This document shows, one piece after another, positions 1 through 64,000 of a stretch of 64,000 nt of DNA (the first letter of the stretch is position 1; the number at the start of each line of letters is the position of its first letter). Location: NCBI GenBank assembly GCA_030390025.1, contig CM059431.1, positions 113,400,001-113,464,000 on the forward strand. The letters are read 5' to 3'. The stretch comes from Squalus acanthias. Its lineage: Eukaryota. Made by a program: the position numbers and the translations under genes. The notes beneath the pieces were generated by a model. It worked only from the letters and a program-made list of their open reading frames with translations. It made no database searches and was not told the DNA's origin.

Positions 1-110
1 GCACGTGGGAGCGGGATGACAGAGGGTTCCTGACCCACTGTCAAAAATAGCAACTTTCCCACCCGACCCGCCATCGATCGCGCCCGCTACCACCCCGGAA
101 AATTCCGCCC
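1..110. mobile_element. Right end of a non-autonomous Harbinger element
   Basis: Closely matches 20920-21026 and ends in TIR AAAATTCCGCCC. Confidence 0.75.
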
Positions 111-204
111 TTTGTGTCAGTTTTTAGAAATGATGGTGAAAGTGAGAATATATGTACACTAGAGGATGTGGAGCTATCATACGAGATAATTGTGGAAAGG
201 CCTC

Positions 205-501
205 TAACGTTGGCCTCTTGCACACCCCCGATTTTCTTCGCTCCACCATTGGTGGCCGTGCCTTCAGCTGCCAAGGTCCTAAGCTCTGGAATTCCCTCTC
301 TAAACCTCTCCGCCTCGTTACCTCTCTTTCCTACTTTAAGACGCTTCTTAAAACCTACACCTTTGACCAAGCTTTTGGTCATCTGCCCTAATTTCTCCTT
401 ATGTGGCTCGGTGTCAAATTTTGTTTTATAATACTCCCGTAAAGCGCCTTGGGACGTTTTACTACATTAAAGGCACTATATAAATACAAGTTGTTGTTGT
501 T
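205..501 (+). mobile_element. L2-clade LINE 3' fragment
   Basis: IGGRAFSCQGPKLWNSL...FKTLLKTY C-terminus and tail AAAGGCACTATATAAATACAAG(TTG)n. Confidence 0.8.
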
Positions 502-601
502 TCTGAAAAAGCTAACAGAACTCAAAGTGGGTCAGTCACATCCTGATGGCATCAACCCTCGGTGTTGAAGGAAATCAGAGAGGAAATAGCAGAAGCTATT
601 A

Positions 602-1062
602 TCATAGGAACATAGGAGCACAGGAACAGGAGGAGGCCATTCAGACCCTCGAGCCTGTTCCGCCATTCAATGAGATCATGGCTGATCTGCGACCTAACTC
701 CATATACCCGCCTTTGGCCCCTATCTCTTAATACCTTTGGTTAACAAAAAGTTATCAATCTCAGATTTAAAATTAACAATTGATCTAGCATCAATTACCA
801 TTTGTGGAAGAGAGTTCCAAACTTCTACCACCCTTTGTGTGTCGAAGTGTTTCCTAATTTCACTCCTGAAAGGTCTGGCTCTAATTTTTAGACTATGCCC
901 CCTAGTCCTAGATTCCCCAACCAGTGGAAATAGTTTCTCTCTATCTGCCCTATCAGTTCCCCTTAATATCTCGAAAACTTCGATTAGATCACCCCTTAAC
1001 CTTCTAAATTCTAGGGAATGCAATCCTAATTTGTGTAATCTCTCCTCGTAACTTAACCCTTG
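602..1062 (-). mobile_element. CR1 LINE 3' fragment
   Basis: SYEERLHKLGLHSLEFRRLRGDLIEVF...RVVEVWNSLP plus short-repeat tail. Confidence 0.9.
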
Positions 1063-1339
1063 ATCAGAATTTTCCAATCCTTCTTAGCTATGAAAATTGT
1101 GCTGACACAGTTCACCTGCATTTTCTTTTTACAAATACTGATGAACCTGCAGTGTATTTCCAGAATTTTGCATTTTTGGTTCTTAAACTAATAATGATTG
1201 TTCATTACTCATCATGTTACCAGTCTTAACATTTCGTTACATTTTGGTTACGTTTCGGTAGCAGGATGCAGTGGTGGAGAGTAAAATGAAAAATGGAGTA
1301 TTCATTATTGGCTGAATATTTTCAGTGAAGAAAGAAGGT

Positions 1340-3069
1340 TCAGGTTTAAGGCAAAAAATAACTAATTTATTTTGTATGAAACATTCACATTTGTACTGCG
1401 ATAAAGGCATTAGAAAGAAAACACAATGTTTTACAATAAAATAACTGAAATGATTATGAGAAATATACAGAAGAGAATAATAAGCATAACTCATCACTTT
1501 GAAAATTAAAACATTGTCACATTCTTGGACATGGAGCAATCATTTGTTTCAATACATTTCTGGGATATAACAGATTTTTTTTATATATATATAACAGAAA
1601 TAGTTGCTGGAATACACAAGCTGTGGCCAGGGCAATTTATATTCAGAAATACACTGTAGCTAAATTAATTGAAAAATGTAGGTGTCATATAAACAATATG
1701 TACAAGAAATTTGGAAATGACTTAGTTTTCATCAATGATATAATAACACTATGAATCAAACTGTGTGCCAATTAAATGTTAAATAATTGTGTATTTCGAA
1801 ATGATTTTTAAAAAATATACATTTACTATTTTAACAAAATAATACTGCAAAACCTTGTAGCTAAATGCACCTTTTTTAAACAAACATGAAAGTTGTAATT
1901 TAATTTGCTGACAATCTGGCCTGCTCAATGGAAATGAAGCCTTAAGAGCTTCTAGTTAGAGGCTCGGTGATGAAAGAACGGTCACAATGGTTGTAAATAC
2001 GAGCATAATATGGTAACTCTTGGTATATGGTAGTGATGAAAGGCAGCACGGGGGCAAATTTCCTCTTTGCTATTCGTAGTGAAATCATAAACACATTTGT
2101 TATACTCGCATTCACAGTTTCTCTGCAAATAGAAAAACAGAGGAAATTTCTATCCTGCCCCAAGTAGTTCTTCACTAAGTGAGCATGGGCAAGCAGGAGA
2201 GAGTTGGCAGAGTTCATCCAGGATCAGCAATTCAAGCTATATCTGCTTGAGTAGTACATCGAAACCTTCATTACAGAATGCTGCCATGGATTAAAGTGTA
2301 TTCATTATGGGTGCGCAACCATATGTGAATATTCACAGCCCAGTTGTACTTTTTTGTTGAATAATGTGATTTAAATGTTATTGCTTATTCAAATGCCTGC
2401 TGTGTGTCTACTAATATCACATGCCTCTACAATGTTGAAGTAACACCCACGTTGGTGTAATAAAATTCTCTTTATCATGTACGCCAGCTATATGAGTAAG
2501 ATGTAAATAAAGTGAAAGGGGCAATGGGTCCGGCCCAAAATCCATTTTATGAATAAAATATTGTTCACAAAAGTTTGAGAAAATTGTTTTCTAGACAATA
2601 TGACCTATTTAGCTTACTGAAACCCATTTCCTAGCTTGTAATGCATGCTAATTGAAACCTAGTCATCTTATCTTGTAGCTCAGGCTCATTAATCTGTAAT
2701 GTATTTTGCAACAGATTAGTTTAGGAGTCGGGGATGTTCTGGTGACCTAAAAGTGCAGAGTCAGACCATTCAAGTGCCTTAACAATGGTTTCCCCTGTCA
2801 GTTGGTCTGTCCTCATTTTCTTCCTAATTTATTTACTTTTTAGGCTGCAGTGAATGCTTAAAGACCGTGTGAGCTTTTCCAGATAGCGTTTCCTTAAATG
2901 ATGTATGCATATGGAATACACTGCAGTATCTGCCCTTTCTTTGGGAGAGGACTATGATTTGCAATTTGGACTTTTGTCTTTGCTTATGGTAGGGTTAACA
3001 TTTTTTGTACAGTTTTAGGCAGCGTCGGCATTCTTCCTTGAGATGGATGTGTGGAATACGGCCTCTGTT
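1340..3069 (-). other. EDNRB: Probable EDNRB 3' UTR, AU-rich, with candidate poly(A) signals
   Basis: Repeat-poor AT-rich stretch after the stop. AATAAA on the minus strand at 2833-2828 and 1371-1366; the latter is followed by a U-rich tract. True end unknown. Confidence 0.5.
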
Positions 3070-3222
3070 TTATGATGAACTATATTTATTACTGGAACGT
3101 GAATTGCTGTGGACCAGTCCATGATCGATGCCATTTGACTTCCACTTGATGCAGGACTGCTTCTCATCCAGGGGCAACACGTGCATCATAGTCTTCCTCT
3201 GGAACCAGCAGCAAAGGCAGGA
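3070..3222 (-). CDS. EDNRB: EDNRB coding exon 7 (C-terminal tail, stop TAA at 3072-3070); absent from the ORF track
   Basis: [56 protein letters not shown]; ends in the ETB-type RSSNKYSSS. Confidence 0.96.
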
Positions 3223-6204
3223 CTGTATATAACAAAGAAAATTTTATAATTCCCATCATACTAAATCGGCGAGAAAACCTAGAGAACAGCTTAGTGAACA
3301 GTCAGTTGACTAGTCTTCCTCATGAATGGAAAAGATCCATAACCTATGAGCAATTTCATTTACAATCCACTTTGACACAATTAGAGCAATGACACAAATT
3401 CACTACATGGGGTGATTTTCTTGTTTCTTTTCAGTTATCTTATATTTTCCTCTCTTCCTGTTTTTTGGGTCTGCCCAGGTCATAGGCCACACCTGGGATT
3501 GAGAGGGAAGGCAGGAAACCAGCAATGTGGCTTTTTCCAATATCACTCTCTGATATGTAAATATGAGAGTTTGCCAGAGAGACTCGCCCTCTTATTTCCG
3601 GTTGCAATTTATTGGGAAGGCCCAGCATTACACTCTGTGTCACTTTCCTCCCCCCCCCCCTCCCCCCCCCCCACACTAACTAAAAATTAACCCACTATGT
3701 ATGTGCATCAATTTATGTGACCAGATTGACTATGAGATATTTTGTTTTATGGGTGACAATAATTGTTGCAAACTCAGGACAGCAATTACACCTAGAATAC
3801 TGCAAATGGCTGTCAACAATCAATGGCAAATCACATAAGGTAGAATGATAAAGCACAGAAGGAGGCCATTCGGCCCATCATGGCTGTGCCGGCTCTTTGA
3901 AAGAGCTATCCAATTCGTTACCCTCCCCGATCTTTCCCCAATAGCCCTGCAAAGATAAGTATATTCCCATTGATCGAGAACCAAATAGGATTCATTCCCA
4001 TAGTGCAAACACTAGACTGCTTGTTTAAGTAACATCTCAATGTTATAATTCTATTGAAACCCCCAGACAGACTATTGACACAACTGGTTAACATGTAATT
4101 AAATGACTATTGGATTAGATGCAGAAACACCTATTTAAGTATCAATAACTTTAACCGTATACTATTCTTAATACTAACTGTAATTAATGCCAATAAAATC
4201 ACTTACTGTTGTGGTTAAGTTACTATAATTATGACACAATTTGCATGGTTTTTAGAGATGCATTTTATTCTCACTTTTTTTTTGCAGGAAAAAGTTACAA
4301 ATCAGTTTCAGCCATAATATTGGAATATGATTCGTGCAGGTTAAATAATTTAGTAGGGTCCCCAGGTATTTCACCACCAATGTTCCAGAGAGTATAGACT
4401 ACTTGCGATATGTAACTAGTAATTTGAATGCAACGTTAAGCATGTTTTAAACTGAGAATGATTTCAAGTATATTGAACTCTGAAGACTCAGATTTGACCT
4501 TTCAAACAAATGCAAATTTGTAGAGCATATAAAATCTGCTGTGGATATAACCGGAACATCGAGGGTGCAACAGTTTAAAAAGAATATCAGTATTTATACA
4601 AAAGACCAAATGATGGTTGCCTGTGAGTAGGTGACTGCTTCACATAAGGAGAAAAAAAGGCTGATACACTGTCAAGTTTTAGTATACCATGATGGCCTTC
4701 ACAAATGTTAGCAGGCTATTCATCCATTTTATGGGGGGGGGGGGTGCATTTCGACCAAGTTCAGTGCTGTCCTCACCACCACCCACGCACATGGACCTTC
4801 CAGGAGCCATCACTGGATAGTAAGAAGGAGGGGGCCCCATGGTAGCACTAGTGCCCCTGCCTGGCTGAGGTCAGATCGCTCATTATAAACTGGGAATCTA
4901 AGCTGGGACTTTCCTGTTCTCTATACCTCAGTACCGCACCATGTAGTGCATTGAAATCAAACATTATATACAGTTTTTGAGTGTGTTTTCCTGCAAGACT
5001 TTAAGATTTAAAATGTTGTCTTATAATATTACTGTTTGTTTTTAGGCTGCACCAAGTACTTCATTGATGCTGGGCGATGAGGAGTGATCTGTAAATAAGT
5101 GCTTGCTCACTACAAGCTGAAGTGTGACCTTATAAACATGATATCTAGTGAAGCAGGGTCAGACAGAACACCTTTGTTACTGGCATAACTCCTGTCATCC
5201 CTCTAGTCAGCTAACTGAAGAATAATCACTGTCAGACCACGTGACTTAGATTATAATCCCTGAATCGGGTTTATTAGAAGTAAAAATAAAATAAACAGTA
5301 GCAATGAGTTATAACAACATGTTTCATTAGCTTACAACAGAATTCCTGGTGGTAAAACAATAAAAGATGCAATGCTTTGCTAACCCTCCTAATAACACGG
5401 AACTTGGTCCAACATCGGTAGCACGAGGTTGAGCCATCATTTGTTCAATTCCACATCGATAGAACAAGCACTAGCCAAAGAGTGTACAGTATATTTTTCT
5501 GCCTGGGCATGGAGCTGTCAATAAACCCCTTCTTCCCTCACCATCCCCCACAGAACCCTCTTTGGGACATCCTCTACCACAAGAGCCAAATTACTGAGGT
5601 TTTGCAGGCATTCGAAATCGTCATTCATTGCTCAAAAGATACAATGGGACTTTTTTTTTGCAGAATAAACACAGGTCTGATAGCTCAACCATTAGAAATT
5701 ACAGTAGCATCCAGACTTGTAAAGTCCCACCACAGCCATAGAATGATTGGATAAACAATCAGTACAGTTGAGATTATTGCTTGCCAGTCCTAATAAAGGG
5801 CAAATTCCCTGTTGCATTTCCAGCCACACATGAATGGATCTCTTTCCAAGACAGAGAAACTAAGTCTGCAGTAATCAATTTAAAGTAGTATCCTTAAAAA
5901 CCTTATTATCAAACAGGACAGACTGAGGAAAATTTTAGTGTCTCGTACAAAAATGGGTGTAGACTGATTGTACTTGACCATCAAACCAGGCAGCAATCAG
6001 GAACGTTGTATTGTCGCTTAATTTCAGCCCTGTGCCAATTTCCAGCCAGGCCTGGGGTGGGTCTTGGAAGCTTTATTAGGATAGTCAAAAGGGGACAGGA
6101 AAAGATGCTGTTCCATTTTGCATGTGATGGGCAGACAGGATGCCATGTACTCCAGGAAGCTCCCCAGGCTTCCATGCTTTGGCAGCAATAATGTTAGTTA
6201 CGTT

Positions 6205-6616
6205 AATTAGTTATGCCTTGATTTTTAAATTCTCATCTTTGTGTTCAAATCCCTCCATGGCCTCGCCCCTCCCTATCTCTGTAGCTTCCTCCAGCCCTAC
6301 AATCCTCCAAGACGTCTGAGCTCGTCCAATTCTGGCCTCTTGCGCATCCCTGATTTCCAACCCCCTCACCATTTGGCGGCCGTGCCTTCAGCTACCTAGG
6401 CCGTAAGCTCTGGAATTTCCTCCCTAAACCTCTGTACCTCTCTCTCCTTCTTTAAGCCGCTCCATAAAACCTACTATTTGATTAGGCTTTTGGCCACCTG
6501 TCCTAATGTTGCTTTATGTGGCTCGGTGTCACATGTTGTCTGATAATGCTCCTGTGAAGCAGCTTGGGATGTTTTTACTATGTTAAAGGCGCTATATAAA
6601 TGTAATTTTTTGTTGG
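6205..6616 (+). mobile_element. L2-clade LINE 3' fragment
   Basis: Same family and tail as 205-501 and 13045-13532. Confidence 0.8.
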
Positions 6617-6890
6617 TGGAGGTTCCGCTTCCCAAAGGAAGCTGTCCAGCAGAGCCCCAGTGGCTTCACTGCAATCTTTGAATGGCTGACCCCAACCATT
6701 ATGCTGGATGGTTCTTTAGAAGTACCAAAACACAGCATGTCATACTTTATATGGTGCTGCATGAAAGGCATACCAGGGTAACTAAGAGTGAGTGTCGCCT
6801 GTTCGGCTGCAGCCAACGAGATGCCACTAACCATTTGTGTAGGCCCTGGCATACTTACCTGCCAATGACCACAGTGTTATGGCTTGTAGT

Positions 6891-9826
6891 GTCAACCGTG
6901 GCTCAGTTGGTAGCGTCCTTGCCGCTGATTCAGAAGGTTATAGGGCAGCAATAGTAGGGGATTTCAACTACCCCAATATTAGCTGGAATAAAACTAGTGT
7001 GAAGGGTATAGAAGGTGCGGAATTCCTAAAATGCATCCAGGAGAACTTTTTTAGCCAGTATGTAGCAAGCCCAACAAGGGAGGGGGTGATTCTGGACTTA
7101 GTTTTAGGGAATGAAGCTGGGCAGGGAGAAGGCGTATCAGTGGGGGAGCATTTTGGTGCTAGTGACCATAATTCTGATGGATTTAAGGTAGTTATGGAAA
7201 AGGACAAGGATAGACCAGGACTAAAAATTCTATATTGGGAAAAAGCAAATTTTGCTAAGCTCAGAGGGAATTTAGCCATTGTGGACTAGAAACAGCTACT
7301 TGAAGGTAAATCAGTGTCAGAGCAGTGGGAGGCATTCAAGGAGGAGATCCGGAGGGTTCAGACCAAACATGTGCCCTTAAAAAAAAAGGTGGGACTAACA
7401 AATCTAGAGCCCCCTGGATGTCTAGAGACATACAGGGTAGGATAAAGAAAAAAAGGGAGGCGTATGACAGATACCGAGGGCTAAATATTCCAGAATCTTT
7501 AGAGGAGTACAGAAAGTGCAGGGGTGCAATTAAAAAGGATATTAGGAAAGCAAAGAGAGAGAATGAAAAATTCTTGGCAAGTAAAATCAAGGAAAACCCA
7601 AAGATGTTTTATAAATATATTAAGAGTAAGAGGATAACTAAAGAAAGGGTAGGGCCTATTATAGATGAGGGTAATCTGTGTGTGGAGGCGGGAGACATTG
7701 GTAGGGTTCTTAATGAATACTTTACGTCTGTTTTCACAAAGGAGAGGGGTGAAGCAGACATTGCTATCGGGGGGGAGGAGTGTGAAATATTAGATGAAAT
7801 AAACATAGTGAGAGAGGAAGCATTAAGGGGTTTAGCAGCTTTAAAAGTGGATAAATCTCCAGGCCCGGATGAAATGTATCCCAGGCTGTTAAGCGAAGCA
7901 AAAGAGGAAATAGCAGAGGCCCTGACCATCATTTTTCAATCCTCTCTGGCTTCAGGTGTGGTGCCGGAGGACTGGAGGACTGCTAATGTGGTACCCTTGT
8001 TTAAAAAGGGAGAAAAGGATAGACTGAGTAATTACAGACCAGTCAGCCTAACCTCGGTGGTGGGAAAATTATTGGAAAGAATTCTGAAGGACAGGATAAA
8101 TCTTCATTTAGAAAGACACAGATTAATCAAGGATAGTCAGCATGGATTTGTTAAGGGAAGGTCGTGTCTGACAAACTTGATTGAATTTTTTGAGGAGGTA
8201 ACAAGGAGGGTAGATGAGGGTAGTGCGTTTGATGTAGTGTACATCGACTTTAGCAAGGCTTTTGATAAGGTTCCACATGGCAGACTGGTCACAAAGTTAA
8301 AAGCCCATGGGATCCAGGGCAAAGTGTCAAGTTGGATTCAAAACTGGCTCGGAGACAGGAAGCAGAGGGTAATGGTTGATGGGTATTTTTGTGACTGGAA
8401 GGCTGTTTCCAGTGGGGTTCCGCAGGGCTCAGTACTAGGTCCCTTGCTTTTTGAGGTATATATCAACGATCTTGACTTGAATATAGGGGGTATGATTAAG
8501 AAGTTTGCAGATGATACTAAAATCGGCTGTGTGGTTGATACTGAAGAAGGAAGCTGTAGACTGCAGGAAGATATCAATAAATTGGTCAGGTGGGCAGAAC
8601 AGTGGCAAATGGAATTCAATCCGGAGAAGTGTGAGGTAATGCATTTGGGGAGGGCTAACAAGGCAAGGGAATACACATTAAATGGTAAGACATTGAGTAG
8701 TGTAGAGGAACAAAGTGACCTTGGAGTGCATGTCCACAGATCCCTGAAGGTAGCAGGCCAAGTAGATAAGGTGGTTAAGAAGGCATATGGAATGCTTGCC
8801 TTTATTAGTCGTGGCATAGAATACAAGAGCAGGGGGGGTTATGCTTCAACTGTATAAAACACTAGTTAGGTCTCAGCTAGAGTACTGCGTGCAGTTCTGG
8901 TCACCACATTACAGGAAATATGTGATTGCACTAGAGAGGGTACAGAGGAGATTTACAAGGATGTTGCCGGGAGTAGAGAATCTTAGCTATGAGGAAAGAC
9001 TGGATAGGCTGGGTCTGTTTTCCTTGGAACAGAGGAGGCTGAGGGGAGACCTTATTGAGGTGTATAAAATTATGAGGGGCATAGATAAAGTGGATAGAAA
9101 GGACCTATTTCCCTTAGCAGAGGGGTCAAAAACCAGGGGGCACAGATTTAAAGTAATTGGTGGAAGGTTTAGAGGGGATTTGAGGGGAAATTTCTTCACC
9201 CAGAGGGTTGTGGGGGTCTGGAACTCACTGCCTGAAAGGGTGGTAGAGGCAGGAACCCTAACCACATTTAAAAAGTACTTGGATGTGCACTTGGGATGCT
9301 CTAACCTGCAGGGCTACGGACCAAGAGCTGGGAAGTGGGATTAGGCTGGATAGCTCTTTGTTGGCCGGCGCGGACACGATGGGCCGAAATGGCCTCCTTC
9401 CGTGCTGTAACTTCCTATGATTCTATGAGGTTGTGGGTTCTAAGTCCCACTCCAGAGACTTGAGCGCAAAAATCTAGGCTGACACTCCAGTGCAGTACTG
9501 AGTGAGTGCTGCACTGTCGGAGGTGCCGTCTTTCGGATGAGACATTAAATCTGCTCTCTCAGGTGGACGTAAAAGATCCCATGGCATTATTTCAAAGAAG
9601 AGCTGGGGAGTTATCCCCGGTGTCCTGGCCAATATTTATCCCTCCATCAACACTACTGACACAGATTATCTGGTCATTATCACATTGCTGTTTGTGGGAG
9701 CCTGCTGTGCGCAAATTGGCTGCTGCGTTTCCAACATTACAACAGTGACTACACTTCAAAAGTACTTCATTGGTTGTAAAGCGCTTTGGGACGTCTGGTG
9801 GTCATGAATGGCGCTTTCTTCTTTCT
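6891..9826 (+). mobile_element. tRNA-derived DeuSINE (SacSINE1-like), split by a CR1 insertion (pieces 6891-6939 and 9428-9826)
   Basis: A box TGGCTCAGTTGG at 6899. Sequence resumes AGGTTGTGGGTTC after the CR1 tail. Body matches the uninterrupted copies at 35034 and 59929. Confidence 0.85.
6940..9427 (+). mobile_element. 5'-truncated CR1 LINE, ORF2 (end of endonuclease plus reverse transcriptase), disabled
   Basis: GDFNYP, SDHN, KSPGPD, NYRPVSLTS, QHGF, DFSKAFD, GVPQGS and FADD motifs. Stop at 7287, frameshifts in homopolymers near 7380 and 8835, (CTATGATT)n tail, AGGTT duplicated at the junctions. Confidence 0.95.
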
Positions 9827-10774
9827 CAAGGCTCTAAGTCAGGAGACATGTAGATGCTGACCCATGCCATTTGCTGTAAGCACACCTGCAGCTAAAATAC
9901 AGCAGAGCTAGCACATGTAGGGACAGTAACAGTCAGCTGTGGTCTAAAACTTGGCTGCGCCTCCTTGCAGTCATGCTGTAATCCTGGCCTCTGAGCATGG
10001 TACCATGAAGCAGCACAGAGGGACAACTTCCTCCCAAGCATTCAGCCACCACCTCACTTTCAAGAGACATCAAACAGAGGGCTGTTCTTGTTGTTTATCT
10101 GCAGACTTATGTCTGTACTTAGGATTCCCTTTCCCTTCATTTCCCTGCCGCGCCTTAATTGCCTGCCCTCACAGCCTTGACAAAGGCTGATGATGGGTTG
10201 CAATGCTTTAAATGGCTCTCCGAAAGCTTGCTGAATTTATGTCCCCACCCCCCCGGCCATTGTGACACTGCCCTTTAATTGTCCTGTCACTTTAAATATC
10301 ACTTATACAATGTTCCTCTCTCGCCATTCTTGTCAGTCCTAGACTTGTATGAAACTGTGCCTGGTGCTGTGAATAATTATGCAAATGAGCTTAGCCCAGA
10401 GAATTGAATGCTATTTGCACTTGCTCTTTCAGGTGGGATTTGCACCAGCTCTGCCCCGAGATTTGAAGAAGGAAATTGGCCCATTTATGGATTTGTCACA
10501 AATAATATAAAAAGTACAAACGCCCTTAAGGGATTTATAATTTATTCTGTAGAATTATTAATTTTAAAATATACGGTTCGTTAGAAAGTACGATTAATAG
10601 GCTCACAAACATGATTTTGATTAGCTAATTGTCAGATAAACCTTAAATTGATTAATATTTTAAGATCTATCATTAAGTTTAAACTTTAGTCATTGAGTTT
10701 CAACTTTAGCAACAGCTCTGAATCAAACAACAAGCGTTTTAGGATGCAGATCTTCAAAACAATTATGCTGCTAC

Positions 10775-10883
10775 CTGAAAGCAGTTCTTGAATCTCTTGC
10801 TGACAAAGTAGAGTGCAATTGGATTGATGCAGGAATTGAGGGAAGCCATATTGATGCCGATGTAATTCATCAACAGGAGAAAA
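10775..10883 (-). CDS. EDNRB: EDNRB coding exon 6 (109 nt, TM7-helix 8); absent from the ORF track
   Basis: Hand translation: CATCCAG|(S)[42 protein letters not shown]; contains NPxxY. Confidence 0.96.
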
Positions 10884-11221
10884 CTGGATGACAAAACAGA
10901 AACATTAGAAATGGTTATTTAGAGAGTTGAAATATTTTATTATGCATGCAAGTACGTATTAAACATTTCAGGTGCTAATCAAAACATGTTTCAGGTGCTA
11001 ATCAACCGTGTATCAGTGAACCTCGTCCTCCTACTCATTATTCATGTGTGTGCCTAAATGGTCGGTGTTGGCAGGCAATGGGTGACATCCCAGTGAGGCC
11101 ATATGTGTTTTATGTGAATATACAGGAAACACCTCTTGTATTCAGCCCACCAACAATGATTCACTTACTATAGTATACATATTTTAATGTTTCAATTGTA
11201 ACTCGTATGTATGTCTGAAAT

Positions 11222-11620
11222 AAAGAATGAATTTGCATTTGGAGAGCATCTTATCATGTTCTCAGGACATCCCAAAATGCTTTACAGCCAATGAATTACT
11301 TTTCACATGCAGTCAGTTCGCAATGTGAAGGCCAATTTACTCATAGCAACCTCCCACAAACAGCAAATGAATGAATAATGAATGGCCATATAATTTGTTT
11401 TGATGGTGTTGGTTGAAATTGAAATGCTTGCCAAAACTCTGGGAAAATCCCTTGCTCCTCTTTGAATCGGGCCAAAGGATCTTTTACATCCACCTCAGCA
11501 GGCAGTTTAACATCTCATCCAAAAGATAGCACTTCAGGCAATGCAGCATTCCATCAGATCTGATGTACTGGAACGTCAGCCTATATTAATTGTTTAAATC
11601 CATAGTGAGATTTGAACCTA
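11222..11620 (-). mobile_element. Degenerate DeuSINE copy
   Basis: Diverged reverse match to the 35034-35506 SINE. Confidence 0.7.
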
Positions 11621-12204
11621 CATGTAAATACCAAACGTATATAACAAATGAATCATTAATTTGCTATGATCAATGATCCCCTTTCGGATGGTGGCGTTTC
11701 CTTCCTGGGTGTCGGGGGGAGGGGTGGGGAATGTCATTACTCTGGTTCAATTTGACTATGGGCATACCTCGGCTGCCCACCACAGTGGACTGAAGAACCA
11801 AAACATATGAGCAGACCTTTTGGGGATCCAGGCCATGACCCATGCCTCAACTACCAAAAGGCCCCACATCTACTGGCTGGGAGGCTGGTATGCCTCCTTT
11901 CACCCAGCGTATTGACCAACTGGTAGATTCCAGGCCGTAACCGATGGAACTCCCAGCTTCTGAGTCCCCTGCCCTTGGCCATGCCCTCACTGATGTAAGG
12001 GACCATATTTGGGCTGGATAGAGTTTTTTTTCCTTAAAGAGCCTTTCTCTCACCCTTCCAGAAACTGGTTGTGGAGGTTGCAAACCCGCATATGTGTGTG
12101 CATTCATATCTGGTCATGATGCGGAGATGCCAGTGTTGGACTGGGGTGGACAAAAATGAGAAGTTGCACAACACCAGGTTATAGTCCAACAGATTTATTT
12201 AAAA

Positions 12205-12242
12205 TTACAAGCTTTCGGAGCTGTCGCCCCTTCCTCAGGTAA
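12205..12242 (-). ncRNA. Minimal type-I hammerhead ribozyme motif (sense to EDNRB)
   Basis: UUAC-CUGAGGA-A-GGGGC GACA GCUCC-GAAA-GC-UU-GUAA. Confidence 0.75.
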
Positions 12243-12252
12243 AGGTGCACCT

Positions 12253-12290
12253 TTACCTGACGAAGGGGCGACAGCTCCGAAAGCTTGTAA
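12253..12290 (+). ncRNA. Minimal type-I hammerhead ribozyme motif
   Basis: UUAC-CUGACGA-A-GGGGC GACA GCUCC-GAAA-GC-UU-GUAA. Confidence 0.75.
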
Positions 12291-13044
12291 TTTTAAATAA
12301 ATCTGTTGGACTATAACCTGGTGTTGTGCGACTTCTCATTTTCATTCATATCTGGTATAAGCATAGTATAGTCTAGTGTCATTAAGTTGTAAGATATATC
12401 TGTTCTAATGTGATAGGTATTTCAACTGAATAGTTTTGTAGAAGGCAATTACTATTAAGTGACGGTAATAGTTACTAAACTATGATGCTTAGAATCAATG
12501 CGTTTGATTATTCTGTACACATCATAAAATGGATTTGTGCAATTAAACAAATATTTTTTACAAATCATGTCTAGATAAATTATTTCAGAATTTTGAAGTG
12601 TTCAATGCAAAGATTTTCTTTAGACATTTCAGTATAACACTATATTCTGTTTTTATTAATCATCACTGTATCTGTTATAATTCATATTTAATTTATACAG
12701 TCTTGGAATCTTTTCTTTCTCCCTGCAATTTTCTTTGTCCTCTTTTCCTCTCCAATCCTAAAAGTATCAACTCTTACTGGGATACAGCTCCAAGAGCATA
12801 GCCTTCCTTTGGTACCTCGTCCTCCTACTCACTGTTCATGTGTGTGCCTAAATGGTCGGTGTTGGCAGGCAATGGGTGACATCCCAGTGAGGCCAATCCT
12901 GTCCTCAACCAGCATATATATATATACTCATGCACGTTTCAGTAATAATCACTGGATAACAATCACATCAGGAGCCCTTGCTGATTCTTAAACCCCCTCA
13001 TAGCCAAGAGGCATGAGCCCATTTGTAGTGCCCTACTGTTACAC

Positions 13045-13532
13045 CCTTCCAAAACTCTGCTGCCTGTATCCTAACTCGCACCAAGTCCCGTTCACCCATC
13101 ACACCTGTGCTCACTGACCTACATAGGCTCTCGGTTGAGCAACGCCTCAATTTTAAAATTCTCCTCCTTGTTTTCAAATCCCTCCATGGCCTCGCCCCTC
13201 CCTACCTCTGTAACCTCCTCAAGCCCTACAACCCTCAGAGATATCAGCACCCCTCCAATTCTGGCCTCTTGCACATCATTAGTTTTAATCGCACCACCAT
13301 TGGCAGCCGTGCCTTCAGCTGCCAAGGCCCTAAGCTCTGGAATTCCCTCCCTAAACCTTTCTGCCTGTCTACCTCTTTTTCCTCCTTTACGACGCTCCTT
13401 AAAACCTACCTCTTTGACCAAGCATCTGTCCTAATATCTGGCTGTTGAATTTTGTTTGATTACACTCCTGTGAAGTGCCTTGGAATGTTTTACTACGTTA
13501 AAGGCGCTATATAAATACAAGTTGTTGCTGTT
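13045..13532 (+). mobile_element. L2-clade LINE 3' fragment
   Basis: LTDLH.L.VEQRLNFKILLLVFKSLHGLAPPYL...GSRAFSCQGPKLWNSLP plus tail. Confidence 0.88.
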
Positions 13533-14479
13533 GGATGAGATCAAGTTTTATTTATTTTCTGTTCTCTGGGTACATGTGATGCTGGCAATGCAGCATTGCT
13601 ATTGGCCATTCTTAAATGTCCTGAGATGGTGGTGGTGAGTCTTCTTGGCCTGCAGCAGTCCTTGGGATGGTGGCCCTCCCATGAATTCCAGGAGATTGAC
13701 CCAGTGACAATGAATGCCTTGTGTGACTTGGAAGGGAGCTTGCAGGTGAATGTGTTCCCATGATCTGAGATAACTTAGCAGAGGTCAAGGATGTTCCCGG
13801 GCTGTATAGCTGTGCTACCAACTGAGCCATTGGGGGAACCCTCGTGACCTTTTGTATGAATGTTAAATGGAGAAAATCAAAACAGATGTTCTTTTGATTA
13901 AAGAGCCAATGTTACACTTTTAACTGTTTCATTCCTGGCTATGGTGATCAACAAATTGAAAATAAGATTTCATTTATTCCTGTGTCATAAGAATTTTTTG
14001 AATTAAATTGACATAAACTGGTAATGAGCACCCATAATACTAATCACAACCACTAGCTGCCCTGAAAGATTCAAGATCTTTATTCATTTGATAAATGCCA
14101 AGCACCATTCAGAAAATAGATATAATTATTTGAAATGACAAAACCTTACCTAAAGCATAAAAGTCCGAGCAACAAAGTAAAATACTCTATAGCAAACATT
14201 AAGAACCATTCCGTAGAAAATTTGAAACTAGATACAGCATGTTCATGCTTTCTTTTCATATTGCTTAAGATGAGCTTTAACCTGCCATATGCAAATGAAA
14301 TGAAGATTAAAATATAACTTTTTTAATATTGTAAAAGTGTATAAAATCCCACACTATCAGCCCTATTTCCCCATCAGAAAACAAGCTTTAACAGGAGTCA
14401 GTAGCTATTTCTCTGGTATATGTTACGTACACTGCCCTCTTATGGTAATCTGGCGGCTGCACATTCCGTTAAGTCTTAC

Positions 14480-14613
14480 CTCAATAGTTCACATCTGTTG
14501 GGATCATATTCATCGTAGAATATTTTCATTAAAATTCTGCTAAGGTGAAGTGGAAGCCAACAGAGGGCAAAAACGAGCACTAAGCAGAACACAGTCTTTG
14601 CTACCTCACGACG
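14480..14613 (-). CDS. EDNRB: EDNRB coding exon 5 (134 nt, TM6-ECL3)
   Basis: [50 protein letters not shown](S)|GTAAGA. Confidence 0.97.
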
Positions 14614-14969
14614 CTGCAAGGGAATGATCAGAATGTTATTTACACAATTGAACCCTTTGTTTGAAGAAGCTTCAAGATTAGTAATCAAAGACACTTTGAG
14701 GATATTGTATTATTATAGTCATGAGCCTTGGACGAATGCAGTTGAATAAACCCTTTCTACTGCAGTAATACAGTGACACGCTCTCAACATTTTAGCACAT
14801 CACTTCCCCGCGTACCTTTATTGATGTATGAAACTTGCCAACAAGCGGGTGCTTAGCATGGATTTCTGCCACAGGATTGATTTGACGGATGTGTTGGTGT
14901 GACCTGTTCATGTAAATATATTTATTCACACTTCTGGGAATGAGCTTTTCTGCAACTTCAAGTAAGAAT

Positions 14970-16870
14970 CCTTCGGAGTTAGTGGAGTGGGCAGATAGGT
15001 GGCAGATGCAGTTCAATGCGCAGAAATGTGAAATACTATATTTTGGGGGAAAAGGACGGTGAAAGGAGTACACCCTAAATGCTGAGTGGATGAATAGAGC
15101 AATCTAGGACGTTAATCTTTAAAAGTGGAAATGCAGGTATAAAAAAGCCATAAGACGAGTAGGATTTTAGGATTTATGTGTAGGGACCGTGATTACAAAA
15201 GCAAGGAAGTGATGATTTTGTGTTTGGGGGAAAAGGACGGTGAAAGGAGTACATCCTAAATGGTAAAATTCTAATCTGAGTGGATGAATAGAGCAATCTA
15301 GGACGTTAATCTTTAAAAGTGGAAATGCAGGTATAAAAAAGCCATAAGACGAGTAGGATTTTAGGATTTATGTGTACGGGACCGTGATTACAAAAGCAAG
15401 GAAGTGATGATTTTGTGCAAATCATTATCACTGAGTAATCCATGCAGTTCTGGGCACCCTGTTGATGGAAGGTTATTACAGCTTTGAAAATGGTACAGTG
15501 AAAATTCACTAGAATACTACCAGGAATAAGAAGTTATAGTTATGAAGAAAGGCTCAAAGCATTGGGACGATTTTCACTGTAACAGAGAAGGATAAAGGAG
15601 GAAACATAGAAACATAGAAACATAGAAAATAGGTACAGGAGTAGACCATTCGGTCCTTCGAGCCTGCACCGCCATTCAATGCGTTCATGGCTGAACATGC
15701 TAACTCAGTACCCCATTCCTGCTTTCTCGCCATACCCCTTGATCCCCCTAGTTGTGAGTGTTATATCTAACTCCCTTTTGAATATATTTAGCGAACTGGC
15801 CTCAACAACCTTCTGTGGAAGAGAATTCCATAGATTCACCACTCTCTGGGTGAAGAAGTTCCTCCTCAGCTCAGTCTTAAATGGCTTCCCCTTAATCCTT
15901 AGACTGTGACCCCTGGTTCTAGTTTTCCCTAACATTGGGAACATTCTGCCCGCATCTAATTTGTCTAAACCAGTCAGGATTTTAAATGTCTCTATAAGAT
16001 CCCCCCTCATTCTTCTGAACTCCAGTGGATACAAGTTCAGTTGACCCAATCTTTCTTGATATGTCAGTCCGGCCATCCCAGGAATCAATCTAGTGAACCT
16101 TCGCTGCACTCCCTCAATAGCAAGAATGTCCTTCCTTAAGTTAGGAGACCAAAACTGCGCACAATACTCCAGGTGTGGCCTCACCAAGGCCCTGTACAAC
16201 TGCAGCATCACCTCCCTACTCCTGTACTCAAATCCCCTTACTATGAAGGCCATCATTCCGTTTGCTTTCTTGACTGCCTGCTGCACTTGCATTCCCACCT
16301 TCAGTGACTGATGTACCATGACGCCCAGGTCTCGTTGCACCTCCCCTTTCCCTAATCTGCCACCATTCAGGTAATAGTCCGCCTCTCTATTTTTACCACC
16401 AAAGTGGATAACTCACATTTATCCACATTGTACTTCATCTGCCATACATTTGCCCATTCACCCAACCTGTCCAAGTCACTCTGTAGCCTCCTAGCATCCT
16501 CCTCATTGTTCACACTGCCTCCCAATTTAGAGGACATAATGAAAATTTTCAAAATTATGAAAGGTTTTGAGAGGGCTAATAATGAAAGATTGTTGCCACT
16601 GGTTGGTGAATCAGTAATGAGGGGACAGAAACGTAGAACTGGAAGAACAAAGGGGAAAGTTTGAAGAATTATTTTCACAGAGAATTATTGGAACATGGAA
16701 CGTTTTACTGCTATTGAGGCAGAGACTCATTTAAAAGGGAACTACATAAATGCTTGTAAAGGAAGAATATAAAAGGATACGGGGAAAGAACAGGGAATTG
16801 AAATTATGATAGATAACCCCAGTTGAAGAGCTAGTGCTAGCATGATGAGACAAACTGTCGTTCTGTAATT
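14970..16870 (+). mobile_element. Old degenerate CR1 fragment, with an internal tandem duplication and a younger CR1 inserted
   Basis: Decayed RT-region sequence at 14970-15600 that continues at 16530-16870. Confidence 0.7.
15603..16527 (-). mobile_element. Younger CR1 3' fragment
   Basis: 211-aa ORF2 C-terminus (QRDLGV...LYRALVRPHLEYC...WNSLP) and (AAACATAG)n tail at 15603. Confidence 0.93.
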
Positions 16871-19800
16871 TCTGAGATTCGCAGGATCAGGTAGTACATG
16901 TAGGTTTGTGGGGCACTCAGAGTTTAAAGCAGTCAATTACATTCTACTTGGTCCAAACAGAATGCACGCTGTTGAATGGTAATCAACTAAGCCACGGGAT
17001 GGAGATTAAATTGGCAACTTTTAAATAATCTTGATTCAAGTGGAACATTTCTTGGCAAAGCAGTTGTGTGTTCATCAACATTTTGGAGTACTGAAACATT
17101 CACTTTTTTATGCTGATCGGAACAAAATTACATTCTGTACCATTTTTATTAAATGGACAATCTGTACTGTGAAGCAGTATCGGGGAACAGTACAAACCTG
17201 GCTGTAATGGAGAGCTATCTGTGTACTATGCAATCCGATTATAGCTGGTGGATGAATTGAAATCTAAAAGCTAACCTTTTGAGGTAATGGTAGACAACTG
17301 ATTATTACTAGTTAAGTATTCATGTAGACTTGCATTATTGTACACTAGATGGTCAGTATAGCCAGATTGTCTGTGAAAACAGTTTCACTATAACGCAGGA
17401 TTAAGTTGTTTCCATTGCTATCAAGAAAGAGTAGATGTATGCATTTCAGACTATTTACATGGCAGCGTTAGATATTAATGGGCTTTTAAACTCTACATTT
17501 TTAGAAAAAAAATCTTTCATTAGCTGAAAAGTTTTGGCCTTCAGTGTCTTAAAGTTTTTCACATTCACTGAAAAATGGTTTTGTCTGATGCTGCTTTTCA
17601 AAAAGTTTACTACTTTCAGCTTTAAGTTCTTCAGCTTTAAGCTGCCTTCCATTTGATACTGGCTAACAGACAACAGCTTTAGGTAAAGAAGAAGCAGAGA
17701 TTTCTGCTGTCATCGTCCTATATGAGATTGCACAAGCATTAGAGACTGTCAAAATGTTGGGCCATATATGCTAACACATACAGTTGGCATGTATGTGTTA
17801 GCGTACATGCCAACTGTCTTGTGTTTCTCACAGCCATTAGCCTTGTCAGGTCGTTGTGTCTCTATCCATATTGCTCAGTTGAAAAACTGCTCCAGCTCTC
17901 CTTTGAGCACCATTCCCAGCTCTGCCCCAGGGCACTATTCCTGGCTCCTGCTACTACCACCCCAGGGAATTGAACACAGCAGCAAGCTGTGGGAAGAAGT
18001 CTCATGATCCTGATACGGGATCAGGAATTCATGCCCATAGCACGCAGCACATTCAAGTCTCCAGAGCAGCAACAGCAGGTAGGAGCTAGAAGTGTCCCTC
18101 AGAGGAGAGTTGAGGGGGAAATGCCAGAGTGGGGGGGGGGGGGGGGGGGGGGTGGGGGGAAGAGTGCCAGCATAAAATAACGAAGGGGCAAAAGTGCCAC
18201 CGTGAACTGAGGAGGGAAAGAGAGAAAATAATGCTTGGCATAGGGCATCGAGGATGCCTTCATGTCATTGTGACAACTATATAAACCATGGTAAAACAAT
18301 GTAACTCCGAGATTTGATAACATTAGAGTACCGATACTTACCCACAACAGCAAACAATTTCTCCACAATAAATATGGGAAATCTGAACAATTTTGTGCCG
18401 CAATCTTCCACAATACAAATGATGAGAGGGGTGATTTTGCAATCTGCTGCCTCCCTCTGGGAGTGCCACGTTGCAGAATTGCCCCCATCAGGAATACCTG
18501 TGATTTGTGCTATGATCATTTGTGCCTCTTGGCACTTTTAGTGCAGCTAAATCTCATCGGCCTGTATTCAGAGCTGGCTTTATGTTGTCAGCATTTTTGA
18601 AGTTGGCCAGTAAGTTAGTTTTCCAGGTTGGCATGTATATTTTGGAGACTGTACAAGTTTTAGAGAATATGCAAATATTAGAAATTGTACAAGCAATAGC
18701 AGAGAAATGTCAAAATATTAACAGAGGAAGTGAAAATAGTTGTCCTTGCATTAGCAAATTAACCACTTCATTCCCCAGAATGCTCCTGGTTTTTTTTTCG
18801 ATAAACGTAGCTAAGACTTCAAAGGAGAACCCGTGACTGTAGCCAGATTTAGATTTTGGGGGCCAGGTACTTTTTATCTGCTGATCAGATTGATGCAAAA
18901 TTTGGGGCGGTTTTAAGCTCAAAGATTTCCTGCCCCAACTTGTAGAGAGACCAAAATTTTCTGTCCCTCAGATCTTGGCAAAAGCTAATAATAGAAAAAC
19001 TAGAGACAGCTAAAGGCTGAAAAGCCAAGAGCTGTCAGAAGGATTGAAAATTAAGTTGAAAAAAATATCAACAGATTCCCAAGGGCCGGGATTTTGCCTA
19101 CCTGGGCCGGTCCGGTACGGGCGGTGGCCGTGGCGGGTTGTGACCCCGCTGCTGAAAATGACTTTCTCTTAATAGGGCCTATTAAGCCCGCCCAGCGTGT
19201 TACCCGGCCCAATTAAATGGTGCAGGTCTGGTGATGTCATTCATGACACGTTTTCAGCCAGGATCTTTAAGGGGACCATGGCCACATTAGATTTGACGTT
19301 TAATCTAGCATAGTGCTGTCAGTGCACTACAGCATTGGAGTGCTGCAGACACTGACAATCACTGTGCAGAGGCAGAGGGCTGCACCCAGGTTCTCCGATG
19401 ACTCCCTCCCCAGGAGACCAAAACAGCCTGGTTGGAGATTGCAGAGGAGGTCACAAGCAGGAATGTGTTCAGGAGGACCTGGGTACAGTGCCGCAAATGT
19501 TTCAATGATCTCATTAGATCAGGAAACGTTAGTACAAAGCCACACTCAACTTCATCCTGCTGAGCCTCTCATCACATCCCCATCACTCTGCCTTCCCAAC
19601 CCTACTCCTGCACATCCTCACTCACACCAACTTACCTTGCACCTCCACCCATCCCTCTCTCGCTATACATTATCACATCCCCATCTCACTAGCCACCCCT
19701 CACACTCACCCTCATCCTAGTGCAATCATACCAACTAACAACTCACAAGGGCAGCCACTTGGTTGTTTATCCAATGTTTATGTAAATTTTCTGTTAATGG

Positions 19801-20504
19801 GGTGTCAAACATAATTTTTTTTTATTTTCAACACTTTCTGGTCTTTGATAGATTTGTGTGCACGTTTGGAAGTGGCTTAGTGAGTTGCAGTGAATGGTGA
19901 GACATAACGGTACTCCCCCCCCGCCTCCCGCAATAGTGATGAGTGTGAAAGGAATGGGTTTGGTCATTGTTGGGATGCTTTATGGTGTTGGTGTGGGGTG
20001 GTGCCAACCTGGCACATCAAGTGATTGCGGAGAAGGTTGGTGTTGTTGTTGGTGCTGCTGGTGTGCCTGGTGCTGCTGGTGTTGGGGCTCATCATTGTCC
20101 GATTCTGAGGACCAAGGCGAGACAGTATAAACGGCACCCATGTTGATGGAATAGATGGCAGGTGAAATACCAATGACAGAAGCATTCTGTCAATGGTGAG
20201 AGAGTTCTTCCAATGAGGTGAGACTGGATGGAGACTTTGCTGGAAAGACTTGCAGCCTGCAGAATCTGTGCTGAAAATGGACTGAGCAACAGCTTCTGCC
20301 TGAGGAAGGTGATCATCTGTCAGGTGGGAGCTTTTACTGTTCATGCTGTCAAGTAATCAGATGGAGCAATGGCCACGGAACTCCCGCCTCAGGATGACAG
20401 ACGTGCTTCCCGAGCAGCGTGGTTGCCGTGGCCATGCAGTTAATTTAAAAAGTAAGTTAAAAAAGCCTGTTAAGGTTCTGACAACTAGCTGTTAATCATC
20501 TCAA

Positions 20505-20841
20505 ATTTACACTTCATCTAGAGCCATCCTTTGTTTCTTAACCTGTCCCATTATCATCTCCTTTTGCCTTGAATATCTCTTAATGTCTCTTAACCTCTCC
20601 TGCCTTCTATCCTATCACAGACTTTCCCTTTTGTTCTTTCATCCCCTCCCCCCTTTCCCAGCCTCTACACTTGCTTAAAAATCTGTTCCATTTCCTGCTT
20701 TTTTCCAGTTCTGACGAAAGTTCATCGACCTGAAACGTTAACTCTGTTTCTCTCTTCACAGATGCTGCCTGACCTGCTGAGTTTCTCCAGCATTTTCTGT
20801 TTTTATTTCAGATTTCCAGCATCTGCAGTATTTTCTTCTTG
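20505..20841 (+). mobile_element. Second-family Penelope-like 3' fragment nested in the Harbinger derivative
   Basis: 15-bp TSD TGTTAATCATCTCAA at 20490-20504 and 20842-20856; carries a hammerhead motif. Confidence 0.75.
20707..20743 (+). ncRNA. Minimal hammerhead motif, second family
   Basis: AGUU-CUGACGA-A-AGUUC AUC GACCU-GAAA-CG-UU-AACU; one mismatch in stem II. Confidence 0.68.
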
Positions 20842-21112
20842 TGTTAATCATCTCAATTGGGTTTCCCGCTGTTGCTGGTCGGGCCGGCTCCGCGATGACA
20901 AACGAGCCTGGGGGAAAGGCGCGTGGGGGCGGGATGACAACGGGTTCCCGACCCGCTGTCAAAAATAGCAACTTTCCCACTCGACCCACCACCGATCACC
21001 ACTACCACCCCGGTAAATTCCGGCCCTAGTTCAAGTTGGAAAAGGCTTAGTAATGCAGTGAAAGAAACTTAATGCATTTGTATCTCATTCCTTTGACAAC
21101 TATTTTAACAAA

Positions 21113-21290
21113 TGTGAGAAGTCGCACAACACCAGGTTATAGTCCAACAGTTTTATTTGAAATCACAAGCTTTCGGAGCGCTGCTCCTTTGTCAGGTGAT
21201 TTCAAATAAAACTGTTGGACTATAACCTGGTGTTGTGCGACTTCTCACATTTGTCCACCCCAGTCCAACACCGGCATCTCCACATCATGG
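21113..21290. mobile_element. Short Penelope-like fold-back insert with 13-bp TSD
   Basis: TSD CTATTTTAACAAA at 21100-21112 and 21291-21303. Perfect 59-bp arms 21108-21166 / 21196-21254 enclose a minus-strand hammerhead core with CUGACAA (G8 lost). Confidence 0.88.
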
Positions 21291-22042
21291 CTATTTTAAC
21301 AAAGGCATTGATAACAGAGAAATTTGGAATGATACACTAAGCGTTCTTACGATAATACTGCATGGCGTAACTTGCAGACTAGAGAGACCAACGTACTGAT
21401 TGTCATCCCCTTACACATAGAAACTCAGGAAAAAACAGGAGGAAAAATGTGAAAGGCTATAAAGTTAGTGGAAAATACAGGTAAACTCTCCTTTTCATAA
21501 TATATTTTGTTGGAATATTTTACTTTGTTTTTTGTTGCATTCTTACTTGCTCAAGTAAATTATCAACTACAGCAGATATTAATCTTTAAGTGATTGATCA
21601 TTGGGTTTTAATCTTTGCAACTTGGTAAAGGTGATAATCAAGCAAGAGACAACATCTGCAGTAAATAAGAGACAATCTTTTGTTTGTGCTGAATTATTTG
21701 ATCTCAATCCCTGGGTTGGGAAGTTCGGGGGAGGGTGGTGATGAGAATCAGCCGGGTTCCCATTTCCGATCATTACCCAGTAACCCCAGCTGAAAAGGTA
21801 CATATGTATGGACAAAGGCTAGGGTTGGGCTTGGCCATACTGCCCCCATAGTCGAATAGTTCACCATAAATTGCTGTGTGAGCTTACGTGTGGAACGGCC
21901 AATTAAGTGAGGTAGTGGAGTGCGAGCAGCAGCCAGAAAGGAGCCAACACCTTCATAAAAGGGAGTGGCAAAAAATAGTGGAGGGGAAATGAAGGAAATA
22001 AAATGAAAGTGTACTGATAGTTAGACTTCCTGTTAAAGATCG

Positions 22043-23141
22043 AGGCTCTGAAATTCGGCAGGAGCTCTGCTGGTATCCCATCATAACTCCAACACCAACT
22101 TACCTTGCACCTCCACCCATCCCTCTCTATCTACATTATCACATTTCCATCTCACTAGCCACCCCTCACACTCACCCTCATCCTATTGCAATCATACCAA
22201 CTAACGACACACATGGGTAGGCACTTGGGTGTTTTAGCCAATGGAAGTGGCTTAGTGAGTTGCAGTGAATGGTGAGACATAACGGTACCCCCGCAATGAC
22301 GATGAGTGTGAAAGGAATGGCTTGGGCATTGTAGCGATGCTTTATGGTGTTGGTGTGGGGTGGTGCCCATGTGGCGCATCATGTGTCAGCCAGGGTGTAC
22401 AGCGTCAAGTGAAGTAAATCTGACCATGGTGAGGCCATCCCTGGCCTCCCCGGCAGCAATGTGGTCGGGTGCTGATGCCCTCTGTCCTGTGCAGCATCAG
22501 GTGATTGCGGAGAAGGTTGGTATAGTTGTTGTTGGTGCTGCTGGTGTTCCTGGTGATGCTGGTGTTGGGGCTGAACGTGGTGGGATTCTGAGGACCAAGG
22601 TGAGAGAGTTTCAAGGGCGCCCATGCTGATGGAATAGATGGCAGGTGAAGTACAGATGACAGAAGCGATCTGTCAATGGTAGGAGAGGTAATGAAGTCAG
22701 ACTTGATGGAGACTTGTGCAAAGTCTGGCAGCATCCTGAATCTGTAGTGGAAATGCAGTTTAGAGAAGCTCGTGGTTAAGGGAACATATCTCAATCAGCT
22801 GGGAGCTTTGACTTGAATCTGAAGCTGTCAACTCATCAGCTGATTCAATGGCCACTGACCTCCTGCCTCAGCTTCACAGATGGGAAACTGATGGGCGACC
22901 TGTTAAATCCAAAAAACTGGGAAAAAACCATTGATTAGTGGCTATAAACAAGCCACTAATGATTTTAATTACCTCCCCCACCGCTGCCTGTCGGGTCTGC
23001 TCAGTGCTGGCAGACCCTGACATCGGGAAAGTCCAGTGTACGCGTTTTGACAGCGGGTTCCTGACCCGCTGTCAATCATTTAAAATTTAACAGCTGACCC
23101 GCCACCGAAACCTTCCGCTGAGCGCCCTCAAAATTCCGGCC
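22043..23141. mobile_element. Harbinger deletion derivative related to 19083-21026
   Basis: Long stretches are homologous to 19625-20460; right TIR AAAATTCCGGCC; left boundary approximate. Confidence 0.75.
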
Positions 23142-23316
23142 ATTATCACATTGTTGTTTGTGGGAGCTTGCTGTGCACAAATTGCCTGCCGTGTTTCCTA
23201 CATTACAACAGTGACTACACTTCAAAAATGTACTTCACTGGCTGTGAAGCGCTTTGGGACGTCCTGAGGTCATGAAAGGCGCTATAGAAATGCAACTCTT
23301 TCTTTTTTTCTTCTTT
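23142..23316 (+). mobile_element. DeuSINE 3' part
   Basis: ATTATCACATTG...AAAGGCGCTATAGAAATGCAA tail. Confidence 0.85.
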
Positions 23317-23492
23317 CACGCTAACTCTATTTAATTGGGGAAAAGACTTAAATCAACCTCATAACAAAGGGTCACAATATTTAGCAAGCAACATGTTACT
23401 GAAAATGACTATCGATTTTGTTTAAGCCATTTATATTTGAAATGCAGTGCTCGTTGCTGAATTGCAAAAATAAAGTTTCAAGTTAAGATTCA

Positions 23493-23804
<312 letters not shown>

Positions 23805-23821
23805 CTAAATTTACCACCATT

Positions 23822-24089
23822 TAGAGCTGCCCAATCTGGTTGGACGTGTTCCTCGAGGTTTCATCACATGACCTCCTGCCTTCAACTGCCCCGCCCTGGT
23901 CAAACAGCCTTTTTTTCCTTACCATCTCCAATATTTTTATAACCAGTAAACAAAAGTGTTCAAAGAAAATGAAAAAGAAAATGCACAATTCTTTGAATGC
24001 AACTATGAGTTTTCTCGCAGCTGTGTGCTGGAGAATAATTTTTAATTCCTGGAAACACCAGGGCAATCCTGGAGGGTTGGCAACCCCTA
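23822..24089. mobile_element. hAT-type MITE
   Basis: TAGGGTTGCCA-type termini; 8-bp TSD CCACCATT/CCACCAGT; inverted homolog of 28980-29238. Confidence 0.75.
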
Positions 24090-24737
24090 CCACCAGTAGT
24101 GTGAACGTATTGTATTGGCCAGGAATTTCCTTGGATCTGTTCCATCTCCATAACTTTGCCAGAAGTGCAGCAGGAAACTCGTTTACCCAGGAAATTCCCT
24201 ACCATCATTTTACATTTTTATTAGCGGGGTGAATTTTATGTTCAGTAGCAGAAAAGATGTCAAAGATGGGTAATGGATTTTGTGTTTGCTTTTTAGCTCC
24301 CACTATCAATAAGAAACACTCTTGGGTCAAGTATAGCATAAAGTAAAAACGAATCATTTACTGCGCAGAATAAATTTCTTTGTTCTTCACCATCTGTCTT
24401 TCCATCTGTCTGCATCACAAACCGCAGCAGTTGGGTGTAAATTTATACTAATATTGGGCAGTTTTTGTATTGTGGACTCACAGCCATTGTGAACTGGTTT
24501 AAGACTCTGCAAATTCACTTCACATAGGATCCTTGCGCCTGATGAAGAGAAAGAGACTCTCCATTGTATAAATCTGATATGTATTCAAACTGAAGTGAAA
24601 CAAGAGTGTGCTAATCGACTGTATCTCACTGTTACCCTCAGATTATACATTTTGCTCAACGAGAGAGTGAGCTTCCATGAAGAATACGTCATCACCCTAG
24701 AAATATTTATAAAATGATACCAATTTCAATGTACAGG

Positions 24738-24931
24738 CAAAAAGCAAATCTCCAAATACTGGAGACACACAGCGGGTGCATCAGCACCTAAAAAGAAAAA
24801 AGACGGATTATATTTTGGGTGTGGATCCTTCACCGGATTGGGTCTCCATCTTAAACATCGTCAGTTCTAATGAACAGTCTACACCTGAACCATGAAACTG
24901 TCTTTCATCTTTTCCGATGCTGTGTTTTTAT
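24738..24931. mobile_element. Highly decayed inverted pair of second-family Penelope termini
   Basis: Diverged matches to 20700-20840 in both orientations. Confidence 0.45.
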
Positions 24932-25130
24932 TAACGCGCTCAATGTTACGGTCTATTTAGTTAAGTTGGAATGGCTTTGTAAAGTCATTTCACTTGCTGT
25001 ATTGTCACTTTTGTATCCCGCTGCAAACTAAAACATCTGCACACACTACTCAGCCCAATCTGATCAGAAAAAGTGTATCCATTAACATGACTGAATTTCA
25101 TCAATAAACAGAAATGATGGAACCTCATAC

Positions 25131-25335
25131 CTGCATAAATTTAGTTTTCTGAATGGGATGAAGCAAGCAGACACTGTATTTCTTGCCTCGATAGTCTATG
25201 TTTACCAGATCAAAGGCTATGGTTTCAGGAACTGCCAAAATAATCGACACTACCCAGATGAGTATGATTTCAATCACGGTCCACATGGGAACTCTGATCC
25301 CTTGAATACGGCTCCAGGATGCTACTGCTCGATAC
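25131..25335 (-). CDS. EDNRB: EDNRB coding exon 3 (205 nt, DRY-TM4-ECL2)
   Basis: CCTCAG|(R)[18 protein letters not shown]...[19 protein letters not shown]. Confidence 0.97.
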
Positions 25336-25448
25336 CTGAGGTTGGGGGAACCCGTGAAACACCACAGTAAATATAAAATGCCTTTTGATAGCAAGTAGCA
25401 AGCAAGATAGGACAGAGAGAAACACGTTTGACTGATGTGGTAAATTAC

Positions 25449-25561
25449 CTGTCTATACTGAGTGCACAGAGACTGAGAACAGTGATGCCAACCGATGCTT
25501 TCTGCATAAAAGGCATTAGTTTACATATTTCCACCCCAAAAGGCCAGTCTTCGGCGTGAAG
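25449..25561 (-). CDS. EDNRB: EDNRB coding exon 2 (113 nt, ECL1-TM3)
   Basis: [44 protein letters not shown](R)|GTAATT; phase fits exons 1 and 3. Confidence 0.97.
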
Positions 25562-27711
25562 CTGGAAAGAGAAAGAATCATTACAAATGAATTTCTGTGA
25601 GATTAGCAGATTTAATAATGTGACATCAATACAGTTATTAAATACTAAAAGCACAGTGTTACTGATTTACTGGATAACTATAAGTAGCCACTTTTTTCTG
25701 TTTTTTACCCCTGTTACTTGTTTACTTTTTCTCCTCCAACTTCCTTTCCAATTTACATCCCCTATCTCTTCTTTCCTAAGTGCAGTGACTCATGCTTTGC
25801 AATTGGTGATTGTCCTTCATTACCTCAGTTAAGGAGCTGCTCTTCAAGTAAGACCAGGATGGTGAGTGTCAGCAGTCTAAAATGACTGGAGCAATCATAA
25901 CAACGCAACGCAACCCAATCCTATCCTTGGCCAATGTCCAAACATGCGCATTTTCCAGTGGGGCCATTAGGTAGTAATTGAGAGCAGGAGTCCAGATCAT
26001 TTCTGCACCTTCCCTAGTCCAGTGGTATTAGGTTTTGGGGCCAGATAGATGCCTTTTCTGGTGCTTTACTTTCCTACGTTCTTCAGGGATGTGGACACCA
26101 ATTTTAGCAGCGTGACAGCGATGTGTCAGTTCAACATAGACCAGGGATCAAAGTTGTGACCAAGGATGAGCTCACCCCTGAAGACGTTCACTGAGCCCCG
26201 AGGAGACTGCAAATCACCACTTCAGTTGTTCGTACTACTACCAGCACTAGTGGCAGACCTATAACTATCAGTACTTCACCCTAATATTATACAATTCAAA
26301 ATTCATGATTGGATAGAAATTTGGGTGCAATACTAGTTACAAATATGTATGAAATCTCTTTGTCCACAATTTAAAGCCTGTTTTAAACAGGTTCGTGCCT
26401 TTTATAAACTAAAGTGAAATTTCATGGGAATGCATTAACTTTACTGAAATTATATAGTGCGATTTCACCCCCAAATCTGTAATGGTACTGCTGGATGTTT
26501 TTAATTTTTTACAGTTCAAGTGGACATAGTATGGCAAATTCAGTGAGGCAATGCACCTGGTGGAAGGTCAGAGAATCAAGCTATAGTGCTCTAGTCCTAC
26601 CCACCCAGATGCACTCCCATCTGGCAAAGCTCTGCTCTGGGAGCACCATCTCATTGGATTTGACGCAGCATTAAATTTCATATATGATAGCATTTTGCTT
26701 CACTGAAATCCTCATGATGTCGATGCTAATGATGCCTCAACATGTGTTCATCTGCAAACGATACAATCTGCCTTAACTCATTTTCCCACAAGTGAAGGTG
26801 ACTTGATAAATATTGCTTGGTGCAATATTTCACTTATGTGATAAGCATTCTTTAAACTAAGATTTATAGCTATACTGGGATTTTGTGTGTAATGCAAATT
26901 AGTAGGTGATTTAGTCATACAAGTATACTCTACCTTTCCTACTTTTACCAGAAGGAGGTATCAGACCTGGGGCAATGGACATATAGCAGGAGCCTCTTAA
27001 CAGTAACAATTTTATACATAGTAAGATGTCTTTAGGTGCTGCTGGAGAATAAATGCAGTTTTAAAAAGGATTAAAAGGGACTTAAGAGCATCATAAAGAT
27101 ATCGAATAACATGCAGCCTGACATGTGTTGCACAGCTGTAATGCATCATGGGATTGAGATGACAACAGAAATAACAAGAAGTATGAGTCGTTTATGTATA
27201 TCATTCTATGGTGAGATACTTGGGACAAATTCTGGCACATTATTCTGTACAATCTGTACAAACTTCACGTTGCTAGCTGTTGGTGTTTATGGTTTTCATT
27301 TTTAATGACGGGATTGTCACAGCCAACAACATTGGACAAAAAGAAAAAGAAACACAGATAAGTAAGCTGAAAGAAAAAACGGGAAATCCAAAGCCATTTA
27401 GACTAAGCAGTGGCAGGAGGATGTTAAGATGTAATCAGCATTTGTGGTGTTTTCAACTGTTGTACACCGTATAATAGAAAAAAAACAGTTCAAAGCAACG
27501 TCTTATTAATTAGGGGCATAAAAATCTGTGCAATAGAAAGAAAAAAACATTAGGCTATCAAGTTCATTCGATCTAGCAGATTGACTTCTACAGTTAGTCC
27601 CATCTGTTATCCACTGATTCCCTTATTCTCCAAACCACAACCTCATCTGTCAGTAGTTTGTCTTAGATTGTAAACCTTTAAGAGACAACAAAAATGATTT
27701 ATCATACTAGA

Positions 27712-28005
27712 AGAAGGAAAGAATTTGCATTTATGTAGCACCTTAGGAAGTCCCAAAGTTTTTTTATTACCAATAGATTACCTTTGAAATCCAGTCACTG
27801 TTATGCAGACAAATGTAGCAACCAGATTACGCACAGCAAGGTCCCACAGACAGAAAATGAATGAGCACATAATCTGTATTTGGTAGTATTATTTGAGAAA
27901 GGAATATTGGCCAGGACAAAGGAGAGCTTACTCGTCAAATAGTGCTATCGGATCTTTTATATCCACCTGAGCAGGCAGGTGGGGCTTTGGTTTCACATCT
28001 CTTTC
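27712..28005 (-). mobile_element. Degenerate DeuSINE copy
   Basis: Diverged reverse match to the SINE body and tail. Confidence 0.65.
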
Positions 28006-28531
28006 CATTGAAGTCAATGGAAAGGAAAATCACGTGGGGTGTATAAGGATCTGCTACCGCCAGCGGTGAAAGTTAAAATCGACCCGGTTTCAGTCAGATG
28101 AGATGTGAAACCAAAGACCCATCTGCCTGCTCAAGTACATTTGTTCCAGATTGCAACCTTTCTTCTAAAGCCTTAATAATCAGTAGTTGCTAAATGTTTA
28201 AGCATATTTTCTTGATCTGCATTAGTAAATCAATGAACTTGATGTCTTGGCTTCTGATTTTACTTATTTCCCTATTCATTTTAAAATATGAATAAAATTA
28301 TCTCATTCTGTTTTGCTGAGAATAAAGTATGTTCTCACACGTATAGCATACGCTGGTGGCTGCCCAAGTGGGTGGTTAATTAGATGACGGATGGGTGGAA
28401 ATATTCCAGATGTACATGTCGGAGCTTAGAACTTTGTCTGCTATAATGAGGTGCAAACTATCGTGGATTTCTTGTAAGACATCATAAAATGTAACTTAAA
28501 CAGCTAATTTCTGTTAGTTTTATAAAACATA

Positions 28532-28640
28532 AATGAGAAGTCGCACAACACCAGGTTATAGTCCAACAGTTTTATTTAAAATTACGAGCTTTCGGAGCTC
28601 CGCTCCTTCTTCAGGTACAGGTACCGGCATCTCCGCATCA
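28532..28640 (-). mobile_element. 109-bp Penelope-like insert with 12-bp TSD
   Basis: TSD TTATAAAACATA at 28520-28531 and 28641-28652. Confidence 0.85.
28583..28617 (-). ncRNA. Minimal hammerhead motif with C at the cleavage position (sense to EDNRB)
   Basis: UAC-CUGAAGA-A-GGAGC GGA GCUCC-GAAA-GC-UC-GUA. Confidence 0.72.
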
Positions 28641-28979
28641 TTATAAAACATAGGGAGACATGTTTCCCTTTTTCTCATAGATTTTAACAGCCACCAATCA
28701 AAATGGCAGATGGAAAATGTTGGTTCTGAGTGGCTTAGCAGGATTTTTTTTTTTAAAGCCATGAACACATCTACAATAACGTGCCTGCACACCTCTCAAA
28801 GTTAACAAATGATTTGCACACTTTAAATTGTGAGCATTTTGTGAATTCAGCTGTTGACTCTGGCAGAGATAGCTGCACAAGCTGAAGACTACCCGTCATT
28901 GTCACTGCTGATAAAGGCAGTGCAGGACCCAATCTAGTAAATCTGCAACACTGCACAGTCTGTGGGCCTGCAGTAGGTG

Positions 28980-29238
28980 CAGGGTCACCAAGCCTCCAGG
29001 ATTGTCCTGGAGTCTCCAGGAATTAAAGAATAACCTCCTGGACGCTGCTACGAGCGACTCAGAAGAAAAATTAAAGGGTGTTAATAAAATTGTTTTTTTT
29101 TCCATTTTCTTTGAACAGTTTCATTAATCAGTTATAAAAATATTGGAGATGGGGGAGGGTAAAAGGCTGGGCAATTGGAGGCTGGAGGTCATGTGATGAA
29201 ATCTCCAGGAATACGTCCAACCAGAGTTGGCGACCCTA
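28980..29238. mobile_element. hAT-type MITE
   Basis: Termini CAGGGTCACCAA / TTGGCGACCCTA; 8-bp TSD AGTAGGTG/AGTGGGTG. Confidence 0.75.
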
Positions 29239-31560
29239 AGTGGGTGGCAGACCTTAGCAGTATTCAATTCCCGAGAGGATTACAGCGCAGAGGTTAACTG
29301 AAATCCATATACTCTTTAGAAATGACTTACAAGTTCCAGAATAAAAAGGATGTGAAAAGGCTAATAAACCCTGGGCCCTCCTTAGCAGGCTTCCCATGTT
29401 ACTGGCCTAATCCAGCTGTGGATTGCGCAAATATTGTCTCAGCAGCAGATTTAGTAAAGAATTTGTCTCACTGGCCCCCCCTTGTAGATTGTGTGCATTG
29501 TGTAAGGGAGAAACGCTATGACCTTTTAAGTGTGGCACACTGATAAGCAAAGGGGACAAAGAGTTTGGCAATATGTCACAAAGCTTATGAACCTATGCCC
29601 AACCACTGTGAAAAGCCGAATGGAGATTGGGGGGAAAAGAATCATGGTTTCAAAAACATCACCAAAGCAAGACAAGAATATCATTAGTCATTTCTAATCA
29701 TTAGTCATTTCCCTGTATCTACATGACTACTTTTTAAAATCAAAATTAATGCACAGAGGGAAATGTCTTCCCATAGTGCTACTACTGAGAACCTCGCAGT
29801 GAAGGTGGAACAGTTTAACCATATGCCCAACCACTTAATTCATTGCCAGATAATCAGTTTGACAGTACGGAAATGATCCAGCCTGTCCAAACTGGACCAC
29901 CGGTTACTACAATGTAAAGAAAAGGTTAGTGCAGTATTAATGTTCTGCCGCTAAATGTTATTGGCACATTTAGTAAATAGTGAATAACGCCATACTTGCA
30001 AGTCAAGCTAAAGACGTACAAATAAGATAGCATTATTGCACCAGCTTCAACTCCATGTTGCCTCCTTGAATCCAATATTGGATTCCAAAAATTGTAAATG
30101 GGAAGCTGAATGGACTAACTTGTTTTAAATACCAAGATGACACAATAGGATTTTCTTTTATTTGTTCGTGGGATGTGAGCGTCGCTGGCAAGGCCAGCAT
30201 TTATTGCCCATCTCGAATTGCCCTTGAAATTGAGTGCACTGTATCAATATTTATGTACTGTATCAATATGTACATATTTTTAAGCTATTAATTATCAAAT
30301 ATAACCTATTAATTCTAGAGGTCTTGCATTACCAATACCAATTGAGTCTTTGTCATATGATCCATCAACTTTATGACCACCAAAGTTCCAAATAGCTCCC
30401 ACTACACTCACCTTTTGTGGCAATAGAAAGAAAACATTGCCAAGGTAATAAAACAAATTATGCAAGAAAAAAGTACATTATAGCTTCTTTAGAAAGAACA
30501 TCTGATGTCTCATAATAGATTTAAGACAATTATTCAACTTCCAATGTTGAATTCTGGAAATAATCTACTTAAGCTTTGCGCTGATGGTTTAAGGTTTAAT
30601 CTGAACTCCTTGATCGAATCACTGGCTTGTAATGCTGCTATTGTGCTAACTTGACTGATGCGAATAGGCATGTTAATCAATTCTACCACATTCATGCTAG
30701 CCAGGTTACACTCGCCACAAACAATCTAGTGTTCAGGTTTCGTCTCAATTTTGGGGCACGTACAATCGTGACCTACGTGACGCATACCATATGTACCTCC
30801 ACATGTACAGAAGTACTCCAAGTTTTGAGAGGAGCAGAGCTCTGTGCATATATCTGTGTGTGTGTGGCCCACATACCCTGGCTACATTCATTATATCTAG
30901 TACTGGCTCACAGTCTACTGGCCTGAGGGGTGGGTATAAAGCAGATCCAATGCATGTTAAGGCACAGTGAAGTCTTTCCACATACTGGATTCTCGGATTT
31001 TGGTTTGCAGCTGTGGTAGCCTTATTCCATTTGGATCGCCAACATGGGTGGCTCAGCCAAAGCTGAGTGTGATTTTTCTCCTCACAAAACATTCAAGTGC
31101 AACAGCAAGTATAACAAAAACTTAATTCACTGACGAGCGACTCGTATCCAATGCTTGCTAAAAGTTTTTTGTTGATTATATACTTTTACAACCAATTTCC
31201 ATTCTGACTTATGTGAGTAACCGTTCTCTTCTCCGGGGAAAAAAAAATAACTTGGTAATATTTTACTGCCGTGAAATTCAGTAACATTTCCCAATGCCTA
31301 CTCTGCATGTGAATTACAAAAGTAAAATATTACAGATTTTCAAGTACCTCGAAACTTACTGAAACTTTAGAATATTATTTCTTAGCTTATTAGTTTCAGT
31401 ATGCAAATTATAAAGAACTTTTTTCAATTTGTTGAGAATGAACCTACTGGATAATTCAAGGACATCGCTGATCATAATTTGTTTGATGTCTCAGGGCTGT
31501 AAACTGTCAAGTTTTTGAACTATATACAATGAGACTGGTCTCATGTTAACCAGATACATT

Positions 31561-31687
31561 GGGGGAATGTTATCAATGGGGGCCCGTTGGAGGCGGGACT
31601 GCTGCTTGTCGGGTTTCAGTCCCGCCCCCATCAAGGTCTGGCCAACCCACGCTATTTTCCCTTGATTGACCTCGTTAAGCCCGCCCA
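31561..31687. mobile_element. Harbinger MITE left-end fragment
   Basis: Homologous to 46722-46848. Confidence 0.7.
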
Positions 31688-32050
31688 ATGAGATGTGTCA
31701 CAGGGGATCCAACGTGTCAAATCCTGCTGTCTGCAGTTTTTTTTGGGGTTTGTTTTTTTTGTGTTTTTTTAAAAAAAACTGGAAAGACAGACAACGATGT
31801 CGAGTCACGTTCTGTAGCGTGACATGAACCCTGTGACACATCTCATTGTCTTGGCTGTGCTCTTGGTGTGTCTTTGATGTAAGGACACCTTCCCTGAAAG
31901 ATTGTATCTCTGCAGTTTCTGTGTTTATATACTGTGAAATATTGTAGATTCACTCATTGTAACTTTACCTGAGGAAGGGGCGACAGCTCCGAAAGCTTGT
32001 AATTTTAAATAAATCTGTTGGACTATAACCTGGTGTTGTGCGACTTCTCA
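31688..32050. mobile_element. Penelope-like 3' region with an inverted segment; hammerhead at 31965-32002 (+)
   Basis: Minus-strand GFMSRYRT* and 3'UTR as in 63575-63755, then flips to plus; UUAC-CUGAGGA-A-GGGGCGACAGCUCC-GAAA-GC-UU-GUAA. Confidence 0.8.
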
Positions 32051-32196
32051 ACATTATCTGTGACAGTGATTATGATGTATTAATCTTCCTTGTCCTCTTC
32101 GATCTCACTGCAGCTTCTCCCTCCAACGTCTCTCCTCTGTTGTCCAACTGAATGGAATATATTCAAAGCTGAGATAAATAGAATTTTGGACTCTAA

Positions 32197-32915
32197 GGGG
32201 AGGAAATTCACTATCGCCCCGTTTGGGGTGCTAATTTTCAAAAATTTGAAAAGTTAGCGCCAGGCGCTAACGATTTCAAACTTTTGAAAAACTCGCCGTT
32301 TACACTCCAAGAAGGAAGTGGAGAGCTAAATCAATCGCTCCACTTCCTTCTTGGAGCGCAATTGGCAGCAGGTGGGGCGGAGACTTCAGCAGCGCTGCAC
32401 ACTGGGCCGTGCAGCGCTGCTGCGTTCAAAGGCTCCTTCCCCCCCTTAAAGGGAAGGGCCATCGCTGCAGGCTCTGCAATAGAAAAAGTACCTACCTGGA
32501 CCACCAAGGCAGCTGTGATACCGCACGATCAGCCCGGCACTCAAGCAGAGAGCCGGGCTGATTGATCGCGGGCAGGAACCCGCGAAAAAAACTGGAACAA
32601 GAAAGGTAAGTTTTTTTTACTCACCTCGGCCACCCCACCTTTAATCATCGCCCCCAAAGCAGCCAGCCGCCCGATGCACGCCTCCTGCAGCTTTCGGTGT
32701 TTTGACTGGCGCTGCTACCAGGGCGATGCGCACAGCGATGACATCACAATCTCGAAGGAGATCGGGACACAATGCCGTAGTGCCACCGCAAAACTCCCGC
32801 TGAATATGGCGGGAGTTGATGTCAGCGCCGCGCCCGGTCACAAAGCCATTTACGCCCCGTTAGTGCCCCCCCGGGGGTGCTAATGGGAGGCGCAAAGGCA
32901 CCCAATTTCGCCCCC
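32197..32915. mobile_element. CpG-rich Harbinger-type MITE inserted into a CR1 tail (32150-33057)
   Basis: TIRs GGGGAGGAAATT / AATTTCGCCCCC, 3-bp flanks TAA/TAG; CR1 sequence resumes after it. Confidence 0.8.
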
Positions 32916-33074
32916 TAGGAGAATCAAGGGATATGGAGATCGGGCGGGAAAGTGGAGTTGAGGTCGAAGATCAGCCATGATCTTATTGAATGGCAGAGCA
33001 GACTCGAGGGGCCGTATGGCCTACTCCTGCTCCTAATTCTTATGTTCTTATGTTCTAACTTGGTGAGAGTGACT

Positions 33075-33710
33075 AAGTACCTCTCCCTGAACCAGACTCT
33101 TCACAAGCTGAGCATCCCATTTGACCCTAATCTGAGCTTCCAACCCCTATCACCTCCATCACAAAAACCGCATACTTCTACCTCCCTAATATCATCTGCC
33201 TCCGCCCCTACCTCAGCCTATCTGCCACAGAAACCCTCTTCCTTGTCACCTCCAGTCTTGACTATTGCCTCTATAGACTTCAGCATATCTGAAACTCTGT
33301 TCCTATATGCTATCCCGCACCAAGTTTGTTCGTTCATCATTGCTGTCCTCACTGACCTAAATTGACTGCTGAACTCCCAACAACCTAAACTTAAAATTCT
33401 CATCCTTGTGTTTAAATCCTGCCATAGTCTTGCCCCTTCCGATCTCTTTAACCTCCTGCTGTGCTACAACCTTACCCACCAAACTCTCCCTCTTTTCTGA
33501 CTACGCACCATGCTCTGTAATTCCCTCCATACACCCCTCGGTCTCTTCATCTCCCTCTTCCCCTTTAAAACCCAGCTGATTGACCAAGCTTGTGGTCATC
33601 CCTTCTAATCTCTCCTTCTTTGGCTCAGCATCCTTATCAAATGCAGCTGTGAAGTGCCTTGGGGTGTTTCTCTACATTAAAGGTACCATATAAATGAAAA
33701 TTGATTGTGA
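33075..33710 (+). mobile_element. Degenerate L2 3' fragment
   Basis: Diverged match to the other L2 copies, including the tail. Confidence 0.7.
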
Positions 33711-34473
33711 TGACATACAGTGCTGCTTTTAGGATTTTCTATCCAAAACGACCAATAAAATTATTGAAAAGTAAAGCAGCATTTTGCACTCTTAAATAGC
33801 AATCATTAACAAAAACTGCTGAATTATGTGGCGGTGGGGGAGACAGATAATTGAAAAGCGAATACGAATCTTAATGTCAGACTTGCCATTAGTCTACATA
33901 ATGATTGTGAAGATTTCAAAGTACTATTACAGTAATGAAGCCCATACGGTAGGAAGGTAGGGTATCGAATGATCCCTGTAAATTAAATACACCTTATGTA
34001 ACAAAGCGGAGAGAGTGAACAGCTGAAGAAGTGGGACTTCCGGGTTTTTCTTTTTCTTTTAAATAGATTCCATCGTATAGAACATCGCAGTTCTAACCTG
34101 TACACTGTTAGTTTTGTGAATGTGCGGGGATTGTGCTGGCAAGGAGTGTATACATACATGCATGGAAATGCTTTGCAAGCCTTCAGTCGGGCTCTTATGC
34201 TGGGTCAGTAATTGCTGTAGTTGCTGTTTATTGGGAGAGGGATAGCAACATGGTAAAAGCGGAAGAAGAGACAAGAAATGCAAATCCACAAGGACCTCGT
34301 AAAGGAATAGTCACAAGAACTATAGCTGATTCAGCACAGACGTTATTATACATCGGTTCAGGCACAGCTTCCTAACCCCATGGTTACTGGTAATTTTGAT
34401 GCTTTTATTCATGTTCACCAGATAGTTTCACATTACTACCTCAGTTTGGAGGCTTTCTTCTGGTTCGTGTGGT

Positions 34474-34593
34474 AGTGCCTAGAATCTGAAAATGAACCTG
34501 AAGGCGGTAGTAGTCGGTAATAATTTTGTAATGGGTTACAAAATTATTACAGACTACTACCGCCTTCAGTTTCATTTTCAGATTCGAGGCACT
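34474..34593. repeat. 120-bp near-perfect inverted repeat
   Basis: 58-bp arms, 3 mismatches, 4-nt loop TGGG. Confidence 0.92.
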
Positions 34594-35033
34594 GTCACGC
34601 TGCACCTCGATTTTACCAGCTCAGGCAGAGGGCAGATGAGATCTAGGATTAGTCCAGTGATGACGACCCCGTCATTCAGAGAATATCAGATGGTGTGTTT
34701 GGGGGTGGGTGGAGGTGGTTGGTGGGTGGAAGGGTGGAGTATAGAAAAAGAACAAAGGGGAAGTTTTAAAACCTAGTTGAAGGACAAAGACCCATAGTGC
34801 AGGACAACACCAAGGATGAAAAGAATAATATATTAGATGTATTTATTAAGATAAATCAAGAACGAGTGGTTAAACGATACCACACTTGGGTTTTAAAAGC
34901 CAGGTCATTGTAATTGTTTTAAGTAAACACAGTTCGTAGGTTTATGGTGTAATAATAAACCTTGATTTACAGTGAAACTACAGCAAACAAAGCATGGATT
35001 GAACTTTCCTCCCTACCATAAATTTTAGTGTAT

Positions 35034-35506
35034 TCAGCCATGGCTCAGCTGGTAGCACACTCATCTACTGCATCAGAAGGGTGTGGGTACAACTCCCACT
35101 TCAGAGACTTGAGCACAAAAATCTAGGCTGACACTCCAGTGCAGTGCTGAAAGAGTGCTGCACTGTCAGAGGTGCCTTCTTTTGGATGAGACATTAAACC
35201 GAGGCCCCATCTGCTCTCTCGGGTGGACGTAAAAGATCCCATGGCACTATTTTGAAGAACAGCAGTTGAGTTATCCCCGGTGTCCTGGGGCCAATATTTA
35301 TCCCTCAATCAACATCACTAAAAAAACAGATTATCTGGTCATTATCACATTGCTGTTTGCGGGAGCTTGCTGTGCGCAAATTGGCTGTTGCGTTTCCTAC
35401 ATTACAACAGTGACTACACTCCAAAAAGTGCTTCATTGGCTGTAAAGCACTTTGGGACATCCTGAGGTCGTGAAAGGCGCTATAGAAGTGCAAGTCTTTT
35501 TTTCTT
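35034..35506 (+). mobile_element. Full-length DeuSINE (SacSINE1-like)
   Basis: tRNA-like A and B boxes, conserved body, tail shared with the L2 copies. Confidence 0.88.
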
Positions 35507-36991
35507 TACCTTTCTACACTCCCTCAAAGAAGTTTTGTTTGCCTTTAAAACTCAACTTAAAAAAAACTCAAATAAGATGACAAAAGAGTCTTTCTTTCCT
35601 CCTCTTTATTTGTGTCTTTCTTTCTGACTCCCTCTCATTGGTGTTAGAAATGAGAATTTATAGGGGAAATTTTATCCTCCAAAATGGGTGGGTTGGGGTT
35701 GGGAGGGAGGCGAAAGTATTAAAAATGTGACTCCTGATACCCCAAAGCACCTCCCTTTTTATGGTTATTATTTGAGGCAAACAAAATGAAAGGTGCTATG
35801 AAAAGGGAGAAAATATAAAAAAGCAAAAAAGAAAAAGCCAATGTGGATTTAGAAAAGAGTCATATTTTGAGGAACAGTCATTGTTATTTTATTTAAATTA
35901 TACAACTGTATTTTTCCACGGTCTTCCTGCTGCAGAAGTCTAGGTATTTCGCAGAATTCTCTATCATCTGCAAAGCTGAACAAGCATTTTTAATACTAGC
36001 AAATGTTAACTTTTGTATCAGAACGAAGCTGGATTTACCAAAGGAAGCAGCATTTCCTGCTAAACCTCAGGGCATCAACATCTCCAATATATGCTAATTG
36101 GATATATTAACATTTAAAATATTTCATGTCTTCATAATACAAAATATTAATACAACATCATTTTAAATAGCGTATAATGTTTAAGAAGAAACATCTTCAC
36201 ACCTTCATGAAAAGTGCATGTACAGTACACGTCCATATCTCATAGGAAAGAATCGATACAATGGGACTGTGGAAACATTTTATCCCTAATAATAGTTTCT
36301 GCCAAATAACTTTTGATAATACTTAGTAAACTGCACTTTTATTGGGTGCCAAATATGATGCAGTTTCCTATAAAGATAAGCATTCACACCTTGTGCTGTT
36401 TAAAAGTTAAACAGAAACGCTTTGCACAGTAATTGAGTTTAGAGGGTTATGGTAAAGTGCATTGTTCATTGATACGGAACAGTGTGTATTCCCTTCAGAC
36501 TCCTTTTACAATACAGTGGCTATGTGCCTGGAAATGTAGTGCTGCTTGGATCAATCGGGATTTTCTCAATTTCCATTTAGCTGTTTCAAATAAAAATTTG
36601 CACATTTCACAGCTGGACATTGGTACCAGTTAAGTGTCTGTTTGCTGCATGAGAAATATTAAAGGATCATTATTATTGGTGCTTTTTGCCATTCCCGCAT
36701 ATTATACCAAATTGCCTGATTAAAAGCCACACATACCTACCATTTATTTAGCTGATTGTCAATAACAATACAAAGGGATTGCCCTATTTTCTAACAAAGA
36801 GGAAAGTAAAAGGCAAACTAGACTTGCATGCACAAGTCAATGTTTTAGGATGCAATTATACAACACTGCTGATCTGATATTTTTAGCAATAGAATGGAAA
36901 ATGCAGCTGGCAAGGACTGAGTATACTGCAGGCTTTGCTGGACTGTAACTCGCACTTTGCCTGTCGTGGAAGAACTCTGCAAATACATATT

Positions 36992-37775
36992 GGCCCAGAA
37001 TTTCCTGTAGCAGGGCATCTAACAGCATCTGCCGTTAGTTAGACTTGCTCTTGCGTGTTTAGGCTTTTAATGTTTTTTGCGTGGCAAGTTGCTGACAGTG
37101 CAAGCTGATAACGTCGCAGCCAGGGAAATAGGGCATCTGGGACCAAAGTGAACAGGACACGCAACTGCATATCTCCTTAACCAATCAGATTGATGGATTG
37201 TGAAATTAACAGCACAAGGAATGAGTAGGAAGTGTAAATTAGAGTAGGTGAATTCAATGTCAAATCGGGTACAGGAAGAGAAATAAAGAGAGGGAAAGAA
37301 AGATTGGATTAAGAGAGAGAGAAAAAAGGATAGAAAGGAAAAGTAAAAAAAAATAACATTTTGCATTTTTTAAATCTCCAATAGCAATTAAAACATGAAG
37401 GAATGAGACTCCACACTTGTAATAGTTAATTTTCAGAGCCAGAGAGGTTGGCTGGCAGTAATGAAAACTTATCACATGGTTAACAGAGTACTTAGACTGG
37501 AATAGATAAGACTTAGCTTTCTGTGCCGAGTTTAGTTCGTATCTACTGCACAAATACAGCAACCTCACGCTGTTCAATGCATTTCAATGGTGAGGCAGAC
37601 AGCGAGATGCCATTTTCGCGAAGCTAACGGTGAATGGCACATCTCGGACAGCAACTTTTCGATATCCGCACTTAATTTTGCATCTGCCCCTAGTCTAAAG
37701 TTGTTGTAGCATTTACCCATAAATAACAGCAAGTGCGGTTAGCCTCACCGTTAGTTTGACAGCAAAATCTGGTCC
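36992..37775. mobile_element. Harbinger-type MITE
   Basis: TIRs GGCCCAGAATTT / AAAATCTGGTCC with perfect 3-bp TSD ATT. Confidence 0.82.
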
Positions 37776-38355
37776 ATTTACACAGATCTGGGGGAGTAAT
37801 TTATTTTTAATGAGGAAAGGGAGTAAATGTCACTAAAAAGTGCCCAGCAGATCCAACGGAGAGAGATTGGACACTTTTTATCCCTGACTTCACCCTGGGA
37901 CTGGAGTTATTATCCACCTGGTGCAAAGCCCAAGGTGGTGAGATGGTCTTCGGAAGAAGTTTGGCGTCCTTGGTTTAAATGTGTTGGGAGCAAGATCTCA
38001 CTGCGGAGTTACACGCACATCCAAGACCGATTTGCGTGTAACTGTACCTTAAATATATGTGAATCAGTCTGCCTGAAGGGTTTGTTTACAACAGCTAATA
38101 ATATTGATTCGCTGTCGTAGAATGCCATGCACAGATTCAGTAGTGGATTTGATTATGTAAAGATGGCAAAGTATTTAAAGTGTAAAGGCAAACTTCCAAT
38201 GTTTCCTAAGTGCAGTATTTCCCCATAGCTGCATTGCATCCTTCGATCCACCTCAATACCACTGCATCTGCCTCTGTCTAAGCCCGATGCCACTATGAGG
38301 GATGCTGGATGAGAAGTCCTGCCCCTCTCCCGCTCCCTTGTCCGGTGTCCCTTAC

Positions 38356-38814
38356 CTTGTACACGGTGATGGGGATGTCGATGATGATGTGGAGCAAGTC
38401 CCCCAAAGCCAGGCTGGCGATCAGGATGTTCGGTCCATTCCTCATATATTTGTTTTTGTAAATGATTCTCAGCAGAGTGGAGTTGCCGATGATCCCCACC
38501 ACGAACACCAGGCAGGAGACGATGGTGTTAATATATTTGAAGGTGCCCTTGATCTCCGTTTGCTGTTTGCACATCGGTCGGCTCATGCCCCGGGTGCCGT
38601 TTAGACTTTGGCCGGGGTTGCTGGCGTTGAGCAGATCCCGGTTGAAAGACCAGGGTACCTTGTGGGAAGTGGGCGCGATCGGCTCTGCACTGGAAGGTTG
38701 CACCTTTGCACCGTGCTGAGATTCGGTCTGCCCTTCCTGCCCCTGGACGGTGAGGATAGAGGTCTCCCAAAGTGTGAGGAGGATCAGCAGGACGAGGGCT
38801 CTGGAACCGACCAT
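38356..38814 (-). CDS. EDNRB: Endothelin receptor type B, coding exon 1 (signal peptide, N-terminus, TM1-TM2; 153 codons)
   Basis: ATG at 38814, hydrophobic signal [16 protein letters not shown], then [60 protein letters not shown]. Donor AAG|GTAAGG at 38355. N-glycosylation sequons NAS and NGT. Confidence 0.97.
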
Positions 38815-39429
38815 CCTGAAAGTCTCGACCCTTCTCGTTCAGCACCAGGACAGTCACTGGGAGCGGAGAGAGTTTCCCCACTTGGAAACTATAAAGGAGA
38901 GGAGGAGCTGGAGAGGGGAGCAAAAAGCATGGAATTACAACCTAGAAAATAGCCCACCAATTCCACTTGCTCATTTCATGCACGATGGGGACGGGTTCCG
39001 ATCTGTCACGACTTCTAACTGGAAATCGAGTCTCCCAGTCAAAGTTCAGTCTATCTCCGATAAGATCGACCGGGTTTTACTGGAGGAAGTTATTTCCCAA
39101 ATGCACCAATGCAGAAATAGCGAGAGAGGCTCCCTATTAGCGAGCTCATGATGTGGGATGTCTGAAGTTTCTTTTTTTAATATTTGATAAATAAGCTTCC
39201 TTTTCGCTGGTCACCGATATTTTCGTGCAGAAAACATTTTTTTTTGCTCACAACATGCTGAGTCTTCTATTTTCACCTTGCACTTTACAAGCCCGTCCAA
39301 CCTCACCCTGACTGCCCTTACTCTATCCTTCCAGAAATCATTCAACACCTCTGATTTAGTTTCGACCGTTTCTCTTACAGAATTTACAGGGCAATTTATA
39401 CTTACAGAGATATTCTGAGGCTGAGGATT

Positions 39430-39513
39430 TGTGTGTGTGTGTGTGTGTGCCTGGATCAGTCTTTGCAGCACTCAAACAGATGGGTGTTTGCTCCAGATTA
39501 CACACACACACAC
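39430..39513. repeat. (GT)n and (CA)n microsatellites in the putative 5'UTR intron
   Basis: (GT) about 9 copies at 39431-39449 and (CA) about 6 copies at 39500-39514. Confidence 0.85.
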
Positions 39514-39542
39514 AATGGTTGGAGATGGGGCCAGGAGATTAC

Positions 39543-39700
39543 CTATTGTCTCTGTCACCCACTAACTGATCCAGACAAGCGGCAGAAGTTTTCGCCGGGG
39601 CACTCACTGATCGCAGTGTCTCGGCGATCTCACAAACTACTTTTTATTCCCTCCGACTTTCTCCATCAATCAACCCAGACCCCGCCCGCTGCCAAGACTC
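39543..39700 (-). promoter_or_regulatory. EDNRB: Candidate EDNRB core promoter and non-coding first exon
   Basis: In minus-strand order: GC box GGGCGGGGG (about 39687-39679), TGATTGAT (39672-39665), TATA-like AATAAAAAG (about 39648-39640), donor AG|GTAATC at 39542. A matching pyrimidine-rich acceptor ...CCTCTCCTTTATAG| lies at 38889. Locally CpG-rich. Confidence 0.55.
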
Positions 39701-40619
39701 TGCATCACTGGCTCTCGGGATCCCAGCGAGAAAACGGACACTTTTTCTTCCCTTTCCCCCCCGAAGGGTTTTCGAAGGGAGCACGGGGGTTGTGCCAGGG
39801 CAGGTTTACATTCTGGCCAGCTGCCCCATTGATAACTCACACGCCGGCGCCCAACTCGTCAATTTTTGCGCCTCATTTTAATTGATCAGATCAGAGTCAA
39901 CAGTAGTTATTTTGTGAGTTCGCCCCGGATTTCGCATCAAGTTCATATTTTGTCTGTTTTATGGGCTGGAGAATTGTGTCACATGTCCCCCCACAAGTGT
40001 TTGAACTGTGCAAATTAGCGCGAGACTGCAAAAGCAACCTGGATCTGAAGAAATCAGTAAACGTCAAAAAAGTATAGATCTCAGATAAGAGTAAACCTGT
40101 TAGTCGTTCTCCAACTCGAAGATTGATCCGTCTTCTGACACAGGATGCAGAAAATAAAATGTGCTCGTTAACAAAACAATATTTACAAATAGCCCTCTGG
40201 TCTTAATATTGGATTTAATAACTTCAGACCCAAACTATAGCTCCCATTTTCTCCCTGGCAAGAGATGTTGGCAATGTGGGAAGGGTGTTCTACATTTCAG
40301 GGGGTGGAGAACAATCGCCACATCTCCCGCCAACTTCCCTTTCCTCTCAAAAGTCCTTGAACGTGATGTCGCCGTCCAAATCCGTACTCATCTTTCTCGC
40401 AGCTCCATGTTTGAATCTCTCCAATCAGGTTTCCACCCCTGAACTCTGAAACAACCCTAATAAAAGTCACAAATCACATCCGCTGTGTCCGTGACCATGG
40501 TGCACTATCTTTCCTCATCCTTCTCGACCTCTCTGCAGCCTTTGACACAGTTGACCACATCATCCTCCTCCTCCAATGCCTTTCCTCCAGTGTCTAGCTG
40601 AGTGGGACAGCCCCCGCTT

Positions 40620-42780
40620 ACATAGGGTTACATCGGATATACGGCACAGAAACAGGCCATTCGGCCCAACCAGTCCATGCCGGCGTTTATGCTCCACTCA
40701 AACCTCCTCCCGTCTTTCCTCATCTAAATCTATCAGCATAACCCTCTATTCCCTTCTCCCTCATATGCTTGTCTAGCCTCTCCTTAAATGCATCTATACT
40801 AATTGCTTCAACCACTCCGTGGTAGCGAGTTCCACATTCTCACCACTCTTTGGGTAAAGAAATTTCTTCTGAATTCCTTATTGGATTTCTTGGTGACTGT
40901 CTTATATTGATGGCCTCTAGTTATGCTCTTCCCCACAAGTGGAAACATTCTTTCTGTATCCACTCTATCAAAAACTTTCTTAATTTTAAAGACCTCTATT
41001 AGGTCACACCTCAGTTTTCTTTTTTCAAGAGAAAAGAGACCCAGCCTGTTCATCCTTTCCTGATATTTATACCCTCGCATTTCTGGTATCATCCTTGTAA
41101 ATCTTCTCTGCACCCTCTCCAGTGCCTCTATATCCTTTTTATAATATGGCAACCAGAACTGCACGCAGTACTTCAAGTGTGGTCTAACCAAGGTTCGATA
41201 CAGATTTAGCATAACTTCCCTACTTTTCAATTCTATCCCTCTAGAAATAAACCCTAGTGCTTGGTTTGCCATTTTTATGGCCTTGCTAACCTGTGTCGCA
41301 ACTTTTAAGTGAATTGTGTATTTGTACTCCAAGATTCCTTTGTTCTCTACCCCACCGAGACTCACACCCTCCAAGTAATAAGTGACCTCTCTGTTCTTCC
41401 TACCAAAATGTAATACCTCACATTTATCTGTGTTGAACTTCAATTGCCAATTATATGGCCATTCTGCAAGTTTATTAATGTCCTCCTGTAATTTGTTGCA
41501 GTCCTCCTCAGTGTCGACTATCCCCACCCATTTTGGTGTCATCCGCAAATTTAGAAATTGTGTTTTTGATTCCAAAGTCTAAATCGTTAATATAAATTGT
41601 GAACAACAGTGGTCCCAGCACTGATCGTTGTGGAACACCACTACCCACTTTCTGCCACTGTGAATAGCTACCCTTTACCCCTACTCTCTGCTTCCTGCCT
41701 TGAAGCCAGCTAGCTATCCATTCTGCTACTTGTCCCCTGACTCCGCATTCTCTGACTTTGTTCATCAGTCTATTATGGGGTACCTTATCGAAGGTCTTTT
41801 GAAAATCTAGATAAATTACATCTACTACATTACCATTGTCTACTCTCTCTGTTACCTCTTCAAAAAATTCAATGAGGTTGGTCAAGCAAGACTTTCCCTT
41901 TTGAAATCCATGCTGACTATTCATTACTATGTTTTTGGTTTCTAGATGTTCTTCTATTTTCTCCTTTCATAGGGATTTCATTATTTTTCCTACCACCGAT
42001 GTTAAGCTGACTGGTCTATAATTCCTTGGACATATTCTATCCCCCTTCTTAAATATAGGTCTTACATTAGCTATCCGCCAGACCTTTTTCTAATGAATTA
42101 TTAAATATGTGTAGTAATGCCTCTGCTATCTCTTCCCTAGATTCTTTTAAATGCGTGGATGCAATCCATCCGGACCAGGGGTTTTATCCCTTTTGAGTTT
42201 GTTTAGTTTATTTAATATATCCCCTCTTTTTATTTTAAATGCACTTATCTCATTACTAATCTCATCATCCAATGTCATGTCCACCTGTTCTATCTCCCTG
42301 GTAAATACTGAACCAAAATAATTATTTAATAGTTCTGCCATCTCTCTATTGTTACCTGTGATATTATCCTATCTATCCCTTAATGGCCCTATTCCCATCC
42401 CAACCTTCCTTTTTTAAATTGATGTGCCTGTAAAATGTTTTACTATTTTGTTTTATGTTCCTTGATAATTTAATTTCATAGTTCCTCTTTGCCTTCCTAA
42501 TTGTTTTTTTGACCTCTCCTAATCTCTTCATATTCTCCCTTATCATGCATTCCCCTGCTGTCCATGTATTTAATGTATGCCTCTTTCCTTACCCTCAATT
42601 GTTCCCTTATGGCTTTATTCATCCATGGAGTCTCATTAGTGTTTAGTTTGTTCTTTCCTTTTAGCAGAATATATTGTTCCTGCACTCCGTTTAACACTGT
42701 TTAAATGTTCCCCATTGCTGTTCTACATTGTTGTTTGCCAATATCGCTGCCCATTTTAATTCCACTCTTACCCATTCTGT
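40620..42780 (-). mobile_element. CR1 ORF2 fragment with several frameshifts
   Basis: KTPGPDGLHPRI, QHGF, DFQKTFDKVPH, GVPQ, FADD and WNSLP motifs spread over several ORFs. Confidence 0.92.
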
Positions 42781-43483
42781 CCTTGACGGAGAATTTTCTG
42801 CAATGGCTTCTTTTCCAGCCCCTGCACCATTATGTCTGGAGTCTCACCAAGGCTCTATCCTTGGCCCCTCGTGTTTCCCATCTACATAGTGCCCCTCAGC
42901 AACATTATCTGAACACATGATGTCAGGTTTCACATGCACACTGATGATATCTTGGACAAGCTGCAATTTCCTTCAATTAAGCACTGGGAAGATGGAAGCC
43001 GTCATCTTCGGCCCCCATCACAAACTCCATTCCCTCAGCACTGATTCAGTCTCCCTTGCCGGCCACTCTCTCAGCCTGAATCAAACTGTTCACAACCTTG
43101 CTGTCCTATTTGACCCTGAGCTGAGTTTTCAACCCCATATCCTCTCCATCACAAAGAACGCCTACTTCAATCTATATAACTTCTCCGCCCCTGCCTCAGC
43201 TTATTTGCTGCTGAAACCATCATCCATGCTTTTGTTACCTCCAGAATTGACTATTCCAATGCTTTCCTGGCCAGCCTCCCATCTTCCACTCTCCATAAAC
43301 TTAAACTCATCCAAAACTCCGCTGCCCGTATCCTTACCCACACCAAGTCCCGTTCATCCATCACCCCTGTGCTTTCTGACCTACATTGAATTCCAGTCCA
43401 CCAATGCCTTGATTTTAAAATTCTCATCCTCATGTTCAAATCCCTCCATGGCTCTATCTCTGTACCCTTCTCCAGCCCTACAA

Positions 43484-44409
43484 TGTAGGGGTGTGGGTTG
43501 TGGTAGGAGTCAGCCTTTCCCCTGACTCAGTGAGCGGTTCGAATCGCTCCCACGCCCCAGGTTCAAAACTTGGACTTATTTAGGGGTTGTGAATAAAGAT
43601 GCAGTAGACCACAGGTTCCAATGAAAGAACTATAACTTTTATTAAAGTTAAAAGGTAACAAACTTAAACACACTTCACACTTAAACAGGTTTGGGGAGCA
43701 CACGGTTACAGGCGAGGAAAATGACAGTATACAAGAAAAATAAAAACCTTTATCCCTCCCAAAAATCCCACTTCTAGCTAGGTTTCGGTTTTAGGAGATC
43801 AGGGATAATGCTCACCAGACAGGGGTATTAACAATATGAAATCCAGCCAGGTAAGTCGGTGGTGATTCTGGTCATCGAACGTCTTCCTTTACCATGTGGC
43901 TTCTGGGCAGTGCTGCGAGAGAGCCTTGTTTCCAGCGTAGTCGGTCGAGTCGAAAGAGAAAGAAATCTTGGGTCCTGCTGCAATTATAGTCCTTTCCCCA
44001 CCCCCCCCCGCACCCCCCCAAAACTCCTCACGAAAAACTGGTTTCGTGATGCAGTGAGTTTTCAGGTGAGGCCTGTTCATTGTCTTGTTAAAATTTTGAT
44101 GGGCTTTCAACGATGCGAAACCAAATCAAATGGCTTAGATCCTGTTGCGTTGTCGTTCCATGGAAGCTTGCTTTGTTCTCCTGCTTTGGGTTCCTTGCTG
44201 GTCCTAGCATTCCTATGGGCTCTGTGTTTTGGGTGGGGCGGCCTTTCCCCAGGGCCTATTGTCCAAATGGTAATGTTTGCTGGGCTTTGAATTCCCAGAC
44301 CATCCACGTGCCGTACATGTTCAGGCATGTTTCCTTTAAAGTTCCAAAGTCCTTACTTTTTTTCCTTTCGATATATATTTGGGGATCTGCAAATTTTGAA
44401 AATCTTACA
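43484..44409 (-). mobile_element. Solo LTR (926 bp)
   Basis: TGTA...TACA termini and 4-bp TSD ACAA (43480-43483, 44410-44413) that restores the L2 host sequence. AATAAA on the minus strand near 43640. Orientation tentative. Confidence 0.8.
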
Positions 44410-44700
44410 ACAACCCTCCAGGAACTCTGCGTTCCTCCAACTCTGGCCTCTTGTGTATTCCCCACTCCCTTAGCCCCACCATTGGTGGCCGTGCCTTCAG
44501 CCATCTCGCCTTAAGTTCTTAAATTCCCTCCCTAAATCTCTCCACCTGTGTCTCCTCCTTTAAGATGCTCCTTAAGCACAACTGTTTTGACCAAGCTTTT
44601 AGTCACCTGCCCTAATATTTTCTTCTTTGGCTCGGTATCAATTTTGGTGTGATTACGCTCCTGTGAAGCACCTTGGGACATCTTACTACGTTAAAGGCGC

Positions 44701-45008
44701 TTTCTTTTGGATGAGACGTTAAACCGTCTGCTATCTCAGGTGGACGTAAAAGATCCCAGGGCACTATTTCGAAGAAGAGCAAGGGAGTTCTCCCTGGTGT
44801 CCTGGCCAATATTTATTCCTCAATCAACATCACAAAAACAGATTATCTGGTCATTATCACATTGCTGTTTGTGGGAGCTTGCTGTACGCAAATTGGCTGC
44901 CGCGTTTCCCACATTACAACAGTGACTCCACTTTAAAAGTACTTCATTGGCTGTAAAGTGCTTTGAGATGTCCGGTGAAAGGCGCTATATAAATGCAAGT
45001 TTTTTTTT
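44701..45008 (+). mobile_element. 5'-truncated DeuSINE
   Basis: SINE body and tail. Confidence 0.85.
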
Positions 45009-45316
45009 AATAAATGAAATCTCTGTTGTTGTTGAAAGGAGCAGTTAGTGGTTGGGGGTAGACCATCGATCAGAACACTGTGCTGACTAGAGGGTCTGCA
45101 CCCTTGGTGATGATCTGCTTCTTATTCTACCAGGCTCCTGGTCTTCTGGAGGCTTCCTCACTTTGCTAGTTTTACATGCTTCCCTTTGTACCTGCCACTC
45201 ATTTATTTAAGCCATTCACACATTCTCTGTGCCTTGCGTATATCTCTAATTTCTCTCATTATGCCTCCTATTATCTCATACTTCTACCATTTAACCTTCT
45301 TCAGTTCTATTTCTTC

Positions 45317-45318
45317 GT

Positions 45319-45356
<38 letters not shown>
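45317..45356. repeat. (GT)n microsatellite
   Basis: About 20 GT units with one interruption. Confidence 0.9.
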
Positions 45357-45361
<5 letters not shown>

Positions 45362-46469
45362 CTCCCCTTCTCCTTGTTCTGTTCCTTTTTAAATGATGAC
45401 CATCAGTAATATCTCCCAGTCTTGACAAAGGGTCAGGTCACCCAAACAGATGCTGCCTGACTTGCTGAGTGTTTCTGGTATGTTATCTTTTTTATCTACA
45501 AGTCTCCTCAGGTTCAGTATATATATAACTACGACCTGAACGATTGACAGTCCAGTCAGATAAAATCTTTAGCTTGATAACTGCCTATAAGTGTAATGAG
45601 AAGCATACACTAGTGTATATAATTCATAGAGCTTAAAATAGGAAGAGAAACATGCTAAAAAATAGCAATGAATTATCTAACTATCTTTTTTGGTCAGCCG
45701 AGTGTTCTGATAAGCTCATAATCCATCACTATGTTTGAGTCTTCAAACCAAACTACTAGGTAATGTGAACCTGTAAGGTTTCTGTTTGCACTATGCAGAG
45801 TGCTCACTCTCTTCCCTACAGGATCACAGCCCATGTACCTAAAGCTAGAGAGTTGAAGTGCAGGTTGGCAGAGTCAATCTTAGGCTTCTTTTGAGGTCAC
45901 TAGGTCAGCATAAGAAGGAGAACAATTTTCTCTATGAAGAGATAGGATGGGTATGTGAGAACAGGAAAGATATTTTAATGAGAGTCTTCAATCAACCAAA
46001 TATAAACTGGGAAAATCCAAGTCAGCATTGGTCGATGTAGTACATGCGCCTTCTTGGCCCAGTGTGTTAGGAAATCATGAGTGTCATTCTCATTTTGATC
46101 TGATATTCGTAAATTAACCAGAAAATGTACAGGAAATGGAAATCATAGTACTGGAGGAAGGTGGGGAACAGTAACCACAAAGTGGTAAAGTTTAACATGA
46201 TCTCGGAGCCAGAAATACCGAAGACCAGGAGCCAAGTACATCATTTTAAAAGGGCTAAATTCAATGAGATGTGAGAACAACTAAAGCAAATGGAATTGTG
46301 GAGGTTGTTCAAAAACAAGCAGAACACCTTAAAAAATATAATGCTGAGAAAGCAAGACTTGCATTTATATAGCGCCTTTCACGACCTCCGGACATCTCAA
46401 AGCGCTTTACAGCCAATTAAGTACTTTTTTGAAATGTAGTCACTGTTGTAATGTAGGAAACGCAGCAAC

Positions 46470-48405
46470 ATATCACGGAGTTGGGGGTAATATATTAGCA
46501 TGGATAGAGAATTGGCTAACTAACAGAAAGCAGAGAGCCGGGATAAATGAGTCATTTTCTGGTTGGCAAACGGTAACTAGTGGGGTGCCACAAGGATCAG
46601 TGCTGGGGTCCCAACTATTTACAATCTACATTAATGACTTGGATGAAGGGATCGAGTGTAATGTAGCCAAGTTTGCGGATGATACAAAGATGGGTGGGAA
46701 AGTTGTGCAGAGGACTCATTTGGGCTGGATTTTGTCAATGGGGACGTGATGGAGGCGGGACTCCCACTTTTTGGGTTGTAGTCCCGCCTCCATCGACTTG
46801 TGGCCAACCCACTGTATTTTCCCTTGATTGACCTTGTTAAGCCCGCCCAGCGGGCTTAGCAGGCCAATCAAGGGTCCCTTGGATACAGGTGACGTCAGCC
46901 ATTGAAATTTCATCTGTCAAGAGCTTTTGACAGCTGAAATTTCAGCGTTTGACAGCTCTGTGAAGCTGTCAAATACTGACAATATGAATTCTAACTTGAG
47001 TCCCTGTACTTAGACTCAGTTAGAAATCAATCCAGCACAGAAAGCAGAGACTGCAGCTTTTGACAGCTCCGCGGCCATTCTGCTTTCTGTGCCATGGATG
47101 TGAGGGACTCCCGACACCTTAAGAAAGCTAGCCTGGAGGACAAAGTTAAGGTAAGTAAAAGTTCTTAAAACACTTTACACACACCAAACACACTTACCTC
47201 TGCACTCATGCACCCATCACTCACCTGCACACCGGACATCTCGACCCCTCCAAGCCCTCCAGACTGACGGTCCGCCTCGCTAAATCGGCGTGGTTCGGAC
47301 CTGTCGGGAAGCCCACACTTCAGGGCTAAAAATAGGGATTAGGCAAAAAACTGCCTGTTAACTACCTGTTAACAGGCAGTTTATTGGCACTAATTCCCTT
47401 CCCGCCTCCTGGGAAACTGGCATGGAGGCAGGTTGGGGGTGGGATGGGTTCAGGACCCCCGAATCTGCTATTTTCACACCACTCCCACCTCCAAACCCGC
47501 CTCCACGGGCCGGTGAAAATTGAGCCCAAAGAATCTGCAAAGGGATATAGACAGGCTAGGTGAGTGGGCAAACATTTGGCAGATGGAGTATAATGTGGGA
47601 AAGTGAGAGGTTATCCACTTTGGCAGGAAAAATAAAAAAGCAAACTGTTATTTAAATGGAGAGAAATTACAAAATGCTACAGTTCAGAGGGACCTGGGGG
47701 TCCTTGTGCATGAAACACAAAAAGTTAGCATGCAGGTACAGCAAATGATCAAAAAGGCAAATGGAATGTTGGCCTTTATTTCAAGGGGGTTGGAGTATAA
47801 AAACAGGGAAGTCCTGCTACAACTGTACAAGGTATTGGTGAGACCACACCTTGAGTACTGCGTACAGTTTTGGTCTCCTTATTTAAGGAAGGATATACTT
47901 GCATTGGAGGCAGTTCAGAGATGATTCACTAGGTTAATTCCAGAGATGAGGGGTTTGACTTATGAGGAAAGGTTGAGCAGGCTGGGCCTATACTCATTGG
48001 AATTTAGAAGAATGAGAGGTGATCTTACTGAAACATATAAGATACTGAGGGGGCTCGACAGGGTAGATGCAGAGAGGATGTTTCCCCTCGTGGGGAAATC
48101 TAGAACTCGGGGGCATAGTTTCAGAATAAAGGTTTGCCCTTTTAGAACTGAGATGAGGAGGAATTTTTTCTCTCAGAGGGTCGTAAATCTGTGGAATTCT
48201 CTGCCCCAGAGAGCTGTGGAGGCTGGGTCATTAAATACATTTAAAGTGGAGATAGACAGATTTTTACAAGATAAGGGAGTGAGGGGTTATGGGGAGCGGG
48301 CTGGGAAGTGGCTTTGAGCCCAAGATCAGCCATGATCTTATTGAATGGCGGAGCAGGTTCGAGGGGCCAAGTGGCCTATTCCTGCTCCTATTTCTTATGT
48401 TCTTA
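46470..48405 (+). mobile_element. CR1 3' fragment, itself split by a MITE
   Basis: GVPQGSVLG..FADD before 46720; RT C-terminus resumes at 47528; (TTCTTATG)n tail. Confidence 0.92.
46722..47527. mobile_element. Harbinger-type MITE
   Basis: TIRs GGGCTGGATTTT / AAAATTGAGCCC interrupting CR1 coding sequence. Confidence 0.8.
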
Positions 48406-48719
48406 TATTTGCACACAGCAAGCTCCCACAAACAGCAATGTGATAATGACCAGATTATCTGCTTTGGTGATGTTGATTGAGGGATAAATACTGCCTAGGA
48501 CACCAAGGATAGCTCCCCTGCTCTTCTTCAAAATAGCGTCATAGGATCTTTTACATCCACCTGAGAGAGCGAGACGGGCCTCGGTTTCACGTCTCATCCA
48601 AAAGACGGACCTCCGACAGTGCAGCGCTCGCTCAGTAATGCACTGGCTTGTCAGCCTAGATTTTTGCACTCAACTCTCTGGAGTGTGACTTGAATACACA
48701 ACTTCAGCTGATGCTGCTG

Positions 48720-50742
48720 AGCATGCAGGAAAATGCATTGCTGAAAGCAATAACCTCATACTAAACAAACGTTACCCTAAACAGGTCAGAAAACAAATTA
48801 AAAGTAAGATAGAGAGAAAAAATGGCATATACAGATCCTGCAGGGAGAAAGGAGAAGGGACACACTGGAATGAATTGCAGAAATACATTTTAAAAAAGTG
48901 TTCAGTGAGGCAAAGAAAGCCCTGGGAAAAACAGCATACCCACTGAAGATAAACATAACATTAAAAAAACTGAGGGTGGGCGTAAAACAGTAAATATTTT
49001 GAATGACTACCAAATATTCACAAGGGAAGATATGAGCAACATGCCCTCTCCAAACAAGGATACCTTGAGCAAAATTAATGCTTTTGTTATAAGTGAGATG
49101 GAAGTCTTATACAGGCTAATTGGGCTTGAAATAAATAAATCCTCTTGGTCAGCCGATATTAATCCCAGAGTAATGAAAGAAGCTTTGTGAAGCACTGACA
49201 ATCTCGGTGTCTTATTTGACCCTGAGCTGAGCTTCCGACCGACCCCATATTCTCTCCATCACAAAGACCTCCGACATCCACCTCCGTCACATCACCCACC
49301 TCGGCTCCTGCCTCAGTCCATCTGCTGCTGAAACCCTCATCCATGCCTTTGTCACTTCCAGATTCGACCTTTCTAATGCTCTCCTGATTGGACTCCCATC
49401 TCGCACCTTAAGCTCACCCAAAACATTGCTGCCTGTATCCTATCCCTACCGAGTCCCACTGACCCATCACTCCTGTGCTCACTGAATTACATTGACACCC
49501 GACGCCTTAAGTTTTAAATTTTTATGCTCATGTTTAAATCCCTTCATGGCCTCACCCCTCCACCTCTCCAGCTCCACAACCCTTCAAGAACTCTGCATTC
49601 CTCCAACTCTGGCCTCTTGTGGATCCCCCTCTTCATCTCACCATTGGTGGCCATGCCTTCACCCATCTGGACTCTATTTTCTGGATAGCCTTCCCTAAAC
49701 CTCTTTACCTCCATCTCCTCCTATTAAGACTCTCCTTAAAACTTACCTCTTTTCCAAGCTTTTAGCTGCCCCTCCTTCCTTGGCTTGGCTTGGCATGCAT
49801 TTTTGTCTGATTATACTTCTGTAAAGTGCTGTGGGATTTTGTTATACATTAAAGGTGCTATATAAATGCATGTTGTTGCTGTTAGTGAGGGGCCATTGGA
49901 CACTGGAGAAGTAACCGGAGATTGGAAACAGGCCAATGTAGTGCCCATATTCAAATAGGGTGACAAAACCGATACAGACAACTACAAAACAATTTTCTTC
50001 CTCCCATTCCATAGAAAATAATGGAATCAATTATCAGGCGTAAATTTGAGAAGCATCTGTACAATAGTAACCTAGTTAACAGCAGTCAGCATGGATTCAG
50101 AAAGGGAAGATCCCACTTGACTAACCTCCTGCAACCCAAATGGACTGTGGTAAGGCCATGACATGATGTATTTTGACTTCTAAAACAATTTTTGGAAAAG
50201 TTTTGGCAAAGGCTATTAATTAAAGTCAAAGCTGTGGGGATTCAGGGTAAACTGTAAGCATGGATAAGAAACAGGTTGAAAGGCAAGAAACAATGAGTAC
50301 TCATTAGAGGAATTATGTCAGATTGGAGAGGGGGAAGTGCCCAGTGGATTCCTCAGGGCTCATGAGTTGGACAAGATGTGTAAATTGGCAGAACAATGGC
50401 AGATGAAATTTAATGCAGAGAAATGTAAAGTGTTACACATCAGAAGAAAAAAAAGATGACACGTATAGTATCTGAATAGTGTTGAAATGGCTAAAGATGC
50501 AGTTGAGAGCAGTCTTAGTAGAACTTAACAATTAACATGAAGCAGAGACCATGTTTACATTTAAGAATAGGTTAGATAGGCGGTTGAAGGAAAGCGGCTA
50601 AAGAGATATGGGAAAATGGCAGACACGTGGGATTAGGACTACTGCTCATGTGAAGGTTAAACACCAACATGGACCGGTTGAGCCAAACGACTTGGTTTTT
50701 GTGCTGTAATTTTCAGATAATTCTATGTAATTCTATGTAATC
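48720..50742 (+). mobile_element. Very old CR1 remnant with an L2 fragment (about 49195-49880) inserted
   Basis: Decayed RT-region sequence with (TTCTATGTAA)n tail; L2 tail at 49850-49880. Confidence 0.65.
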
Positions 50743-51041
50743 TTCCTGACTACAGCATGGAAACACACCAGATGAGATCAGAAAGCCAGTTCAATGCACT
50801 GCAAGAATCAAGTCATCTTTACTCACTGAACCATCACATGCTTGAGGGAAATTACTTGGTCCAGCTCACTTCTCACGCATACACACCATGTAAACACAAG
50901 TTGGTGGTACAGAGCTCTACCAGCAACAGCTTATCTCTCTGCAACTCAATCATAGTATGGGCTGCGACCTGGATGTCTGAAATCAATTGATTGATCTATC
51001 TTTCTTCATCTTTCAAAGCTAAACATCCAGAAAAATACATT

Positions 51042-51783
51042 GGCCCAGAAATTGATCTCGCTCTGTTCCCGCGGGGGTAAGGAGCAGGCGCGATCTCTCA
51101 CTCCGCGTTGGCTTTTTCAGATCCAGCTCGCACGAACTTGATGTTCTAGACATCAGCTGGGCAGTGCTTGCGTATCCCACCAGCGTAGTGAATTCGTGCG
51201 AGCTGTGGGATCACGTGACTCAGTTAGAGCCAATGGCAGCACACCATCTTCCATTCATAAGTTTCACATACGTGCTGTGAAAGCTATGAATCTTACACAC
51301 CCCCAAAATAACAGCTAAACCTCAATTAAATTTAAAAAAAGCCATCACATTAATAAAATAAGTATAGTTAAATAAATTAACCATTTTAAATAAAAAATTA
51401 AATTTTTGAAAAAATTTAAAATCTTTTAAAAAGTTATAAAAATAAACTTACCTGTCTTTAAAGTCTCTAAAAAAGATATACCTGTTAAAAAAAATTCAAA
51501 ATAATACTTAATTCACTACTTACCTTGTTAAAAGTGGGTCTTACTCCTCCTTTTTTCATTTCTAAAATCTTCCGTCCTTACCTGCGCGTCCAAAGCACTA
51601 AGTGCACAGCGTGCGCGCAGCCTGTAGCGCGCACGCGGTGCACCGAGGAACCGCCCCCTTTTCCAAAAACCAAGTGCCGGTTTTCAGCGCATGCGCAGTG
51701 CATGCAGAAAACCGGCAATTGGTGACAGAATACGCGAGAGTACACAGTGCGTACTCTCGCGTCGTGGGACTAATTTTTGGGCC
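51042..51783. mobile_element. Harbinger-type MITE with internal hairpins
   Basis: TIRs GGCCCAGAAATT / AATTTTTGGGCC with TSD ATT; perfect 12-bp stem at 51732-51762. Confidence 0.85.
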
Positions 51784-52237
51784 ATTGTATACCAACCAAA
51801 CATCACAAATTTCAATTTATATTAGGATGCTCATTGATATTCTCACTGTAACTATATGTACAACATGGAAGAATTTTTGAAATGAAGCCCAATAATGTGA
51901 CTTTTGATGTGTTATTTTCAACTGCTTCCCAGAGAAATCTAGATGGCAGTGCCACATTCCCTCTACCATTACATCTCTTCCTCTCTCACCTCATTGCTCA
52001 TTTCCATTCTCTCTCATATCCCCTCTCCTACGAAATCCTCTTCTCTCACAATCCCTCTCTTCTATTACCTCTGTTACATTCTCTCATTCACTCTCACCCT
52101 CCAAAATTCTATTGCTCACTGTCTTTATCATTCCCTTTTGTCCTCATTCCTTTTTAGCCCCTCATTATCTCTTTCCATATTATTCCTTCTCTCTTTTATT
52201 CTGTCTTTCCTTCCTTTTTTGTGCCTTTCTCATATGA

Positions 52238-52788
52238 TTATATAGAATTACATCAAACCTACAGCACAGAAACTGGTTATTTGGCCCAACTGGTCTATTC
52301 CAGTGTTTATGCTCCACACAAGCTTCCTTCTACCCTAGGTCATCTCACCCTATCAGCATATCCTTCTATTCCTTTCTCCCTCATGTATTTATCTAGTTTC
52401 CCCTTAACCACATCTGCTCTATTCGCCTCAACAACTTGATGTGGTAGCAAGTTCCACATTCTAAACACTCATCTTGATAAAGAAGTTTCTCCTGAATTCC
52501 TTATTGGATTTATTAGTGACTATCTTACATTTACGACCCCTACTTTTGGATTCCACCCCAAGTGGGAACATCTCTCCTACGTCTACCCCATCAAACCCCT
52601 TCATAATTTTAACAACCTCTATTAGCTCACTCCTTAGCCTTCTCTTTTTCTGGAGAAAAGAGCCCCGGCTTATTCAGCCTTTTCTGATAGTTATAACCTC
52701 TCAGTTCTGGCATCATACCTGTAAATCTGTTTTGCACCTTCTCCAGTGCCTCAATATACTTTTTGTAATATGTAGACCAGAACTGTGG
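52238..52788 (-). mobile_element. Degenerate CR1 3' fragment
   Basis: Similar to 40620-41160. Confidence 0.8.
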
Positions 52789-52934
52789 TCACAAGTTATA
52801 TTTACACAAAATATGAACAGATAAACTAACTTGTTTCATGGCAGATCCTTTACAGAATCATTGTCAGTTAAGAAGTAAAACCATGATGTGTGCATGCTTG
52901 TTTCCAAATAGGCACTGCTCATGGTAAACTGGTT

Positions 52935-53284
52935 ACGGTAGCATAACGGTTATGTTACTGGACAAGTAAGCCAGGGGCTTGAACTAATGATTGGTGAAAC
53001 ATGAGTTCAAATCCCACCACAACAGCTGGGGAAATTTAAATTAAATAAATCTGGAATAAAAAGCTACTATCAGACTATGAAACTGCTGGATTGTTATAAA
53101 AGCCCATCTGGTTCACTAATGTCCTTTGTGGTTGACTCTTAACTGTCCTCTGAAATAGCCTAGCAAGCCACTCAGTTGTATTCAACAAGGTGGCTCACCA
53201 GCACCTTCTCAAGGGCAATTAAGGATGGGCAATAAATGTTGGCCTTGCTGGCAATGTCCACATCCCGTGAATGAATAAAAAAAG
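52935..53284 (+). mobile_element. Second tRNA-like SINE family with a different LINE-derived tail
   Basis: B-box-like GAGTTCAAATCCC; tail GGGCAATAAATG...CACATCCCGTGAATGAATAAAA, also seen reversed at 30155-30228. Confidence 0.6.
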
Positions 53285-53772
53285 CCCAGCAATGTTAGGA
53301 ACATTTGAAATTTCATATCGGAATGGTGCTTGGTAGAAAAGTGTTTTTGCATCAGCTATTATTAAAACAAAAGGAATTAAATCATTTTTCGCCCTCTCCT
53401 AATCACGACCAGCTGACCATGCGTTCAGCAGCATGAAGGACCCCCGACCAGCGCTATTTAAAGGGATCATCAACAACTTGCAGCTGACTTGCTTTTTCAT
53501 TCCAACTGGGTCTGTGTAAGTTTGTGCAATTGTTTGAAGCTTTCTGGAGTTGTTTAGAGTTGCTGAGATGACAGGGAGTGTTACCGCAAGTGGAGAATAC
53601 CTTGTTTCTCATTTATAGGCTTCTGCTCACACCACTTGCACCCAGTCATGGGGGCTCTACTTGCAGTCCCCCTCACACTGGAGTATGACAGGGAGATGGA
53701 CCGGAGGCAGTGAAGAAGAGGACAAGCTGCTTGCAGAGTGAGGAGGAGGAGGGGCAGGAGGGCTCTCAGCAG

Positions 53773-54446
53773 GAACATAAGAACAGGAGGAGGCCATTCA
53801 GCCTCTCGAGCATGTTCCGCCATTCAATGAGGTCATGGCTGATCTGTGACCTAACTCTATATACAGGAAACTCTTTGGTATCTGGCACGTACGGGACCGG
53901 GATGGTGCCAGATTATTAAAAATTCCAGATAACGGAGATGTATACCTACCAAGGTACGAGAGCCCCGTTACACAGCCACTTGTGCAGGAGCCCCGGTTAC
54001 ACGGCCACTTGTGCAGGAGTCCCGGTTACACGGCCACAGATCCAGGAGTCCCTGTTACACGGCCACAGGTGCAGGAACCCCGGTTGCACGGCCACTAATA
54101 TACAGTAAAACTTACCTAAACCTACTCCTGAATTTTGCCGGTTAATAGAGAATTCCGGATATTTAGGTGCCGTTTAAATGAGAGTTTCCTGTACCTGCCT
54201 TTGGCCCATATCCCTTAATGCCTTTGGTTAACAAAAAGCTATCAATCTCAGATTTAAGATTAACAATTGAGCTAGCATCAATTGCCATTTGCTGAAGAGA
54301 GTTCCAAACTTCTACCACCCTTTGTGTGTAGAAGTGTTTCCTAATTTCACTCCTGAAAGTTCTGGTTCTGCCCCCTAGTCCTAGAATTCCCAACCAGCAG
54401 AAATAATTTCTCTCTATCTACTCTATCTGCTCCCCTTAATATCTTG
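53773..54446 (-). mobile_element. CR1 3' fragment inside the transposase
   Basis: Same subfamily as 602-1062; AGGA at both junctions. Confidence 0.88.
53864..54191. mobile_element. pogo/Tigger-like MITE with a 29-bp minisatellite
   Basis: TA|CAGGAAACTCT...AGAGTTTCCTG|TA; about 4.7 copies of CAGGAGCCCCGGTTACACGGCCACTTGTG at 53960-54096. Confidence 0.87.
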
Positions 54447-55361
54447 AGGAGGCCTTACCCACCTAAGGTCTTCCGATAGCACTTCTCCTACATACACCTA
54501 AACCAGGAGCAGTGTATTAGGAGGCTCCGCTTCACCAAGGAGGTGGTCACAGAACTCTGTCGCCTCCTCCAACCAAACCTGCAGCCTCAGAACAGGGCGA
54601 CGACGCCTCTCCCAGTGGCCCTCAAGGTCACCGTGGCCCTGAATTATTTTGCCACCAGAACCTTCCAGTCTGCAGCAGGAGACATAGCTACATCTCGCAG
54701 TTCACCGTCCATCGCTGCATCTGGGAGGTCACAGAAGCTCTGTACTCCAGGAGAAGGGACTTCATTGTCTGCTCTCTGAACAGAGAGAAGCAGGAGGAGT
54801 GCGCATGTGGCTTTGCCAGGATATCGGGCTTCCCCATGGTGCAGGGCACCATCGAATGCACACATGTGGCTTTGCAGGCACTGCATATCAATCCTGAGAT
54901 GTTCTGCAACTGCAAAGGCTACCACTCACTTAATGTGCCGTTAGTGTGTGGCCACGCCCAGCGCATCCTGATGGTCAATGCCCACTATCCTGGCAGCAGT
55001 CATGATGCCTTCACCCTGTGCCAGTCCGGTGTGCCTGCAATCTTCCAGCCACCACGTCGAACCCGAGGGTAGCTGCTCAGAGACAAGGGCTATCCGCTCT
55101 ATACCTGGCTGATGAATCCCCTCCGCAACCCCACCACTTGTGGCCAACACTCATGTAATGACAACCATGCTGCCATGAGGAACGTCATCCAGCAGACCAT
55201 TGGCATGCTAAAGCAATGGTTCCGCTGCCTTGACCGCTCAGGAGGAGCCCTCCAGTACATGCCGGAGCGGGTGTCCCATTTCATGGTGTTCTGCTGTATG
55301 CTCCACAATTTGGCCATCATGAAAACGCAGCCCTTGCCACCACGGGTTCTGGGGCCACCAC

Positions 55362-55372
55362 AGGAGGAGGAG

Positions 55373-55406
<34 letters not shown>

Positions 55407-55446
55407 AGGAGGAGGAAGGGAGGAGGAGGAGGAGGGAGGGAGGAGG
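55362..55446 (+). repeat. (GAG)n tract encoding the acidic tail of the transposase
   Basis: Poly-Glu in frame after CCMLHN. Confidence 0.9.
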
Positions 55447-55718
55447 CAGGCAGCAGTTCCCCGTTACAGACGGGCTGTCAGTGAGTGCCTCATCAGACTC
55501 TGGTTCCAGTGAATGAAACCCCAGATTCCTGTTGCTCACCACTTCCCCATCTCACCATACCTCTGTCACGGAACAGCATAGCGTCCTCCTGGGCACAAAG
55601 CTGAAATGAGAGCCACCACAAAACACACATTCCAAACAGAATTTATAAATTTATCAAATACAAGTCAAAAGAATAAAGTCAATGAATCACCCTTGTGCTT
55701 TCCCTTAGTGTCTGTCTT

Positions 55719-57589
55719 TTATTTACCTTTTCCTACTCTAGTGCTCCTACGAAGTGCTCCCCCAGTAGCTGCAGCATGGCTGGTGGAAGGCTGCTGACTT
55801 TCAGTGGGGGAGACTGCAGATGGCCGTGCAGGATAACCTCGAGTAGCTCTGGCCCTAGGGGGCCCGGCTGTAGACTGCGCCACCTCAGTAGGCGCGGCAG
55901 CAGTCTGGGCTGGCTGGATGACAGGCAGCAGCAAGGGCATTGGCGGAGTGGCAGTGGTGGGGGTACGAATGTTGACATCCTGAGAGAGGACATCAGCTTC
56001 TTGCTCCACGGAGCCACTGCCACTACCCTAGGGAGCACAGATTGCGGGACTGCACTGACACCCTGCAAGCCCCTTTCGACACTCATAAACCCAGCCATGA
56101 TGGCAGCAGTCTGATCTTGCATGGCAGCAAGCTGAGATGGCAGGAGAGTAGTCTGAGCTTCCACTGCAGCACTGAGACATTGGGTCACTTCCGACTGTGC
56201 TGCAATGAAAGGTGAGAGTTCACCTATCACAGCCAGCATCATGGTTGGGTCCACAAGTTCACTAATGGAGTTGCCCATCATTTCCATCCTGGAAATCATG
56301 GACTCCAAGCTCCGTGCAAAGCCCCGTGCAGTGCTGGAGCCAGACTCCTCCATGCTCCTTGACACTGTCAAGAGGCTGTCTGGCAGGCTTGCCTTTGCAC
56401 CAAGCGTTTCTGTGTGCCTGCCCATCACTCTTTTTCTGAAGGCCGCCCCATCGAGTTCATCATCTGAGTCCTGTGCAGCAGAACTTGTGCGTGAACTTGC
56501 CCTTCGGTGAGCTGGCACCCGAGCTACACTTTCCCCGTGGCCTGGCTGCAGCCTACTCATGCCCGGTGACTCACCACATGCAGACCCTGCCTCTATACTG
56601 CCCTCCAATGTATGTGCAGTGCCATTTTCTGAGCTTGTGTCTGCGAGTGTCAGATGCAGTGCCGGTGTGTTGTCTTCTCCTCCATCACTCTCCTCCTCCA
56701 TCACTCCAGGGGCAGGCTGGGCTGCTGGCAGTTCTTGGGTATCTGAAAGGAGTAATGCACAAGTGTCGGGTTGTGGTGAGGGCGGAGGGGGGTGGGGGGA
56801 AGGAAGATATCTATGCATATACCATCAGCAGCTTGTAAGTGAGAAGAGATTTTGGGATGAGGGGTAAGTGGGATGTGAGAAGAAGGATTAGGTATGAGCA
56901 TACCATCATCATCAGTAATGCTACCCACTTCACCGCTCACCACGGATTCTGTGATTGCCCCTCCAATTATTTTGAGAACTGCTTCCTCCAGCTCCGTGAG
57001 GTTCTGAAGACTGGTTTGCCCTCCACCCGTCTGCTGGTGCTCCCGACGGTTATGCGGCACCTTTGCCTGCAAGAGAAAGGGAAGTGTGCCAGTGAGTGTG
57101 GTGCAATGTGTTTGGGTGATGTGCCTGTCATGATTGAATAGCTGTATGTGCAAGGTGTGAGATGTAGGTGTGAGTCTTGCAGCTGTGGTAAGTGTGTGAG
57201 AGTGAAGTGAAGCTATGATTGCGAGGTATGAGTGGTGATAGCTAGAGATTGTTGGTTGGTGAGTGATGGGGTGCGGTGCATTTCGCATTGTGTGAGGCTT
57301 GTGGTGGTGCAGATGGTGGGATATGGCATTTGATGATGCATTCACGCACCTTGACCACTCGCGTGAGGTCATTAAACTTTTTGCGGTACTGGATCCAGGT
57401 CTTGGGGACAACACTTGTCGCAGTGATGGCTTGAGAAATCTCCTCCCAGAGACTTCTGGTGTTCAGCCTTGAAGGCCTCCTGCCCCCTTGTGGGTAAAGG
57501 ACCTCACGGCGTCTTTGTACCCCTAGGACCAAGGCCTCCAGTGCCGCATCAGAAAATCTTCTTGCCCTTTTCCTTGGCTGATGGGCCAT
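55719..57589 (-). pseudogene. Harbinger Myb/SANT-like DNA-binding gene, 3 exons (57589-57350, 57066-56904, 56742-about 55719)
   Basis: MAHQPRKRARRFSDAALEAL...WEEI...KTWIQYRKKFNDL. GT-AG introns join in frame (VVK|AKV; DDD|DTQE). Probable frameshift near 56010-56030. Confidence 0.85.
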
Positions 57590-58457
57590 GGCTATGTTCA
57601 GAATGACAATGAGGTGCTTCTGCAACAAAGCACCTCCCCTTTAAGTTGTGCAGAGGGCCTGGGCCAAACTTTATTGCCAGTAGACTGCACTCGATATTGG
57701 CCCCCCTGTTGAGCGCTAAGCCAATCAGCTGCTCCTTTAGCACTGAGATCAGCGCTGCAATCATTATAATGAGCAGGCAGCATGACCTTTGCGTGCTGCC
57801 TGCACCACTTTGAACGGGCGCAGGCACATAGCGTTGCGCGGTGCCCCGCCCGTTTTCAGGCCTTATCCAATTTCTAGGCCTAGAGGTTTACAGCACAGGA
57901 GAAGGCCTTTCAGCCCAGCGTGTCTGTGCCAGCTGTTTGCTAGAGAAATCCAAAATTATTCCCATCACCCTGCTCTCTCCCTGTCGTTCTGTATCTTCCT
58001 CGGCTTCAAATACTTTCCCTTTAAAGGCGCAACGGTCTCTGCCTCAAATTCACCCTGTGGGAAATGCATTCCAGGCCCCAACAATCTCATGTGTAAAGAA
58101 TTTCTCCAAACCTCTTCCCTCACTCTTTTAGTAATGATATTAAATTGATGATCCCCTCATGGCTGATTTCCCCAAACAATGGAAATAATCTTTCCCTATT
58201 CACTCTATCAAAATGCTTCATATCTTTTTTTTTAAAAAAAACCTCTGTGCTGAGTTAGTTGAATTCAGGGCACCACAGATTGCTTCAGTATCCCTGGATG
58301 AGGAAAGGAAAAATCAATCAGTCTTCACACTCCTGAATACTATAGAATGACCCCTGTTGGAACTATAAAGATATATGGGGAACGACAGAACCAATCTTGA
58401 GTGTGATGCTCCCTGTGTTTGAGCAGCCTGCCATCGCCCACTACCAAGGCTCACATA

Positions 58458-59690
58458 TGAATAGGAACATAGGAACAGGAGTAGGACATTCAGCTCATTG
58501 AGCCTGTACCGCAATTAGATCATGGCTGATCTGTACCTCAACTGCATTTACCCATCTTTACTCCATATCCCTTAATATCCTTACATAACAAAAATCTATC
58601 AATCTCACTTAAGAGATTTTCAATTGACCTAGCCTCAACAGCTTTTTGAGGGAATGAATTCCAGATTTCCACTACCCTTTGTGTGAAGAAATGCTTCCTG
58701 AATTCACCCCTGAATGGCCTGGCTCTAATTTTTAAGGTTATGCCCCTTTGTTCTGAACTTCTCCTCCAGAGTTTCTCTCTATCTATCCAACCAGATCCTT
58801 TAATCATCTTAAACACCTCAATTAGATCACCCCTTAACCTTCTACTCTTGAGGGAATACAATCCTACTCTATGCAGCATGTCCTCATAATTTAACCCTTT
58901 TAGCCCCGGTACCATTCTGGTGAATCAGCACTGCACCCCCTCTAAGGCCAATATCTCTTCTTCTCAGGCAGTCCCTCGGAACCGAGGATGACTTGCTTCC
59001 ACATTAAAAATGAGTTCTCAGGTGACTGATGAGTCCAATGCGGGACCTACAGTCTCTGTCTCTGTCACAGGTGGGGCAGAAGGTGGTTGAAGGAGCGGGT
59101 GGGTGGGGTGCTTGGGTTGACGTGCGCACCTTGCGCTGCTTGCGCTTGGCTTCCGCTTGCTCCCGGCGAAGAGGCTCGAGGTATTCGGCGCCTTCCCGGA
59201 TGCTTCTCCTCCACTTTGTGCGGTCTTGGGCCAGGGATTCTCAGGTGTCGGTGGGGATGTTGCACTTTTTCAAGGAGGCTTTGAGGGTGTCCTTGAAGCG
59301 TTTCCTCTGCCCACCTGGGGCTCTCTTGCCATGTTGGAGCTCCGTGTAGAGTGCTTGTTTTGGGAGTCTCGTATCCTTCGATGCGGTGCCAAGCACTGAA
59401 TGCAGTACTCTAGATGCGGACCAGCCCGAGCTTTATACAACTGTAGCATAACTTCCATCCCTTTGCATTTCAGCCCCTTTGAGATAAAGGCCAACATTCC
59501 ATTAGACTTTAAAAAAAAATGTTGTACCTGTCTACTAGCTTTTAGTGATTTCTGTACATGGACCCCTAAATCTCTCTGCTCCTCCACAATTCCCAGCTTC
59601 TTATCATTTAAACAAAATATATTTATTAGTGCCCAAAGTGGATGACCTCACACTTCCCCACATTAACTCTATCTGCCACAGTTTGCCCCT
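58458..59690 (-). mobile_element. CR1 3' fragment interrupted by an RTE fragment
   Basis: EEQRDLGVHV...HLEYC before, and RRLRGDLIEVF..WNSFP after, the insertion. Confidence 0.88.
58956..59372 (-). mobile_element. RTE-clade LINE 3' fragment
   Basis: Hand translation: ELQHGKRAPGGQRKRFKDTLKASL..DRTKWR..CPTCDRD..CRSRIGLISHLRTH (C2H2-like end) and a (GAA)n tail. Confidence 0.82.
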
Positions 59691-59928
59691 TGAACATCAT
59701 CGGCACTTGGATAAACCATCAGAGGCAGCTGGCACCCATGGATTGTATCCTAACAAGGAACCAATGCCTTTTGGGGAAGAGGGCAGGGGAGAAAACTTTA
59801 CTTTTAATAGCTTGTGCAAAATTAAAAGATAGCTTGAGTTATTTCTAAATGTTTTCCCTAGTAGTCATAAGAGAAATAACCACCTTGATGCATGTTGTGT
59901 TATATTAGTTAACTGTCAACCTAACAGA

Positions 59929-60392
59929 GAAGAAAGAAAGACTTGCATTTATATAGCGCCTTTCACAACCTCAGGACATCCCAAAGCACTTCACAGCCAT
60001 GAAGTACTTTTTTGAAGTGTAGTCACTGTTGTAATGTAGGAAATGCGGCAGCCAATTTGCACACAGCAAGCTTCCACAAACAGCAATATCCTAATGACCA
60101 GATAATCTGTTTTTTAGTGATGTTGGTCGAGGGATAAATATTGACCAGGAGAACTCCCCTGCTCTTCTTTGAAATACTACCATGGGATCTTTTACATCCA
60201 CCTGAGAGAGCAGACGGGGCCTCGGTTTAACGTCTCATCTGAAAGACTGCACCTCCGACAGTGCAGCGCTCCCTCAGTACTGCACTGGAGTGTCACCTTA
60301 GATTTTTGTGCTCAGGTCTTTGGAGTGGGACTGTGAACCCACAGCCTTCTGACTCAGAGACGAGAGTGCTACCAACTGAGCCACGGCTGACA
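59929..60392 (-). mobile_element. Full-length DeuSINE (SacSINE1-like)
   Basis: A box TGGCTCAGTTGG, full body, (CTTT)n tail. Confidence 0.9.
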
Positions 60393-62210
60393 CAGAGCGA
60401 GTAAGTTCAGGCTAACGTGGTTCCATGTGCTGTTTAAATTAAAATAAAACACTGGAGAGGGTTTATACCTGTTTTATAAATTGTTGTGGCACTTCTGGAC
60501 AATCGGGAATCTGGTTTGCCATTGCAAGATCTGAGGTAAAAATGTGCACCTGAACTAACAAAAGCAACATGCAGCCTACAGAGCAACATTGCTGCATTTA
60601 GTTTCATGCTGGCTTTACTTTAAAATGCTGCCATCATTGGCAATCTGGAATTAATAGAGGCAGCATGTAAAGGTAAATTAGGCAGCATTTTGAGGCATCT
60701 TGGGTCCTCTTGAGGCAATAGTGCCTCAAGTGGACCCAAGACTCACTTAAAGAGATGCGTTTAGGTACAACCTCCAAAGGCAGCAGTGGCCTGGCAGCAA
60801 ATATAAACATTCAGAGGCTGCAAATCTGTGGGTCATGATCCTGGCGGTTATGGAGCGATCACGTCCGCTGGTGCCCTCCAGCGCTGAACCTACCAGAGTT
60901 TGTGGGGTCAAGAGGAGGGCATCTCATTAGCATGGGAATGGTGGGCACAAGCCCTTCTTTTGGGGGCATCTCCGGTACCTGCCAGCACATGCCAGCTGGA
61001 AACTCAAGCACCTGCCTATCCTTGGGGGCAGGGGGGGGGGGGGGGAGGGTTTGCCCAGGCTGCCCCTGATACCAGCCACGCGTTCCTCGGCCCCCTATGT
61101 TAGTGGGAAGATCTCCCTTTTAAAAAAAAATGAGAGGGCTTTCTTCAGGGGTCCAGGCCACTTTCCTGGGGCCCACTCCCATATGGAGGTCAGTATGCCT
61201 CACCTCACTGAGCATATCATCCTCCACTGAAAGGTTAGGTCCTGACTGAGAAAAAGGAGTTGTGACTCCCTGGCGCTGACCCCTTGCTGCCACTTGCCTT
61301 GTAAGGGGCGGACAGTGGTGCTGCCCCTAACAGGGCAATGAGGAAACCCCTGGCACAGCTGAACTCCACCATTTGCTGAGGGGTTCTACCAGCCTCCTGC
61401 CGGAGATACAGTCGGAGACTGGAGGAACCCTAGAGGAATTTCGGCTCCTCATTCTTGTGGCACAGTTCTGTACCAGCTTTAAAGAGCCAGGTGATATAAA
61501 TGGAGAAGCTTTTGTGACACTGTCGCTGCAAAATTATTTCTGGAAGCTGCTCGGTGATGTAAATGCAACATAGTCAGCAGCAGCAGCAAAGTACAACATG
61601 GGAAAAGTGTATTGACTTTGTATCTTCAACTAAGGAGAGAAGTGGTAAGTCAAAGAATTAGTGTTTCTTTTCATTTGCTGGCTGATCGTAGTGAGTTAGA
61701 ATCCGGGATTTGAACAGCTGGAACAGATGATGATTTCAAAAGACTGCTCGCTCAGTTTTATGGCTTTATTGGCTTGATTGCTGTCATGTGGCTCAGCAGA
61801 AGCAGAATCCATGCTTTGGTCCAACTAAAACTTCAAAAGCTCAAGGGTCTGCATGGAGCTTCCCCCAAAAAGTGTTTTGACAACCTTAAACGGATCATTC
61901 CATCAGTGCACATTGCATTCTGGGCTGCAGATTTGGGAACTCCACCCAGACCCCCAAACCAAATTGCAGTTGGGGTCTTGCCAAATGGCAAAGCTGTACA
62001 GTGTAAGCAAGGTGCCTCAGGGTTTGGAAACACATTAAACTATTTACACTTTAATTTTGTAATTGCATCTTGGCTGAATTTAAAGCTGTTAAGGGTTCAA
62101 AAATATTGTATAATTAGGAGTTCTAATTTTATGGCAGTCCGACAGACATGAGGGAATCAGCTTTAAGAAATTCGAAAAGTCCTTTGATTCTGTACATTTA
62201 ATTTTTTTTT

Positions 62211-64000
62211 ACATAGATACATAGATACATAGAAGATAGGAGCAGGAGTAGGCCATCCGGCCCTTCGAGCCTGCTCCGCCATTTAATGAGATCATGGCTG
62301 ATCCTCCAATTCAGTATCCCGTCCCCGCCTTCTCTCCGTAACCCTTAACCCCTTTTGCCTGTAGAAATATATCTAATTCCCTCTTAAATATATTTAATGA
62401 GCTGGCGTACACTGCCCTCTGTGGCAATGAGTTCCATAGGTTCACCACCCTCTGAGTGAAGAAATTCCCCCTCATTTCTGTCCTAAATGGTTTAGCCCTT
62501 ATCCTTAAATTATGTCCTCTAGTTCTGTTCTCACCCGCCAAGGGAAACATTCCTTCTGCATCTAGTCTGTCTAGACCTGTCAGAATTTTATACACTTCTA
62601 TGAGGTCCCCTCTCAATCTTCTAAACTCCAGTGTGTACATCCCTAAACTACATAGTCTCTCCTCATAGGTCAATCCCGCCATTCCTGGTATCAGCCTGGT
62701 GAATCGCCGCTGCACCCCCTCCATGGCAAGAACATCTTTCCTCAGATGAGGCGACCAAAACTGTACACAGTACTCGAGGTGTGGTCTCACCAGTGCCCTG
62801 TACAGCTGCAGCAAGGTATCCCTGTTCCTGTATTCCAACCCTTTTGCTATGAAGGCCAGCATACCGTTTGCCTTCTTGACCGCCTGTTGCACCTGCATGC
62901 TCGCCTTCAGTGACTGGTGTACAAGAACACCCAGGTCTCTCTGTACTTCCCCCTCTCCCAATTTATTGCCATTTAAATAATAATTTGCCCTCCCGTTCCT
63001 GCACCCAAGGTGGATAACTTCGCACTTGTCCACATTATAGTGCATCTGCCATTTATCCGCCCAATCACCCAGTCTGTCCAAATCGCTCTGGAGCTTCCTG
63101 GTCTCCTCCTCTGAGCCCACCCCCCCTCCTAGTTTAGTGTCGTCTGCAAATTTGGAAATGCTGCATCCGACTCCCTGATCCAGGTCATTAATGTAAATTG
63201 TGAACAGCTGGGGACCCAGGACAGATCCCTGCGGTACCCCACTTGTTACTGCCTGCCATTCAGAAAATGAGCCGTTTATTCCAACTCTCTGTTTTCTATC
63301 TGACAAAATTGAGAGGTCGCACAACACCAGGTTATAGTCCAACAGTTTTATTTGAAATCACAAGCTTTCGGAGCTATCACTCCTTCCTCAGGTGAAGTAA
63401 ATTGGATACAGAATCGCCAGAGCATATATAGATGGAAAAAAAAGCATGTGTACTTTACAATTGCAGACCAATAAATTAAATCATCCTGACTATCTGCCAA
63501 GGTGTGATAAAGTTAATTAAGTCAGCCAGGAAGGTACCACATCAAAAGACGTAGCAAGATACAACTGAGACAATGAGGTGTAGTCGCAGGGGTTCCAACG
63601 TGTCAAAAGCTGCCGTCTGTATGTAAAACGAAAAGCTTTAAAAAAAATTTACTTTTTTACTGGGAAAATTTTTACTTTTTTACTGGGAATCACATCTGTG
63701 AACAAGCTAACGATGACTCGAGTCCGGATCACGTCATGTATCGTGACATAAACCCAAGATCCCGATTGAGACCGTCTTCATGAGTTCGGAACTTGGCTAT
63801 CAGTTTCTGCTCGATGATTTTGCGTTGTCGTGTGTTTCTAAGGTTGCCTTGGAGAACTATCTGACAGCCAGTTCTCTATCCACGTCAATACTTTCCCCTT
63901 TATCCCATGAGCTTCAATTTTCCCTGCTAATCTTTTATGTGGGACCTTATCGAAGGCCTTTTGGAAGTCCAGGTACACCACATCTACTGGCTCTCCCCCA
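62211..64000 (-). mobile_element. Young CR1 (open ORF2 RT half), interrupted by Penelope, runs off the window end
   Basis: About 330 uninterrupted codons at 62311-63305; DVVYLDFQKAFDKVPH..WIENWLSD continues at 63857-64000; (ACATAGAT)n tail. Confidence 0.94.
63306..63856 (-). mobile_element. 5'-truncated Penelope-like element: GIY-YIG C-terminus, 3'UTR and hammerhead (63358-63395)
   Basis: VLQGNLRNTRQRKIIEQKLIAKFRTHEDGLNRDLGFMSRYMT* (63856-63729); 10-bp TSD CTATCTGACA; UCAC-CUGAGGA-A-GGAGU GAUA GCUCC-GAAA-GC-UU-GUGA. Confidence 0.9.

Follow-up and report, generated by a model that had tools for sequence, protein, structure and literature searches.

Do hammerhead ribozymes that a mobile element has left in the introns of a host gene act on that gene? 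The shark EDNRB locus raises this question, since an original prediction for the window (the whole 64-kb stretch of DNA analysed here) described six minimal hammerheads in Penelope-derived inserts, two of them placed to cut the EDNRB pre-mRNA. We put a probability of about 85% on the reading that the motifs are pLTR hammerheads of a young, abundant EN+ Penelope-like family, left as truncated insertion ends, and that the EDNRB copies are passengers.

All six motif sites were confirmed in position and strand. A scan with a structure descriptor, which demanded the core, a stem II of at least 4 bp, a palindromic stem III, and a stem I of at least 3 bp, returned the same six sites and no others, with no site in each of 100 Markov-1 controls. 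One exact pattern matched five times in the window and not once in 100 dinucleotide shuffles, and an Rfam search (E up to 10) produced 23 matches, none to a hammerhead family. Two further candidates were rejected. A seventh site at 10187-10229 fits a loose pattern but is without stem I and fails the descriptor, and an apparent second hammerhead family was a repeat that matches window positions 55142-55737 and runs antisense to transposase-like frames, whose motifs suggest the Harbinger type.

The six copies had been described as sharing a common CUGANGA. The core (C3-A9, G12-A14, A15.1, U16.1, and H17) was intact in five of them, but the copy at 21163 reads CUGACAA, a G8A change. Every copy carried an extra base separating position 9 from position 10.1, a G10.1-C11.1 pair, and the self-complementary AGCU that had been proposed to replace stem III, and both N7 and loop II varied freely, as predicted. 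The U-A to C-G change in stem I between copies was confirmed, and stem I of the copy at 28583 spans only 3 bp. Stem II remained paired, as claimed, but its changes within the window were one-sided (G.U/A-U and C-G/U.G) rather than two-sided. The six sites are genuine hammerhead motifs of Penelope-like elements.

They belong with the minimal hammerheads (min-HHRs) of Cervera and de la Pena 2014 (PMC4209133), for which that article describes the same type-I topology with helix III absent and a palindromic 15.2-16.2, an extra base between 9 and 10.1, G10.1-C11.1, and a short helix I. Also in common are several consensus variants per genome, a predominance of lone copies left by truncated elements, and pairs on opposite strands separated by 100-700 bp. 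Helix II has 5 bp in the shark compared to 7-8 in Schistosoma, and shark helix I has 3-4 bp. Genome-wide, one exact hammerhead pattern had 71,346 matches and its reversed control had none; the corresponding figures there, about 4,000 in coelacanth and about 9,000 in Xenopus, were obtained by other search methods. The text sections and two supplementary files searched for that article name no shark. As a motif, the present family extends this 2014 class by a shark member.

The source element could be recognized from other loci. At L031, two hammerheads on the same strand, separated by 3,136 bp, flank an 877-residue frame with a Pfam RVT_1 match (E=2e-9), while a single frame at L032 contains both RT and GIY-YIG regions, and L034 matches Pfam GIY-YIG at E=7.6e-4, weaker than the curated cut-off. 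The unit of about 3.1 kb runs from a hammerhead through a tail to the ATG of the ORF, then through the RT and GIY-YIG ORF and a 3' UTR to the next hammerhead. In its native placement, seen in the L031 unit and at window positions 63306-63856, the hammerhead lies in the pLTR, sense to the ORF. Together with the Pfam matches, these two examples support the predicted Penelope origin and minimal type-I class. Between two subfamilies the ORFs show 88-94% identity, which indicates a young family.

A CX2-5CxxC linker between RT and EN, a criterion taken from Craig et al. 2021 (PMC8557442), is visible in the L031-L034 translations. Its CX4CxxC form distinguishes the shark ORF from Penelope and Poseidon, which have no linker (PMC8557442), and by this feature the element is probably of the Neptune or Nematis type. 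Neptune/Nematis-type EN+ elements (PMC8557442) share with it the C-terminal GIY-YIG, the linker, and a DKG motif, as well as partial tandems, inverted 5'-truncated arms, and a 30-40-bp tail at one end. Unlike in those elements, no microsatellite target was seen in the shark, where targets were varied and often inside LINEs.

The window had been described as holding six copies, but those at 12205 and 12253 are arms of one insertion (a 98% inverted repeat), which leaves five insertions. This two-armed inverted Penelope-like insertion, at 12115-12342 in EDNRB intron 5, is bounded by 14-bp target-site duplicates at 12101-12114 and 12343-12356 and has a tail of about 38 nt (about 12115-12152) in its left arm only. 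It holds a core-intact minimal hammerhead on the minus strand, sense to EDNRB (12205-12242), and a second core-intact copy on the plus strand, antisense to EDNRB, in the other arm (12253-12290). In intron 4, the inverted insertion at 21113-21290 has a target-site duplication of 13 bp and carries the broken-core minimal hammerhead on the minus strand, sense to EDNRB (21163-21199, G8A at 21190). Its arms are joined via 4-nt stem I microhomology, the tail-bearing arm (21200-21290) ends at the scissile bond, and the predicted fold extends stem I to about 55-60 bp.

Intron 1 contains a short minus-strand insertion at 28532-28640, which has a target-site duplication of 12 bp and retains a stub of the tail (about 28622-28640); its core-intact minimal hammerhead on the minus strand is sense to EDNRB and has a CUC cleavage triplet and the 3-bp stem I (28583-28617). 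Also in intron 1, at 31686-32050 on the plus strand, is a piece of Penelope 3' UTR (31829-32050) accompanied by an inverted arm of UTR sequence (31686-31831); a target-site duplication was looked for at this insertion and none was found, and its core-intact minimal hammerhead on the plus strand is antisense to EDNRB (31965-32002). The fifth insertion is a direct, 5'-truncated minus-strand copy within a LINE ORF (63306-63856, 10-bp target-site duplication); it matches the complete L031 unit with 94% identity across 560 nt. It retains the final 42 codons of the element ORF, the end of the GIY-YIG endonuclease region (63732-63857, minus strand; 42 of 42 identical to the L034 ORF), and, downstream on the same strand, a core-intact minimal hammerhead (63358-63395) that lies upstream of EDNRB. 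None of the 13 tandem-repeat rows of the window covers a hammerhead copy.

The structure had been proposed to be under selection in this lineage. Across 28 aligned haplotypes, variation fell at N7, loop II, H17, and stem positions where pairing was kept. Pairing held in 96.4% of alignment cells, which 0 of 500 shuffles reached, although this control ignores relatedness. Two-sided change occurred in 2 of 9 pairs, and the stem I change follows one path on the tree, with the pair series U-A, U.G, C-G ordered along a tree made from the upstream UTR (23 of 28 rows). The fourth stem I pair was broken in 7 of 28 haplotypes; in all 28, G10.1-C11.1 was G-C and H17 was U or C. Judged from this alignment, covariation exists but is thin. 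The proposal of selection holds in that the structure is kept among active lineages, but its covariation was overstated, as few events underlie it and the family is young. The next 43 nt downstream vary as little as the core itself, and part of the core's conservation could therefore stem from protein binding or from the youth of the family. For the tail region, single folds predict a 9-bp hairpin, whereas folding of the alignment gives a different consensus structure in which 0 of 17 pairs show two-sided change.

We consider it extremely improbable that the resemblance is due to chance and the apparent covariation to shared descent or to the inverted-repeat structure of the insertions. A single young family is ancestral to all copies, inversion produced the long stem I of copy 21163, and two-sided change is confined to the two pairs noted above, all as such an account would have it. 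However, stem I also pairs in native UTRs without inversion, U.G intermediates stand between the two Watson-Crick states, and the core, extra base, G10.1-C11.1, and palindrome all occur at the known position of Penelope hammerheads.

Core variants were found genome-wide. U4C was amplified to 3,996 copies, or 5.6% of the canonical count, so this core is still able to spread; its activity in vitro is reported to be much lower (PMC3088659). This amplification counts against the catalytic reading of the motif. All three G15.2 changes together numbered 548 and were sporadic, with none compensated among the first 100 listed. A hand count of the first 100 G8A copies listed found C at N7 in 99, and sequence context identifies G8A as CpG decay.

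Insertion ends were informative about the integration template. Arm ends were bimodal, with 46 and 34 of 91 at two sites about 38 nt apart. Among 35 arm pairs, which include one spurious pairing of two window insertions, exactly one tail was present in 31 and two tails in none, and a duplication of at least 7 bp was present in 26; two-armed insertions mostly have one tail and 12-14-bp duplications. Genome-wide, 80,782 of 83,815 arms (96.4%) read through the scissile bond, which argues against linear RNA cut at this bond as the template for integration. Arm loss across the scissile bond was 3.6%, compared to 5.1% over the next 4 nt. Junctions at the bond like that in 21113-21290 are rare (104 of 83,815 arms); this count and the lower loss at the bond show that an arm end at the scissile bond, as in copy 21163, is not a general fossil of cleavage.

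In the mechanism that we propose, reverse transcription would start downstream of the hammerhead, at a distance of 50-95 nt, so that nearly every truncated copy has one, and integration would use RNA that is uncut, or re-ligated, at the scissile bond. In the active element, the motif would be a slow ribozyme requiring a partner copy or the element protein, and would process tandem transcripts or circularise them. Selection on source elements would maintain it, while dispersed copies, including those in EDNRB, would be passengers decaying through ordinary mutation, with no appreciable cutting of the host transcript.

The green anole's Poseidon element PAc (Frangieh et al. 2024, PMC11167929) similarly has a tail defined by two RT start sites, a hammerhead upstream of these sites, and uncut RNA as the main insertion substrate; the shark genome-wide counts, in which integration did not proceed from RNA cut at the bond, agree with this in vitro result. 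The second start site falls on the ATG of the shark ORF, with the hammerhead about 95 nt upstream, whereas the PAc ORF starts in stem II (PMC11167929). Animal non-LTR retrozymes (bioRxiv 10.64898/2026.07.22.740005) also carry type-I hammerheads from Penelope pLTRs, and they are reported from one chondrichthyan, but these are tandem non-coding repeats, whereas a coding element is the source of the window copies, which are its ends, single or inverted.

A fold retained in source elements for a non-catalytic job, such as protein binding, translation, or RT positioning, with cleavage dispensable in this lineage, is an unlikely but credible alternative. It would account for insertion ends without an excess at the scissile bond, but cleavage followed by circle ligation would equally leave no end there. 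The size of the U4C lineage next to the total for the three G15.2 changes is also in its favor, but a viroid with the U4C variant stays infectious (PMC3088659). In the anole, ribozyme mutants did not impair in vitro insertion and RNA-seq showed no ends at the cleavage site (PMC11167929), and Naiads thrive without canonical hammerheads (PMC8557442). Set against these points, the samples seen show no lineage-level change in the rest of the core, in the extra nucleotide, or in AGCU, and H17 never departs from U or C in the aligned haplotypes. The in vivo role of Penelope hammerheads has been described as unclear (PMC8557442), and the shark family offers a large sample for this question.

EDNRB has seven coding exons on the minus strand (3073-38811), mapped from translation, spliced contigs (exons 2-6), and similarity of exon 3 to a solved endothelin B receptor (E=4e-28). 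Exons 1-4 lie at about 38811-38353, 25563-25446, 25332-25131, and 23651-23502, and exons 5-7 at 14613-14480, 10883-10775, and about 3222-3073. This map confirmed sense copies in introns 1 and 5; within the gene, three copies are sense and two antisense. Public RNA runs show introns 2-5 spliced, with the joints of 2, 3, 4, and 5 listed in four of four runs, although these are assembled contigs whose source individuals may be without the insertions, and intron 1 fell only partly within the stretch covered.

The proposed cleavage of EDNRB pre-mRNA was unsupported, as predicted folding in context disfavors both intact sense copies and the intron-4 copy is G8A. The intron-5 copy at 12205 is predicted to be locked in a 95-bp hairpin, with the antisense arm transcribed first; its stem I and II probabilities are 0.00, and the hammerhead fold lies 68 kcal/mol above the MFE. 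For the intron-1 copy at 28583, stem II has a probability of 0.19 alone, falling to 0.00-0.03 with 30-200 nt of flank, and stem pairing in context is predicted at 0.01-0.03. Two-strand folding of the bare motifs placed an AGCU duplex in the MFE for one of six. An active monomer fold of the domesticated type was not predicted in the host transcript, where helix III is absent and context folding is unfavorable. On these models, cleavage of EDNRB by these copies is unlikely, and the hammerheads inside the gene are most likely inert passengers.

It is highly improbable that the sense copies in introns 1 and 5, acting alone, mutually, or with element RNA in trans, cut the pre-mRNA and alter EDNRB output. 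Both are core-intact, and no more than 2-6 kcal/mol separates copy 28583 from the hammerhead fold, a gap that a chaperone could close. However, its nearest sense partners are 7.4 kb (the G8A copy) and 16.4 kb distant, copy 12205 is sequestered as described, the in-gene copies show the mixed orientation given above, and spliced mRNA is observed. In PMC4209133, single minimal hammerheads gave no detectable cleavage, and the anole hammerhead cleaved only together with its protein (PMC11167929).

A broader form of this idea, which we regard as very unlikely, is that Penelope hammerheads are protein-gated, such that, on expression of the element, its protein or RNA could activate sense copies in introns by the many thousands, and host pre-mRNAs would be cut across the genome. 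If so, copy 28583-28617 would be one target, given its few kcal/mol from an active fold. Cutting of host introns would be a new transposon action on host genes, although the EDNRB evidence points against it. Amniote hammerheads in RECK and C10orf118 (PMC3088659) also lie within host introns, but these are single conserved loci with co-transcriptional cleavage in vitro, whereas the shark copies belong to a recent, 70,000-copy family in which helix III is absent. More than 70,000 copies, with the U4C and G8A variants as natural controls, would make this genome the best one for testing in vivo cutting by Penelope hammerheads.

We found six minimal hammerhead motifs in the window, as the original prediction had proposed: 12205-12242 (minus), 12253-12290 (plus), 21163-21199 (minus), 28583-28617 (minus), 31965-32002 (plus), and 63358-63395 (minus). 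A descriptor combining core, stems, and palindrome recovered exactly those six window sites and none in 100 Markov-1 controls, while the exact hammerhead pattern matched five times, compared to zero in 100 shuffles. An Rfam search of the window returned no hammerhead match. The core of 21163-21199 was not intact, however, carrying a G8A change. The G8A pattern matched 1,187 copies genome-wide, and N7 was C in 99 of the first 100 matches listed (counted by hand), which marks the change, on sequence grounds, as CpG decay. Because the 12205 and 12253 hammerheads are two arms of a single insertion, the window holds five hammerhead-bearing insertions, above the genome average, but the window was selected for them. 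A lone site at 10187-10236 (plus) has CUGAUGA and the family's 3' half with a long spacer and without stem I; it could be either chance or a very decayed relative.

A common downstream stretch continued from every hammerhead copy in the window, and target-site duplications of 10-14 bp flanked four of the five insertions. Across the 3.71-Gb genome, the exact pattern matched 71,346 times (about one per 52 kb), versus zero for a reversed control. L031, a locus fetched from elsewhere in the genome, is a near-complete unit in which a same-strand hammerhead pair, 3,136 bp apart, encloses one frame that matches Pfam RVT_1 (E=2e-9) and also contains a DKG motif and a CX4CxxC linker. A GIY-YIG region scored weakly on another such locus, L034, to whose ORF the final 42 ORF codons retained in the insertion at 63306-63856 are identical. 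By the criteria of PMC8557442, these sequences identify an EN+ Penelope-like element of Neptune/Nematis type. The ORFs of two of its subfamilies were 88-94% identical. The stretch from hammerhead to ORF start (12115-12195, minus; 21209-21289, plus; about 4145-4222 in L031) was nearly invariant across subfamilies, contains both reverse transcription (RT) start sites, and ends on ATG; it is probably a protein-binding or priming structure.

The shark copies, as putative ribozymes, showed all testable sequence features of metazoan Penelope minimal hammerheads and are a real, ordinary addition to that known kind. No report naming this shark family was found in the literature searched, including two of the three PMC4209133 supplements, and it may have been listed before. 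A 2026 preprint (bioRxiv 10.64898/2026.07.22.740005) describes hammerhead retrozymes in one chondrichthyan.

To describe insertion anatomy, we used 91 distinct arms (single truncated element ends) from the window and fetched loci. The sample is not random: most of the loci lie within the first 3.5 Mb of a single contig, and in part they were chosen by motif. Arms ended 34-44 nt past a fixed anchor in 46 cases and 73-82 nt past it in 34, the second site being the ATG of the element ORF. Among 35 paired arms (one pairing spurious), 31 had exactly one tail, an extra stretch of ~38 nt, and none had two; a duplication of at least 7 bp, mostly 12-14 bp, was present at 26. The two clusters of arm ends and the tail agree with the anole element, which has two RT start sites and a tail (PMC11167929), and the pairs match the one-ended tail described in PMC8557442. 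Copying would begin just downstream of the hammerhead, so nearly all truncated copies would carry it, which may explain the dispersed family.

The same end position in different LINE-like repeat copies was shared by 26 of the 91 arms in 11 groups, some of these groups being two sides of one site. Examples are 63306-63856 in the window and fetched loci L002 and L018, as well as L009/L034/L054 and L036/L037/L064. Truncations and tail sides differed among these arms, and the pattern suggests possible hot spots of repeated insertion. No strict consensus was shared by the target duplications as a whole. In one inverted pair, L021/L022 (G000:C1, a contig of this genome, about 889,250-889,470), each arm comes from a different subfamily; this would imply either distinct template RNAs for the two arms at a single site or a pair of nested events.

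We counted exact matches stepwise across the scissile bond, covering subfamilies that match the patterns. Of 83,815 arms reaching the bond, 80,782 (96.4%) continued 4 nt past it and 76,670 (94.9% of those) extended 8 nt; 104 arms had a junction at the bond as in copy 21163. Since sporadic change at one non-CpG site was ~0.8% (548 copies), the 3.6% loss can be attributed mostly to point mutation. That almost all arms pass the bond argues from sequence against a linear 3' fragment, cut at the bond, as the usual integration template. If the RNA were cleaved and then ligated into a circle, as proposed in PMC4209133, the arm pattern would be the same.

The prediction of covarying stems held in part. 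Thirty arms keep their native upstream UTR, and we aligned 28 of them, omitting two that were near-duplicate partners. Of the alignment cells at stem positions, 96.4% were paired, compared to a shuffled mean of 94.0% (0 of 500 shuffles as high) and 23-48% in slid controls. Two-sided change was confined to two of nine pairs. One is the third pair of stem I (C-G 16, U-A 9, U.G 3); the other, the outer pair of stem II, showed it in a single U-A row. In stem I the fourth pair was broken in 7 of 28 rows. The core was no more invariant than the 43 nt downstream of the hammerhead, which, like the 88-94% identity of the two subfamily ORFs, cautions against reading too much into the covariation. On an upstream-UTR tree of the 23 rows with sufficient sequence, stem I states needed two changes, with U.G rows lying between the U-A and C-G groups, so the third pair appears to follow a clean compensatory path, but as one event. 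Selection on the hammerhead fold in source elements is thus likely, although few events lie behind this claim. A U4C core had 3,996 exact matches genome-wide (for example, L039:3156-3278, minus, in a fetched locus), with loop variants of its own. Its outer stem II pair was often U-A or U.G instead of C-G (U-A ~46, U.G ~25, C-G ~26, mismatch 3 in the first 100 listed, by hand count). U4C is much weaker in vitro, yet a viroid tolerates it, according to PMC3088659.

Cleavage of EDNRB pre-mRNA by its sense copies, originally raised as a possibility, now seems unlikely. Exon 3 of the window gene matched solved endothelin B receptors (E=4e-28), and GT..AG joints of introns 2, 3, 4, and 5 were present in contigs from all four runs of two studies; these contigs, presumed RNA, do not span intron 1 and may come from individuals without these insertions. 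EDNRB contains three sense and two antisense hammerhead copies. In equilibrium predictions, the intron-5 sense copy, preceded in the pre-mRNA by its own reverse complement, had stem probabilities of 0.00 and a hammerhead fold cost of 68 kcal/mol. In the intron-1 copy another pairing competes with the hammerhead fold, which is 2-6 kcal/mol away; the stem II probability was 0.19 for the motif alone and 0.00-0.03 in context. The intron-4 copy had the full predicted fold but lacks G8. In published work, single minimal motifs did not cleave and dimers cleaved at low levels (PMC4209133), and the anole hammerhead cleaved only with protein, with RNA-seq ends at the site not found (PMC11167929).

EDNRB intron 1 also contains a near-perfect hairpin of ~98 nt (34485-34582), which scored below the cut-offs of several miRNA models (best E=1.7e-6) and could be a small inverted-repeat element. 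A transposase-like element at about 54500-57650, which we take from its motifs to be Harbinger-type, is related to sequences at other places in the genome, which are 73-82% identical to it across ~500 nt.
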